DNA of 64,000 bases from Mantamonas sphyraenae STR306 (GCA_026936335.1 JAPMXV010000015.1:186001-250000); one strand, 5' to 3'. Positions 1 to 64,000 are shown, counted from the stretch's first letter. Numbers and translations are program-made. Notes: a model not told the origin generated them from the sequence alone.

Positions 1-5
1 AGGCG

Positions 6-2547
6 ATGTCGATGAGCGAACTTGCCAGCGCAGCAGGCCGTGGAGTTTCTGAGCTGGGCGCAGCTGCACGTGATGCGGCTGCGGCGACGGGCCGTGCGGT
101 GCGTCAAGGCGCACAGGTTGCGTTTGACACGGGTGTGCGTGCTGTGCAGGCGGGCGGTCGCATTGCACGTGACAACGCCGAGCTGATTGGCACCGTGGCA
201 GGCGGTGTGGCAGGCACGATTGCATGCGGACCGGGATGCGGACGTGTGGGAGCTGCGCTGGGCGGAGGAGTGGGTGCATTCATCCAGACGCGTGGAACCA
301 CGCAGGAGAGGATGAACGCTGCATTGCGTTCGGCAACGATCGGCATTGTGGATCCGTTTGGGCGTGTGATGGCAGTGCCGGGCGTGAGGAACGTGGTGAA
401 CGGCGCGGTGACGAGTGTGACGGGTCGTGTGATGACCTCTGCAGCAGCGCAGCGATTGGCAAACACAGCCGTGGGCCAGGCGCTGACGTCGCGTGTGGGT
501 GCTTTGACCGCTCAGAACGCTGCCCGTGCCGCGGTGACGCGTGCTGCAGTCCAGCGTGCGATTGCTCGTGGTGGCATTCGCGGACGTGCTGTGCAGGGTG
601 TGTTTGACGCTGCCAAGGAGCAGTTCAACCGTGTTGTTGCCAGTCGTGTTGTTCCCCGTGCCATGGTTGCCTCGCGTGTCAAGGGTGCTATGGAAAGTGC
701 CCTTGGTGCAGGCATCGATGCTGGTCTGCGTGCCGTCCAGGGTCGTCCTCGCACAGGTGTCTCTAGTGGCCCTACCACTCGTGGTGGGCGTCGTGGTGCT
801 CGTGGTACGCGTGCTGCGACCACCTCTCGTGGCCCTACCACTCGTGGTGGACGTCGTGGTGCTCGTGGTGCTGGTCGCTCTCGTGGCCCTACCACTCGTG
901 GTGGACGTCGTGGTGCTCGTGGTGGACGCCGTGGTGGACGCTCTCGTGGCCCTACCACTCGTGGACGTCGTGGTGCTCGTCGTGGTGGTCGCTCTCGTGC
1001 CCTACCACTCGTGGTGCGTCGTGGTGCTCGTGGTGGACGCCGTGGTGGTCGCTCTCGTGGCCCTACCACTCGTGGTGGACGTCGTGGTGCTCGTGGTGGC
1101 CGCCGTGGTCGCTCTCGTGGCCCTACCACTCGTGGTGGGACGTCGTGGTGCTCGTGGTGGACGCCGTGGTCGCTCTCGTGCCCTACCACTCGTGGTGGGC
1201 GTCGTGGTCGTGGTGGACGCCGTGGTGGTCGCTCTCGTGGCCCTACCACTCGTGGTGGGCGTCGTGGTGCTCGTGGTGGACGCCGTGGTGGTCGCTCTCG
1301 TGGCCCTACCACTCGTGGTGGACGTCGTGGTGCTCGTGGTGGACGCCGTGGTGGTCGCTCTCGTGGCCCTACCACTCGTGGTGGACGTCGTGGTGCTCGT
1401 GGTGGACGCCGTGGTGGTCGCTCTCGTGGCCCTACCACTCGTGGTGGGCGTCGTGGTGCTCGTGGTGGACGCCGTGGCGGTCGCTCTCGTGGCCCTACCA
1501 CTCGTGGTGGACGTCGTGGTGCTCGTGGTGGACGTCGTGGTGGCCGCCGTGGTGGTCGCTCTCGTGGCCCTACCACTCGTGGGCGTCGTGGTGCTCGTGG
1601 TGGACGCCGTGGCGGTCGCTCTCGTGGCCCTACCACTCGTGGTGGACGTCGTGGTGCTCGTGGTGGACGTCGTGGTGGACGCCGTCGGTCGCTCTCGTGG
1701 CCCTACCACTCGCGGTGGACGTCGTGGTGCTCGTGGTGGACGTCGTGGTGGACGCCGTGGTGGCCGCTCTCGTGGCCCTACCACTCGCGGTGGACGTCGT
1801 GGTGGACGCCGTGGCGGTCGCTCTCGTGGCCCTACCACTCGCGGTGGACGTCGTGGTGCTCGTGGTGGACGTCGTGGTGGACGCCGTGGTGGCCGCTCTC
1901 GTGGTCCTACCAGCCGTGGTGGACGCCGTGGTGGACGCCGTGGTGGCCGCTCTCGTGGCCGCACCACTCGCAGACGTCTCTCGTGTGGACGTCGTGGTGG
2001 ACGCCGTGGTGGCCGCCGTCGTGGACGACGTCGTGGTGGTCGCTCTCGTGGTCGCACCAGCAGCCGCTCTCGTGGTCCTACCAGCCGTGGTGGACGCCGT
2101 GGTGGTCGCTCTCGTGGCCGCACCAGCAGCCGCTCTCGTGGTCCTACCAGCCGTGGTGGACGCCGTGGTGGTCGCTCTCGTGGCCGCACCAGCAGCCGCT
2201 CTCGTGGTCCTACCAGCCGTGGTGGGACGCCGTGGTGGCCGCTCTCGTGGCCGCACCAGCAGCCGCTCTCGTGGTCCTACCAGCCGTGGTGGACGCCGTG
2301 GCAGCCGCTCTCGTGGCCGCTCCAGCAGCCGCTCTCTCCTGGCCGTGGTGGACGCAGCAGCAGCCGCTCTCGAGGCCGTTCCAGCAGCCGCTCTCGAGGC
2401 CGTTCCAGCAGCCGCTCTCGCGGTCGTTCCAGCCGATCCAGCAGCCGTTCCCGTGGTGGCCGCTCTCGCGGTGGAAGCCGTGGTGGCCGCTCTCGTGGTG
2501 GAAGCCGTGGCGGACGCTCCCGCGGCGGTCGTGGCGGACGCCGCTGA
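6..2547 (+). CDS. Arg/Gly-rich tandem-repeat protein with an N-terminal Ala/Gly-rich region (glycine-zipper-like VAGGVAGTIACGPGCGRVGAALGGGVGAF); frameshifted in the repeat, possibly 5'-truncated by the window
   Basis: The RG-rich reading passes between ORFs 6..2666, 541..2547 and 1145..2608 at 1-nt indels. The final RG frame ends ...RGGRGGRR-TGA at 2545-2547. Codon use is strongly CGT/GGT. Confidence 0.6.
767..2544 (+). repeat. Coding minisatellite with a ~63-nt unit (CGCTCTCGTGGCCCTACCACTCGTGGTGGACGTCGTGGTGCTCGTGGTGGACGCCGTGGTGGT = RSRGPTTRGGRRGARGGRRGG), grading 3' into RSRGRTSS/RSRGRSSS and RGGSRGGRS variants
   Basis: Direct tandem repeats visible in the DNA. Confidence 0.95.
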
Positions 2548-2620
2548 TCAATTGCAGCCAAGAAATGAACCGAACAACTGGTGTTGCATTGCAAAAACAC
2601 ATCCCTGACAAAAGCACTCA

Positions 2621-5600
2621 TCACCCCCACAACCTCTTGGCAATCACCACGGCGAGAAACTTGTAAAATCTGCCAGGCAGGATGGGATCAATCTCAAGCA
2701 AACTGTCAATGTACGTGGAATCGACACGATAGATCCTCGCCCCATCTTCACCAGCCACCACATCGGCAGACACCGGGCCGTGTTCCAGGAAGCTCATTTC
2801 GCCAAACACTTCACCTTCAACAAGCGTTGCCACAGCTTCGTTGCCCAATGCCACATGAACCTGTCCCGTCACCACTTGGAACAGCGATCTGCTGTACTCG
2901 CCACAGCTCAGCACATGCTCCCCGGGTCCGTACGCGGTCAAAATGGCACCACGAAGCAGCAGCGCAACATCCTGTTCGGAAAACACCACATCGTCGTCTG
3001 CACCCGTGCTGCTTGCACCTGCTCCGTCGCCGCTTTCCACCCACAGCTCGCTCGCAGAGCCCAGCTTGTGTGCCATCCGCGGCAAACAGTGGGTCAGGAT
3101 GGTGTCATGCACCACGTCCAGCTGGTGACCCACCCCGGTCCTGTCGAAAAAGTAGCGATGGATGCGGCCACTCATCAAACGGAAAAAGATCAACCCACGT
3201 GCCTCCTCCATCTCAATGGCATGGATGCTTTCGATGGCCACCGACTCCTTCGTTTTGATGCCATAAAGCTTGGCGATGAAGAGCACACGCGATGTGGTCA
3301 AGAAAAGTTCCCCCTTCAACCTCGCCGTTCGCTCCACGTAGCACGGCCATGAGCACAGCACGCTCTCACTCGCCGGCAGATGGAACTCTCTGTGCACCGA
3401 CGACACCGACAGCAAGGAGCTAGACGACCCCACCGACAGGCCCCGCAATCGCTTGCCCACCTCCACCATGGCTCCATCACCGTCCCTCTCTGTGTCACTG
3501 TCACATCCTTCATCACTGTCGCTGCTGTCGCTGTCGCTATCGCTATCGCTGTCACTGTCGCCCCAATCACCTCCTCCGACCGACCGTTGACGCTTCAGCT
3601 GCTCCAAGCGCTGCTTCAGCGTCATCGTGCCCCGTTCACGCAGCTGTCTGGACATACCCAGTGCCAAAAAGGCGTACAGCTTGCCGGTCAGCTGCGGTTC
3701 AACCTCCACCGTCTTGTTCATGAAGCGGCGCGAGAGCAAGTACACCTCGACGCCGTCTTCGTTGGCCACCACCGAAACGTCCATCGGCGCCTCGGTCAGG
3801 AAGGAACGCACACCGATGAGATCGCCCGGACCCATGCTACCCAACACCATCTCTTTGCCACGAGACCGCACCACCGTGCGCACGCGGCCCTTGCGCACCT
3901 GGTACACGTCGTTGCACTGCTGCCCCTCCTGCAACACCCCCTCGTCGCGAGAGAAACGCTGCACACGCAACCCTTTGAGCATCACCTCGCAGGCCGCATC
4001 ACCGCCTGTCATGCCTCCGTCGCCCCGGTCTCCCAACTCGCCGCGCATTCCAGCAAAGCCGCTTCGAGTTGGGGTCGGTGAGGGCGATCCCGATGTCGAT
4101 GTCACCCTTCGCATGGCGTACATGGCGGATGTGCCTGCAGACGTGCGTCGCAGCATTTCCGACTGTGCCGCCACCGATGTCAATTTGGCGGAATGCGCAT
4201 GTGCCAAGTCGCCGCCGTTTCCCACATCCGCTTCTTCCTCCTCCTCCTCATTGTCTGCATGAGACAGCGACACACTCAGTGCACCCAGATTCTTGCGTGC
4301 CAACAGCGTCGCCTTGCCCCTGCTCAGCTCTTCCATCTCGTCCTCTTCCTCGTCATCATCCTCGTCGTCGTCGTCGTCCTCATCATCCTGCCCCTTCTCG
4401 CCTCCCACTGACGACATTCCCGAGAGCAAGCCCATGTCATCCGAGGTGTGCATCAGCGACGATCTTCCAGCGCCTGTCTGAGATTGTTGTGATGATGCAT
4501 CGTCCCCTCCGCCTGCCAAAAGACCCGTGGCGTGGCTGCTGCGATGCGATGCACTTGACGACATTTCCCCTTGTCTCATGTCGTTGACGCGCACGTGCTC
4601 TTGGCCCTGCTCGTCGCGCGTGAGCACCAGCTGCGTGCTGCCCACAGACGTTTTGCGCGACCGTACCATGAACTTGGGGATGTCCACGTGCGTTTCCTCT
4701 TTCAGGTACTCCAGCAGCTGTTGGGCGTCAAAGTCGTTGTCCATGCGCACGTGCACCTTGGCACGGCCGCGCAGGTACACCGAAAACGCGTTGCGTGCTC
4801 CCGAGCTGTCCGGTGCAAGTGCACGCACGTCTGCAAACGGCAAGTTCAGGGTCACCTTGAAGCCCATCAGAGGCATGTCGGCCACCAGCGCCAGACGGTG
4901 CGTGGAAACAAACATCAAGCCGCTCACAGGCACATGCTGACGCAGTTCGCAGTCCTGGAAGCAGAACAGGGGAACCTCGGTGTCGTCCAGGGTCTCGTCA
5001 AACGTGCTGAAAAAGTACTCGTTCAGAGTGTCTCGCAGTTGCGGCGTCTCCATCAACAGCGTGGACAGGTCCACAGGTGGCTGTGTGCTTTGGTGAACCG
5101 TCACCGCGCGACCTCTGCGTGTGCCGTACATCCCATCGTCCAGCGTCATCATGCGCACGTCCTCCTCCTCCACCTCACCCACCATGTGCAGCAGCTCTTC
5201 CTCAGTCAATTCCTCGTCACCCCCACCAAAGCTGTCATCCAGCACGCCACTTGCCATGACATCACCCTCAAGGTCAAGACGCGAGGGGACCGACACCATG
5301 GTCCGCCTACGCATGGGAAGCAGGCCGTCCTGGTCCAACGAGAAGCCGCTGGACACACGTCGCATACCCATCAGTCCACCACTCCCCCGACGTCCCTCGT
5401 GGCTTCCGTGTGACGATTCGCTCAGTTCCCGCGTACGCCTCCGTCCCAACCAGCCTTCTTGCTGATCCAGCATGCGTGGGGCTGGGTCAAACGACGACGC
5501 TCGTGCGCGTCGTTTCGTGGGTGACTCGTTGGGACTGGTGAGAAGAGGAGAACCGGCGCCGGCGCCGGCGCCGACTGTCGTCAGTCCGCGCACGTTGCGT

Positions 5601-8422
5601 CGCTGCATCTCTCGCCATCCGTCGCTGGCCTCGCTCACCGTCCGATGCAGCGCACCCACTCCGTTCTCTCGTCGCAAGCCCAGCGAAGAAGCGCTGCCCA
5701 TGGTGTCATCTGCACCAAAAGCAGACACCGGTGTGCTTGTCGTGGCTGCGCCCGAGCCCGAGCCGGTGCTCGTGCTCGTGCCGCCATCCTCGTCCAGCTC
5801 GTCAAACCCGTCAAACAGATGTTCAAACTCGCTGTAGTCCTGCTTCTTGCCAATGTACGACACTCGGTGCAGCTCTGTGCGCATCCCCGCAATCCGACGG
5901 TTGACCTCAAAGTTGAGGATGCTCTCCATCGGCGTCGACTCAAACGGCGCCGGCGCCTCCCGGTTGTACACCGCCGCAAAGTCCACGTCGGCAAACCATG
6001 GGTGCTCTTTGATGCGTGCCACGTTGCTCTCTCCGGAGCCCAGTCGCCCCTCGGGATCCTTGACCAGCAACCGTTGCAGCAAATCCACAAGCTCCTCGGA
6101 CATCCACCGTGGAAACTCTGGCTCCGCCCCTTGGATGTTTTGCACCATTTCGTCAAAATTGGCCGAAGAGAACGGTGTGTGGCCAGCCACGAGTTCGTAC
6201 ACGGTGATGCCGAACGACCAGATGTCCACCGCGTTGTCGTACGTCTCTTCCTTCAGGATTTCCGGCGCCACGTACTCCAGCGTGCCGCAGAACGTGTCGC
6301 TAAAGTTGCGGCCGTACTCAAAATGCGGTTTGCACAGACCAAAGTCTGCCAGCACAATGTGGCCGTGCTCGTCAATGAGCAGGTTGTCGGGTTTGATGTC
6401 CCTGTGAATCACCTGGGCGTGCGCAAGATACTCCAGACATAGCAGCAACTCGGCGGCCACCGCCTTTGCTTGGTCTTCCCCCAAGCCACCCTTGGGGATT
6501 CGAAGCGACACCTCTGAGCCGCAGCAGTAATCGAGGAGCATGAACAGGCGTGTGGGTGTCTGAAACGCACGATGCAGCTTCAGGATGAATGGATGGCTCA
6601 GGGTGTGCAACACTCGCTTCTCGCCCACCACATTGTCCACCACCTGGTCATCAATCACCTTGGCCTTGTTGACGATCTTCAGGGCAAACAGCGCGCCAGA
6701 CACCCGTTCGCTCACAAGCATCACCTTGCCGTACGCCCCTTCGCCCAGACGCGTCAACATGTCAAATGATGTCAGATTCAACTGTGCCATGCGTTCCGTC
6801 TCGTCTGTCGAACTCAGTGTCGATGTACTCGACGCCGTCGACTGGATTGACTGCGAACGCGATCGTCCTCCTCCTCCACCGCCTAGCTCGTTGCCAACCT
6901 CCAAACTAGCCAGGCGGAACACGCCATGCTGTTGTGCGCCTGTGGTTTGCTTGCCCCTTGCCCTCTGTGTCTTGTTGCCCGCTGCCACCGCAGCCTTTGC
7001 CCGCTGCGCCGCCAGGAGATCGTATATCGAATCACCCCGATCCAACACCACCGGCCGTTGCCGTTTCATGGCACTGCGCGGGCTACTTGCAGCAGGTACC
7101 ATGTTCATGGGCCTCCCTCCGCTGCCTCCCAGCCTCAACGACGTCACGCCTTGGGCGAAAGACGAGGAGGAAGATGACGACGATGACGACGATGACGACG
7201 ACGACGACGACGCTGTGGTCTCGCTGCCCTCGGATATGATCACCGTCTTGACATACTCGCGCATTTTCTCTGCGGCACGATGTTCGTCGAGGCGTTTGAT
7301 GGCGCCTTGGATCTCAAAGAGCCAGCGCTCTCTCTCTCTGACGGAGGAACTCTTGAACACACGCTTGCGTTTGGCTGTGTCTGCTTCGATGTCGCCACTG
7401 GTTTTGACGGCGTCGCGCCGCAAGGTGATGACCAGCAGGGCCTCGAGGCTCTTGCCGCCGCGCTGCACCTTGCGGATGTGGTCGATGCGGATTTGCTCCA
7501 TGGGTCGTTGCTGCTCATCGAATGCCTGCTGATCGCGAAACACACGCAGGATGCCGTGTGCAAATGTACAAAAGCGCTGCTTCCACATGGCATGCAGGGC
7601 ACCGTGCTGCTGCTGCATCATTGTGGCTGCCAACGAGCGATGATTGATCAGCCACTCCTCAGCACGCATGCGCACGTGCATGTCCCAATCCAGATCCTCC
7701 ATTGCCATCCATTCGATCTCATCTTTGTACTGCGGGTCGCCGTACTCTGCGGCGAGGGTGGCAATCAGCGACGCTGGTTGCAGCTCCGTTGCTTCAAGCC
7801 GCTCCTGCACAGTGGCAAACACCTCCTTGTCCGCCTGGTCCAGGTTGACGAGAACGTGTTTCAGTGTCGATGCAGGCGGATGCACGTTCATCGGCGCCGT
7901 CTCGGTGAGGAAACGGTCAAAGACAAAGTGGGCGCGGGTTCTTCGCTCTTCTCTGGACCAATCTTCGCTGGTCCGGAACAGATGCAACGCCTGCCAGCAC
8001 AGAAGCACCTCCTCCCGGTTGTCCTTGCGGATGCTGGCTGCATAGCGTTCCCACAGCGTGGAATCCTTCAGCACAGCTTGCAGGATGCTGCAGTGACGTT
8101 GTGGCGAGGGCGTGTCAGTGATCTTCCCCTCTTCCCTTGTGCACCCGGGCCGTGCACGTCCTCTCACGCCACTTGACAGGCCATCCGCAAACAACCAGAC
8201 ACGCACGTACCGCATTTGATCCTTGTCCTGCTCTCCCTGTGCATCCTCCTTGCGCAAGCGTTGCTGTGACGAGGCCAGGACACGCACTTCCTGTTGGATG
8301 AGACCCAGCATACGCATAGCCTGTTCCACGTCACCGCCCATGGCTTCCAAGATCATGGTTGCCGCCTCTGCTGCCTGATCCGGATGCTGCATGCATTCCA
8401 GCAACCTGTCATCGTCGTGCAT
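2621..8422 (-). CDS. AGC-group Ser/Thr kinase with RGS-PH-kinase-GRAM-cNMP-GRAM-cNMP architecture; likely in-frame intron 8088-8210
   Basis: Kinase motifs GEGAYGKV, FALK, HRDIKPDN, DFG, TFCGTLEYVAPE and an AGC C-tail. RGS-like segment (EEVLLCWQALHLFR...RAHFVFDRFLTETAPMNV). PH-like WKQRFCTF...ERERWLFEIQ. Two GRAM-like segments (GLMFVSTHRL; GELFLTTSRVLF). Two cNMP-binding folds (GPGDLIGVRSFL; GEVFGEMSFL). Intron GTACGT...CTGCAG. Confidence 0.85.
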   Translation of the reverse strand: MHDDDRLLECMQHPDQAAEAATMILEAMGGDVEQAMRMLGLIQQEVRVLASSQQRLRKEDAQGEQDKDQMRYVRVWLFADGLSSGVRGRARPGCTREEGKITDTPSPQRHCSILQAVLKDSTLWERYAASIRKDNREEVLLCWQALHLFRTSEDWSREERRTRAHFVFDRFLTETAPMNVHPPASTLKHVLVNLDQADKEVFATVQERLEATELQPASLIATLAAEYGDPQYKDEIEWMAMEDLDWDMHVRMRAEEWLINHRSLAATMMQQQHGALHAMWKQRFCTFAHGILRVFRDQQAFDEQQRPMEQIRIDHIRKVQRGGKSLEALLVITLRRDAVKTSGDIEADTAKRKRVFKSSSVRERERWLFEIQGAIKRLDEHRAAEKMREYVKTVIISEGSETTASSSSSSSSSSSSSSSSSFAQGVTSLRLGGSGGRPMNMVPAASSPRSAMKRQRPVVLDRGDSIYDLLAAQRAKAAVAAGNKTQRARGKQTTGAQQHGVFRLASLEVGNELGGGGGGRSRSQSIQSTASSTSTLSSTDETERMAQLNLTSFDMLTRLGEGAYGKVMLVSERVSGALFALKIVNKAKVIDDQVVDNVVGEKRVLHTLSHPFILKLHRAFQTPTRLFMLLDYCCGSEVSLRIPKGGLGEDQAKAVAAELLLCLEYLAHAQVIHRDIKPDNLLIDEHGHIVLADFGLCKPHFEYGRNFSDTFCGTLEYVAPEILKEETYDNAVDIWSFGITVYELVAGHTPFSSANFDEMVQNIQGAEPEFPRWMSEELVDLLQRLLVKDPEGRLGSGESNVARIKEHPWFADVDFAAVYNREAPAPFESTPMESILNFEVNRRIAGMRTELHRVSYIGKKQDYSEFEHLFDGFDELDEDGGTSTSTGSGSGAATTSTPVSAFGADDTMGSASSLGLRRENGVGALHRTVSEASDGWREMQRRNVRGLTTVGAGAGAGSPLLTSPNESPTKRRARASSFDPAPRMLDQQEGWLGRRRTRELSESSHGSHEGRRGSGGLMGMRRVSSGFSLDQDGLLPMRRRTMVSVPSRLDLEGDVMASGVLDDSFGGGDEELTEEELLHMVGEVEEEDVRMMTLDDGMYGTRRGRAVTVHQSTQPPVDLSTLLMETPQLRDTLNEYFFSTFDETLDDTEVPLFCFQDCELRQHVPVSGLMFVSTHRLALVADMPLMGFKVTLNLPFADVRALAPDSSGARNAFSVYLRGRAKVHVRMDNDFDAQQLLEYLKEETHVDIPKFMVRSRKTSVGSTQLVLTRDEQGQEHVRVNDMRQGEMSSSASHRSSHATGLLAGGGDDASSQQSQTGAGRSSLMHTSDDMGLLSGMSSVGGEKGQDDEDDDDDEDDDEEEDEMEELSRGKATLLARKNLGALSVSLSHADNEEEEEEADVGNGGDLAHAHSAKLTSVAAQSEMLRRTSAGTSAMYAMRRVTSTSGSPSPTPTRSGFAGMRGELGDRGDGGMTGGDAACEVMLKGLRVQRFSRDEGVLQEGQQCNDVYQVRKGRVRTVVRSRGKEMVLGSMGPGDLIGVRSFLTEAPMDVSVVANEDGVEVYLLSRRFMNKTVEVEPQLTGKLYAFLALGMSRQLRERGTMTLKQRLEQLKRQRSVGGGDWGDSDSDSDSDSDSSDSDEGCDSDTERDGDGAMVEVGKRLRGLSVGSSSSLLSVSSVHREFHLPASESVLCSWPCYVERTARLKGELFLTTSRVLFIAKLYGIKTKESVAIESIHAIEMEEARGLIFFRLMSGRIHRYFFDRTGVGHQLDVVHDTILTHCLPRMAHKLGSASELWVESGDGAGASSTGADDDVVFSEQDVALLLRGAILTAYGPGEHVLSCGEYSRSLFQVVTGQVHVALGNEAVATLVEGEVFGEMSFLEHGPVSADVVAGEDGARIYRVDSTYIDSLLEIDPILPGRFYKFLAVVIAKRLWG

Positions 8423-8590
8423 GTCGGCGAGGGCGATCGTGTTGGCTTTCCAGACGCCTCTGCTCACACGCACACTGCAATCACGGCTGTTGGGAGAGTG
8501 GAAAGACACATGGGAATAGTGCAACCACAGGTTTCGATGAGATCCGGGAGTGCCCACGTGTTGCCAACCACACAACACAATTGCAAGTCC

Positions 8591-10012
8591 ATGGGCCAGT
8601 CTTCCAGCTCAGCTTCCATGCCCCAGGTGCCGTTCCCAGAGGTCGACCCGTATCTGTACACCCTACGTCGCTACGTTCAATCACACAGACACATTTCCAA
8701 TTTGGCATCCGTAGGGTACATTGTCGAGAACCGAATTTCTCTGGCCTGGCAACACGCACAGAGATGGGCCGACAACCTGAACCAGAGCGGCGACTACGAT
8801 CCAATCACACCCGAAACGAGCTTCTGGTGTGCCCAGCTTCCTAAGGATGAGCTGGAGAATGGATTGCTCTACGCTGCTGCGCATGACAACATGGATGCGT
8901 TCCGGGCCCTTCTTGTGCGCGGTTCGCGCTGGGGCGTGAACGTCCTGTCCGCCCAAAACGGCTTTGCGACACACATGTGCGCCTTGGAAATGGCAGTGCA
9001 CAAGGGCAGTCTTAACATTATTGAATCCTTGCTGGAAAGTGGGTTTCGCTGCCCACACAGGTCCATGCATCTCGAGGTGGCAATGGTCGGCAATTCGGCG
9101 AAAACGCTCCTTCCGCTGGTTCAACACGGCGCCACAACCGAGGGATGCATGTACGGTGTGTTGCAGGACGAATCTGCCATCGACGTCGTCCTCCCTTCCA
9201 TGAAGTTGCTCCCTGAGGAAGAGCTGAGGAAGGTGGCTGAGATGGAATTGTTCACAAGGACGTACTACAAACCCAAACACCGCCTGCTCACGAGAATGCT
9301 TGCGAATGGGATGGGAATGCCAGATGCATTGATTGCAGGTCTGCGCTTCATGCCGTATGGTGAGGTGCATGAGTACCTGGAGCAGGAATCCCCAGTTGTC
9401 AACGGCGTGGACTTGAGCCGCGGCATGACAGCCCTGCACATGGCGTGCAGGCATGGAGATGAAGACATTGTGCAAAAGCTGCTCAAGGTGGGTGCAGACC
9501 CGAATGGGTTGTCCACAAACGGATCGCCGCCGCTTCTCATCGCCGCAAGGAGGGGCAACGTCGAGATGGTGCGAGCACTCATCGACGCAGGTGCAGACAT
9601 GAACCACACGGACCGTCGTGCGTGCTGTGCTTTTGACATCGCTCTGAGTCGAAATCGCTACAAGATTTGCCTGGAGCTGGTTGCTCACGGCGCTCAGGTC
9701 CAGTGTGCAGAATGGTTGCGTAGGCGCAGGCCCCACCAAGTGCCGCAGATTCAATTGGCGTATGAATTCGGTGTGCTGCCGCAGTTTCTTGTGGCCAACA
9801 ACATGGGTGGGTGGACCAAAGAAAACCACTCCCTCCTGCCGGAGCAGCTGGACACGGCCGTCGAGTTGGCTCTCATGATGAATGCAGAAGAGCGCGATGA
9901 GATGTTTGAAGCAGGTGGCATGGATGCGTACACTCCTACGGCGTCGTGGATGACGCAGCCGGACGAGGTGATGGAAAGGATCCTCGACCATTTGTTGCTG
10001 CGCAAACTGTGA
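8591..10012 (+). CDS. Ankyrin-repeat protein with conserved C-terminal F-box/PRANC-like module (ANK-1)
   Basis: ANK motifs GMTALHMACRHGDEDIVQKLLKVGADPN and GSPPLLIAARRGNVEMVRALIDAGADMN. C-terminus WMTQPDEVMERILDHLL. Start MGQSSS is myristoylation-like. Intronless. Confidence 0.85.
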   Translation: MGQSSSSASMPQVPFPEVDPYLYTLRRYVQSHRHISNLASVGYIVENRISLAWQHAQRWADNLNQSGDYDPITPETSFWCAQLPKDELENGLLYAAAHDNMDAFRALLVRGSRWGVNVLSAQNGFATHMCALEMAVHKGSLNIIESLLESGFRCPHRSMHLEVAMVGNSAKTLLPLVQHGATTEGCMYGVLQDESAIDVVLPSMKLLPEEELRKVAEMELFTRTYYKPKHRLLTRMLANGMGMPDALIAGLRFMPYGEVHEYLEQESPVVNGVDLSRGMTALHMACRHGDEDIVQKLLKVGADPNGLSTNGSPPLLIAARRGNVEMVRALIDAGADMNHTDRRACCAFDIALSRNRYKICLELVAHGAQVQCAEWLRRRRPHQVPQIQLAYEFGVLPQFLVANNMGGWTKENHSLLPEQLDTAVELALMMNAEERDEMFEAGGMDAYTPTASWMTQPDEVMERILDHLLLRKL

Positions 10013-10091
10013 ACAATGTGATGACTCGCAAGCACACACATGAAGGTAAACGAACATGGAGAAGCATTGCGTACATTCCAATCTGCCTGAA

Positions 10092-11378
10092 TTAGCAGGT
10101 GATGACCGTTCCAGCGGCGGTTGTGCCTCGCACGCACACAAAGGTGATCATGCCACCATACTGGGCCATGTCATCCAAATGGGCCATCCAATACTCTCGC
10201 ATGAACACAGTGTGCAGAATCTTGTGGCAATGAAGACGCCAGACGCCCGGGCGCGCCGTGAACAGGACATCACGCGTGGTGCCCGGCGCCACATCGATGG
10301 TGGAACCGTTGACGCGTGCAGAGGGAGGCACAATGGCGCCAGTCTCGCCAATCTGCGTCCATACGTGGCCGTGGATGTGAAACGGGTGCGGCTCATCCTG
10401 GTTTGCGTTGGAAAAGCGAATGCGCACGCGGTCGCCGGCATCCACCTTGATCACAGGCACAGAGGGTGCAGAGCGACCGTTGATAAAGAACCAGTTGGAA
10501 TCGTCCATCATAAAGGTGTTGCACTTGGAGTCACCCTCGAGCCAGGCGCCACTGAGCATCAGCGAGAAATCCTTGTCTGCCACAGGTTCCTCACCGGGGC
10601 ACTTTGCCACCAGCACGCCAATGAGACCCTGCGGATCCTGACGCCACATGCGAGTGCCCGAATGGTACATCGCTGTGCCGCATTGTTCCATGGTGAACTC
10701 GTACGTAAACGACTCTCCGGGTGCCACGCTCTTCTGTGACACGCCTCCGCTGCCGTCCATCTCGTAGGGCACAATCAGCCCATGCCAGTGCACAGAGGTG
10801 GCCTCTTGAAGCTCGTTGTGGAACACAATGCGCACCTTGTCGCCCTTATTCACTTCAATCACAGGCCCCGGGGTTTGGCCGTTGAAGCCCCACGACGTCA
10901 TCTCACGCCGGTGGATGGGAAACTTGGAGACGTCGCGTGGGTCCTGTCGATCCGATGGCACCACGCTGTAGAGGCGGTCGTAGGCAGCTGCGCTTCCGTC
11001 CCAGATCTCCTGTGTCACAAGCTGAGCGTACAGGTGGAACACCTTGAAGCCGTCGTTGGACATGGTGTACCCGAGTGTGGCCACTCCGGGGGATTGCACC
11101 GTGCCGTTGCCCATGTTGTACCCGGGGATGGCGCTCGTCGCCGTCGGCGTTCGGCCAATCATGTGTTTGCACGCATCCTCCGCCTGTGCCGGTGAGGATT
11201 GGGCCTTGACCTGCTTACTCAGTGCATCCACTTGCTTGCTGGTCGCATCCGTAGCCACCAGCGACGCGACGGCGAGCGCAGTGGCGATGATCAACAGCAC
11301 AAAAACAAGCGCCATCACCGCAAACCGCCGCCATCCCCCTTTTCCCCTCTCGTCAATGCCCATCTGTTGGAAATCCAT
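10092..11378 (-). CDS. Two-domain multicopper oxidase (bacterial small-laccase/copper-oxidase type) with an N-terminal membrane anchor
   Basis: Cu motifs TSVHWHGL, MYHSG, HPFHIHGH and WRLHCHKILH...M; WGFNGQTPGPVIEV..GDKVRI; hydrophobic segment FAVMALVFVLLIIATALAVASLV; intronless. Confidence 0.85.
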   Translation of the reverse strand: MDFQQMGIDERGKGGWRRFAVMALVFVLLIIATALAVASLVATDATSKQVDALSKQVKAQSSPAQAEDACKHMIGRTPTATSAIPGYNMGNGTVQSPGVATLGYTMSNDGFKVFHLYAQLVTQEIWDGSAAAYDRLYSVVPSDRQDPRDVSKFPIHRREMTSWGFNGQTPGPVIEVNKGDKVRIVFHNELQEATSVHWHGLIVPYEMDGSGGVSQKSVAPGESFTYEFTMEQCGTAMYHSGTRMWRQDPQGLIGVLVAKCPGEEPVADKDFSLMLSGAWLEGDSKCNTFMMDDSNWFFINGRSAPSVPVIKVDAGDRVRIRFSNANQDEPHPFHIHGHVWTQIGETGAIVPPSARVNGSTIDVAPGTTRDVLFTARPGVWRLHCHKILHTVFMREYWMAHLDDMAQYGGMITFVCVRGTTAAGTVITC

Positions 11379-11504
11379 GGTTTCTTCTCTGCTGCTCTTG
11401 TGATGCCGTGTTTGGATGGTTCTTGCTCGTGGTGATGGGGACACACAGGAACTGAACAAAGAGGTTGTGTTCCCCGTCGCAGCCAGACGAAATTCCAAAC
11501 AACA

Positions 11505-12890
11505 ATGTCAAAACCCTCCCTCCACCACAACCTGCGCCTGAAGCAAATACTGCGGGCGGTGGAGAGGGGCCATTTGAATCATTCGGGGTTGAAATGGCTG
11601 CTGGCGAGTCAGTTTGGGGAATTCACGGCAGAACTCGCTCGCTGGCGGGCAGAGGACATCGATGCATCATTCAAAGGTCCCTGGTGGATGGACGTGAAGG
11701 AAGTGGACCGTCCCAAGGCACTCATGCACTGCATTTGGATGAAGGAGACCGAAGCCGTGATGCAGCTGCTGGAAGACGGTGTGGCCATTGAGTGCCCCGT
11801 GTCGAGCTCGAATTTCACCACGGTGTGTGCTCTGGAGATGGCTGTACGCTGTGGGGCCGTTGAACTCATCGATGCCTTGGCCCCACGCTGTTTCCACCTT
11901 TCGTTGCACTTGGAGGAGCTGCTGGTGGCGCCTGATGCGGCTACGGCGAAACGCCTTCTCGCACACGATCCCAAACTGCCAGCTGCGCTGCTCGGCTACT
12001 GCAACGACAATGACACGGTTCCTCTTTTGCTTCCTCTCGTGGCCAATGCTCCGGTAGAGGAGCAGGCCAAGGTGGTTCGGCACATGTTCTTTCCGCGACG
12101 CAATCCGATGCTGAGAGAGGTGCTACGTGCTCGCTTGTGCCTCCCCGATGCCCTTGTGCGTGGCATCAAGTACGGGAGACTGTTTGCCGATGATGTGAAT
12201 GAGTGTCTGGCTGGGAATGCGCTGGATGGGTTGAACCGGCGTGACACATTCCACTGCCAAACCGCACTGTATGTTGCCTCAAAGTCAGGCAATGAGGCTT
12301 TGGTTGCGCGGTTGCTGGAACTTGGTGCCAATCCCAATGTGACCACGGCAACAGGGCTCGCCCCACTGTTCCCTGCGGCACGCCGTGGCTTCACACACAT
12401 TGTGCGTCGTCTCATCGATGCCGGCGCCGATGTCAATCTGCAGGACCACATGCGACGGTGTGCGTTTGACATTGCCCTGCGCTACGATCGTGGACCTGTG
12501 CTGATGCTCCTTGCGTGTGCGGGTGCCGTTCCCGGAGGCGTTAATCCCGCGCATTGGATCCGATGCCGACGCACTCAGCAACTCAAAGCATTGTGTGTGG
12601 CACACGATATGCAGACTTTGCCACAGTTCATTGCTGCCACGTTCCTGGGTGGCTGGAGCGAAGAGACGCACGCACTTGTGTTCCCTGCCCAGCTTGACAC
12701 AGCCGTCGAGGTGGCTCTTACCATGAACGCAGAGGAGCGTGAAGAGATGTTTGAAGCAGGTGGCATGGATGCGTACACACCCACGGCGTTGTGGTCGACA
12801 CAGCCAGATGAGGTGATGGAACGCATCCTCGACCACCTCCTGTGTCGCAACCTCCCACGCAAACGCAGGCGGAGAGGCAGATCACAGTGA
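11505..12890 (+). CDS. Ankyrin-repeat protein with conserved C-terminal module and basic tail (ANK-2)
   Basis: QTALYVASKSGNEALVARLLELGANPN, GLAPLFPAARRGFTHIVRRLIDAGADVN; C-terminus WSTQPDEVMERILDHLLCRNLPRKRRRR. Confidence 0.85.
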   Translation: MSKPSLHHNLRLKQILRAVERGHLNHSGLKWLLASQFGEFTAELARWRAEDIDASFKGPWWMDVKEVDRPKALMHCIWMKETEAVMQLLEDGVAIECPVSSSNFTTVCALEMAVRCGAVELIDALAPRCFHLSLHLEELLVAPDAATAKRLLAHDPKLPAALLGYCNDNDTVPLLLPLVANAPVEEQAKVVRHMFFPRRNPMLREVLRARLCLPDALVRGIKYGRLFADDVNECLAGNALDGLNRRDTFHCQTALYVASKSGNEALVARLLELGANPNVTTATGLAPLFPAARRGFTHIVRRLIDAGADVNLQDHMRRCAFDIALRYDRGPVLMLLACAGAVPGGVNPAHWIRCRRTQQLKALCVAHDMQTLPQFIAATFLGGWSEETHALVFPAQLDTAVEVALTMNAEEREEMFEAGGMDAYTPTALWSTQPDEVMERILDHLLCRNLPRKRRRRGRSQ

Positions 12891-12928
12891 ATGTACAGCG
12901 AATGAATGGCGGAATGGTGCACCTCCAC
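12618..12928 (+). repeat. ~310-bp near-identical direct repeat (copy 1): 3' coding module plus start of 3' UTR of ANK-2
   Basis: Matches 14188-14504 (offset ~1570) with few substitutions, while the upstream ANK sequence is far more diverged. Confidence 0.9.
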
Positions 12929-12993
12929 TTTCCTATAATACCAATCCAACATCCAATCCTCCCTCCAGCCCAACGCAATCGCCAGCATCCAGC

Positions 12994-14481
12994 ATGGGCA
13001 ACTCCTCAACGTATGCCCCCTCACCCAATGCACACAACGCACACAGTGCACAGGGTGTGGATGTGTCCCCTTGGGATGGGTACTCGGATCATCTGGCCAG
13101 GCAAGCTACCAGGCAGCACCCAGATGTGCTGCGAGGTTGGGATCAAACGCGACATGCCCACATCATCTCATTCCCCGGAAAGATCGATGTTCAGGAGGAC
13201 AACTTCTGGGCAGGGGCATCCCGTTTGGAACAAACCAGGGCTCTGTGGGTGGCTGTGCGGGAAGATTCTCCAGAGGCGGTGCAGGAGATGCTGAACCTGC
13301 GGACCTTTTGGGCCGAAGATCCCGAGGTCGACTCAGATCTTGCGGGTCCCTCGCTCAAGACCCGCGTGTGTGTGGTGGAAGTGGCAATCCGCTACGAAAG
13401 CCTCAACGTACTTCGACACCTCGTCAACACCGATCAGATGTGTCCTCACCATGGAATGCACGTGGCAGTGGCCCTCCTCAGGAACATTTCGCAGGAATTG
13501 CTCCAACTCCTGCTCGACCAATCGCCCGTGGTTCCCCCCAGTGTGTGGGCACTGGCTGCAACCGATGACATGGCCCAGTTTGTGTTCCCCCATGTCCAAC
13601 AGCTGTCAAAGGCCGAGCTGCAAGTGCTCTCGTACGCCGTCACAGACCGAGTTGTCCGCTACTTCACCGACACCCTCAGGCCCACGCCCATGCTCAAGCT
13701 CATGCTCTCTTCCGCAATGGGACTTCCCGAAACACTGGAGATGGGCATCCGCTACCAGGTCAACGACGCTGTGGAGGCGTGTTTGGATTCCGGTGCAGAC
13801 CTTGCGCTCTTTGCGTCGGACGATTGTGGCCGCACGCCACTGTTCCACGCCTGTAAGCTGGGCAACGAAACAGTCGTGGCACGACTGTTGGAACTGGGTG
13901 CTGATCCTTCCCAGCAGACTGTGCACGGCATTGCGCCCTTGCACCCAGCTGCACGTTCTGGCCACGAGGTCGTGGTGCAACATCTCATCGCCGCGGGTGC
14001 AGATGTGAACGTGTACGACAGCTACAGGCGCAGTCCATTCCATCTTGCACTCCGCCATGATCGCTACCGTGTGTGCGCGATCCTCGCGGCAGCTGGGGCG
14101 GATCCCGGTGCCGAGGATGACGAGTGGATTGTCACGAGGCGACCTCATCAGCTGAGTGTGTTTCGATGTGCCTACGCCATGAACTGCTTGCCACAGTACA
14201 TTGCTGCCACGTACCTCGGTGGCTGGAGCGAAGAGGCACACGCACTTGTGTTCCCTGCCCAGCTTGACACAGCCGTCGAGGTGGCTCTTACCATGAACAC
14301 AGAGGAGCGTGAAGAGATGTTTGAAGCAGGTGGCATGGATGCGTACACACCCACGGCGTTGTGGTCGACACAGCCAGATGAGGTGATGGAACGCATCCTC
14401 GACCACCTCCTCTGTCGCAACCTTCCACGCAAACGCAGGCGGAGAAACAGAAGCAGGCCACGGCGAATGTACAGTGAATGA
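12994..14481 (+). CDS. Ankyrin-repeat protein with conserved C-terminal module and basic tail (ANK-3)
   Basis: GRTPLFHACKLGNETVVARLLELGADP, GIAPLHPAARSGHEVVVQHLIAAGADVN; C-terminal module almost identical to ANK-2; start MGNSST. Confidence 0.85.
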   Translation: MGNSSTYAPSPNAHNAHSAQGVDVSPWDGYSDHLARQATRQHPDVLRGWDQTRHAHIISFPGKIDVQEDNFWAGASRLEQTRALWVAVREDSPEAVQEMLNLRTFWAEDPEVDSDLAGPSLKTRVCVVEVAIRYESLNVLRHLVNTDQMCPHHGMHVAVALLRNISQELLQLLLDQSPVVPPSVWALAATDDMAQFVFPHVQQLSKAELQVLSYAVTDRVVRYFTDTLRPTPMLKLMLSSAMGLPETLEMGIRYQVNDAVEACLDSGADLALFASDDCGRTPLFHACKLGNETVVARLLELGADPSQQTVHGIAPLHPAARSGHEVVVQHLIAAGADVNVYDSYRRSPFHLALRHDRYRVCAILAAAGADPGAEDDEWIVTRRPHQLSVFRCAYAMNCLPQYIAATYLGGWSEEAHALVFPAQLDTAVEVALTMNTEEREEMFEAGGMDAYTPTALWSTQPDEVMERILDHLLCRNLPRKRRRRNRSRPRRMYSE

Positions 14482-14504
14482 ATGGCGGAATGGTGCACCT
14501 CCAC
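14188..14504 (+). repeat. ~310-bp near-identical direct repeat (copy 2): 3' module of ANK-3
   Basis: Matches 12618-12928, including the downstream GAATGAATGGCGGAATGGTGCACCTCCAC. Confidence 0.9.
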
Positions 14505-14548
14505 ACAGGTGACAAAAATCACACGGAATTCCATTTGCTTCCCTCAAG

Positions 14549-17500
14549 TCACCTCTCTGCGGAGATCTCCTTGAAAAACTCCTGGCTGAGACGCTCAATG
14601 TCCTTGACCACACCCAGGTTGACCACGAGACCGACGAGCACATTGTCGCCTTCGCCTCGTCCAGACGCGGGCACGTACATACCGCTCTCGCTTCGCCTGC
14701 GACTGCTCTCTCCGTGTCCACGTGGCCGCAGCTTGGCCTGTCGCACAGCGTGTGTGACGTAGTGGCACGTGCGACAGCGATACACATCCCACCCCTCTTT
14801 GGCTCCGTCCACCCACGCGTAGCTGTTGCTCCAGCCACTTGTGCCTCGCAGCAGCGCCCCCTTTGTGGTGTAGCCCCACTCCAGGTCCGTCTGCTCAAAG
14901 GCATACAAAGAGTTCAGCTCCTTCAGCACGCCCATGCACGACTGGATTGGGCACTCGCTCGTCTCGTCTGCCAGACAATCGCACATCCTCGGGTTTTTGC
15001 CGTACGTCGTGTCAAACGGACGCTGCACTGTGAAGCTGCACGCGCCACACAGACACTCAAACGTCTCTGCCCCCTTGGCCATCTGCCGCTCACGCTGAGC
15101 CTCCAACTGGATGGCAAGCCACCACAGCTTGCGCACCAGCTGCGGCCTCGGCGACACGTTTTGCCGCCGGTCCTTCACAAAGATCACAGCCTCGTAGAAC
15201 GTCAACGCGTACTGGTACATCAAGAACCCAATCAACAGCGCCCCGGTGGCGTTTTCCCACCGATCGCTCCCGCGTGCTCCCGTGCACACCAACACTTTGC
15301 CGTGGAACGTCATTGCGTTGCGCACAAAACCAAACCCTGCCGTCCAGCCCTCTTCCAGCGTCCCCTCGCCGTCCTCGCGCACTTGCGTTTCCAGCGTCAC
15401 CTCCAAGTACTCCAGCTGCAGAGCAATCTGCTTCTTGACACCCGTCACCTCCGGATCCTCGTCCACCTCTTCGTCCTCCACACGCACATTGATGATGTGC
15501 GTGAACCCGCCCTGCAGCAAAGCCTCCATCGTCAGACCCTTCATCGTCGAGCCCACATACAGGTGCGACGTGATGCGTGACAGAGTGCCTTCCCACAGAC
15601 CCTCCAACGATTTGGCCTGCTCTTCCTCCCTTTCCCTCTCCACCATTTTCACCTCCCCGCCTTCGTCCCAGTCCCGCGATTCCACAAGGTTTGGATTCAG
15701 TCGCTCCGCAACCATCGCTGCTGCTTTGTCTTGGTCCACAATGCTCTTGCTCGCCTGCACACGCGCTTTGCGCCGTTTCAGCGGCGACACCCCACGCCCG
15801 TCCAGGTCGCTGATGCCCACACCTGCAGACGCCGCTGCGGCTGCCACAGCCGCTGCCGACGATGCCGAGCCCGACGACGAAGAAGACGAAATGCCACCCA
15901 CCGTGCCGTTCAGTCCTCCATCGACCGTTCCGCCTTGCGTAAGCTCTGCCAGCACCACCTCGTAGCGTTTGCGCACGTCGGCCAGCGATGGACGACGCAG
16001 CGGGTCACGCACGAGCACATACTCCAGAAAGTCCACCAGCGCAGGGTATTGCTTGATCTTTTGCACTTTCGTTTCCGAAATCAACGGCGTGCCCTCCGTG
16101 GTGATGCGGTGGATAAACGCACCAATGTCCTCCTCAAACAAAAAGTCACCCGTGAGCAGCTCGTACAGGAGGCAGCCTACAGACCACACGTCGGTGGCTG
16201 CGTTGGCCCCCACGCGGCGCCGCCGGTCAAAGTTGCGGTTCTGTTTGCGTCCGGCAAACGCAATCTGGATCATTTCGGGGCTCTTGATAAACTCTGTGCC
16301 TCGGTTGCGCGTCGTGTAGCTGTCCTCCTCGTCCGAGTACACCTTGCTCTCGCCAAAGTCGCACACCACAATGCGAAAGTTGGGAAACTCGCTGGGTTGG
16401 TTCCAAAACTCGCTTTCCGTCACGTCCTCGTCCGGCACCAGCAGCAGGTTGTCACATTTCAGGTCAAAGTGCACCACGTGGCTCTGTTCCAGCACCTCCA
16501 GCGAACTCAGCGCATCCTTGAAAATGCGCAGGTACAACGGCAGGTTTGCCTTCAGCGGCGTCATCTGCCGCAGTCGCCACGACTTGAGCGAGCACTTGTA
16601 CTCCTTCATCACAATCCAGTGGAACTCGTCGCTCACGCCGTAGTCGTACATGCGCGCCACACGCGGATCGCTTTTGTGCGTGTCCATGATCAGCACCTCG
16701 CTGAACATGTCGTACAGGATGCACCGGTCGTCGATTCGCCTCTCAATGTCCATCAGCTTCACGGCAACCTCCACAAAAGGCAGCTGGTAGCGAAACACGC
16801 TTCCAAATGCTCCTTGGCCAAGCAGCTCCGCCTGATTGTTTTCGTACATCGCCACACAGAACAGTTTCTTGTACACCAGCTTCAGCAGGCGATGGTAGCT
16901 GTGACCCATTTCCAGCGTGCGCTGACTCAGCCTCGCCGCCACCGTTTCGTTGTTGGCGTGGTTGATGTGCCAGTACAACAGAAACGGGATGTTTGGCTTG
17001 TTGTCCAAAATCGGATGCTGGCTGCTGTACAGCGGTTCCAGCATGTCGCTTTGGTTCATCATCAGACTCAAAATCAGCTGCAAAATCAACACGTGGATCT
17101 CCTCGTCCTGGTACAGCGCCCTGGCCTCCGTTTGCGACCTGTAAAACTCTGCCTCCAGGACCCCCTCCGACACAATGCTGCCGTCGCTCATGTGCGACAT
17201 GGACTTGATCATGCTGTTGCTGCGTGACCTCACGTGGCTCATGGATGGATGCCTGGCCGGAGATCCCACGGGCTTGCGCATCAGTTGCGACTTGCCGCCA
17301 CCTGCCATCGACACCAAGCTGTTGCTGTCCACAATGTGCTGCAACATCTGTTCCTGCTCATCGCGCACTTCTTCCAGCTCTCCCGGACGCGAGCTGAGAC
17401 TCAACGTTCGCTTGCGCAGCTGCGTCGACGTGGCCACGGGCGACCCTGCTGTATCGTCCCCGCTGCTGCCTGAAGGACGTACCTTGGCTGTCAATGACAT

Positions 17501-20500
17501 CGCCGACGTCGACGCACGGATCCCTGCGTTTGAGCGCCTCTTTACACGGCCGCTCATTTCCTGTGCCTCGTCCGCCCCAAGCATTTGCGTGCCAGCCTGT
17601 CCGATCTGCACCGTGTTGTACGTCAAATCCGACATCTCTCGACGCCGTTGCGCCGCACGCGACGGCGACGCTTCACGAACCCCACCTCCGACGACCACCT
17701 TGGGTGTCACACGCCCCTGTTGCCGTGCACTCCTGCTCTTCGGCGGCAATGCTTGCCCACCCAGTCCACCGCTGCCCAGCCGCTTCTGCTTTCCCGTGCC
17801 TTTCTTGTTGTGTCCGTGGTTGTTTGTGTGCGACGTATGCGCTTGTGGCGGTTCGGCATCCTTGCGCTTGGCATTCTGCGTGTCTTTGTCCTCGTCCACG
17901 TCCTCGTCCTCGCTCGACTGCGGCTTCTCCAGGTCCAGCGCCGCAATGATGTTTGGACGTGCGCGTGGTGGTGACAAAGGGATGTCACTGCTGCTTGTTG
18001 TCGACGTGGTCATGGTCGATCTGTGCGACGACTGGCCCTCCACGCCTGTGCTGCCCTTGGTCGCCTCCTTGTTCAAGCCCAGTGTCATCACAAAGGCCGG
18101 TTTGTTCGGCGGCGGCGTCAATGGGATGTCACTGCTGTCGTCGCTGTCAAACGAGTCGGTGTCGCTTGCATACGACCCAATCTCTGCGTCCGTCATCACC
18201 TTGACCTGCCCGTCCGAAGCTACAGCCGCACTTTGTTGCCCTTTGGCAACTGCGTTGCTCAGCCCCAGTGTCATCACCACCGCCGGTTTCTTCGGCGGGG
18301 GTGTCAACGGGATGTCGCTGCTGCCGTCACTGTCGTACGACGACGTGGATGTCGCCGTTTCGTTTCCTGCCTCACTCGTTGCTTCGCGCACCACTGCATC
18401 CCCTCCCTTCCTCGCCTCCTTGTTCAGACCCAGCGCCATCACCAGCGCCGGTTTTCTCGGCGGTGGCGTAAGCGGAATGTCGCTGCTGTCGTCGCTGTCG
18501 TACGTCGATTCGTCATCCTCACTGTCGTCCCTGTCTTGTGTCTCTCCATGTTGCCTCACCGCAGCCTCGCCGCCCTTTCTTGCCTCTTTGTTCAGTCCCA
18601 GGCCCACCACAAACGCCGGTTTCTTTGGCGGCGGCGTCAGCGGGATATCGCTGCTGTCGTCGCTGTCGTATGTCGAATCGTACTCCTCCCTTGCACTCCC
18701 ACCATCGGCACGCCCCACAGCATCGCCACCCTTCCTCGCCTCCTTGTTCAGTCCCAGGCTCATCACAAATCCTGGTTTCTTGGGAGGTGGCGTCAGCGGG
18801 ATGTCGCTGCTGTCGTCGCTGTCGTCGCTGTCGTACGTCGTCTCATCCTCGTCGTCGCTGTGCCCATCTCCACGACCTCTTTCATCGCCACCTTTCCTCG
18901 CCTCCTTGTTCAACCCTAGGCTCATCACAAACCCAGGTTTCTTGGGAGGTGGCGATAGCGGGATGTCACTGCTGTCGTCGCTGTCGTACGTCGTCTCATC
19001 CTCATCCTCATCCTCATCCTCATCCTCGCTGTGCCCATCTCCACGACCTTCTCCATCGCCACCCTTCTTCGCCTCCTTGTTCAATCCCAGGCTCATCACG
19101 AAGCCTGGTTTCCTGGGTGGCGGCGAAAGCGGGATGTCGCTGCTGTCGTCGCTGCCCCATCCCTTCCAATCCTCAGAGTCGTCACTCTTTTCGCCATCGT
19201 CCTCGCTGTCCTCTTCATGGCCATCGGCGCCCCAGGACACGCCGGCGCGTCCACCCGCTGCTCCGCCACGTCCGCCACCGCCACCGACCGACCCTGACAT
19301 GCTCATGGCCATGTGATCCGTGGACTGGTCGCGCACATTCAATCCAAGACCCAACCCAAGACCCAGACCGCGCCTGCCCTTGGCTGCCACCAGCATCTCC
19401 CGAGCCTCCACCTCCTTCTCGACAAAGTGACCCTGCATGGTGTACACGTCGTACTCCAGCGAGATTTCGGCCAGCAAAAAGTCCATGACGTGCCATTGGT
19501 ACATCTTGGTGATGACATAGTCGGTTTTGTGGCGAGTAAAGGCAAACAGCACGCGCAGATGCCAGCGCACCAGCTGCGTTGTCCACTCCACCACATCCTC
19601 GCTCTCGTCTTCATCCTGACCGAGCGAGTTGTACAAGCGCACAAACCACAAGTAGTGGAAACTGACATAAAAGTCCACGTACTCGTGCTTGCGGTTGAAC
19701 GGCGACGACGGGTTGGAAAACACCTCGCACAGCAGCTCCATCATGGTGCGCATCAACTCCACGCGAAACTCGTCGTACACACCGGTGCCGTCCACACTCT
19801 CCATGTACATGGGCACAAAGCCACGCTGCGGCTGCACCAGGAACTCCAACTTCCACAGCATCTCTCGCTCTTGGTACTCGATCTCTTCGATCTGCGAGCT
19901 GATCCACGCGTCACGCTCCACACTGCTCTGCCAGTCTACCGTTGCCTGATTTTGCTTCAGCTCCTCCTTGGAAAACTTTGTGTTGCGTCGCACAAGCTGC
20001 GCACACACAATAAAGTGCCGCAGGCCGCGCATGCGATACTCGCTGATGCGCCCGTCGCTGATGTGCAGCTTGGCACACGCCTCGCCCAGCTTTGGGTTGA
20101 ATAGCAGGTGGCCCAGGTAGCGTCGCAGCCACTGCGTGATGTGCCCCTTCTCCAGCAGCACGCCCACAAGAAAGTCGTCGAGGGCCGGGTGTGTGTTTTG
20201 CTCCACAATCTCATCCACCACAATGAGCAGGTGGTGCACCGTCTCGGCCAGCGGAAGCACGTCCAGCGAAAAGTTGCCACGCGTGATGAGTTGATGCACC
20301 ACACGCAGCAACGTGCGCATGCCAATGTCCACCACCTGGTCGCTCATCACACGTGTCCTGCACGTGCGCATGTAACGCGAAAGCAACACCAGCTGCAGCG
20401 TCAGATCTTCCATAAACGCTTTGCGGTTGTACAGCAGATCCATGCGTGACGTGATGCGGTGCAGAAACAGGTCCAGCTTTCGCCGCACGTTGACCCTTTG

Positions 20501-23500
20501 CAGATCCCCTGTGCGCGAGCCCGTCTCTTCGCCTCCAAACAGCTGGTTCCATCCCTTGCGGTGGATGTAGTCCACATGCAGCGCATGCTTGCGCAGGACC
20601 ACAAACACCCGCCCAACCAGCCGTACTGTATCCCGCGGGCCCACAGGCTTGGCCTGTTTCAGTGCGAGCATCAGATCCGAGTACAGGACGTTGAGCAGCG
20701 AGGTGCTGAACACCGCATTGCTGTTTTCCACGTCCGCCAGTTCGTCCATGACCGTGAGGATGAGTTCTTTCACCGCCACAAGCGCTGCCACATCCACCAC
20801 GCCCCACTCGCCACCCAGGTTGCTGCCTGCGCTCGCGCTATGGCTTCCTCCAGGTCCTCCGTCTCCCGACATGCTGCGTGCAGTGCGTCCTCCCACGCTT
20901 CCGCGTGCGGATTCCATTTCCCGCCGCTTCGCCTCCTCCTCCTCCTCCTCCAGTCCCATCTCCAGCGACTCGAGCAGAAACGTCAACCGTCGTTGCGAGC
21001 CTCGTTCCCTGCTGCGTCGTCGCACCTCGGGGCGTGTGCTCGTGTTGGACGAGTGCGTCCCTGCGCTGTCGCTGTTCACCATCGCCCCGTCCAGGCCTCG
21101 CATTCCTCCCCGGTTCTCCTTGGACTTTGCCTTTTCTACCATGGCCATTGCTCCGCGTGCTTGCCGCTTCAGCCCAATAATTGCGTTCAGATCCGCAGCC
21201 AGAAAGGTCTTGCCCAGCTTTGCGCCCAAGTGTGCGAACTTGTCACTTGCCGTGCGTTGAAAGTACTCGTGTCGCTCCTGCTGTTCCCATAGGAAGTTTT
21301 CCTCTTCGTTGCGTGTCTCTGCCTGCTGTTGCTGCCGTCCACTGCTGCCCCCGCCTCCGTTCAGCCGACGAGACGACCGCGTCGGCGTGTACCTCTCCTC
21401 GTTCAACACCTTGCCGTGCACCAATCCCTGCTGTGTGATGGCCCGAAAATCCAGCAGCGGCACCTGCGGGCCCTCATGGCTGTTCGACGACCCGCCGAGC
21501 CTGCCCCCTTCGCCCACGCCGTCGCCGCCTGCTTCACCCGTTCCCTCCTCGCCGTACGGGTTGCCCAGGCTGTACCTGCGGTCCCACACCATGGAAGACG
21601 CCGTGCCCTCGCTGCCCACACTATCTGCGTCGTCGTCACGTCCGGCGCCAGCTCCCGAGGACACTCTGTGTCCACTGCTGCTGCTCTCAACGTTCAGGTT
21701 CGACATCACCACCGAGAACGAGCGTTTCACACGCCTCTGTTGGCCCTCTTCGCGTACGGGCAAGTGAGTAGTCATGTCCAGCAGCTCGTCCACGTCTGGC
21801 ACGTCCTTGAACTGCCGGTGCTGGTCCCTATTGTCCGTGTGGTGACTGTGTGCCTTGCGCAGCGTCGAACGAGGCGATGTGATGGCCATCAACGAGTGGG
21901 TCTTGCCCAACACAGGCCGATCCGTCATTGGCACCCCCTCCCCCGGCGTTGCGCTTCCCCCGTGCGCTCGCCCTCCGCCTCCATCTTGTGCCTCGCCGTT
22001 GGTGTCCAATGCCACCGCATGCATACGCACCATTTCCGTGCGAAACAGCTGTCCAAAGCTAATCACTGTGCTGGTGCCAGTGAAGCCACCGCCGCCGCCG
22101 CCACTGCTTCCTCCTCCTCCTCCGCTGCGGCTGCTGCTGCTTCCTCCGCCACTGCCTGACGCGTACTGTGTGCCTCTGTGACTGCCTGCAGGTTCGTCGT
22201 CTGACGAGCGTGTGCTGCTCTGGCCCAACTCTGCGCTGCGTTCACTCTGTTTGCCCGACAGTGGCGGTGTGTGTTGGGCATCATCCCCGTGTGTGCGATC
22301 CGAATCGCTGCCGCCTTTGCCTCCGCCTCCGCCGCTGCTGCCTCCACCTGTGCTCTGTGTGCCTGCAGACCACAGCAGCACGGTTGTTTGTGCGTAAAAC
22401 TCGGTGAGCATGGGCACTCCTTGCTCCGCAAGGAATTGCCTGCGAAAGAGCCGCAGTGGAATAAACTCCACCAACAGCGAGTACAGCGGCGCCACGGTGG
22501 GGAACTCGCTCACCGCTTGGAGCACAGTCATGCACAGATGTGCCTGCGATTCAGGATACAGCTCGCACACGGAACGCAGCAACGCGGTCACTGCTTCCAC
22601 GTGTCGCTTTGCACGCTCTTTGTACACCACCAACACCAGGGCTTCAAACAGACCCTGTTCCACCCATACAAGGGCCTTGTCCCTGCTCACCTCGTACGAC
22701 AGGGCGTGCACGTGCTTAAACACACGCGACGCCTGCTCTCGCTGCTTCAGCGATCGCAACAGGCCCTCCAGTGTGCCATAATCGCTGGAAAGCGAGTAAA
22801 GCGTTTCGTACTCGTCGTGCAGGCGCAAATCCAGCGCCTGGTCGTAGCCAAGGATGCGTTGGGCAAGCTGCAGCGGCAACTCGGACCCAAATCCCAGAAA
22901 CTGGAAGAGGACCTCGTTGAAGGTGCTGCACCGACTGTAGTCTTCCTCCCGGCTGCTAAAAACATCGAAAACCAGTGTCTGTACGTCGATGGTCACCTCG
23001 CAGCGCAGCAGCTCTTGCTCGCCGCTCTCTTTCTCCTCCAAACTGTACAAGGACACGCCCAGCACGCCCGACTGTGGCACCACCATGTAATCGGTGCGTG
23101 AATGCGTGCGCAGGTACAACAGTACCGTGTCTTCGTCCCATTCGTGTCCTCCTGCGGGCGAAACGAGGTGAGTGTTAGTGTTTGCTCCATTTTCCACCGC
23201 CCGTTTCGGGGAGGCAAGCGAACACACGCCCCGTGCGTGCCACTGCCACACTGCCCACGTACGAAAGAGAAACTTGTTGTTGTTGACCTGATTGGAGAAC
23301 ACATAGATGCTCTCCATGAAGTGATGGACGAGGTGGTTGAAATAATCATAGGCCGAGGACGAGGTGAGCTGCAGCTCTCGGTCGCCGCCGCTGCTCTGCG
23401 TCTCGCCCGTATCGCGCACGCGGTATGGCAGCTCCAGCTGGAGCACCTCACGTGAACAGGTGCGCACACTAAGCATCATGCCGAGGTCTGCGTGCTGGTT

Positions 23501-23665
23501 GCGGCTGTCGCCGCTGCCGCTCACGGGACACGGGTGAAGCATCGTCACACCCACCAGACCCGTAGACAACTGCTGGCTGGCCTCTTCCATCGTGACGTCA
23601 TGGAAACGGACCGAGCGCGCACGCCCAAACAGCCGCTTTCGTGTCAGCAGGCCGTACTGCGGCAT
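14549..23665 (-). CDS. Giant (~3038 aa) protein kinase fused to a dual-specificity-phosphatase-like domain and a Cys-rich C-terminus
   Basis: Uninterrupted 9.1-kb ORF. Kinase motifs LGQGAFGSV, VAVK, HFDLKCDN, DFG, RGTEFIKSPE, DVWSVG. DSP-like SRITSHLYVGS...FTHIINV...KVLVC...FLMYQYALTFYEAVIFVKDRRQNVSP. CxCGxC and CxxC clusters. Confidence 0.85.
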   Translation of the reverse strand: MPQYGLLTRKRLFGRARSVRFHDVTMEEASQQLSTGLVGVTMLHPCPVSGSGDSRNQHADLGMMLSVRTCSREVLQLELPYRVRDTGETQSSGGDRELQLTSSSAYDYFNHLVHHFMESIYVFSNQVNNNKFLFRTWAVWQWHARGVCSLASPKRAVENGANTNTHLVSPAGGHEWDEDTVLLYLRTHSRTDYMVVPQSGVLGVSLYSLEEKESGEQELLRCEVTIDVQTLVFDVFSSREEDYSRCSTFNEVLFQFLGFGSELPLQLAQRILGYDQALDLRLHDEYETLYSLSSDYGTLEGLLRSLKQREQASRVFKHVHALSYEVSRDKALVWVEQGLFEALVLVVYKERAKRHVEAVTALLRSVCELYPESQAHLCMTVLQAVSEFPTVAPLYSLLVEFIPLRLFRRQFLAEQGVPMLTEFYAQTTVLLWSAGTQSTGGGSSGGGGGKGGSDSDRTHGDDAQHTPPLSGKQSERSAELGQSSTRSSDDEPAGSHRGTQYASGSGGGSSSSRSGGGGGSSGGGGGGFTGTSTVISFGQLFRTEMVRMHAVALDTNGEAQDGGGGRAHGGSATPGEGVPMTDRPVLGKTHSLMAITSPRSTLRKAHSHHTDNRDQHRQFKDVPDVDELLDMTTHLPVREEGQQRRVKRSFSVVMSNLNVESSSSGHRVSSGAGAGRDDDADSVGSEGTASSMVWDRRYSLGNPYGEEGTGEAGGDGVGEGGRLGGSSNSHEGPQVPLLDFRAITQQGLVHGKVLNEERYTPTRSSRRLNGGGGSSGRQQQQAETRNEEENFLWEQQERHEYFQRTASDKFAHLGAKLGKTFLAADLNAIIGLKRQARGAMAMVEKAKSKENRGGMRGLDGAMVNSDSAGTHSSNTSTRPEVRRRSRERGSQRRLTFLLESLEMGLEEEEEEAKRREMESARGSVGGRTARSMSGDGGPGGSHSASAGSNLGGEWGVVDVAALVAVKELILTVMDELADVENSNAVFSTSLLNVLYSDLMLALKQAKPVGPRDTVRLVGRVFVVLRKHALHVDYIHRKGWNQLFGGEETGSRTGDLQRVNVRRKLDLFLHRITSRMDLLYNRKAFMEDLTLQLVLLSRYMRTCRTRVMSDQVVDIGMRTLLRVVHQLITRGNFSLDVLPLAETVHHLLIVVDEIVEQNTHPALDDFLVGVLLEKGHITQWLRRYLGHLLFNPKLGEACAKLHISDGRISEYRMRGLRHFIVCAQLVRRNTKFSKEELKQNQATVDWQSSVERDAWISSQIEEIEYQEREMLWKLEFLVQPQRGFVPMYMESVDGTGVYDEFRVELMRTMMELLCEVFSNPSSPFNRKHEYVDFYVSFHYLWFVRLYNSLGQDEDESEDVVEWTTQLVRWHLRVLFAFTRHKTDYVITKMYQWHVMDFLLAEISLEYDVYTMQGHFVEKEVEAREMLVAAKGRRGLGLGLGLGLNVRDQSTDHMAMSMSGSVGGGGGRGGAAGGRAGVSWGADGHEEDSEDDGEKSDDSEDWKGWGSDDSSDIPLSPPPRKPGFVMSLGLNKEAKKGGDGEGRGDGHSEDEDEDEDEDETTYDSDDSSDIPLSPPPKKPGFVMSLGLNKEARKGGDERGRGDGHSDDEDETTYDSDDSDDSSDIPLTPPPKKPGFVMSLGLNKEARKGGDAVGRADGGSAREEYDSTYDSDDSSDIPLTPPPKKPAFVVGLGLNKEARKGGEAAVRQHGETQDRDDSEDDESTYDSDDSSDIPLTPPPRKPALVMALGLNKEARKGGDAVVREATSEAGNETATSTSSYDSDGSSDIPLTPPPKKPAVVMTLGLSNAVAKGQQSAAVASDGQVKVMTDAEIGSYASDTDSFDSDDSSDIPLTPPPNKPAFVMTLGLNKEATKGSTGVEGQSSHRSTMTTSTTSSSDIPLSPPRARPNIIAALDLEKPQSSEDEDVDEDKDTQNAKRKDAEPPQAHTSHTNNHGHNKKGTGKQKRLGSGGLGGQALPPKSRSARQQGRVTPKVVVGGGVREASPSRAAQRRREMSDLTYNTVQIGQAGTQMLGADEAQEMSGRVKRRSNAGIRASTSAMSLTAKVRPSGSSGDDTAGSPVATSTQLRKRTLSLSSRPGELEEVRDEQEQMLQHIVDSNSLVSMAGGGKSQLMRKPVGSPARHPSMSHVRSRSNSMIKSMSHMSDGSIVSEGVLEAEFYRSQTEARALYQDEEIHVLILQLILSLMMNQSDMLEPLYSSQHPILDNKPNIPFLLYWHINHANNETVAARLSQRTLEMGHSYHRLLKLVYKKLFCVAMYENNQAELLGQGAFGSVFRYQLPFVEVAVKLMDIERRIDDRCILYDMFSEVLIMDTHKSDPRVARMYDYGVSDEFHWIVMKEYKCSLKSWRLRQMTPLKANLPLYLRIFKDALSSLEVLEQSHVVHFDLKCDNLLLVPDEDVTESEFWNQPSEFPNFRIVVCDFGESKVYSDEEDSYTTRNRGTEFIKSPEMIQIAFAGRKQNRNFDRRRRVGANAATDVWSVGCLLYELLTGDFLFEEDIGAFIHRITTEGTPLISETKVQKIKQYPALVDFLEYVLVRDPLRRPSLADVRKRYEVVLAELTQGGTVDGGLNGTVGGISSSSSSGSASSAAAVAAAAASAGVGISDLDGRGVSPLKRRKARVQASKSIVDQDKAAAMVAERLNPNLVESRDWDEGGEVKMVEREREEEQAKSLEGLWEGTLSRITSHLYVGSTMKGLTMEALLQGGFTHIINVRVEDEEVDEDPEVTGVKKQIALQLEYLEVTLETQVREDGEGTLEEGWTAGFGFVRNAMTFHGKVLVCTGARGSDRWENATGALLIGFLMYQYALTFYEAVIFVKDRRQNVSPRPQLVRKLWWLAIQLEAQRERQMAKGAETFECLCGACSFTVQRPFDTTYGKNPRMCDCLADETSECPIQSCMGVLKELNSLYAFEQTDLEWGYTTKGALLRGTSGWSNSYAWVDGAKEGWDVYRCRTCHYVTHAVRQAKLRPRGHGESSRRRSESGMYVPASGRGEGDNVLVGLVVNLGVVKDIERLSQEFFKEISAER
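17960..19160 (-). repeat. Eight coding repeats (~180-nt period) of DSDDSSDIPL[ST]PPP[KR]KP[GA]FVM[ST]LGLNKEA within the giant kinase
   Basis: Counted in the translated ORF; the last copy is degenerate. Confidence 0.9.
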
Positions 23666-23719
23666 GGGTGAGTGCAGATCGTTTTGGCAGCCCTAGCGCT
23701 GCGGCCGCCAACTGCTTCC

Positions 23720-24424
23720 ATGGTCGCCACACGCCGTTCTCGACGCACACGCAACAGCGCCGCCTCGGAAGAGGAGGCCAAACAGGAGGAGCAGCCACAG
23801 CAGGTGGAGGAGGAGACACAAAACAGCACACAGAAGAAAGGGGAGCCAAAGAGCAAACGTGCGACTCGAAAGCGCAAGCAACCCGAGGAGGAAGAGGAGC
23901 CCGCGGTGCAGAACAAGGGCAAGGGCAAGAAAAAGACCAGCAAGAAGCAAACAAAGGCGACAGAAAGCAAGGAGACACAGGAGCAGAAAGACACAGTAGC
24001 AGAGCAAGGCCAGGGGCCAGCGGTGAAAAAAGCCAAATCCGCGCATGCGCCCGTCCAGCCCGTGCGCGGTCTGGGTGCATCAGGCCGCTTCTGGAAGAGG
24101 AATAGAAAGGTGAACAGGTCGACCATCAAAAAGAACCCGACACGTGGCATGACACTGGAGCAACGGCAGGCACAGCGGGCCATGCGAGCGGAAATCCGCG
24201 AGATTCAGGAGAGGATGCGAGCCAAGAAGGAGGAGGAACGGGAACGCAAGCGGGAGGCACGCAAGGCTCGGGAGGCCAAGAAGAGGGAGAACATGCTGCG
24301 TGGATCCCAGTACCAACTCATTACCGACAGCCAGAAGATCAAGGGACTCACACGCAAGCAACTCAAGAAGATCACCAAGATCAGCATGGAGGAAGCCAGC
24401 AAGCTGGGATTGGCAAAGTGGTGA
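23720..24424 (+). CDS. CCDC86: Coiled-coil domain-containing protein 86 (Cgr1 family, nucleolar)
   Basis: VRGLGASGRFWK motif, basic coiled coil, ENMLRGSQYQLITDSQKIKGLTRKQLKKI C-terminal motif. Confidence 0.75.
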   Translation: MVATRRSRRTRNSAASEEEAKQEEQPQQVEEETQNSTQKKGEPKSKRATRKRKQPEEEEEPAVQNKGKGKKKTSKKQTKATESKETQEQKDTVAEQGQGPAVKKAKSAHAPVQPVRGLGASGRFWKRNRKVNRSTIKKNPTRGMTLEQRQAQRAMRAEIREIQERMRAKKEEERERKREARKAREAKKRENMLRGSQYQLITDSQKIKGLTRKQLKKITKISMEEASKLGLAKW

Positions 24425-24653
24425 TGAAGAGCAGGAAGAGGGGAAGGGGAGGGGGGGGGGTGTGGACAAGAGCAAGGGGAGCCGGGGCGTGGGAATTGAG
24501 GAAATCAGGAATGCAAGCTCGCCTGGATGTAATGTTCAAATGTGCATTGGTCTCACGAGGGCAGAAGGGGTGGTGGTGGAACGAGGGGGCGTGCAGTGTG
24601 AAGTGTTGGCAGAGACATGCGCGTTGGGAGCCATTGCAACGGTGAGGGTTGGG

Positions 24654-25097
24654 ATGTCCGGAAGCAGCAGCTCAGGGAGTAGCAGCAGCAGCAACAGCAG
24701 CAGCACAACGAAGGACGTGAGTGACGAGCTGGCTTTGCGTTTGATGGAACTGATGGATGAGTACGAGGCAAACCACAACCAGATGGTGAAGCAGATGCGA
24801 GACGGCTTCTTTGATCTGGCACGTGCCCGTGTGTCCCAGGGAGACCACAGCATCACATCGGACGACTACGACCTCAACATGGAAGCGCATGCAAAGGTGC
24901 GCGTGGCTTCAGATTCCATTTCGCTTTCGCTGGAGATCGACCAAGAGGCCCGCAAGGAGGAGAACCCGCTTTTGTGGTTCCCAGAGCCCTCCATGATTCT
25001 TGCCTCGTCGCAAACACGCTTCACGTCGGCTCTGCAGCATTTGGTGGCTGCAGCGTCGCTACGAGCCCAGATTGTGGCTGCTTTGGAGGAGAGGTGA
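24654..25097 (+). CDS. CCDC115: CCDC115/Vma22-like V-ATPase assembly factor
   Basis: LMELMDEY...MRDGFFDLARAR...NPLLWF...LASSQTRFTSALQHLV pattern typical of Vma22/CCDC115. Confidence 0.7.
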   Translation: MSGSSSSGSSSSSNSSSTTKDVSDELALRLMELMDEYEANHNQMVKQMRDGFFDLARARVSQGDHSITSDDYDLNMEAHAKVRVASDSISLSLEIDQEARKEENPLLWFPEPSMILASSQTRFTSALQHLVAAASLRAQIVAALEER

Positions 25098-25219
25098 GGA
25101 GGAGAAGCGCGCGGCGAACCAACGCAGCTACCCTCCGGAGTGGGATCTGATTCATTTCCTTGCTGTGTGCAGAGGACTCGTATTGTATATCCTTGCCTGC
25201 CTGCCCTCTCTGTCTCCCA

Positions 25220-25993
25220 ATGAAATTTGGTGGTTTCTGGCTTCCCGCGTTGGTGGTGCTGCTGGCCACCGCCTTGCCAACGGTGCTGGGCTGCCACGGC
25301 GCATTTGAAATCAATGGCGTGCTGACGAGTGTGTCCACGTCGACGGCCTCTGCGTCGCTTTCGAGCAGCTGCTACCGAGGCGTGGTTAATGCCAGCGCCT
25401 GCGAGTCACTCGTTAACGAGTGTGTCAAGATCCAGCAGGCGTCATCAGGCATCCTGCTCACAAAGAACAGGTGTCAAGTGACGCAGTACGGCGTGGATAA
25501 CTTCAACACCACCCTCAACCTGTTCGACCACAAGTTTGTTCTCCGGCAACTCGGCACACGCGTAGAATGCACTCTCGCACGCACCCCGGGCACCTATCTC
25601 TGGGGATATACCCTCGACATCAAGGGGCACTGTCAGCTGGAAGGTTCTGCTCCTGCGGGCGAGCAACCGGTACGTATGAGATGCCAGCCACGTCTCCACG
25701 CACGCTCCCTTTTTTGCCGCGCACCGTGTGTTGATTTTGTTATCTTCTCCCCGGTTCTCACTCCGCCGTCGCGGTGGACGCACTCACACACATTTCCATG
25801 CACGCAGTTTCCGCATCGAGGATTTGTGCTCACCTCGTGCAGCGCAAAGGCCATAGAAAAGACCACGGCACCGCTGATTCGCGACGACTTTAATATTGAG
25901 ATCTCCACATCGGCCGCAGCACAGCTTGCGCTGCCAACACTGGCCCTCGCTGCGCTGGGCGTCGCCTGTGCGACATTGCTTGCACTCGTGTAG
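25220..25993 (+). CDS. Small secreted, probably GPI-anchored Cys-containing protein of unknown function; intron 25670-25807
   Basis: Signal peptide MKFGGFWLPALVVLLATALPTVLG; C-terminal STSAAAQLALPTLALAALGVACATLLALV; GTACGT...CACGCAG intron. Confidence 0.65.
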   Translation: MKFGGFWLPALVVLLATALPTVLGCHGAFEINGVLTSVSTSTASASLSSSCYRGVVNASACESLVNECVKIQQASSGILLTKNRCQVTQYGVDNFNTTLNLFDHKFVLRQLGTRVECTLARTPGTYLWGYTLDIKGHCQLEGSAPAGEQPVRMRCQPRLHARSLFCRAPCVDFVIFSPVLTPPSRWTHSHTFPCTQFPHRGFVLTSCSAKAIEKTTAPLIRDDFNIEISTSAAAQLALPTLALAALGVACATLLALV

Positions 25994-26157
25994 GTGATGT
26001 GCTGACCAAACCAAGGAGAAGTCAACAATGCGGGGAGAGGACGGTGCCTCCCGGGACACGAACAAGACGGAGGAATTTCCATGAATACATGACTGCTCCC
26101 AACTGCAGTGGATGTTGATTGCCGAGGATCCGTGTGCCATGCTTTTGTTGGCCGTCA

Positions 26158-26604
26158 CTACTCGCGTTTGGCGTGGTCCGCGTCTTCTTGCAACGCTTGC
26201 ACGTCCGCCTCGGCCTGCTCGGCCACAAACTGTTGTTGGGACAACACCCATTGCAGTGTGACAAACACTGCCAACACCAGAAGCACAAACACTTGGATAT
26301 ACCAACTCTCCAGCGGTGCGCCAAAGGCAAGGGAGATTGCCACGAGCAGCACGCACACAAACGACAAGTTGATCACTCGCATCATGTACGGAGACACTCC
26401 TGGGTCCAAAATGTGGGCCATCTCGTACATAAACGTGCCCTTGCGCCATTGGCTCGACTCTTCTGCCCCTTGTGAGCCGAGGGAAACGTCGCTCACGTCA
26501 CTCACGTCGCTCACGTCGCTCACGTCGCTGCTGTCGTCGTCCTCGGGTTCCGAAAGACCCGATGATGAGCTTCGGTCGCCGTCCTCCGCGGAATTCCTCC
26601 CCAT
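26158..26604 (-). CDS. Pkr1-like ER membrane protein (V-ATPase assembly factor)
   Basis: ILDPGVSP followed by two TM helices ending LQWVLSQ, resembling the Pkr1 I.TPG..P / two-TM / W pattern; acidic N-terminus with SDV repeats. Confidence 0.55.
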   Translation of the reverse strand: MGRNSAEDGDRSSSSGLSEPEDDDSSDVSDVSDVSDVSDVSLGSQGAEESSQWRKGTFMYEMAHILDPGVSPYMMRVINLSFVCVLLVAISLAFGAPLESWYIQVFVLLVLAVFVTLQWVLSQQQFVAEQAEADVQALQEDADHAKRE

Positions 26605-27148
26605 CAGTGCAAGCGTCGGGTTGGCAGCGGGCGGGCGAGAAAGTTGAGGGTGAGACAACGCACAAGAGGGTAGAGAGAAAGGAAGGAGTTTAGGGGGGGA
26701 AGTGTTGGTGGTATATTCAAAGTTTGTGTGTTTGCGTTGTCCTTTGGGTGGTTTGGTGGGATGCTGGCCACTGAAAATCGGTGCCAGCCCTTTCGCCTGC
26801 CAGAAAACATCGTTGGGGAGAGCAGATCCAAAAGATCTAGACATGGGGGAGGAGGTGGAGGATGCCATGTGTGTGTGTGCGTACACACGCACCACAGAAT
26901 CCCAATCTCGAGAGAGCGGACAACGCCCCAGTTCTTCTCGAGTGGGTTCTGCAGCAGCCACAGGCAACTCCATCCTCCTCTCCCTTGCCTCCTCACTCTC
27001 CCCACAGGCCTCGTTCCTTGCACAGCACGCCGTCCCACACGCGCGCACGCACGAAAAACAGTGCGTCCGTCCGCGTTTCAGCGTCTGCGCCTCTCCATCG
27101 TCTCCGCAGTCCTTCACCTGCTCGGATGTTGTGACAAGGCTGCACGCC

Positions 27149-28627
27149 TTACACAACCTCCTCCAGGTCGTTGTACACCATCATCGTGTCGTCGTTGCCA
27201 AACGTGTACGTGTCCATGTCCAGCGAAAACAGCTGGTCCATCTGCCCGTACTCGTCGCCCACGCTCGTCATCGAAGGCAGTGCGCTCAGTGCAAAGCTGC
27301 TTCCGCTGCTGCTTCCGCTGCCGCCCAGCTTTGCTGCATGTCCGACTGTGGGCAGCTTCAGCGCCTCGGTCACCTCGCTTGCCTCGCTTGCCAGCGGTTG
27401 CCACTGCGGCTTCAGCTCGGGTGTCTCTGCGCCTGCGCCTGCGCTTGCGCCTGCTGTTGCTGCCACAGACGACGACGACGAGCCTGTACCCCACACCTGG
27501 TCGATGTTCTTGTGGCTCGGCTCAAAGTGCAACGAGTTGAGCACATCGTACAGAGGCGTGCTCGAAGGCAGCTCAGCCGCGTTTGCCACAGCCTGCTTCT
27601 TAAACACATGTGCCACGGGCGTCGTGTCCACAAGCACATCCTCCATCATCACGTCTCGGCTGCGCTTGTGTCCGCTTCCGCTGTCGCCACTTGCCGTCGA
27701 CATGTAGTCGTCCGGCACCGTGTCGTTGTCGCTGTGTTCGCCCTCGTCCAGCGTCATCGTCGACTCCGACGGCAGCTCCAGCTTGGCCACAGAGTTGAAG
27801 TTCAGGTTCAGGTTGTTCAGTGTGCCCAGGTTGCCCATGGCCAGCGTGTCATCGTCTGCCAGCGCTTGTGTGGCACGCGCTGCCGCGCTGCGTTCGCTGC
27901 GTGCGCGTGACGGAGGCACGTACTCTGCATCCGATGACTCTTCGTCCATCAGATCGTCGTACTTGGATGTGCGTCGTCGGTTGCTGCGTCGTGATCCACG
28001 TCGCACAGGCGTGCTCTTGCCGTTCGACGACCCGTCCAGCTGCTGTGTCATGCGGCTGCCGCTCTTGATGTTCAACGTCGTGATCGGTCCGTCTCCAGAC
28101 TCCACACGTCCGTCTTCCGTCACAATCTTGTTGGTCACCACAGCGTTGGCCGGAGGGAACGTCTCGTGGTCCACCTGTTGGTTGTGCTTGTGTGTGCTGC
28201 GCGCTTCTGACAGCCGTTGGTACAATTCGCGCGCAAGTTCCTCGTCCAGCGTATTCACCAGAGCCAGCAGCCAGTCCATCTCGATAAAGTACTGGCCCTT
28301 GACAATGCGCTTGTGGTTGCGGAACAGCATGCGCAGGTACTTGCTTGGCGTGCCTGCGGCTGCAATAGCTCCGTTCTTCAGGCACATTTGCCGGAAGTAG
28401 AACATGTTGATGTGTGCCTCCGTCCAGTGCAGGTCGCTGGCTCGGATGATGTCTCCGTTGTTGACGTAGTGACGACCCGTCATCTTTTCCAGGTCCTCAT
28501 GCATGGGTTTGTCGCTGAAGCGCTTCTCAGGCTGCAGCACAAGCTGGCACATCAGCCGAAGCACGTGCTTCAGATCCGGCGTCACTTTCACTGACGCCAC
28601 GTCGTGGTCGTTGAATCGTTGCTGCAT
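27149..28627 (-). CDS. Uncharacterised protein (copy 1): N-terminal globular region, low-complexity middle and acidic tail; possible transcription factor
   Basis: Long ORF from ACAATG (MQQRFND...); differences from copy 2 are mostly synonymous. Confidence 0.7.
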   Translation of the reverse strand: MQQRFNDHDVASVKVTPDLKHVLRLMCQLVLQPEKRFSDKPMHEDLEKMTGRHYVNNGDIIRASDLHWTEAHINMFYFRQMCLKNGAIAAAGTPSKYLRMLFRNHKRIVKGQYFIEMDWLLALVNTLDEELARELYQRLSEARSTHKHNQQVDHETFPPANAVVTNKIVTEDGRVESGDGPITTLNIKSGSRMTQQLDGSSNGKSTPVRRGSRRSNRRRTSKYDDLMDEESSDAEYVPPSRARSERSAAARATQALADDDTLAMGNLGTLNNLNLNFNSVAKLELPSESTMTLDEGEHSDNDTVPDDYMSTASGDSGSGHKRSRDVMMEDVLVDTTPVAHVFKKQAVANAAELPSSTPLYDVLNSLHFEPSHKNIDQVWGTGSSSSSVAATAGASAGAGAETPELKPQWQPLASEASEVTEALKLPTVGHAAKLGGSGSSSGSSFALSALPSMTSVGDEYGQMDQLFSLDMDTYTFGNDDTMMVYNDLEEVV

Positions 28628-29072
28628 TGTGTCGATTGGTCTCTTGCTTTCGTGTGTTTCGTTTCTATATGTGCTGTGCGGTGGTCCGCGTTCTCGGAAA
28701 TTCTCGAGAAGAATGGGTTGGGGTTTCTGATCGGCGTTTGTTTGTGTGCTCAATCGGACTTGGTACACGTGTGTGTCCAGTATGGGTAGGGTTGAAACGG
28801 GAAGCGTTGGTTGGGTGGGAGGAGGGGTGGTGGTGTTGATTGGAAGAGAGAGTTCCGCGGTGAATTTGTGTGCAGCGGCGAGTTTCCTTCCTTTCGGGTG
28901 GTCGGTTTTTTTTTTGTGCTTGGGTTGGGCGAATCGGGGCTGAGGTGCACGCACAACTTTATACCTTGCGCTGCCAGCGGTACCGAGACTCACAGCTGCG
29001 TGCACGGACTGTGTGTGGGTTGATGCATGGGTGGGAGGGTATGCAGTCCGGGGGTGCGTTGGTGTGGAACGG

Positions 29073-29371
29073 TGACGTCACAGTGCGACGTGGGGCGGGA
29101 GATTTGGGGCGGCCCTCCTTCGGACCTTTCTTCACACGGTTCTCGCGACGCTTCTACACAAGCACAACCCTCCGAAGGAGTGTCCTGGACATGTGCACAC
29201 AAGCACAAGTGTCATGCACATGCACACAGCTTGCATGCTTGGTTGGTCATGGCACCTGTCAGTGCCCAAAAGCAGGGCTGGTGCACAAAAAGTTTCGGGC
29301 GGGAAGCACGAGAGCAAGGCGAGTCGGGAATTGCGGCGAATTCGGGGCGGCGGGGCCGTGTTTTGACGTCA
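29073..29371. promoter_or_regulatory. Two perfect CRE palindromes TGACGTCA (29073-29080, 29364-29371) in the divergent promoter upstream of the bZIP gene
   Basis: Exact 8-mers, both retained in the duplicate (42093-42100, 41802-41809). Confidence 0.4.
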
Positions 29372-29565
29372 TCGGCCACTCGGGGCGTACGCACGGCCCG
29401 GTTGGAGATGCAGAGGATGTGAAAGGCACATGGGCGTGAGATGTGGCCATGGGGCACACACATGCAATGCGAGAGATGCAGGGGAGGTCTGTGTGGCGTG
29501 GGGCCGGGCGGTGAGAAGAAGAAAGAGAGAAAACGGGCAGCCGATGCACAGCCCTCCCCGACACA

Positions 29566-31746
29566 ATGGATTTCTTTGACACGAGCGACCAGAGCTCGCA
29601 TTATCTGGACCTGGAAAGCGACCTGCTGAGCAGCCAGATGCTGCAGGGAGGGTTCGAAGACGTGATGGTGGAGTGCCACGACCCGACCTCGCCGCACAGC
29701 TTTTCGTCTACCAACTCGACCACGAGTGAGTATGTGAACAACGCAGACATGGATCTGGACCTGATGGGGGAGCTGCAGCGAGCAGATGCAGCAGTGCGTC
29801 TGCACAACGCCATGGGGCTGGAGGAGAAGCAAAAGGGAGGGGCAAACGGAGAAACGGCGGATGCAAACCAAGCAACGCTTTTGCAGGCGGCGTGCGCAGC
29901 TGCACAGCTGATGGACGTGCCGAGCGTGGGCGAGAGCCGCACTGTGGCCAAGGCGGAGGATGAGAGCGACAGCGAAAGCAGCAGCACGAGCAGTGGACGT
30001 AGCAGCGGGCGCAGCAAGAAAAAGGGCGGAAATGCGGCCAAGGCCAAGAAGAATGGCAAGGTGGCGACGTCTGCGGACGCAAGCGCGCTGGACGAACCGA
30101 TCAGCACACACCACCCGGATGGACGTCTGAAGACGGAGCAGGAGCTGCGTGAGGAGCGACGCAAGCGACGACTGCTGAAGAACCGAGAGAGTGCGCAGCT
30201 GAGCAGGCAGCGAAAGAAGAAGTACATTGAGACGCTGGAGAAGCAGGTGAGCGAGCTGAACGAAGAGAACAACCAACTGCACCGAGAGATGATTGCACTG
30301 CAGGCTGAGAACAGGCAGCTGCGGTCGCAGAACCAGGTGCTGCAGGGACTGCTGGCACCGCACGCAAACGAATCGGTGCAAGCAAAGCTGGAAGAGATGG
30401 TTGCTAGTCAGGCAAGCGACTCGATGGACGACGATGATGCAAGCAGCATGAGCAGCAGCAGCAGCGGAGAGACGCATCAGCGCAAGCGTGTGGTGACGAT
30501 CAGCAAGCCGAGCAAGAGCGGACGACGCAACTATGCGAAGCAGGAGCGACTGCAGACGACGGGCATGGTGCTTGTGGTCCTGTTCAGTGTGGGCATGCTG
30601 ATGGCACCGGGAGCCAAGAAGCTGAAGAACAAGCTGACGGGCGAGGAGCTGAACGCAGCAGCAGCGGCGGCAGCGGCGGCAGGGATGACCTACGAGGGCG
30701 AGAGTGTGCCCAAGGTGGAGGTGGGTCGTCGTGTGCTGTTGTCTGTGGGCGGCGGCGGTGGCGGCAACAGCGGCGGCAGCGGCGAGGTTGTGTCGCCGCG
30801 TGCTCGTGCTTCGCCCGCTCCGATGGAGGCGACGGAGGCAGGCAAGGGCCGCAAGCGAGGAGTGGAGGAGGTGGCGGCGATGCTGAAGGGTCAGCTGGAG
30901 CTGAACGAGCATGTGCAGGCGTCAGAGTTGGCGAGCGTGCAGGCGTCGAAGAAGCAGCGGCTGGGAGACGGAGGCAGCAAGCCGGTGATGATCATCCACG
31001 AGGAGGAGGAGGAAGAAGAGGAACATGGAGAGAGCAGCAGCGAGCTGAAGGGCGGGTGTGCAGCGAACGTCGAGGCGTACCGTGACCAGCCGCACACGTA
31101 TGTGTTTTGCGGAGACGCGTTCCAGCTGCGTGCGTCGCCGATGGACAAGGCACGCATGGAGGTGAACGCAGTGAAGGAGGAGCTGCACGCACAGGGAAGC
31201 AGCAAGATGGGTGTGGAGGAGATTGGACACGGGCAGCGCGGTTCGACGATTGGGTCGCAGCAGGAGGAGGAGACGGAGGGAGGTGAGTATGGACAGGGCG
31301 GGTTTGTGCGACGTAGCCGACGTGCACGCAAGCCTGTGCAGACTCTGGCATCGACGCAGGGGATGGGAGCAGGAATGGGAGGCGGGAAGAAGGAGGACGG
31401 GGAGGAGAAGACGGTGGGGATGATTGTTGCAGAGGAGCAGGAGAAGCGAGCGGCAGAGCGAAAGGCGATGCTGGCAAGCAGCATGGAAGGGCTGATGGGC
31501 AACGTGAGTGGAGGTGGAGGGGAGATGATGATGAAGGTGGGAGGCGGGCTGAGCATGAGTGCGGGGAAAGGGGAAGGAAGCGGACAACCGCTGCTGTCGA
31601 TTGTGTTGCCGTACAAGGCGTTCAACAGGCAGGCAGAGGATGGAGAGTTGATCCAGCTGACGTGTGAAGTGCACGGGGCAGAGCTGGTGCCGAGTGCAAA
31701 TGCGACGGCGGCGACGGTGGGGGGAGGTGCGTTGGTGCGGGCGTGA
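29566..31746 (+). CDS. Membrane-tethered bZIP transcription factor, ATF6/bZIP28-like (copy 1)
   Basis: bZIP RRKRRLLKNRESAQLSRQRKKKYIETLEKQVSELNEENNQL; TM GMVLVVLFSVGMLM; RxxL site RRVLL; C-terminal LSIVLP...LIQLTCEV resembling the ATF6 luminal motifs. Confidence 0.8.
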   Translation: MDFFDTSDQSSHYLDLESDLLSSQMLQGGFEDVMVECHDPTSPHSFSSTNSTTSEYVNNADMDLDLMGELQRADAAVRLHNAMGLEEKQKGGANGETADANQATLLQAACAAAQLMDVPSVGESRTVAKAEDESDSESSSTSSGRSSGRSKKKGGNAAKAKKNGKVATSADASALDEPISTHHPDGRLKTEQELREERRKRRLLKNRESAQLSRQRKKKYIETLEKQVSELNEENNQLHREMIALQAENRQLRSQNQVLQGLLAPHANESVQAKLEEMVASQASDSMDDDDASSMSSSSSGETHQRKRVVTISKPSKSGRRNYAKQERLQTTGMVLVVLFSVGMLMAPGAKKLKNKLTGEELNAAAAAAAAAGMTYEGESVPKVEVGRRVLLSVGGGGGGNSGGSGEVVSPRARASPAPMEATEAGKGRKRGVEEVAAMLKGQLELNEHVQASELASVQASKKQRLGDGGSKPVMIIHEEEEEEEEHGESSSELKGGCAANVEAYRDQPHTYVFCGDAFQLRASPMDKARMEVNAVKEELHAQGSSKMGVEEIGHGQRGSTIGSQQEEETEGGEYGQGGFVRRSRRARKPVQTLASTQGMGAGMGGGKKEDGEEKTVGMIVAEEQEKRAAERKAMLASSMEGLMGNVSGGGGEMMMKVGGGLSMSAGKGEGSGQPLLSIVLPYKAFNRQAEDGELIQLTCEVHGAELVPSANATAATVGGGALVRA

Positions 31747-31751
31747 AGAGG

Positions 31752-31791
31752 GAGATGGATGATGGATGATGGATGATGGATGATGGATGAA
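31752..31791 (+). repeat. (GGATGAT)n short tandem repeat in the convergent intergenic region
   Basis: About five units visible; mirrored at ~39395-39433. Confidence 0.8.
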
Positions 31792-31819
31792 ATCCCCACG
31801 TCTCTGATTGCTTGCCTGA

Positions 31820-34800
31820 CTACTTGCTGTATTGCTCTAGCCAAATCTCGTCCAGAGGTGTCTTGCGTTCGCGCAGAGTCATTTCGAGCTGCACATCGCG
31901 CAGCGCCGGCGGGAACTTGAGCAGTTGGAGCAGCAGAGGTACCATGACCCACGAAACCAGCCAACCAAAGAATGAAACCAAAAAGAGGAGAATGGAGATG
32001 ACGGCGCCGTTCCCCTCCATGAACGGATACAGGAGGCCGACGCACAAGTTGCTGAGGCCGCTGTACCAGATACTCGGGCCGGCAGAGCCAAAGGTGCGCT
32101 CGATGCGTGTCTGCGGGTGCTTGCCGTTGATTGTGTTGAAGGTGAGGCACATGTGGCCGGTCTGGTCCATGCCAATGCCAAAGGCGATGACGAGGGAGCA
32201 CAGAGTGTAAACCGTGAACTGAAAGTCGACGAGGATGAGTACGCCGAGGACACAGCCCAACGAAACAAGCATGCTTGTCATGACAATGAGAGCAGAAAAG
32301 GGATTGATGAGCAAAATGGCAGAGACGCATCCAACAGAGGCCACGGCGATCAAAGCGGCCCACAGCAGTGAGTCCGTGAGCAGCTGCTCGTTGACTGCGT
32401 CTGCCAACTCGACCGCACTGAGCTTGTAGGCCACTTCCGAACCCAGGGCCTGGGTCACACGAGCCTGCAAGTCAAAGGCCTCTTCGGCAGTGCGCGGACG
32501 ACGCACAAACATGACCATCCGAGTGCGATCGATTTCGACGCCGTTCCACATCACGTCATACCGCGCCTCCGTGGCACCCATGGCACGCAGCCCTGCGTTG
32601 AACGCGGAAGCGTCTGTTGGCAACGCAGAGGTGCCGTTCAGGGTGCCTGCGTAATCTCGCAACCAGCAGCGTGGTTGCATGCCCACAAGCCAGTTACCCT
32701 GGACAGCTTCCATGTTGTGGCACATCGTAAGCACCTTTTTGGCCACCAGCGGGTCATGGTAGGCAATGCCACGGGAGAGAAGCACCTCCAGGGTTTCAAA
32801 GGCCTCTGGGAAGCGTGCAAGTTGCTCGGCACGCCAAGCGAGCCTTTGGTCGTTCCCCGTGCCGGCGTCCTGGTACCCCACAATGATCGTCCAGGGCATA
32901 AACGCGCCGCACAGAGCCAATCCCAGCAGCGCAAGTGACAACAAGGAACAGACAGCCCAGCCCGAGCGGCGTGTTGCGTATTTGGCGCCGTACTTCTTCA
33001 GGGCAAAGCCGATGGGGATGGGCACCTCACGTTTGACAAAGGCATCGCTCATTTCGCTGATGAAACTGCGTGCAGTAGTTGCCATGTCGTCCCCGCCACG
33101 CGATTGTTCGCCCGAAAGGCGCCCTCCACTGCGTGTGCTGCCTGTGAAGCTCGTGCGTCGAGAAGACCCGTCCGCGTTGCCCTCGCCCAGGGCCACCGAA
33201 GAGTCGCGCCGGTCGCTGGCTCGCAACGACTCAATCTCCACCACTGCGCTTGCGTTTGTGTGAGCCTTGAGCATGGAGGCGCCCAGGCGGTTTGCTTCCC
33301 GTCGGGCTTCAGTTGCTTCCTGGGTCTTTTCGTCGTCGTCGGCCTCATCTTGTGCCACGGCCTGTTTGGTGCACATGCAACAGGAGCCGCGTTGCTGGGC
33401 GGATGCGTCGCGACGGTCGTTCCAGCGCATCTCGAGAGAAAGGACAGCCACAAAGAAGGTCATCTGGAAGAGAAAATCCACCGCCAGGGCGATGACCGTG
33501 GTGAGACAGAAGGCCACAGTGGCTGGAGAGGCGCCATACGTGCCAGCGAGAAAGACGGCAAGGTCGGTGAGGGTGGTCATGAAGATGGCGGTGGCCGATT
33601 CTCCAATTGCGGTTGCCATCCTGCGCTCCACACTGCCCTTGTTTGCACGGCGCACGGCAAACATGAGCACAAACACGTCGTCAACCCCAACGAGCACCGC
33701 CACAAAGTACGCCGAAATGACAAACTGGGAGGGTGGGGGGCCAAACAGCGAGAGGATGGGGACGGGCGCAGTAGCAGGCAGCGACCGTGCAGATCAATCC
33801 AGCCATGGACGAGAGAAGGTACCATCGTTCGTGCAGCGAGGCACTTGCTACTATGAGAAGAAACACCACGCCGGCGCCAGCAAGCAGGAACCCCTGGGAG
33901 GTAACCACAGCCAAAGGCTTTGCGGTGGTGACAAAAACTTCATAGTCGACAAGATCGGCGTTGGTGGAGATGACACGATTCTGGATTTCCAGCAAAACAC
34001 GCTCCACGTCGTCGTGTGCGGTCTGGTACTGTGTTGCACTGTCGTCCACATTCTGTGTGGTGGGCCAGGGAGTGCGTATGGAGCGTGTGAGCAAGGCGTC
34101 CGTGGTGGAGTCCGCGCTGGACCTTTTTTCGAAGCAGGGATTTGGAAAAAGTTTTGCGCAAACCAACCCGATCATGGGTGGTCATCGAAACTCACGGGCT
34201 GGATTTCCCACACGACACGCATGGATGTGGCACTGGTGAGGTTTCCGAAGGCATCCCGCTTGATGCCGCCAAAGAACTGAGCCGTGGGAACGGTTCCCTC
34301 TTTCTTGGTGACGGTTGCGTCTCGAAGCTGGGCCTCAGCCAACGACCAGCCTCCATGGAGCACCAAACATGGCTCTCCCTGCTTGGTCACACGCATGAGG
34401 CGTTTTTCTCTGATGTCCAGGTCGAACGAGGGTGCAGATGGCAGGCAGGCCTGCGCGAAGGTCAGTTTGTTGGTGCTCGCCTGCTCCACCGCGGTCCGCA
34501 CACGGTGCAGGCTTGCAAACCCTTCCTCGGTGAGCACGTTGCGAGGCTGCACAGTTCTGGCTGCCAACCTCTGATTGGTAAATTCGGGGGCGTTGTCGCG
34601 ATGCGTCAGGATGACATCGACGTATTGGCGAAGCCCAAATGTTTGCACGTTTTGGACAAACCCTGATTGCTGGTCAGCATAGAGCGGTGCCAGGCCACGG
34701 TGCACACGTTGGGCTTCCTGTCCTCCCAGGAGGGCCACGGCAACCACGATGCACACAACCAGCAGGATGTGACACACAGGGCGTCGGGTGACTCGCAGCG

Positions 34801-34927
34801 AGTGGTTGTAGAACGCAGCGTGCACGCGCAGGTCCGCGTTGAGACCGAGCTGCATCCACGTGGGTGACTTGACCACCTTTGCAGCTAGAACGTTGCGCTT
34901 GCGATGGTCTCGTGACGATGTTTGCAT
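31820..34927 (-). CDS. Patched/NPC1-family sterol-sensing-domain RND membrane protein; intron 34053-34195; apparent 1-nt frameshift near 33770
   Basis: SSD motifs VGVDDVFVL, GESATAIFMTTLTDLAVFLAG, DFLFQMTFFVAVLSL; second TM block IAFGIGMDQTGH, GPSIWYSGLS; GTGAGT...ACACAG phase-0 intron. Confidence 0.75.
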
Positions 34928-35313
34928 GTTGGGGAGAAAATTGCGATCGTCGCCGAATGGAATTGAAATGGTGGCTGTGCTGGGGCAGGGAAGTGGGAAG
35001 GAACTGTGCACGTGTGCCAGTGTGAATGACATGATGGCCGCATTGGCGATGTGTGGATGCAGTCAGGATATTGGCCATGGATGACAAGTCGGAGAGGTTT
35101 GGAGTTTGATTGCGATGACGGAGCCATTGAATTGAGGAAGGTGTGTTGTGAGCACATCCACGTGGAATGTTTGGTGTGACGCCCAAGAGAGACAGGGACA
35201 GAGAGAGAGTGTGTGTGTTTGTGGGCTGACAAGGATGGGTGTGTGTGTGTGTGGTGTGCTGCTCGGGTGCAAATCATGGGATCTCCTTTTGCTTCAGCGT
35301 CTCTGTCGTAATT

Positions 35314-36145
35314 ATGAGCAGATCGGCTGTAAGTTGAAGAGTGTGTGTGAGTGGCGAGGAGGGTGGGATGCAGAAGGAGGATGGGGTGGGGAGGATGGAT
35401 AGAGACTGACACGAGAGATGACGGGGTGTTTGTGTGGGCATGCGCAGAAAAAAAACCACTTCGACTTTCACGGTGTCGTGCGGACAGCCCGGTGATGATG
35501 GAATCCTGGAGGCACCGCAGCTGGTGAGTTTGAAAGTGGGGTGGGAAGGATGTGTGGGAGTTGGGAAGGGTGTGAGGAGGACGGGGGCGGAGAGGGGGGA
35601 GGTGAGGAGCAGTTGTGCTTTTGCATGCGAGAGCGAGAGTGGCAAGGGCAGAGAGCAAGGGGATGGAAGGGGGGAGGACGGTGAAAGGGGATGAGGGTGG
35701 TAGGAGTGAAGGGGGGCCGTGGGATGGAGGAGGTGGTTGTTGGGAAGGGGTTGTTGAAGTGTGGGAAGGAGGAGAGAGAAAGGAGGGAAGCGGGCGTCGA
35801 GTGGCTCCGGCAATTGGCACACACACACACACACACACACACATGCTGACAACATTGCATTTGACTCTCGCGCAGGCCAACTTCTTTGTGGAGCACATCA
35901 AGGTGGACGGCAAGGTGAACAACCTGCAGGAGACTGTGTCTGTGACGGCAGCAGACAACAAGGTGACGGTGACGGTTGTTGGCCCGTTCAGCAAGCGCTA
36001 CCTGAAGTACCTGACGAAGAAGTACCTGAAGAAGCAGACACTGCGCGACTTTATGCGTGTGGTGGCCAGCAGCAAGGCCGGGTACACTGTCAAGTACTTC
36101 AAGCACACCCTGGAGGAGGACAGCGACGACGAGGAGGAGGACTAA
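35314..36145 (+). CDS. RPL22: 60S ribosomal protein L22e (copy 1); exons 35314-35328, 35448-35523, 35876-36145
   Basis: FTVSCGQPGDDGIL|ANFFVEHIKVDGKVNNL...FSKRYLKYLTKKYLKKQTLRDFMRVVAS; GT-AG introns. The A-run at the start of exon 2 has 8 A versus 7 in copy 2, a probable homopolymer error. Confidence 0.92.
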
Positions 36146-36183
36146 TCAGCTCTCTCCACCCCGAAATGAAATGTTTGCATTCC

Positions 36184-36215
<32 letters not shown>

Positions 36216-36399
36216 CTATCTGTCTCGCTTGCTTGCGTCTTCTTGCCCCGTTTCGAGCGTGTGCACCTACAAATCACTGCAAATCAACCACACAAAGAAG
36301 GAACTGAAGGAAGCACCATCCATTGGCCTCACCTTTCCACACTCTGTGGCTCTTTCACTCGCTCATCTCATGCAGAGACCACACAGCACGGCAAGTGGA

Positions 36400-37903
36400 T
36401 CACTGGAAGGCCTTGAGGACGTTGATGCGGTACATGAAATCCGAGGCCTTGACCGGGTTGACGGCGTCGCTCTGCGAGAGACGAGTAAGACGGGCAATCT
36501 CGTTGGCCGGAAAGTCGGCGCCCTTGGCCAGGATCTTGGTCATGACCTTGACGTAGTACTTGGCACGCTTGGCGTCGGCGGCATCCACCTCGGCGGCGGC
36601 AGTCTCGGCCTTGGCCTTGACAGCCTCCTTGTCGTCGGCACCCACAAACTCGGTGGCCAGGGCATCCAGGGACTCGATGCGTCCGGCGGTGGGCAGCAGC
36701 GAGCCATCCTCCGTGCGCTGGGTGCCAGTCTTGTCGTTGAGAAAGTCCACAAAGTCCTTCACCTCGCGGCCTCCCTGGTACGCCTCGCCCTCCTTGTTGT
36801 CCTTGGGGAAGAACTTGATGGTCGGGTAGCCCGACACGCCGTACTGCGAGCACACGCTGCCGTGGGCGTCGCAGTCGATGTTGGCAACCACCACGTTCTC
36901 CTCGCCCGCGTATGCGGCCGCAACCTTCTCGTACTTGGGCATCAGTGCCTTGCAGTGTCCGCACCCTGTGTGTACCATTCCACCCCGACCCCAAGGGGAG
37001 TCATCGTGTGTCAGTTGACTTGGTGGCACTTTGCTGTGGCCCCCTCCCACCCCGTCTACGCCACACGGAAAGAAAAACCTGCATGACGTCACTCCCTCCA
37101 AGCACACGCAGTGGCACCGGTCGTTGCAACTGTGTGCACACATGCTCACTCCTTCCACTTACACGGGGCGTAGAATTCCACAAGCACATCCTTGTTCGAG
37201 TCCTTGACGATCGAGTCGAAGCTGGCAGGGGTCAGAACGTTGATGGCGGTCGGCGCCTTCTTGATCTTGGCGTACGTGCCGGCCTTCTCGTTGACCCAGC
37301 GCACCAGTTCGTCGGCGCTGCGGCCGCCGGTGTAATCTTCGGGCGTGGTGTCACCCTTCTTGAACCACTTGAGCGTGGGGAAACCGCTAACGCCGAAGCG
37401 AGAGCCCAGCGAACGGTGTGCGTCCGCGTCCACCTTGGCAATCACCACACCATCGATGTTCTTGAACGCAGTGCCCAGAAGCTCGTACTCCTGCACATAC
37501 GCATACGCGCAAACACACACACAGAGGCGTTTGCACATTGCGAGTCAGTTTTGGTCCTCCTCTCATCCTTAACGGGGCGTACAAAGGAGCCGGAAACGCG
37601 AGCAGCCGGAAACGAGAGGCGCCAAGACACTTACGGGAGCAAGGCGCTTGCAGTGACCACACCCTAACCACACACCCAGGCGCAACACGTCACACAGAGT
37701 TAGTAGACGCACACAATGACACGCACGGTCGCCATGGGTGCACACAGTCACAGGATCGACGTACAGGGGGCAAAAAACTCAACAAGGGCATCGGAGCTGC
37801 CGTCGATCACATCGTCAAAGTTGTCGGGCGTCAGATCCACGACATCGGAAGCAGCACAAGCGCAGACAATGGCCAGCAAGACAAACACAGCAAATCGCGA
37901 CAT
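36400..37903 (-). CDS. Protein disulfide isomerase, a-a'-D (ERp38/plant PDIL2-1) type; exons 37903-37765, 37663-37635, 37490-37163, 36965-36400
   Basis: Signal peptide; two WCGHCK thioredoxin domains reconstructed by splicing; ERp29-like C-terminal helical domain (YYVKVMTKILAKG.DFPANEIARL...RINVLKAF); no KDEL. Confidence 0.9.
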
Positions 37904-38311
37904 GGCAGTTTGTGTTGGACGAGAGAGTGCATTGGCGAATGGTGGGGAGGGAAAACTTACGGCACAAGACGTGGAATCTCCCGACTCTCACTACGCCAGT
38001 GGGTGTGGATAACTGGGGGCTGGGAAGCACAGACAGGCAGCAGTATTGCAGCACAATGAGGACGACAAACAACGAGGTAGCAGGAAGACTTGCACAGCCG
38101 AAAACCAGCCGTGCAGCTTGCCTGCAGCGCCCCGCTCGTCCCCGGCTGCAATGCAGGCCCTTAGCGTCTGGCCCAGCACACCCCATGCACCCCTGACAAC
38201 TCCCAGAGTGTCGGTTTCGCAATGGTGAGGGCATGCACACGTGGCAGGGTGTGTATCAATCGATAAGGGTAGACACTGTGGGGCGAAACGCAGGCGTGAA
38301 TTTGGAGCTGA

Positions 38312-39133
38312 TTAGTCCTCCTCCTCGTCGTCGCTGTCCTCCTCCAGGGTGTGCTTGAAGTACTTGACAGTGTACCCGGCCTTGCTGCTGGCCACCACAC
38401 GCATAAAGTCGCGCAGTGTCTGCTTCTTCAGGTACTTCTTCGTCAGGTACTTCAGGTAGCGCTTGCTGAACGGGCCAACAACCGTCACCGTCACCTTGTT
38501 GTCTGCTGCCGTCACAGACACAGTCTCCTGCAGGTTGTTCACCTTGCCGTCCACCTTGATGTGCTCCACAAAGAAGTTGGCCTGCGCGAGAGTCAAATGC
38601 AATGTTGTCAGCATGTGTGTGTGTGTGTGTGTGCCAATTGCCGGAGCCACTCGACGCCCGCTTCCCTCCTTCTCTCTCCTCCTTCCCACACTTCAACAAC
38701 CCCTTCCCAACAACCAACTCCTCCATCCCACGCCCCCCCTTCACTCCTACCACCCTCATCCCCTTTCACCGTCCTCCCCCCTTCCATCCCATTGCTCTCT
38801 GCCCTTGCCACTCTCGCTCTCGCATGCAAAAGCACAACTGCTCCTCACCTCCCCCCTCTCCGCCCCCCTTCTCCTCACACCCTTCCCTATTCCCACACAT
38901 CCTTCCCACCCCACTTTCAAACTCACCAGCTGCGGTGCCTCCAGGATTCCATCATCACCGGGCTGTCCGCACGACACCGTGAAAGTCGAAGTGGTTTTTT
39001 TCTGCGCATGCCCACACAAACACCCCGTCATCTCTCGTGTCAGTCTCTATCCATCCTCCCCACCCCATCCTCCTTCTGCATCCCACCCTCCTCCCCACTC
39101 ACACACTCTTCAACTTACAGCCGATCTGCTCAT
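38312..39133 (-). CDS. RPL22: 60S ribosomal protein L22e (copy 2), same three-exon structure
   Basis: Coding sequence matches copy 1; splices in frame (MSRSA|KKTTSTF...). Confidence 0.92.
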
Positions 39134-39438
39134 AATTACGACAGAGACGCTGAAGCAAAAGGAGATCCCATGATTTGCACCCGAGCAGCACACCACACAC
39201 ACACGCCCATCCTTGTCAGCCCACAAACACACACACACACTCTGTCCCTGTCTCTATTGGGCGTCACACCAAACATTCCACGTGGATGTGCTCACAACAC
39301 ACCTTCCTCAAAATTCAATGGCTCCGTCACCGCAATCAAACTCAGCCGAGCAATACAGTAAGTAGTCAGGCAAGCAATCAGAGACGTGGGGATTTCATCC
39401 ATCATCCATCATCCAGCATCCATCATCCATCTCCCTCT

Positions 39439-41607
39439 TCACGCCCGCACCAACGCACCTCCCCCCACCGTCGCCGCCGTCGCATTTGCACTCGGCACCA
39501 GCTCTGCCCCGTGCACTTCACACGTCAGCTGGATCAACTCTCCATCCTCTGCCTGCCTGTTGAACGCCTTGTACGGCAACACAATCGACAGCAGCGGTTG
39601 TCCGCTTCCTTCCCCTTTCCCTGCACTCATGCTCAGCCCGCCTCCCACCTTCATCATCATCTCCCCTCCACCTCCACTCACGTTGCCCATCAGCCCTTCC
39701 ATGCTGCTTGCCAGCATCGCCTTTCGCTCTGCCGCTCGCTTCTCCTGCTCCTCTGCAACAATCATCCCCACCGTCTTCTCCTCCCCGTCCTCCTTCTTCC
39801 CGCCTCCCATTCCTCCTCCCATCCCCTGCGTCGATGCCAGAGTCTGCACAGGCTTGCGTGCACGTCGGCTACGTCGCACAAACCCGCCCTGTCCATACTC
39901 ACCTCCCTCCGTCTCCTCCTCCTGCTGCGACCCAATCGTCGAACCACGCTGCCCGTGTCCAATCTCCTCCACACCCATCTTGCTGCTTCCCTGTGCGTGC
40001 AGCTCCTCCTTCACTGCGTTCACCTCCATGCGTGCCTTGTCCATCGGCGACGCACGCAGCTGGAACGCGTCTCCGCAAAACACATACGTGTGCGGCTGGT
40101 CACGGTACGCCTCGACGTTTGCTGCACACCCGCCCTTCAGCTCGCTGCTGCTCTCTCCATGTTCCTCTTCTTCCTCCTCCTCCTCGTGGATGATCATCAC
40201 CGGCTTGCTGCCTCCGTCTCCCAGCCGCTGCTTCTTCGACGCCTGCACGCTCGCCAACTCTGACGCCTGCACATGCTCGTTCAGCTCCAGCTGACCCTTC
40301 AGCATCGCCGCCACCTCCTCCACTCCTCGCTTGCGGCCCTTGCCTGCCTCCGTCGCCTCCATCGGAGCAGGCGAAGCACGAGCACGCGGCGACACAACCT
40401 CGCCGCTGTTGCCACCGCCGCCGCCCACAGACAACAGTACACGACGACCCACCTCCACCTTGGGCACACTCTCGCCCTCGTAGGTCATCCCTGCCGCCGC
40501 TGCCGCCGCTGCTGCTGCGTTCAGCTCCTCGCCCGTCAGCTTGTTCTTCAGCTTCTTGGCTCCCGGTGCCATCAGCATGCCCACACTGAACAGGACCACA
40601 AGCACCATGCCCGTCGTCTGCAGTCGCTCCTGCTTCGCATAGTTGCGTCGTCCGCTCTTGCTCGGCTTGCTGATCGTCACCACACGCTTGCGCTGATGCG
40701 TCTCTCCGCTGCTGCTGCTGCTCATGCTGCTTGCATCATCGTCGTCCATCGAGTCGCTTGCCTGACTAGCAACCATCTCTTCCAGCTTTGCTTGCACAGC
40801 TTCGTTTGCGTGCGGTGCCAACAGTCCCTGCAGCACCTGGTTCTGCGACCGCAGCTGCCTGTTCTCAGCCTGCAGTGCAATCATCTCTCGGTGCAGTTGG
40901 TTGTTCTCTTCGTTCAGCTCGCTCACCTGCTTCTCCAGCGTCTCAATGTACTTCTTCTTTCGCTGCCTGCTCAGCTGCGCACTCTCTCGGTTCTTCAGCA
41001 GTCGTCGCTTGCGTCGCTCCTCACGCAGCTCCTGCTCCGTCTTCAGACGTCCATCCGGGTGGTGTGTGCTGATCGGTTCGTCCAGCGCGCTTGCGTCCGC
41101 AGACGTCGCCACCTTGCCATTCTTCTTGGCCTTGGCCGCATTTCCGCCCTTTTTCTTGCTGCGCCCGCTGCTACGTCCACTGCTCGTGCTGCTGCTTTCG
41201 CTGTCGCTCTCATCCTCCGCCTTGGCCACAGTGCGGCTCTCGCCCACGCTCGGCACGTCCATCAGCTGTGCAGCTGCGCACGCCGCCTGCAAAAGCGTTG
41301 CTTGGTTTGCATCCGCCGTTTCTCCGTTTGCCCCTCCCTTTTGCTTCTCCTCCAGCCCCATGGCGTTGTGCAGACGCACTGCTGCATCTGCCCGCTGCAG
41401 CTCCCCCATCAGGTCCAGATCCATGTCTGCGTTGTTCACATACTCACTCGTGGTCGAGTTGGTAGACGAAAAGCTGTGCGGCGAGGTCGGGTCGTGGCAC
41501 TCCACCATCACGTCTTCGAACCCTCCCTGCAGCATCTGGCTGCTCAGCAGGTCGCTTTCCAGGTCCAGATAATGCGAGCTCTGGTCGCTCGTGTCAAAGA
41601 AATCCAT
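39439..41607 (-). CDS. Membrane-tethered ATF6-like bZIP transcription factor (copy 2, 722 aa)
   Basis: Near-identical to 29566..31746, with a 4-aa shorter Gly tract and two substitutions. Confidence 0.8.
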   Translation of the reverse strand: MDFFDTSDQSSHYLDLESDLLSSQMLQGGFEDVMVECHDPTSPHSFSSTNSTTSEYVNNADMDLDLMGELQRADAAVRLHNAMGLEEKQKGGANGETADANQATLLQAACAAAQLMDVPSVGESRTVAKAEDESDSESSSTSSGRSSGRSKKKGGNAAKAKKNGKVATSADASALDEPISTHHPDGRLKTEQELREERRKRRLLKNRESAQLSRQRKKKYIETLEKQVSELNEENNQLHREMIALQAENRQLRSQNQVLQGLLAPHANEAVQAKLEEMVASQASDSMDDDDASSMSSSSSGETHQRKRVVTISKPSKSGRRNYAKQERLQTTGMVLVVLFSVGMLMAPGAKKLKNKLTGEELNAAAAAAAAAGMTYEGESVPKVEVGRRVLLSVGGGGGNSGEVVSPRARASPAPMEATEAGKGRKRGVEEVAAMLKGQLELNEHVQASELASVQASKKQRLGDGGSKPVMIIHEEEEEEEEHGESSSELKGGCAANVEAYRDQPHTYVFCGDAFQLRASPMDKARMEVNAVKEELHAQGSSKMGVEEIGHGQRGSTIGSQQEEETEGGEYGQGGFVRRSRRARKPVQTLASTQGMGGGMGGGKKEDGEEKTVGMIVAEEQEKRAAERKAMLASSMEGLMGNVSGGGGEMMMKVGGGLSMSAGKGEGSGQPLLSIVLPYKAFNRQAEDGELIQLTCEVHGAELVPSANATAATVGGGALVRA

Positions 41608-42543
41608 TGTGTCGGGTAGCGCCGTGCATCGGCTGCCCGTTTTCTCTCTTTCTTCTTCTCACCGCCCGGCCCCACGCCACACAGACCTCCCCTGCATCTC
41701 TCGCACTGCATGTGTGTGCCCCATGGCCACATCTCACGCCCATGTGCCTTTCACATCCTCTGCATCTCCAACCGGGCCGTGCGTACGCCCCGAGTGGCCG
41801 ATGACGTCAAAACACGGCCCCGCCGCCCCGAATTCGCCGCAATTCCCGACTCGCCTTGCTCTCGTGCTTCCCGCCCGAAACTTTTTGTGCACCAGCCCTG
41901 CTTTTGGGCACTGACAGGTGCCATGACCAACCAAGCATGCAAGCTGTGTGCATGTGCATGACACTTGTGCTTGTGTGCACATGTCCAGGACACTCCTTCG
42001 GAGGGTTGTGCTTGTGTAGAAGCGTCGCGAGAACCGTGTGAAGAAAGGTCCGAAGGAGGGCCGCCCCAAATCTCCCGCCCCACGTCGCACTGTGACGTCA
42101 TCGTTCCACACCAACGCACCCCCGGACTGCATACCCTCCCAACCATGCATCAACCCACACACAGTCCGTACACGCAGCTGTGAGTCTCAGTACCGCTGGC
42201 AGCGCAAGGTATAAAGTTGTGCGTGCACCTCAGCCCCGATTCGCCCAACCCAAGCACAAAAAAAACCGACCACCCGAAAGGAAGGAAACTCGCCGCTGCA
42301 CACAAATTCACCGCGGAACTCTCTCTTCCAATCAACACCACCACCCCTCCTCCCACCCAACCAACGCTTCCCGTTTCAACCCTACCCATACTGGACACAC
42401 ACGTGTACCAAGTCCGATTGAGCACACAACCAAACGCCGATCAGAAACCCCAACCCATTCTTCTCGAGAATTTCCGAGAACGCGGACCACCGCACAGCAC
42501 ATATAGAAACGAAACACACGAAAGCAAGAGACCAATCGACACA

Positions 42544-44022
42544 ATGCAGCAACGATTCAACGACCACGACGTGGCGTCAGTGAAAGTGACGCCGGATCTG
42601 AAGCACGTGCTCCGGCTGATGTGCCAGCTTGTGCTGCAGCCTGAGAAGCGCTTCAGCGACAAACCCATGCATGAGGACCTGGAAAAGATGACGGGTCGTC
42701 ACTACGTCAACAACGGAGACATCATCCGAGCCAGCGACCTGCACTGGACGGAGGCACACATCAACATGTTCTACTTCCGGCAAATGTGCCTGAAGAACGG
42801 AGCTATTGCAGCCGCAGGCACGCCAAGCAAGTACCTGCGCATGCTGTTCCGCAACCACAAGCGCATTGTCAAGGGCCAGTACTTTATCGAGATGGACTGG
42901 CTGCTGGCTCTGGTGAATACGCTGGACGAGGAACTTGCGCGCGAATTGTACCAACGGCTGTCAGAAGCGCGCAGCACACACAAGCACAACCAACAGGTGG
43001 ACCACGAGACGTTCCCTCCGGCCAACGCTGTGGTGACCAACAAGATTGTGACGGAGGACGGACGTGTGGAGTCTGGAGACGGACCGATCACGACGTTGAA
43101 CATCAAGAGCGGCAGCCGCATGACACAGCAGCTGGACGGGTCGTCGAACGGCAAGAGCACGCCTGTGCGACGTGGATCACGACGCAGCAACCGACGACGC
43201 ACATCCAAGTACGACGATCTGATGGACGAAGAGTCATCGGATGCAGAGTACGTGCCTCCGTCTCGGGCGCGCAGCGAACGAAGCGCGGCAGCGCGTGCCA
43301 CACAAGCGCTGGCAGACGATGACACGCTGGCCATGGGCAACCTGGGCACACTGAACAACCTGAACCTGAACTTCAACTCTGTGGCCAAGCTGGAGCTGCC
43401 GTCGGAGTCGACGATGACGCTGGACGAGGGCGAACACAGCGACAACGACACGGTGCCGGACGACTACATGTCGACGGCGAGTGGCGACAGCGGAAGCGGA
43501 CACAAGCGCAGCCGAGACGTGATGATGGAGGATGTGCTTGTGGACACGACGCCCGTGGCACATGTGTTTAAGAAGCAGGCTGTGGCAAACGCGGCTGAGC
43601 TGCCTTCGAGCACGCCTCTGTACGATGTGCTCAACTCGTTGCACTTTGAGCCGAGCCACAAGAACATCGACCAGGTGTGGGGTACAGGCTCGTCGTCGTC
43701 GTCTGTGGCAGCAACCGCAGGCGCAACCGCAGGCGCAGGCGCAGAGACACCCGAGCTGAAGCCGCAGTGGCAACCGCTGGCAAGCGAGGCAAGCGAGGTG
43801 ACCGAGGCGCTGAAGCTGCCCACAGTCGGACATGCAGCAAAGCTGGGCGGCAGCGGAAGCAGCAGCGGAAGCAGCTTTGCACTGAGCGCACTGCCTTCGA
43901 TGACGAGCGTGGGCGACGAGTACGGGCAGATGGACCAGCTGTTTTCGCTGGACATGGACACGTACACGTTTGGCAACGACGACACGATGATGGTGTACAA
44001 CGACCTGGAGGAGGTTGTGTAA
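42544..44022 (+). CDS. Uncharacterised protein (copy 2)
   Basis: Near-identical to 27149..28627. Confidence 0.7.
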   Translation: MQQRFNDHDVASVKVTPDLKHVLRLMCQLVLQPEKRFSDKPMHEDLEKMTGRHYVNNGDIIRASDLHWTEAHINMFYFRQMCLKNGAIAAAGTPSKYLRMLFRNHKRIVKGQYFIEMDWLLALVNTLDEELARELYQRLSEARSTHKHNQQVDHETFPPANAVVTNKIVTEDGRVESGDGPITTLNIKSGSRMTQQLDGSSNGKSTPVRRGSRRSNRRRTSKYDDLMDEESSDAEYVPPSRARSERSAAARATQALADDDTLAMGNLGTLNNLNLNFNSVAKLELPSESTMTLDEGEHSDNDTVPDDYMSTASGDSGSGHKRSRDVMMEDVLVDTTPVAHVFKKQAVANAAELPSSTPLYDVLNSLHFEPSHKNIDQVWGTGSSSSSVAATAGATAGAGAETPELKPQWQPLASEASEVTEALKLPTVGHAAKLGGSGSSSGSSFALSALPSMTSVGDEYGQMDQLFSLDMDTYTFGNDDTMMVYNDLEEVV

Positions 44023-44590
44023 GGCGTGCAGCCTTGTCACAACATCCGAGCAGGTGAAGGACTGCGGAGACGATGGAGAGGCGCAGACGCTGAAACGCGG
44101 ACGGACGCACTGTTTTTCGTGCGTGCGCGCGTGTGGGACGGCGTGCTGTGCAAGGAACGAGGCCTGTGGGGAGAGTGAGGAGGCAAGGGAGAGGAGGATG
44201 GAGTTGCCTGTGGCTGCTGCAGAACCCACTCGAGAAGAACTGGGGCGTTGTCCGCTCTCTCGAGGTTGGGATTCTGTGGTGCGTGTGTACGCACACACAC
44301 ACACATGGCATCCTCCACCTCCTCCCCCATGTCTAGATCTTTTGGATCTGCTCTCCCCAATGTTCTGGCAGGCGAAAGGGCTGGCACCGATTTTCAGTGG
44401 CCAGCATCCCACCAAACCACCCACAAAGGACAACGCAAACACACAAACTTTGAATATACCACCAACACTTCCCCCCCCTTAAACTCCTTCCTTTCTCTCT
44501 ACCCTCTTGTGCATTGTCTCGCCCTCACCTTTCTCGCACCCTCGCGGCCACCCAAACACCCCCTGCTCTTCCCAACGAAACTCCGTGAGG

Positions 44591-45333
44591 ATGAGTGTTC
44601 CTGCTGGCAAAGAGATCAAGGTGCTCCTGGACGCCGAAAAGATCGCATCACGTGTGGCGGAACTGGGCGAGGAGATTCGCGCGACATATAGCGCCGACGA
44701 CACGATTGTCGTGGTTGGTGTTCTGCGCGGCGCGTTCATCTTTATGGCCGACCTGGTGCGTGCCATCCACGGCCCAGTGGTCACCGACTTTTTCCAGTGT
44801 GCTTCGTACGAGGGCACCGAAAGCACGGGCGAGGTGACCATCATCCAAGATGTGCGCACCGATCTCGAGGACAAGCACGTGCTCATTGTAGAGGACATCT
44901 GCGACACAGGCACGACTTTGGAGGTGCTTATCCAGATGTTCAAGGTGGGTTTGCGTCTCTCGTGGACGTGTGAACAGCGCGGGAAGGAACTTCCTTGGTC
45001 CGCCCACGAGATGTTTCCGGAAGCGTCCACCGACTGACCAATCTGACACCGTACAACCACGCACGTGACGCACACGCATGATATGTCTTGGTTCCACAAT
45101 AGGAGCGCAACCCTAAGAGTCTGCGCACGGCTGTGCTGCTGAACAAGCCGTCGCGACGAACCGCAGAGAATCTGACGCTGGATTTCGTGGCGTTTGAGAT
45201 CGAAGACCTGTTTGTGATCGGGTACGGCTTGGATTTGGACCAACAGTACCGCAACCTGCCGTATGTGGGTCTGGTAGTGGACAGCACGGCCGAGGAGAGC
45301 ACAGGAGAGGAGAGTCCCGTTTTGGAACCTTGA
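44591..45333 (+). CDS. HPRT: Hypoxanthine phosphoribosyltransferase; intron 44945-45102
   Basis: VGVLRGAFIFMADL, PRPP-binding VLIVEDICDTGTTL, FVIGYGLD...YRNLPYVG; GT...AG intron restores the frame. Confidence 0.93.
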
Positions 45334-45442
45334 CGCAAAAACATGAATCCGTCGCAGCACCGCCTCCACAAGAGCATTGGATGTCCCCACTGTGTCTCCA
45401 CGGCTGGACGCCTTGCACACGTGCGTTGGATGCATTCAGTGT

Positions 45443-46054
45443 TCATTTCGACAAAGATTCTACCCACCAGTCGACCACTTGAGGAAGCACCTCCTCCAGC
45501 AGCTGCAATTGCGTCGTCTTGTCCATGTCGGCAAAGGAAGGCACGTGAACAAAGAAGCATGCGACGTCTGTGCGCTTGAGTGCAGCGGTGGCAACGATGC
45601 CCTGCCACAGTGTGTAGTTGCAGATGTAGGTGCCTGCAGAGTCACTGAGGACCACGCCGTCGGGCAGTTGGTCGCCAGGATAGCTGTACACAAGACTGGG
45701 CGACACCTTGTCTGTGTCCCACGCATCGTCGATGGCCTGGTCGCGCGGCTGCTTGCCATCCGCATCAGGAATCCGAAATTCAGCGAGGTTCACAGCCTGC
45801 CGCTCCAGGCAGATGTTTGCCCTGCCGGCCGCCACACCAAGGTGGATAAACAGGTGTGGGTGTTTTGTGTCGAGAGAGTGTGTGTTTGTGTCCAGGTAGG
45901 CGTCGACGGCAGTCATGGAGACGTCGAGGAGGGTGCGAGACTCGACAGTGATTCCCTGCGCGTCCAGTTGCAACTCCTCCAGCAATTCGGCGGTGGGGTT
46001 TTTGTCCACCGAGCCAAACGCACCGAATGCGGTGAGATGGATGCTCACAGACAT
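45443..46054 (-). CDS. PGPEP1: Pyroglutamyl-peptidase I (peptidase C15)
   Basis: TAFGAFGSVDKNPT; catalytic E (LERQAVN), C (SAGTYICNY) and H (FVHVP). Confidence 0.9.
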   Translation of the reverse strand: MSVSIHLTAFGAFGSVDKNPTAELLEELQLDAQGITVESRTLLDVSMTAVDAYLDTNTHSLDTKHPHLFIHLGVAAGRANICLERQAVNLAEFRIPDADGKQPRDQAIDDAWDTDKVSPSLVYSYPGDQLPDGVVLSDSAGTYICNYTLWQGIVATAALKRTDVACFFVHVPSFADMDKTTQLQLLEEVLPQVVDWWVESLSK

Positions 46055-46141
46055 GTGAGGCGCTGGTAAGAACGGGGTGAAGGGGGTTTGGTTTGGCTGC
46101 GCGCAGCTTGCCAAACACAACAAAGCACACCCAGCACCCCG

Positions 46142-48447
46142 ATGAGCCTGAACGATTCGTTCGACTCACTGGCACTGTCTGAGGAAGGCGGCGAGGAGGA
46201 GGTGTTTGCGTCGAGCGAGAACAGCAGCACGCTTCTGGAGACGGCGGGAGGAGGCGACCAGGTGCGCGAGGCAGTGGTGCAACCGCTGGAGCGACTTTCG
46301 CCCGACCCAGGGGCCCCAGCACCCATCGAACGGCCACAGGTGCGCGAGAGCAGCACGTCGATGTCACCTGGAGGCATGGGCGAGGGTTCTGGAGTGAGTA
46401 GCAGGCAGACAGAGACACAGGAAGGGGAGGAAGAAGCAGAGGAGGAGGAGGAGGAGGTGGTGGAGATCGACGAAGACGGGTACATCCAGAGAAGCGGGGT
46501 GGCCGGGACAGAGACACAGACAGAGGGTGACAGGTATGGACTGGGCAATGAGGAGGAGGGCCAGGAGGAGGAGGAGGATGCACAGGGAGGTGACGGGGAG
46601 GAGGGAGCGGCGCGCGTGTTTTTCATCTTCAACAACTTGGGCGAGGCACGTGTGCGACACATTGCGGTGTCATCGACCATCCGGGAGATTCGACAGCGAT
46701 TGTCCAATGACATCCGCTACCCGATGCAGGAGATCAATCTGTTGCACGACGGTGAGTTACGGCGGGGCGTGAGGGTGGGAGCGGCCAACGGCAACGGCTA
46801 AAATGCACGCCGGCCTGCTGCGAGGGTGTGAGCGGGGATGGACACGGAAACGCGTGCAAGGCGATGGAAGAGGATGGTTTGGAGCGTATGGGGTGTGACA
46901 TGAGTGGATGGGTGTGCATGGGACTGACACAAAACGGGGCGTGGGCATTGGCTCGAAAACGCGTTGGGGCGCTTTTGCTTTTTGGGTGGACAAAAGGCAA
47001 ACTGCTGGAAGACCCGTACACACTGGCGGAGTACGGAATCGAGGCGAATGTAAAGACGGAGCTGGACGTGCAGATTGGCGTGCTGCAGGTGGACGAAGAG
47101 GAGGATGGGGAAGGGGAAGAGGAGGAAGAAGTGGACGGGACGGGTGGGAGGCCGAGTCAGGACGAGGACGGACAGCCAATCTACGTGGACGAATCGGCGT
47201 ACGACTTTGAGTACGCAACGGGGGAGGAGTACGAATTGCCGGATGTGATTCCCGTGGAGGTGCACTACGCGTCGAATGTGCCGAGCAAGGTTGTGCGTGT
47301 GGAGATCAAAAAGTTTGAGGGCAAGAAGCCCTTTGTGGGTGGGTTCCGTCACAAGATGACGCGTGTGGAGTACCACCACGCATACACACAGACGCCGCGC
47401 AGCGAAGCGGACATTGAACGGCGGCAGAAGGCGTTGAGTGTGCAAAAGGCACACCGGAGCACGCAGACGCCGTCGTTGGTGACGCGGTCGCAACAGACGA
47501 CGCGAGAGCAGGGGACGCAGATGGCCAAGCCGGGGGTGTTTGTGGACGAGCGCAACGACGTCATCATGATTCCTGGGCCGTACTTTAGCAGCGAGCAACT
47601 GCACGAGGTGCAGGTGGACGCTTGTGTGACGATCCAGAAGTACCTGCGAGGATACTTTGCTCGCAAGCGTGCGCGTGCGTTGCTGGAGGAGCGCCGGGCA
47701 GAGTTTCGTGAGGAGGAGTCACGCAACCAGGAGGAGGCGCTGGAGAGGGAGGCACGACGACGCAAGGAAATCGAACGGCGGATGCATCCAAAGAGCAAGG
47801 CAGACTTTGAGCTGTTGTACAGCGAGCTGGAGGCGTGGCGATTGCAGGAGACACGGAAGATCCAGGAGAATCCGGAGCTGGAGGAGGATGAGCGGAAGGC
47901 GCTGATGCACGAACTGTTGGCCAAGGAGACAAAGCTGCTGCAGACGATCGATCGGCTCAAGATCCAGGCGAGCAAGCAGAACAAGGAGAGTAGCATCAAC
48001 AAGCGGTTGCAGCTGATGAGTGCGCCGAAGCAGTGGATGATGGGCGACGGAAGTGTGGTGGAGGTGGACACGCCGTTCACCACGCGTGCCAAGGAACTGT
48101 TGCAACTGTACGAGTCGCTGAACATGAAGCTGCTGACCATCGACGAGCGTCTGGACGTGCTGCTCCACGTCAAGTGGACGGTGAAGGAGTTTGACTGCAA
48201 CCTGACACGCGACCTCGTGGAACTGATCGACCGCGAGTTTGACCTGCTCGATCGCGGACGCAGCGAAAAGTCGTTGGACAAACTGCGCAAACGCATCAGC
48301 AACCTGTTTCTGCAGTTTTGCGAAACACCCGAGTTCAACCCAGAGTCCGCTCGCTTCAGCAAGGTGCCCTACAATCTCGTGCAACGCTCGCAAACAAAGC
48401 CGCTGTCACGAGCAGGCTCCTCCTCGTCACGCAGTGCACGCCGGTGA
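46142..48447 (+). CDS. IQUB: IQ and ubiquitin-like domain-containing protein (flagellar radial spoke, FAP253); intron 46752-46996
   Basis: Ubiquitin-like segment; KPFVGGFRHKMTRVEYHHAYTQT; IQ motif TIQKYLRGYFARKR; RRMHPKSKADFELLY; ERLDVLLHVKWTVKEFDCNLTRDLVELIDRE; LFLQFCETPEFNPE. Confidence 0.9.
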
Positions 48448-48566
48448 TGCGGGTTGATGGAGAGGAGAAGAGAGGGTGTGAGTTTGGGAGGGGAAAGGGG
48501 GGTTGGTTGAAATGCACAAAGGTTTGGCAGTTGCGAGTTGTGTGCCAAGAGAAATTCTGGGCAGAA

Positions 48567-49711
48567 ATGAGCACGACCAAGAAAGAACGCGCTGCATGGA
48601 TGGACATTGTGGCTGGGACGGCTGGTGGGGTAGCTCAGGGTAGGTGGGAAGAAGGGCAGGAAGGGCGCGGGAGGGCGGAGGGGGGCCGGGAAAGGGAATG
48701 ACGCTGACGGGAATCTCTCCGGGAACGCCGTGCTAAAGTGATCTCGGGCCATCCGCTGGACACAATCAAGGTGCGACTGCAGACGCAGCCTACACCGAAG
48801 AAGGGGGTCGCACCCATGTACACAGGGATGGTGGATTGCGCAAAAAAGACGGTGGCGGCGGAAGGGGTACGTGGTTTTGCGTTTTCGCGGGGTGCCTGGG
48901 AATTTTCGAGGGTGGGATTTTGACAACATGCGAAGCTGCGAGCACGGGAAGCGACGGTGGAGCTGACACGGGGCCACACATGGACACGGACGGGCACCAT
49001 ACGCACGGAACACAGTTTATGGGCTTGTACAAAGGGGTCACGAGTCCAATGATGGGGGTCAGTATCAACACGGCGCTGATGTTTTTCTCGTACGGGTGGT
49101 GCAAGACGGCGCTGGCGGAAGATCCGGAGCACCTGACGCCACGGGAGGGCTTTGTGTGCGGTTTGCTGGCAGGCGTGGCTGTGTCCCTGTCTGAATGTCC
49201 GGTGGACAACTTTAAGTGCAAACTGCAGGTGCAGGGTCAGGGTGGAGAGGCGCTGGAGGGGTCGACGCGGTACACAGGGGTGCTGGACGCAGCTGGCAAG
49301 ATTTACCGGTCGCACGGTTTGCGTGGGGTGTACCATGGCATGAGTGCAACGTTGTTGCGCAACGTGCCTGCCAACAGTGCGTACTTTGGGGCGTACGAGC
49401 TGGTGAAAGGGCTGTGCAAGGAGAGCGAGGCTGTGCCGGACGTGTGGGCTGTGCCGGCAGGCGCTGCAGCTGCAGGAATTGTCTACTGGCTGGCTTGCTT
49501 CCCATTCGACGTGATGAAGAGCACCATCCAGAGCCAGGCCGTGTCGGAGACGCTGAGTTTGCGTCAGGCGGCGTCGCTGATCTACAGGGAGGGCGGCATG
49601 GGTGGGTTTTTCAGAGGCTTTACACCCTGCATGGTACGTTCGGTGCCAGCCAACGTCGCCACCTTTGTGGCCTACGAGGCTGTGATGGACTACTTGACTG
49701 CGCAGCAGTAA
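48567..49711 (+). CDS. Mitochondrial carrier, carnitine/acylcarnitine-ornithine (SLC25A20/29-like) group; introns 48640-48738 and 48867-49015
   Basis: Three Px[DE]xxK signatures ([33 protein letters not shown]); GLYKGVTSP; RSVPAN. Confidence 0.88.
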
Positions 49712-49724
49712 AAACGGTGTTTGT

Positions 49725-51515
49725 TCATTCGCTGGCGATCAGGACGAGCTCGAGCGAGGAGGAAGAGGAGGAGGAAGGTAGGAGAAGGGAGCCTGTGCTG
49801 TTTGTGGCAAGGAGGAGCTGGTGGGAGTCTGCGTGGGCGAGCACTCGCCAACGCCAGGCAAGGGTGTCGTCCCAGGTGGCCAGTTGGGTGTCGTGGTCGA
49901 TGTGCACGTCGACGGTGTGGATGGGTGTGGGTGTGTCATGGATGGAGGCCACAAGGTCAACCTGGCCCACAGTGAGGGTGCTGCAGCATTGCGTGTCCCA
50001 GGACAGCGACACACAGGTCAGGGTGTGACCAGCAGGGATGAGAGTGTACACGTGTGTCCACACCGAATCTTTGTCGTCGTTGTCGTCGTCGTCGTCGTCG
50101 TGGGTGAGCCACGTGTCGAGAACGAGGCCGGTGTCGTTGAGGCGCACACAGAGACCCTTGGGCGCCTCATCGAGAAGGTAGAGAGCCAATACACAGCCGG
50201 AAGAGGAATCATCATCATCATCATCATGGGCACCATCCAGGGATAGGGACAGGGCACCGCCGAGGAGATCGACGTCTTGATGGCACAGTTGGATGGATTC
50301 TGCGCCGGAGTAGGCGGCCAGGTGTTGGCGACGCAAGCGTCCTGCAGCCTCGTCGAGGACGCTGGGCTGGCCGATTTGGGCCAGTCCCAGGTTGTGCCAG
50401 GGCTGGGCACTGAGGCAGCGACCGGCAAGCCAGAAGGATGGGCCAAAACCGCGACAGAACGCCGTCCGTATGGGCAGGGTGTGGAGACGGCCGGTGTGAG
50501 CGTGTGTGCTCCATGCCTGGTGGACACGGGACCAAAAGTCGAGGCTGTGTGTGTGTGTGTCGATGTGCGCGGGGCATTGCTCGTGGACCCAGCCGGGGGC
50601 AAAGACGGCGGCGCTGCATCCGGCCTTGGCAATGACCTCCAGGGCTGTGTCTGTGTGCAGACCGCCGCCGCCGTACGTGTTGCGTCCAAACACGTCGATG
50701 CCGTGCCAGACGTGTGTGGCAGGTCGCTGCAGTGCAGTGGCCAGGGTGGCGGATTCCCGTGGCATGTCTTGGCACCAGGTGTAGTTTGTAAACAGGCCGT
50801 GACTGGTGGCAAGGAAGAAATCCTGATTATTTGCTGACAAGCAGTCTTGCCACGCCAGCTTGCCCTGAACGGTCACGGCGTCGTACCATATGACATGGAG
50901 ACCTGAGTCACGCAGCGCTGCGACAAAGGCCAGCAGGCGAGGCACGAGGTCCAACTCGACGGCGTGTTCGATGTTCACAAGCCAGCCATGGAAGCCCAGG
51001 GTGTGGGCCATGGAGCAAAGGGCGTCCACGGCGCGTGCTGTGGTGTCGTCGTCGGCCAGCAGCCGTGCAAGATCGGCGGCGCCGTCGTCCCACTCGGTGA
51101 TAAACGTACCGAGCACAGGGATGCCATGTTTGCGACACACATCGATCCAGGGCTGTGGTGGAGGCGACACCCGGTGGTGGGCAAAGTAGATGAACAGGTC
51201 TGTGGCGGGCCAGGCGTGCTGGAGGTGAAACACGCCGTCGTCGTCGTCGTTGTCTGCCGTCTCTGCGGATGATGACGATGACGATGATTCTTCTGAGGAC
51301 AGATTCCATTCGCCGTCGTGGTATTTGTCACTCAAGTAGCCTCCTTTCATGTCATGACACACCAGCAGCTGTGGAGGGGGGCTGGAAGACGACGACGATT
51401 CTGGGTCTCGGATATCCAAGGTGTGGCACCAGGAGCGAGGATAAGACGGCCACAATGGAGGTGGTATCCATGCAAGCAGCTCGTCGACGGAATGGAGAGG
51501 CGAGGTGGCCTGCAT
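49725..51515 (-). CDS. ENGASE: Cytosolic endo-beta-N-acetylglucosaminidase (GH85)
   Basis: LLVCHDMKGGY, FIYFAHHRVSPPP..WIDVCRKHGIPVLGTFITEW, GFHGWLVNIE, VIWYDAVT..GKL.WQ, FTNYTW, GIDVFGR, FAPGWVHE. Confidence 0.92.
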   Translation of the reverse strand: MQATSPLHSVDELLAWIPPPLWPSYPRSWCHTLDIRDPESSSSSSPPPQLLVCHDMKGGYLSDKYHDGEWNLSSEESSSSSSSAETADNDDDDGVFHLQHAWPATDLFIYFAHHRVSPPPQPWIDVCRKHGIPVLGTFITEWDDGAADLARLLADDDTTARAVDALCSMAHTLGFHGWLVNIEHAVELDLVPRLLAFVAALRDSGLHVIWYDAVTVQGKLAWQDCLSANNQDFFLATSHGLFTNYTWCQDMPRESATLATALQRPATHVWHGIDVFGRNTYGGGGLHTDTALEVIAKAGCSAAVFAPGWVHEQCPAHIDTHTHSLDFWSRVHQAWSTHAHTGRLHTLPIRTAFCRGFGPSFWLAGRCLSAQPWHNLGLAQIGQPSVLDEAAGRLRRQHLAAYSGAESIQLCHQDVDLLGGALSLSLDGAHDDDDDDSSSGCVLALYLLDEAPKGLCVRLNDTGLVLDTWLTHDDDDDDNDDKDSVWTHVYTLIPAGHTLTCVSLSWDTQCCSTLTVGQVDLVASIHDTPTPIHTVDVHIDHDTQLATWDDTLAWRWRVLAHADSHQLLLATNSTGSLLLPSSSSSSSLELVLIASE

Positions 51516-51583
51516 GCCTTGCAGCGAAGACAAATAGGTGCTGCGGACGGCGCGCAGTGCACCAAGCATCAAGAAAACAAAAA

Positions 51584-52219
51584 ATGTCGACGGTGCATCG
51601 ATGGTTGAGCCCAAAGCAGGCAGGCGATGTGACACAGCTGTTGGGGATGGTGTGTGCAGACGTGTCTGTGGGCCAGCTGGAGTGGCTGGCGGAGGATGCA
51701 GGTTTGTTGGCCACCTCGAGCCACCACGTGGCTGTGGAGCTCGTGCTCATGAGTCATCTCTTTGTGGGCTTCCCCAAAGCCATCAACGGACTGCGTGTGT
51801 TGCGTGAGCATGTGTCGCTGACGCAGGAGGAGCACGCCTGGGCCGAGACTCTTCCCGAGCCGTTTGACCAGCACAAGGCCATGCAGAACATCCAACAGGT
51901 GTACGGAGGGGTCACATCCGCTCTGTGTATGAACATGAAGCAGGCACATCCCGTGATTGAGCGGCAAATGCTGCAATCGTACCAAAACTTCTTTGCTCGA
52001 CCAGGCTGCTCCATTGCACAAAGGGAACTGGGCGTTCTGGCCATGGTGGCTGCCACATACGTGCCAAGCGTGCGTCCGCAGCTCCAGTCGCATGTTCGTG
52101 GGGCGGTACGGTGTGGCGCTGAGCGAGGTGATGTGGTGGGGATGCTGCGTTTGGCGGCACTCTACAATGCAGAGCACAGCAGTGAGGTGATGGACGTGTG
52201 GGAGGAGATGGCAATGTAA
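51584..52219 (+). CDS. Carboxymuconolactone decarboxylase/AhpD-like protein
   Basis: ELVLMSHLFVGFPKAINGL; FARPGCSIAQRELGVLAMVAA; QLQSHVRGAVRCGA. Confidence 0.7.
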   Translation: MSTVHRWLSPKQAGDVTQLLGMVCADVSVGQLEWLAEDAGLLATSSHHVAVELVLMSHLFVGFPKAINGLRVLREHVSLTQEEHAWAETLPEPFDQHKAMQNIQQVYGGVTSALCMNMKQAHPVIERQMLQSYQNFFARPGCSIAQRELGVLAMVAATYVPSVRPQLQSHVRGAVRCGAERGDVVGMLRLAALYNAEHSSEVMDVWEEMAM

Positions 52220-52250
52220 AGAAAGGGCTCTTTGGGAGCGGGGGTTGTGA

Positions 52251-54054
52251 ATGCTCGCATCCTCGGGCAAGGAAAACATGTGGGGAAGCGATGAAAAGGC
52301 GATTGCAGCCATGGAGGCCGGACAGCCGGATGTGTTGCGTGAGCACCTGACGTCCACGGGCAATCGTCCGATGCTGGTGCTTGTTGGTGCCCAGTTGGAT
52401 GATGGGGCGCTGCGTGTGTTGTGGGAGTGCCGACGGGTGGTTCGCGAGGTCGCCCTCTCCGCCTGCACCTTTTCGCCGCCGCTGGAGTGCATGCGTGTGC
52501 TGAGCCAAGTGCTGGGGGACCCAGAGTCGCGTGTGGATACCTTTGCGTTGGACATCTTGTCTAGGTTTGCGGAGGAGGAGGAGAGGGAGCTGGCGGACGG
52601 GCTGGAACAGGCCGGGGATCGGCTGCGTTCGTTGACGCTGTCTGTGTACGGAACGGGGCCCAAACGCTCGTTTGTGCATGCACTGAACGCATTGGAAGCA
52701 TCATGCACAGCGCTAGAGACGTTGACCTTGGGAGGAATTGGCTTGACGGGAGAGGAGGACACGGGCGAAGGCGCCGAGATGGTTGCAAGGTTGGTTGAAC
52801 GCAGCCTGGTCAAGGTGACTCTGGTGAACGTGAGTTTCTGCGTGGCAGCAGTGCATAGGATTGCAGAGGGAGTGGGAGAGGCAACGCGGTTGCGGGAGCT
52901 CTGTGTTGAACGGCCGAACGGCAATCAGTGTCCCGGGTTGCCACAGCTGGTGGAGCAGGCGGCACGCAGCTCGACTGTGACCCATTTGAGTCTTCGGACG
53001 ATTCGAATCAGTGCGGAGGACCTGATTGAAGTGGCAGAGGCGTTGGCGAGCGCAGGCAGCAAGTGGCGACATGTGAACTTGAGCGGGCTGAAAGCAGAGG
53101 AGAGCTTCATGCGCTCACTGGTGGGACCGCAAACGATGCACTTGGGCGATGTCGATGCATTGGAGGAGGGCCAGCTTGCCCTGTGTCGTGCCTTGGGAGG
53201 CATGGTCAGATTGCATTGTTTGAGGTTGTCGATGGTGGAGTTCAGTGCTAGCGGGTACGTGGAACTGGCACAGGCGCTGGCCAAGATGACACAGCTGCGC
53301 ACATTGGAATGCGGAGACAGGAGTATGGATGCAAAGGCGGTGGAGGCGGTGTGTGAAGGGGTCCGTGTCCATCCAACGCTGACCAGTGTTCACCTGTCCT
53401 ACGCCGTGAACATTCCGGAAGAGACCGCACAGAGGGTGTTGGGCATGGTGGAGGAGAATGAGATGCTTCAGGAGGCAGCGGGTGTGTGGGAGCTGCTGCG
53501 GGAATACGATAATTTGTTGGAGGCGACAGTGGGGCTGGTGAAGCGCAGGCGCAGGCTGAGAGAGGTTTCTCGCAATGGGATGTGCCATCAACAGGCCCTG
53601 TGGAGGAATGCAAGGCTGGCAAAGGAGCTTGCAGAGGCGGCGCGCGTTGGGGATGTCCCAAAGGTGCGGGAGGCGTTGGAGGGTGGTCTGTCGGTCAACA
53701 CGGTTTTTCGCAACGCATCTGTGGTCAACGGGACATTGGAGGGCGGGCACGTGGAGGTGTGGGAGGTGCTGGAGGAGTATGGGTTGAGGGGGGAGTTGAC
53801 AGAGTGGGAGAAGGAGCAATGTGGGGAGATTGTGAGGGAGAAGGGTGTGTGGAGGAAGGAATGGCATTGGGTGATGGGTGAGGAGGTGGATGAGAGGATA
53901 GAGGTGGCACTGGTGATGAACATGGAGGAGAGAGATGTGATGTTTGAGGCGGGTGGGATGGAGGGGTATGTGGAAGAGACGGGGGTGGGAGGGATGGGTG
54001 ACACTGCCGGATGAGGTGATGGAAAGGGTGGAGAGGTGGTTGGGGGCGGGATGA
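52251..54054 (+). CDS. RNI-like LRR protein + ankyrin-like unit + conserved C-terminal module (LRR-1); +1 G in a homopolymer at ~53981
   Basis: LxxLxL repeats (LRSLTLS, LETLTLG, LRELCVE, VTHLSLR); ANK-like LAEAARVGDVPKVREALEGGLSVNT. A G5 run (G4 in the other copies) shifts the last ~24 codons; the corrected end is TGA 54052-54054. Confidence 0.8.
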
Positions 54055-54106
54055 GGTGAGTGATGGAATGTATGGTCATCGTGAGGCGATCTGGCGGGCA
54101 GCTCAA

Positions 54107-55839
54107 ATGGCGCGCACACGACAAAGCGGGAGGAAGCCTCAAAGGCCCCTGAAGAGGGCGTTGGAGGGCACTGTGGAGGATGTGCGAGTGCAGATTCGAA
54201 GGGCACAACACACGGTCAGAGTGGATTGGGTTTCAATGACGGAAGAAGAGTTGGCCAAGCTGCAGGAAGCGTGCGAGGGGGTGGAAGTGCGAGCGTTGTC
54301 GCTGAACTGTGGCAAAGTGCCGATGGGGTCTGTGGGGGCATTTCTGGAAGGGTGCATGGCACAGCAGAGGCACTTGCAGGTGTTGAAGCTGCACCAACTG
54401 GCCCAGGAGAGAAGGCGAGGGCCAGGATGGACGGGCAAAGTTGTTCCAAGCGCTGGAGCTGGTGGGAGGGGCGCTTCGTGAGTTGAGAGTGAAGCGGTCA
54501 ATGTTTTCATGGGGACTCCCCTTCGTGGGTGGGTGTGTGTGATGCGGTGGCCAACGGGTGCCCGATGCTGGAGGAGTTGTGGTTGGACGAAGGCATGACT
54601 TTGGAGGACCTTGGACGGGTGCTGCACTCTTGCACGAGGCTGAAAGTGTTGCGCATGACAAGGTTCGGATTGGAGAGTGAGGAGGAGACACTGGAGATGG
54701 CACGGCTGATCGGGAAGAGCAGGTTGCGTCATTTGAAATTCTGGTTCACAGTTGCTACGTCGTCGTTTGACTACGGTGGCATTGTTGAGGAGATGCTTGG
54801 ATGTGGGACACTGCGAGACATATGCATCTCTGGCACAGTGGGGGTAGCAAAAGCTGAGAAAGGGCTGGCAAGGGCGTTGGAGGGCGGTGGCGGGCAACTG
54901 CGCCGGCTGGATCTCCAGAGGCTGCGCGTGAGGAAGAGGTTGGAGAAAGAGTTTCGGGAGAGTGGAGAATCGATGATGTTGGGATTGTGCGAGGCGTTGC
55001 AGAGGCACACGCAGCTGGAGATGGTTGGATTGGGCATGGAGTTGGATGCGAAGGAGGCAACAGCGCTGGCGACGGCGTTGGAAGGGATGAAGGGTCTGCG
55101 AGAGGTGTGCTTGCCGCATGGAAGCACATCGGATGAAGGAATGATTGCAGTGGCGGATGTGCTGCGTGTGCATCCGACAGTGGTGCAGGTGACGTTGGGA
55201 TCGTACTTGAAGGAACGAGTGAGCGATGAGGTGGGTGATGCGCTGTTGAGGATGGTAGAAGAGAATGAGAGGTTGATAGAGGCAATTGGACCTTGGGCAA
55301 AGAGAGATGTGAACATGGAGGTGCGGGAGAAAGTGTTGAAGGCAGTGGAAGGACGTGTGCGGCTGCAGCGAATTGGGGGATATGGGGATGGTTTTGAAGG
55401 TGCAAAGAGGTTGGTGAAGGCGCAGAGCGTGGATGCGGTGCGGGAGGAATTGGAGAGGGGGATGTGGGTGAACACGCGCGTGATGGGATTGGAAGAAAGG
55501 GAGTGGTTGGTGGAGAATGTGCTGGTGAGAGGGGATGTGGAGGTGTGGGAGGTGCTGGAGGAGTTTGGGTTGCGGGGGGAGTTGACAGAGTGGGAGAAGG
55601 AGCAATGTGGGGAGATTGTGAGGGAGAGGGGTGTGTGGAGGAAGGAATGGCATTGGGTGATGGGTGAGGAGGTGGATGAGAGGATAGAGGTGGCACTGGT
55701 GATGAACATGGAGGAGAGAGATGTGATGTTTGAGGCGGGTGGGATGGAGGGGTATGTGGAAGAGACGGGGTGGGAGGGATGGGTGACACTGCCGGACGAG
55801 GTGATGGAAAGGGTGGAGAGGTGGTTGGCGGTGGGTTGA
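54107..55839 (+). CDS. LRR-ANK-module protein (LRR-2); two frameshifts (~54408, ~54525), either sequencing errors or a pseudogene
   Basis: ORFs 54056..54481 and 54529..55839 are both collinear with LRR-6; CAG GAG AGA here vs CAG GGA GAA in LRR-6. Confidence 0.7.
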
Positions 55840-55913
55840 GTGGGACAATGAAACATTTGAGTTCACCCAAGAACAATGCATTCCATCGCTGCGACTTCTG
55901 GAGCAAATGAACC

Positions 55914-57656
55914 ATGTTCCAGGACGAAGAAGTACTCGCATGCTTGCACAACAGGGACAAAGAGGGGTTGGCGGATCTCATCACACCTTGTGGTGGCCTT
56001 TGGATGGAGGCTTCCAAGGTGACGGCAGCAGAGATGGAGGTTCTGGCTGAGTTGACCTCGGGAATGAACTTCCAGTTGCTGGCGTTCTGCAGCATTCCTG
56101 TGGAGGAAGAAGCTGAAGCCTGGTACGCAGCACTTGGATCTTTGATGATGGAGCCCAGGGATCTCACCGACCTTTTGCTTCAGGACATTGGAGTCTTCAG
56201 CCCACTTCCAGAAAAGGCAGCGCTTTCCCTGGCAAACGCTCTGCAACACGGCAAACACAGGATTTCGTGCTTGGATTTCACAGGGACGTTTCCACTGGGT
56301 GATGCAGCGTTTGGGCACATGGCCAACGCACTGACAACGTGGCCCTCGTGGCAGCTGGAGAGCTTGGAGCTCTCTGGAACGGACATCTCGGACGAGAGTG
56401 TGCCTGCACTGAAGCAGGTGATTGCCCATTCGACGCAACTGCACTCATTGGATGTGTCTCGCACCCGTTTGTCTCTGACGGGACTGGAGACGCTGGGCAA
56501 AGCGATGTGTGGTTCCGGGTCGCTGCGGAAAGTGACGGTGGGCCGACCGCACATGCGCAGGGTGGATGGTGAGCCAACGATGGGCGCTGTTATGGATCGT
56601 ATGTTGGGAGGGGTCGCTGTGCGAGAGGTGCAACTGTGTGGGATGTTGGACAGGGTGGCGGAGATTGACCTTGCGCGTGCGTTGCTGGATCGCGGTGAGC
56701 ATCTCCACATGCTGAAAATGGACAAGATGTCTATGGAAAGGGCAGAGAGTGAGGAGAAAGGGATGGATTTGATGGATGCGGTGGTGCAGATGCCCCATCT
56801 GGACACATTGCATGTGGATGCGAGGCGTATGTCAAACACGGCGCTGGAGAGGCTTGCCAGTGGGTTGAACGAGGGCATGCGAGAACTGCGTGAGCTGGAG
56901 GTGCTGAACATGAATCCAGAGATGATGTGTGTGGTGTGTTTTGCGGTGGCCGCGCATCCGGGTCTGATCAAGGTGACGTTTCAAGGCAGCCAGCAGCTCA
57001 TCAACGATGAGGTGAAGAGTGCGATAGAGCACATGGTGAGCACGAACAATCGACTGCATTACTTTGCGGGACCGCGGGAGTTGCGTCAGGACGCCGCGCA
57101 GCGAATTGCGGATGTGGTGCGTGACAAGGGTGCTTCCTCCAACATGCAATTCATCAAAGTCGGCATGGGCAGGGGAGCGGAGCCTGCACACAATGTGTCA
57201 CGGTGCAAAGACCTGTTTGCTGCCATGAAGGTGGAGGACGTGGAGGGGATGCGGGAGATCCTGGACAGCGGGGTGTGGGTGAACACGGTGGTGGACTACA
57301 CATCGAAGTATGCTCTGAGCCAGGCAACGATACGGCATGGGCATGCAGAAGCATGGAGGGTGTTGGAGGAGTACGGGCTGCGGGAGGAGCTGAACGAGAG
57401 GGAGCGGGATATTTGCAAAGCTGTGGCATTGAAGGCGCAGAGATGGAACCCAGCGTGGCATTGGTTGATGGATGAGGATGTGGATGAGAGGATAGAGGTG
57501 GCACTGGTGATGAACATGGAGGAACGGGAGGTGATGTTTGGGGCAGGTGGGATGGAGGGGTATGTGGAAGAGACAGGGTGGGAGGGATGGGTGACACTGC
57601 CGGATGAGGTGATGGACAGGGTGTTGAAGTGGGTGGCGGTGGGCTGGGGTGTGTGA
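55914..57656 (+). CDS. LRR-ANK-module protein (LRR-3), most divergent member
   Basis: LESLELSGTDISDE, LHSLDVSRTRLS; C-terminus WHWLMDEDVDERIEVALVMNMEER...WVTLPDEVMDRVLKWV. Confidence 0.85.
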   Translation: MFQDEEVLACLHNRDKEGLADLITPCGGLWMEASKVTAAEMEVLAELTSGMNFQLLAFCSIPVEEEAEAWYAALGSLMMEPRDLTDLLLQDIGVFSPLPEKAALSLANALQHGKHRISCLDFTGTFPLGDAAFGHMANALTTWPSWQLESLELSGTDISDESVPALKQVIAHSTQLHSLDVSRTRLSLTGLETLGKAMCGSGSLRKVTVGRPHMRRVDGEPTMGAVMDRMLGGVAVREVQLCGMLDRVAEIDLARALLDRGEHLHMLKMDKMSMERAESEEKGMDLMDAVVQMPHLDTLHVDARRMSNTALERLASGLNEGMRELRELEVLNMNPEMMCVVCFAVAAHPGLIKVTFQGSQQLINDEVKSAIEHMVSTNNRLHYFAGPRELRQDAAQRIADVVRDKGASSNMQFIKVGMGRGAEPAHNVSRCKDLFAAMKVEDVEGMREILDSGVWVNTVVDYTSKYALSQATIRHGHAEAWRVLEEYGLREELNERERDICKAVALKAQRWNPAWHWLMDEDVDERIEVALVMNMEEREVMFGAGGMEGYVEETGWEGWVTLPDEVMDRVLKWVAVGWGV

Positions 57657-57684
57657 CGATGGTGCGGCAAGGGCGGCAACGGAA

Positions 57685-59433
57685 ATGCAGGCTGCCCTTG
57701 AGATCGCCTTGAGTGGCGGCGTAGACGATGTGAAGATGGAGATTGTGCGAGCTGGTGGTGTGATTGACGCACGGACGTTTGTGTTGAATGAAGAGCAGCT
57801 GAGTGTGTTGGAGGGGGCTGTCGAGGAAGTGGACGGCGACGTACACAGGGTGGAGCTCAATTGTCATATCCTGCCCCAATCGGCACTTGCACGTTTTGTG
57901 TCAACGCTGAATGGGCTGGCAAGCCGACTAGAGGTTCTGCGGCTGGAATGGATGGGAATACGTGGCTACGAAGGGAATCTGGAGCGGCAGCGGCTGTGTG
58001 ATGCGGTGTCCGGTTGTTCCACACTACGCGTGTTTTTCCTGTCCTATGACCCGTTTTGCGGCAGTCAGGAAGGAGACGCGAGCATGTTTGAGGCTTTGGC
58101 AACCGGGTGTCCGGCGTTGGAGGAGGTGCGGCTGGCAGAGTCGCCTACCCAGCCGTCGTTTGCTCGGATGATGCAGGGATGCACACAGTTGAGGACACTG
58201 GAGCTTCCAAGCATCGGCAAATGGAACCATGATACGCCAGGGTGGCTGTCAACGGAGATTGGGGGTAGTTGTTGTTTGCGGCGGTGTTTGCTCTCGTTCA
58301 ATGGCCACGTGGGCGACTTTGGGGCATTCTTCGAGGCCATCGTGGCGTGTGGAACACTGCGTGAATTGATACTGTCGGGAAAGGCGGTGCAAGACAAGGA
58401 GGGGTTGGCTGGGCTTGCAGAGGCGTTGGAACGTGGCTGCGGGCGGCAGCTTCGTCGTTTGGACTTGAGCAGGCTGGAACTGAGGAATGGCAAGGACAGA
58501 ATTGCAGCGGGAGGGACAACAATGATGTTGGGTGTGTGCAAGGCGTTGAAGACACACACACAACTGCACATGCTGGGTCTAGGAGTGGCACTGGATTACA
58601 GCGGGTGTCTGGCGCTGGCAGAGGCGTTGGAAGGGATGCAGGAGCTGCGAGAGGTGAGTCTCCCCTTTGGGAGTGCATCCAATGAGGGTATGTGTACCCT
58701 CGCGGAGGCGTTGCGTGTGCATCCGACAGTGGAACGCGTTGATCTCTCGTCAATGAGGGATGCAAAGTTGACTGAGGAAGTGGGGGAGGCACTCGTGAAG
58801 ATGGTGGCTGAGAAAGATAGGTTGCAGTTTGCATTGGCACCGTGGTCAAGAATCGGGATGAACATGGACCTGCGTGTGGCGTTGATGGAGGCGGTCGCAG
58901 GGTTTGTTCGGCTGCAGTGGGTCGGAAAAGGGCCTGGCAAGGGTTGGACCCCACCGCAATTTGCGAGTGAGTTGTGCAAAGAGAACACAGAGTGTGCACA
59001 GAGGTTGGTGAAGGCGGAGAGTGTGGAGAGTGTGCGGGAGGAGCTGGAGAGGGGCTTGGGAGTGAACACGCGTGTGGCAGGCAGGGGTGGAGGGGAGTGG
59101 GTGGTGGAGAATGTGTTGGTGAAGGGGGATGTGGAGGTGTGGGAGGTGTTGGAGGAGTATGGGTTGAGGGAGGAGTTGACAGAGTGGGAGAAGGAGCAAT
59201 GTGGGGAGATTGTGAGGGAGAGGGGTGTGTGGAGGAAGGAATGGCATTGGGTGATGGGTGAGGAGGTGGATGAGAGGATAGAGGTGGCACTGGTGATGAA
59301 CATGGAGGAGAGAGATGTGATGTTTGAGGCCGGTGGGATGGAGGGGTATGTGGAAGAGACGGGGTGGGAGGGATGGGTGACACTGCCGGATGAGGTGATG
59401 GAAAGGGTGGAGAGGTGGTTGGCGATGGAGTAG
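57685..59433 (+). CDS. LRR-ANK-module protein (LRR-4)
   Basis: LEVLRLE, LEEVRLA, LRTLELP, LRRLDLS repeats; conserved C-terminal module. Confidence 0.85.
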   Translation: MQAALEIALSGGVDDVKMEIVRAGGVIDARTFVLNEEQLSVLEGAVEEVDGDVHRVELNCHILPQSALARFVSTLNGLASRLEVLRLEWMGIRGYEGNLERQRLCDAVSGCSTLRVFFLSYDPFCGSQEGDASMFEALATGCPALEEVRLAESPTQPSFARMMQGCTQLRTLELPSIGKWNHDTPGWLSTEIGGSCCLRRCLLSFNGHVGDFGAFFEAIVACGTLRELILSGKAVQDKEGLAGLAEALERGCGRQLRRLDLSRLELRNGKDRIAAGGTTMMLGVCKALKTHTQLHMLGLGVALDYSGCLALAEALEGMQELREVSLPFGSASNEGMCTLAEALRVHPTVERVDLSSMRDAKLTEEVGEALVKMVAEKDRLQFALAPWSRIGMNMDLRVALMEAVAGFVRLQWVGKGPGKGWTPPQFASELCKENTECAQRLVKAESVESVREELERGLGVNTRVAGRGGGEWVVENVLVKGDVEVWEVLEEYGLREELTEWEKEQCGEIVRERGVWRKEWHWVMGEEVDERIEVALVMNMEERDVMFEAGGMEGYVEETGWEGWVTLPDEVMERVERWLAME

Positions 59434-59467
59434 GGTTGGGTGATGACGCTGGGGGAGACAATGAAAC

Positions 59468-61213
59468 ATGATGCCGTTTGGGCCCGGTGGGTCCGGCGAA
59501 GGGAAACGTTTGCGTGTGGCGTTGGAGAGCGGTGCGATGGAGGCTCATGCGATTATTGTGGAGGAAAACAATGTGGTGAATGTGACATGGAAGGCAACCG
59601 AGTGGGAGCTGGAGGTGTTGAAAACGGCGTTGCAGGCGTGGAAAGGAAACAACCTCAAGCTGCGGTGCAGGAAACTCCGCATGGAGACACTTGCGGAACT
59701 GGTGGATGCGATTCTCAGCGATGGAAATGAGTTGCAAGCGTTGAAGCTGAAGGAGGTGACGCGGTCAGAGGGTGAGGCGGCGCTTGCGAAAGTGCTCGAG
59801 GAAAGAGGGTCCACGCTCTTGGCGCTGCACATCGGTCGCTGGATCTTTGACAGTGACAAACACCGTATACCGTTGGTGTGTACTGCGATTGGTAGTGGTT
59901 GCACTGCTCTTCGCGAAGTGTGTTTGGAGGTTTCACCCGAGAAAGAAGCCCTGGAGCATCTGGTTCAGAACTGCACGCATCTGAAGGTCCTACGCTTGCT
60001 ACAGCTGCGTTCAAAAGGGAGAAAGAGTTGGAAGTGGCTGGGGGAGGCTGTGAGCAAAAGTCGGCTTCGGGAGGTGCAGTTTGGGTTTTCGCAGCAGGTG
60101 AAGGGTGTCGGAGCGATGCTGAGCAAGATGTTCCTCTGTGAAACACTGCGCATCGTGACTTTGAGTGGCCAGGTGGCATCTGTGGAGGTTGATGAGCTGG
60201 AAGGAGTGGCAGAGGCACTGGAGACGGGAGGCCGGCAACTGCGCAGGATGGATCTGAGCAATTTCTGGGTGGGCAGGGAGGCCAAAGAATGGGCAGCTGA
60301 GGAGAGGGTGTCTCTGATGGCGGGTGTGTGCAAGGCGTTGCAGGGACACACGCAGCTGGATATGGTGGGACTTGGGGCGCCTTTGGATGATGAGGCGACC
60401 GTGGCGATGGCCGAGGCCATGGTAGAGATGGATGAGCTGCGTGAATTGCGGTTGCCGTATGGAAGCACGCCAGAGTATGGGTTGTGTATGCTTGCAGAGG
60501 CTGTGCGGCGGCACCCTGCGTTGGAGTGGGTTCAGCTTGCGACCGGGGTGGTCTCGAGGGTTCTTGGGGCGGAAGCAAGAGACGCTCTCGTGGGGATGGT
60601 GAGGGAAAACGACAGATTGCAAGTGGTGGAGGGTCCGTGGGGGGAGTTTGGGGCAAACAGTGCGATGCGAGGGCATGTTGTTCGGGCAGCGCTGGGGCAT
60701 GTGAGACTTCAGACGATTGGAAATCGAACGTGGGGAGGTGTGGATGAGGTGTTTGAGGAGAACATGGCGTGTGCTGAGAGGTTGGTGAAGGCGGAGAGTG
60801 TGGAGAGTGTGCGGGAGGAGCTGGAGAGGGGCTTGGGAGTGACCACGCGGATGGCGGGAAGGCGGCAAAGGGAATGGGTGGTGGAGAATGTGTTGGTGAA
60901 GGGGAATGTGGAGGTGTGGGAGGTGTTGGAGGAGTATGGGTTGCGGGAGGAGTTGACAGAGTGGGAGAAGGAGCAATGTGGGGAGATTGTGAGGGAGAAG
61001 GGTGTGTGGAGGAAGGAGTGGCATTGGGTGATGGGTGAGGAGGTGGATGAGAGGATAGAAGTGGCACTGGTGATGAACATGGAGGAGAGAGATGTGATGT
61101 TTGAGGCAGGTGGGATGGAGGGGTATGTGGAAGAGACGGGGTGGGAGGGATGGGTGACACTGCCGGATGAGGTGATGGAGAGAGCGGTGAAGTGGTTGGG
61201 GGAGGGGTCATGA
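59468..61213 (+). CDS. LRR-ANK-module protein (LRR-5)
   Basis: LQALKLK, LREVCLE, LKVLRLL, LRRMDLS repeats; conserved C-terminal module. Confidence 0.85.
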   Translation: MMPFGPGGSGEGKRLRVALESGAMEAHAIIVEENNVVNVTWKATEWELEVLKTALQAWKGNNLKLRCRKLRMETLAELVDAILSDGNELQALKLKEVTRSEGEAALAKVLEERGSTLLALHIGRWIFDSDKHRIPLVCTAIGSGCTALREVCLEVSPEKEALEHLVQNCTHLKVLRLLQLRSKGRKSWKWLGEAVSKSRLREVQFGFSQQVKGVGAMLSKMFLCETLRIVTLSGQVASVEVDELEGVAEALETGGRQLRRMDLSNFWVGREAKEWAAEERVSLMAGVCKALQGHTQLDMVGLGAPLDDEATVAMAEAMVEMDELRELRLPYGSTPEYGLCMLAEAVRRHPALEWVQLATGVVSRVLGAEARDALVGMVRENDRLQVVEGPWGEFGANSAMRGHVVRAALGHVRLQTIGNRTWGGVDEVFEENMACAERLVKAESVESVREELERGLGVTTRMAGRRQREWVVENVLVKGNVEVWEVLEEYGLREELTEWEKEQCGEIVREKGVWRKEWHWVMGEEVDERIEVALVMNMEERDVMFEAGGMEGYVEETGWEGWVTLPDEVMERAVKWLGEGS

Positions 61214-61245
61214 TCGTGACGGTTGGCGATGTGTGCACCAACAAA

Positions 61246-63000
61246 ATGGCTCTTCTTCCCCGGGAGCCGACCGCTCTACAGCGAGCGTTGGAAGGCAGTG
61301 TGGAGGATGTGCGAGAGGAATTGATGAAGAATGAACTTCAGGTGAATGTGAAATGGGCCAATGTCTCAGAGGACGAGCTGGCCAAGCTGCAGGAAGCGTG
61401 CGAGGGAGTGGAAGTGCGAGCGTTGTCGCTGAACTGTGGCAAAGTGCCGATGGGGTCTGTGGGGGCATTTCTGGAAGGGTGCATGGCACAGCAGAGGCAC
61501 TTGCAGGTGTTGAAGTTGTACCAATTGGCCCAGGGAGAAGGCGAGGGCCAGGATGGACCGGCAAAGTTGTTCCAAGCGCTGGAGTTGGTGGGAGGGGCGC
61601 TTCGTGAGTTGAGAGTGAAGCGGTCACTGGATGGATTAAGGATGCGATCGAGGAATTCGTGGAAGAACGTATTGATTTATGCGGTGGCCAATGGGTGCCC
61701 GATGCTGGAGGAGTTGTGGTTGGACGAACGCCTGAGTGGGGACGACCTTGGACGGGTGCTGCACTCTTGCACGAGGCTGAAAGGGTTGCGCCTGACACAT
61801 TTCGGATTGGAGAGTGAGGATGAGACACTGGAGATGGCACGGCTGATCGGGGAGAGCGGGTTGCGTGTGGTGAAGCTTTCCTTGCAGAAATCGTGGTCAA
61901 ACCTTGGCACCATCGTCGGGGCGATGCTTGAATGTGGGACACTGAGGGAATTGGTTCTCAATGGCACTTTGACGGATGAAGAATCAGTGAAAGGGCTGGG
62001 AAGGGCGTTGGAGGGCGGTGGCGGGCAACTGCGTCAGCTGGATCTGCAGTGGCTGCGTTTGAACAGCGTGTTGCAGAGAAGGTTTCGGGAGAGTGGAGAA
62101 TCGATGATGTTGGGATTGTGTGAGGCGTTGCAGGGACACACGCAGCTGGAGATGGTTGGATTGGGCATGGAGTTGGATACGAAGGAGGCAACAGCGCTGG
62201 CGACGGCGTTGGAAGGGATGAAGGGTCTGAGAGAGGTGTGCTTGCCGCATGGAAGCACATCGGATGAAGGAATGATTGCAGTGGCGGATGTGCTGCGTGT
62301 GCATCCGACAGTGGTGCAGGTGACGTTGGGATCGTACTTGAAGGAACGAGTGAGCGATGAGGTGGGTGATGCACTGTTGAGGATGGTAGAAGAGAATGAG
62401 AGGTTGGTAGAGGCAATTGGACCTTGGGCAAAGAGAGATGTGAACATGGAGGTGCGGGAGAAAGTGTTGAAGGCAGTGGAAGGACGTGTGCGGCTGCAGC
62501 GAATTGGGGGATATGGGGATGGTTTTGAAGCAGCGTTTCGGAAGAAGAAGAACAGTGCACAGAGATTGGTGAAGGCGGAGAGTGTGGATGCGGTGCGGGA
62601 GGAGCTGGAGAGGGGATTGTGGGTGAACACGCGTGTGTTACGGGGATGGGAAGAAGGGGAGTGGGTGGTGGAGAATGTGTTGGTGAAGGGGAATGTGGAG
62701 GTGTGGGAGGTGTTGGAGGAGTATGGGTTGCGGGAGGAGTTGACAGAGTGGGAGAAGGAGCAATGTGGGGAGATTGTGAGGGAGAAGGGTGTGTGGAGGA
62801 AGGAATGGCATTGGGTGATGGGTGAGGAGGTGGATGAGAGGATAGAGGTGGCACTGGTGATGAACATGGAGGAGAGAGATGTGATGTTTGAGGCAGGTGG
62901 GATGGAGGGGTATGTGGAAGAGACGGGGTGGGAGGGATGGGTGACACTGCCGGATGAGGTGATGGAGAGAGTGGTGAAGTGGTTGGGGGAGGGGTCATGA
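61246..63000 (+). CDS. LRR-ANK-module protein (LRR-6)
   Basis: Intact ORF; long near-identical stretches shared with LRR-2; conserved C-terminal module. Confidence 0.87.
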   Translation: MALLPREPTALQRALEGSVEDVREELMKNELQVNVKWANVSEDELAKLQEACEGVEVRALSLNCGKVPMGSVGAFLEGCMAQQRHLQVLKLYQLAQGEGEGQDGPAKLFQALELVGGALRELRVKRSLDGLRMRSRNSWKNVLIYAVANGCPMLEELWLDERLSGDDLGRVLHSCTRLKGLRLTHFGLESEDETLEMARLIGESGLRVVKLSLQKSWSNLGTIVGAMLECGTLRELVLNGTLTDEESVKGLGRALEGGGGQLRQLDLQWLRLNSVLQRRFRESGESMMLGLCEALQGHTQLEMVGLGMELDTKEATALATALEGMKGLREVCLPHGSTSDEGMIAVADVLRVHPTVVQVTLGSYLKERVSDEVGDALLRMVEENERLVEAIGPWAKRDVNMEVREKVLKAVEGRVRLQRIGGYGDGFEAAFRKKKNSAQRLVKAESVDAVREELERGLWVNTRVLRGWEEGEWVVENVLVKGNVEVWEVLEEYGLREELTEWEKEQCGEIVREKGVWRKEWHWVMGEEVDERIEVALVMNMEERDVMFEAGGMEGYVEETGWEGWVTLPDEVMERVVKWLGEGS

Positions 63001-63032
63001 TTGTGATGGTTGGCGATGTGTGCACCAACAAA

Positions 63033-64000
63033 ATGGCTCTTCTTCCCCGGGAGCCGACCGCTCTACAGCGAGCGTTGGAAGGCAGTGTGGAGGATGTGCG
63101 AGAGGAATTGATGAAGAATGAACTTCAGGTGAATGTGAAATGGACCAATGTCTCAGAGGACGAGCTGGCCAAGCTGCAGGAAGCGTGCGAGGGGGTGGAA
63201 GTGCGAGCGTTGTCGCTGAACTGTGGCAAAGTGCCGATGGGGTCTGTGGGGGCATTTCTGGAAGGGTGCATGGCACAGCAGAGGCACTTGCAGGTGTTGA
63301 AGTTGTACCAACTGGCCCAGGGAGAAGGCGAGGGCCAGGATGGACCGGCAAAGTTGTTCCAAGCGCTGGAGTTGGTGGGAGGGGCGCTTCGTGAGTTGAT
63401 AGTGAAGCGGTCACTGGATGGATGGAGGATGCGATCGTGGACTTCGTGGAGGAACGTATTGATTTATGCGGTGGCCAATGGGTGCCCGATGCTGGAGGAG
63501 TTGCGGCTGGACGAATGCCTGAGTGGGGACGACCTTGGACGGGTGCTGCACTCTTGCACGAGGCTGAAAGGGTTGCGCCTGACAAGGTTCGGATTGGAGA
63601 GTGAGGGGGAGACGCTGGAGATGGCACGGCTGATCGGGGAGAGCAGGTTGCGTGTGGCGAAGCTTTCCTTGCAGAAATCGTGGTCAAACCTTGGCACCAT
63701 TGTTGGGGCGATGCTTGGATGTGGGACACTGAGGGAATTGGTTCTCAATGGCACTTTGACGGATGAAGAATCAGTGAAAGGGCTGGGAAGGGCGTTGGAG
63801 GGCGGTGGCGGGCAACTGCGTCAGCTGGATCTGCAGTGGCTGCGTTTGAACAGCGTGTTGCAGAGAAGGTTTCGGGAGAGCGGAGAATCGATGATGTTGG
63901 GGTTGTGTGAGGCGTTGCAGGGACACACGCAGCTGGAGACGGTTGGATTGGGCATGGAGTTGGATACGAAGGAGGCAACAGCGCTGGCGACGGCATTGGA
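63033..64000 (+). CDS. LRR protein (LRR-7), recent tandem duplicate of LRR-6, truncated by the window end
   Basis: Open frame from AAAATG 63033 to the window end, collinear with LRR-6 at an offset of 1787 bp. Confidence 0.85.
   Translation, partial: MALLPREPTALQRALEGSVEDVREELMKNELQVNVKWTNVSEDELAKLQEACEGVEVRALSLNCGKVPMGSVGAFLEGCMAQQRHLQVLKLYQLAQGEGEGQDGPAKLFQALELVGGALRELIVKRSLDGWRMRSWTSWRNVLIYAVANGCPMLEELRLDECLSGDDLGRVLHSCTRLKGLRLTRFGLESEGETLEMARLIGESRLRVAKLSLQKSWSNLGTIVGAMLGCGTLRELVLNGTLTDEESVKGLGRALEGGGGQLRQLDLQWLRLNSVLQRRFRESGESMMLGLCEALQGHTQLETVGLGMELDTKEATALATAL

Follow-up and report, generated by a model that had tools for sequence, protein, structure and literature searches.

The nine genes with a shared C-terminal module in the window analysed here, a 64,000-nucleotide stretch of the Mantamonas sphyraenae STR306 genome, are members of one large, telomere-proximal, Mantamonas-specific family. 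This family is real, apparently undescribed, lineage-specific and of a recognition type, with an orphan constant domain, and the F-box identity originally predicted for that domain is unsupported in every test that we ran. We believe that the window genes probably belong to a family that evolves by birth and death and forms a repertoire of recognition adaptors with one constant end. Mantamonas is a marine flagellate that belongs to CRuMs, a supergroup that branches near the base of Amorphea and has been poorly sampled, and the M. sphyraenae genome is, to our knowledge, the only near-complete one from Mantamonas.

A six-frame motif scan of the window found exactly nine copies of MF.AGGM with the flanks first described for it, all of them encoded on the + strand and each located C-terminally in a long ORF: those of three ankyrin-repeat (ANK) genes, which end at 10009, 12887 and 14478, and of six leucine-rich-repeat (LRR) genes, which end at 54011, 55836, 57653, 59430, 61210 and 62997. 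ANK gene 1 (8591..10012, +) is an ORF encoding 473 aa from the ATG at 8591, with the module at about 9806-10009. ANK gene 2 (11505..12890, +; 461 aa; module at about 12648-12839) and ANK gene 3 (12994..14481, +; 495 aa; module at about 14218-14409) each carry a basic tail after the module, LPRKRRRRGRSQ and PRKRRRRNRSRPRR, respectively. These three genes match the ANK repeat profile (Pfam Ank_2, PF12796) at 6.8e-25, 2.3e-14 and 3.6e-19, respectively. The N-terminus of ANK gene 1, MGQSSS, resembles an N-myristoylation motif; that of ANK gene 3 is MGNSST. In the second cluster, LRR gene 1 (52251..54014, +) is a 587-aa ORF whose module starts at about 53844, and LRR gene 2 (54056..55839, +; module 55630-55836) is represented in the assembly by two ORFs, 54056-54481 and 54529-55839. 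LRR gene 3 (55914..57656, +; 580 aa; module 57438-57653) is the array's most divergent copy, LRR gene 4 (57685..59433, +; module 59224-59430) has its first ATG at 57685 in an ORF open from 57628, LRR gene 5 (59468..61213, +) encodes 581 aa with the module at 61001-61210, and LRR gene 6 (61210..63000, +; module 62788-62997) begins at ATG 61210 or 61246. A seventh LRR gene, present as its 5' part only (62997..64000, +; ATG 62997 or 63033), had been described as cut off by the window before its module; its frame stays open from 62958 onwards and runs past the window end, and we located the module about 550-780 nt further on, at C15:250551-250781 (L002, a 608-aa open frame).

The original prediction counted three ANK and six complete LRR genes sharing the module. 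The nine C-terminal copies stand, but LRR genes 1 and 2 are frame-broken in the assembly. In LRR gene 1, one extra G relative to its paralogs, in the G-run at about 53980-53984, causes a 1-nt frameshift within the module, owing to which the ORF terminates in GVGGMGDTAG in the assembly sequence, which may not reflect the reads. LRR gene 2, when its DNA is aligned with that of LRR gene 6, has a +1 difference at 54408 and a -8 difference near 54520, which split it into its two ORFs. In read-derived contigs, one base is missing at 54408 (run X3) and one at 54511 (runs X1-X3); these contigs come from four DNA runs of one and the same study, probably the genome project itself, and so do not represent independent strains. 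Since the read contigs are one base shorter at these breaks, the frame breaks in LRR gene 2 may be assembly errors or allelic differences.

Across the M. sphyraenae genome (25.06 Mb in 78 contigs, mostly telomere-to-telomere), recurrence of the module is far beyond chance. A profile search returned 365 candidates, and the 150 of these that were scored all have E <= 5e-23 and are spread over 43 contigs, giving a copy number of at least 150 and bearing out the earlier proposal of a lineage-specific expanded family. Internal stops are absent from 148 of the 150 scored modules, most of which sit in open frames of 400-1150 aa, and 15-20% of copies are truncated. Contig ends carry TTAGGG arrays, and the module genes cluster near telomeres with transcription directed telomere-ward: 51 of the 53 matches less than 70 kb from a contig start are on the minus strand (p = 3e-13), and on seven contigs of known size 55 of 58 matches are oriented to the nearer telomere, at a median distance of 31.7 kb. 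The layout runs from an RNI-type LRR or ANK solenoid through a constant ANK pair to the module, and in all members the module is immediately preceded by an ANK pair or ANK array. Among full ORFs, 44 of 51 are of the LRR_6 type (PF13516; best E 1.7e-106 among the 51 members), built of tandem 28-residue units of the form LxxLxLxxNxIGxxG, at least eight carry ANK repeats (the ANK profile score of the C70 members is 1.7e-89), and no further domain type recurs. The window's divergent LRR genes are individually weak in Pfam and align by hhalign with the genome-wide LRR family at E = 3e-62 over 474 columns. ANK and LRR repeats, which had been suggested to be interchangeable on one module, are indeed the only two partner scaffolds seen genome-wide. 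A module tree, built to ask whether the two scaffolds swapped repeatedly, contains three ANK lineages, although with 72 columns a single origin is also compatible.

The module itself is about 65 residues long and rich in tryptophan and acidic residues. Eight aligned modules share 26 invariant columns, including N-EER-MF-AGGM-Y-W-T-PDEVM-R, and the ANK and LRR forms are 41-46% identical. Median dN/dS is 0.31 in the module, 0.50 in the ANK pair and 0.61 at the end of the LRR region; it is below 1 throughout and reaches its minimum in the module, which is thus the most constrained part of these genes, in line with the constant module first proposed for both types. Synonymous sites between ANK and LRR modules are saturated (pS 0.60-0.80), and since the 26 residues have been kept regardless, the sharing of the module is old and reflects upkeep at the protein level, not recent DNA conversion.

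The paper describing the genome reported 9,416 gene models, masked de novo repeats before gene calling, assigned 12% of the genome to mostly unclassified repeats, and makes no mention of LRR, ankyrin or F-box (PMC10492846). The family, with 150-365 genes and candidates equivalent to up to about 4% of those models, appears to be undescribed and, as repeats were masked before gene prediction, may be missing from the published proteome. These repeats, the truncated copies, and a median dS that is lower in the module than upstream (0.39 vs 0.67) and fits some gene conversion would all suit a family of largely non-functional subtelomeric repeat DNA, its shared 3' end produced by DNA-level homogenisation. 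Given that nearly all scored modules are free of stops and most lie in long open frames, that dN/dS stays below 1 and is lowest in the module, that the modules of ANK and LRR genes have kept their invariant residues despite differences at the majority of synonymous sites, and that variability sits at structurally meaningful LRR positions, we consider this explanation extremely improbable.

The module was not initially recognised as a named domain, and searches of Pfam, PDB sequences and protein databases likewise gave no match. Profile searches found no relatives in 1.84 billion representative proteins, in PDB sequences at E <= 10, or in JGI metagenome and IMG/VR viral contigs. The sole match among the 1.84 billion proteins, P0121, is a Cys-rich repeat protein in which 24 profile positions are matched four times, and was judged spurious. 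A homologue search with the full-length ANK protein returned generic ankyrin proteins aligned to the repeats only, with nothing over the module, and an ESM Atlas feature search was uninformative, its nearest cluster being a bacterial family (score 0.94) without a Pfam family. AF2 gave the module alone a pLDDT of 69; in the last 200 aa of LRR gene 5, the ANK pair reached 84-93 and the module 48-66. The module is therefore predicted, at low confidence, to be a helical domain, and this low pLDDT, together with the truncated copies, counts against our explanation of the family. Foldseek searches of the PDB with the module and the 200-aa model gave no meaningful match, and the best Z in a wide VIA-align search was 2.4; none of these searches found an F-box fold.

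The original prediction took the module for a C-terminal F-box/PRANC-like element and the proteins for substrate receptors; in this reading, a degenerate F-box or PRANC-type element would recruit SKP1 and CUL1, and the family would be a set of SCF substrate receptors. Several observations speak for this. The last helix, W-x-x-L-P-D-E-V-M-E-R-V-I-x-W-V, is capped by LP and spaces its hydrophobic residues as helix 1 of an F-box does, and all members carry W-(V/M/S)-T-(L/Q/V/M)-P-D-E near the stop, C-terminal to ANK repeats, an arrangement shared with poxvirus ANK/PRANC proteins. Furthermore, plants and nematodes are known to have large substrate-receptor families that evolve fast, and the M. sphyraenae genome encodes two SKP1 paralogs, both on C35, and about 70 canonical F-box genes at loci separate from the module family, so that SCF machinery is present. 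However, an F-box needs three helices. In most members the LP motif is followed by no more than 12-16 residues, which make up a single helix, and the protein stops 3-5 residues past the LPDEVMERVxxW helix, longer tails being acidic or basic and of low complexity, so that F-box helices 2 and 3 are missing. The leucine of the LP motif is replaced by Q, V or M in several subfamilies. No F-box domain was found by hmmscan in the nine window proteins (E <= 0.1) or in 51 members, and whole-genome searches with F-box and F-box-like models (PF00646 / PF12937, E <= 1) yielded 82-93 sites, none of them at a module. Among 37 modules scanned at E <= 10 there was no match to PRANC, F-box or F-box-like, and full proteins had no match to PRANC (PF09372) at E <= 0.1; F-box_5 matched in two members, at E 0.14. 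The unrelated ribbon-helix-helix model RHH_5 weakly matched the LPDE-helix in 16 of the 37, from which it follows that a seven-residue W-x-x-L-P-x-E motif also fits unrelated helices. A predicted complex of the module with a Pfam-confirmed metagenomic SKP1 (L091), which is not that of M. sphyraenae, scored 0.02, a result that speaks neither for nor against binding; four further loci from the SKP1 pattern scan (L095, L098, L108 and L121, from human-gut metagenomes) were left out of all analysis. Taking the profile, helix and fold results together, we regard an SKP1-recruiting F-box as unlikely. A circularly permuted F-box, and a UBA/CUE-like nature of the MF...GGM...P-helix half, were considered as well, but we put forward neither.

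The module might instead resemble a SOCS box or BC box and dock to Elongin B/C with Cul2 or Cul5. It is C-terminal, of about the right length, and has an LP-initiated helix a few residues from the stop, and ANK repeats with a SOCS box (ASB) and LRRs with a BC box are known architectures. Foldseek with the 200-aa model returned ASB7 and ASB8 with Elongin B/C at E of about 0.8-1.2, but these alignments are driven by the ANK part, have an rmsd of 16 A and are not significant. Moreover, SOCS_box (PF07525) had no match in the 37 modules at E <= 10, no BC box of the form [STP]LxxxCxxx[LIV] is evident in the invariant columns, and a genome search with Skp1_POZ yielded the two SKP1 loci only and no Elongin C, although an intron-split or divergent copy could escape such a search. 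We therefore think this second ubiquitin-ligase reading very unlikely.

Among 300 LRR units, entropy amounts to 3.2-3.7 bits at positions 5, 7 and 8 of LxxLxLxxN and to less than 1 bit at scaffold positions. The ligand-face positions are thus hypervariable, in agreement with the original view of a variable solenoid. Family proteins showed neither an N-terminal signal peptide nor a convincing transmembrane segment, and we infer from their sequences that they are intracellular. Tails resembling nuclear localisation signals (RKRER...KRQRVEEE or PRKRRRR) occur in about one-third of members, and two of the window's three ANK genes encode NLS-like basic tails. Based on these observations, we propose that the solenoid, formed by RNI-type 28-residue LRRs in most members and by ANK repeats in at least three sub-lineages, would use its hypervariable concave face to bind a diversity of ligands, proteins or others, as its variability suggests. 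The invariant ANK pair and module would dock every member to one shared cellular partner, and the family would supply a set of recognition adaptors that are interchangeable and lead to one common output.

Among the candidates for this output, recruitment of a cullin-RING ubiquitin ligase comes first, though it is doubtful, and another signalling, oligomerisation or nuclear output is at least as likely. The constant region may be a new domain of the latter kind, unrelated to ubiquitin ligases, in which case assembly would be set off when the solenoid binds a ligand, or else the proteins would function in the nucleus. The domain is an orphan among 1.84 billion proteins, it is always coupled to the conserved ANK pair, some members have NLS-like tails, and most of the invariant residues in it are polar (H, N, EER, Y, T, PDE, R) or aromatic, which could be a sign of an active site or a ligand site and not of a docking helix. 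Against this, the domain is small and its prediction of low confidence, and most members lack NLS-like tails. We take this possibility seriously without favouring it. More speculatively, the module and ANK pair could together be a new docking domain, possibly a new cullin-RING receptor box, that links hundreds of germline-encoded, diversifying LRR and ANK binders to one effector pathway as a telomere-organised, cell-autonomous recognition or immune repertoire of the deep-branching CRuMs lineage; we think this improbable in its full form, and an immune or anti-viral role is for now conjecture.

The family joins several traits usually associated with host-parasite arms races, namely telomere-proximal tandem arrays, hypervariable LRR ligand faces and alternative solenoids on an invariant output domain. 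Should the constant domain dock to a defined machine, it would be an independent invention of "many sensors, one effector" on a new domain. If it does not, the family still offers a clean case of a strongly constrained orphan domain and a warning about the masking of repeats.

Several known systems resemble this one. The ANK/PRANC proteins of poxviruses, and of Orientia and Wolbachia, have ANK repeats followed by a short C-terminal W-x-x-L-P-x-E and amphipathic helix, and they too belong to a multigene family situated near the ends of the genome, in which the binding repeats vary and the tail is constant. However, the PRANC model misses the Mantamonas module, PRANC keeps a second helix where the LP-motif helix of Mantamonas is the last structural element, and the roughly 45 conserved residues upstream of that motif have no PRANC counterpart; the Mantamonas family is also cellular rather than viral or bacterial, and mostly LRR rather than ANK. 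FBXL proteins and the expanded F-box families of plants and Caenorhabditis likewise combine RNI-like or CC-type LRRs with a small constant adaptor element in large birth-and-death families with variable binding surfaces, but the order is reversed, the constant element of Mantamonas being C-terminal and unmatched by F-box HMMs. In ASB and LRR-1/PRAME BC-box proteins, a solenoid precedes a C-terminal helical box of about 40-60 aa ending in an LP-helix, whereas Mantamonas has no SOCS or BC-box signature, and Elongin C was not detected in its genome. The LRR sensors of lamprey VLRs and of plant and animal NLRs share the invariant scaffold and the hypervariable concave beta-strand face; in contrast to these, the Mantamonas proteins have no NACHT or NB-ARC, signal peptide, stalk or somatic assembly, and their diversity is germline-encoded by paralogs. 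Parallels are also found in the subtelomeric repeat-protein expansions of other protists, such as the Tetrahymena LRR family, the Giardia 21.1 ANK proteins and the microsporidian LRR families, with hundreds of lineage-specific LRR or ANK genes of unknown function in tandem arrays at chromosome ends. The Mantamonas family differs from these in joining two solenoid types to one orphan C-terminal domain with its ANK pair, and in genes that point uniformly to the telomere.

The original prediction that three ankyrin (ANK) genes and six leucine-rich-repeat (LRR) genes end in the same module, a constant C-terminal tail of ~65 residues, agrees with a six-frame scan of the window, which found nine copies of MF.AGGM, all on the forward strand and each ending a long ORF. 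The ankyrin genes are ANK1 (8591-10012; Pfam Ank_2, 6.8e-25), ANK2 (11505-12890; Ank_2, 2.3e-14) and ANK3 (12994-14481; Ank_2, 3.6e-19), and the six LRR genes lie head-to-tail between 52251 and 63000, all likewise on the forward strand. Across eight aligned window modules 26 columns are invariant; identity between the ANK and LRR forms is 41-46%. Pfam LRR models match the window LRR genes poorly; these genes are homologous to the genome-wide RNI-type LRR family over 474 columns (hhalign probability 100%, E = 3e-62). A multicopper oxidase gene (10092-11498; Cu-oxidase_3, 3.7e-35) occupies the opposite strand between ANK1 and ANK2, separated from the start of ANK2 by just 6 nt, and the ANK cluster is flanked by very long intronless minus-strand ORFs of 1985 aa (2621-8578) and 3038 aa (14549-23665).

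A seventh LRR gene had been described as cut by the window end before its module, and indeed the LRR7 frame, open from 62958, reaches the window edge without a stop, with its module beyond, at C15:250551-250781 of the same contig. The six preceding LRR genes had been called complete; all six module ends are present, but LRR1 and LRR2 are not intact in the assembly. In LRR1 an extra G in a G-run at ~53980-53984 shifts the frame within the module, while LRR2, relative to LRR6, carries +1 at 54408 and -8 near 54520. Since contigs derived from reads of what is probably the genome study have one base fewer at 54408 (run X3) and at 54511 (runs X1-X3), LRR2 may be intact in the organism. The read-derived contigs also show numerous single-base differences from the assembly over LRR2 and LRR3 (54655-57050, with clusters including 56591-56600 and 56730-56733), which may reflect alleles of a diploid genome or cross-laid paralogs. 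Further along this chromosome arm, ~17 kb without modules (C15:252558-269873) interrupts the LRR array, which resumes at 269873, 271596, 273368 and 275361.

When a profile of the window modules was run against the whole M. sphyraenae genome (25,061,354 bases, 78 contigs, GC ~59%), the expected expanded family was recovered: there were 365 candidates, and the 150 that were scored all had E <= 5e-23, lay on 43 contigs and were free of internal stops in 148 cases. The contig ends carry TTAGGG arrays, and the published FALCON assembly of strain SRT306 (25.06 Mb, 78 contigs, longest 751.365 kb, GC 59.19%) has telomeres at both ends of 59 contigs (PMC10492846). Of the 53 matches found no more than 70 kb from the start of a contig, 51 are on the minus strand (p = 3e-13). 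Seven contigs whose length is known hold 58 matches; the nearer end is at most 70 kb away for 51 (median 31.7 kb), and 55 are transcribed towards it. The 200 kb of family clusters analysed hold ~60 module-bearing ORFs, approximately one per 3.3 kb. We describe a large, telomere-oriented family of predicted solenoid proteins whose copies undergo birth-and-death evolution.

M. sphyraenae is a free-living, gliding marine flagellate of the CRuMs supergroup whose genes are for the most part mono-exonic (PMC10492846). LRRs, ankyrins, F-boxes and subtelomeres are not mentioned in the genome paper, and Mantamonas work was absent from the top-ranked matches in the wider literature. Because RepeatModeler repeats, 12% of the genome and mostly 'unclassified', were masked ahead of BRAKER2 gene prediction (PMC10492846), the published proteome of 9,416 genes may lack a family of 150-365 copies.

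Among 51 ORFs (330 aa or longer) from the 200 kb of clusters, 44 are LRR_6-type and at least eight ANK-type, with no third recurring domain type. The consensus protein begins with an N-terminal cap, n units of LxxLxLxxNxIGxEGAAALAQALxxNxS and a C-terminal cap, followed by two ankyrin repeats (the ANK pair) and GWRKAWHWIGWGGQVDEAMEVALVMNGEEREVMFECGGMEEY-loop-WVTLPDEVMERVIGWVGRG; the constant part is thus ~150 residues, the ANK pair plus the module. The ANK pair is modelled by AF2 at pLDDT 84-93. For the module, with four to five predicted helices, pLDDT is 69 alone and 48-66 in context, and fold searches with this low-confidence model gave nothing useful. One 897-aa frame (L042:4622-7312, contig C54, minus strand) runs through LRRs, ANK pair and module into ~400 aa of perfect ANK repeats; two adjacent genes of the family may have fused here by read-through, or a stop codon may have been lost.

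Across 300 LRR units, entropy is highest (3.2-3.7 bits) at positions 5, 7 and 8 of LxxLxLxxN, the solvent-exposed concave beta-strand sites, where W, Y, R, D and N are enriched, and is below 1 bit at scaffold positions. Pairwise Nei-Gojobori comparison of 65 paralogs gave a median dN/dS of 0.31 for the module, 0.50 for the ANK pair and 0.61 for the last LRRs; that the family is simply junk DNA we consider highly improbable. Synonymous sites are saturated between ANK-type and LRR-type modules (pS 0.60-0.80), which argues that the shared module is old and maintained by selection on the protein. Within subfamilies dS is lower in the module (0.39 versus 0.67 upstream), leaving room for some gene conversion. 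The module tree, with only 72 columns, places three ANK lineages (the window cluster and those on contigs C70 and C2) within an LRR majority, and a single scaffold swap is possible.

As the original prediction supposed, the module is not a named domain. It has no Pfam identity, and no relative was found among PDB sequences, JGI metagenomes, IMG/VR or, by profile, 1.84 billion representative proteins, where the sole match was judged spurious; an ESM Atlas feature search likewise found none, the nearest cluster having no Pfam family. The libraries evidently lack M. sphyraenae predicted proteins, so these negatives hold outside mantamonads.

The proposal that the module is F-box/PRANC-like did not fare as well. 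Neither the nine window proteins nor 51 family members match Pfam F-box, PRANC or SOCS box, and the same is true of 37 isolated modules at E <= 10, except for F-box_5 in two (E 0.14); an unrelated ribbon-helix-helix model weakly matches the same terminal helix more often (16 of 37). The ~70 canonical genes found genome-wide by F-box and F-box-like models at E <= 1 do not coincide with any module. Hydrophobic residues in the LPDEVMERVxxW helix are indeed spaced as in F-box helix 1, but most proteins end 3-5 residues after it and the LP motif is variable at its Leu, and we regard an F-box-like module linked to cullin-RING ligases as unlikely. Two SKP1 paralogs, each apparently intron-split, lie ~4.5 kb apart (C35:33106-33926 and C35:37348-38504); four human-gut metagenome loci from the SKP1 pattern scan were excluded from all analysis. 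A BC-box-like module linked to cullin-RING ligases would engage Elongin C, which the Skp1_POZ model did not find in the genome, and this route seems very unlikely.

No signal peptide was detected in family members, which also lack convincing transmembrane segments and are probably intracellular. Approximately one third carry an additional tail, RKRER...acidic...KRQRVEEE (genome-wide, GETRKRERDE(E)nVEKRQRVEEE); ANK2 and ANK3 end in PRKRRRR (12840-12887 and 14410-14478). These basic post-module tails are NLS-like, with further examples at loci L031, L033, L037, L041 and L045; members without one stop 3-5 residues past the last helix. The starts of ANK1 (MGQSSSS, 8591-8610) and ANK3 (MGNSST, 12994-13013) fit the N-myristoylation pattern MGxxxS/T, whereas that of ANK2 (MSKPSL) does not, and some members may be membrane-anchored.

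The family thus combines hypervariable ligand faces with an orphan C-terminal domain that is invariant and under strong constraint. We believe that the best mechanistic reading, and a reasonably probable one, is a repertoire of recognition adaptors, in which the variable solenoids would recognise and the one shared C-terminal domain would dock or give output for all members. A different signalling or nuclear role for the constant domain is possible, if tentative, and is at least as likely as a cullin-RING link, which within the adaptor model is a reasonable guess, as yet unsupported.
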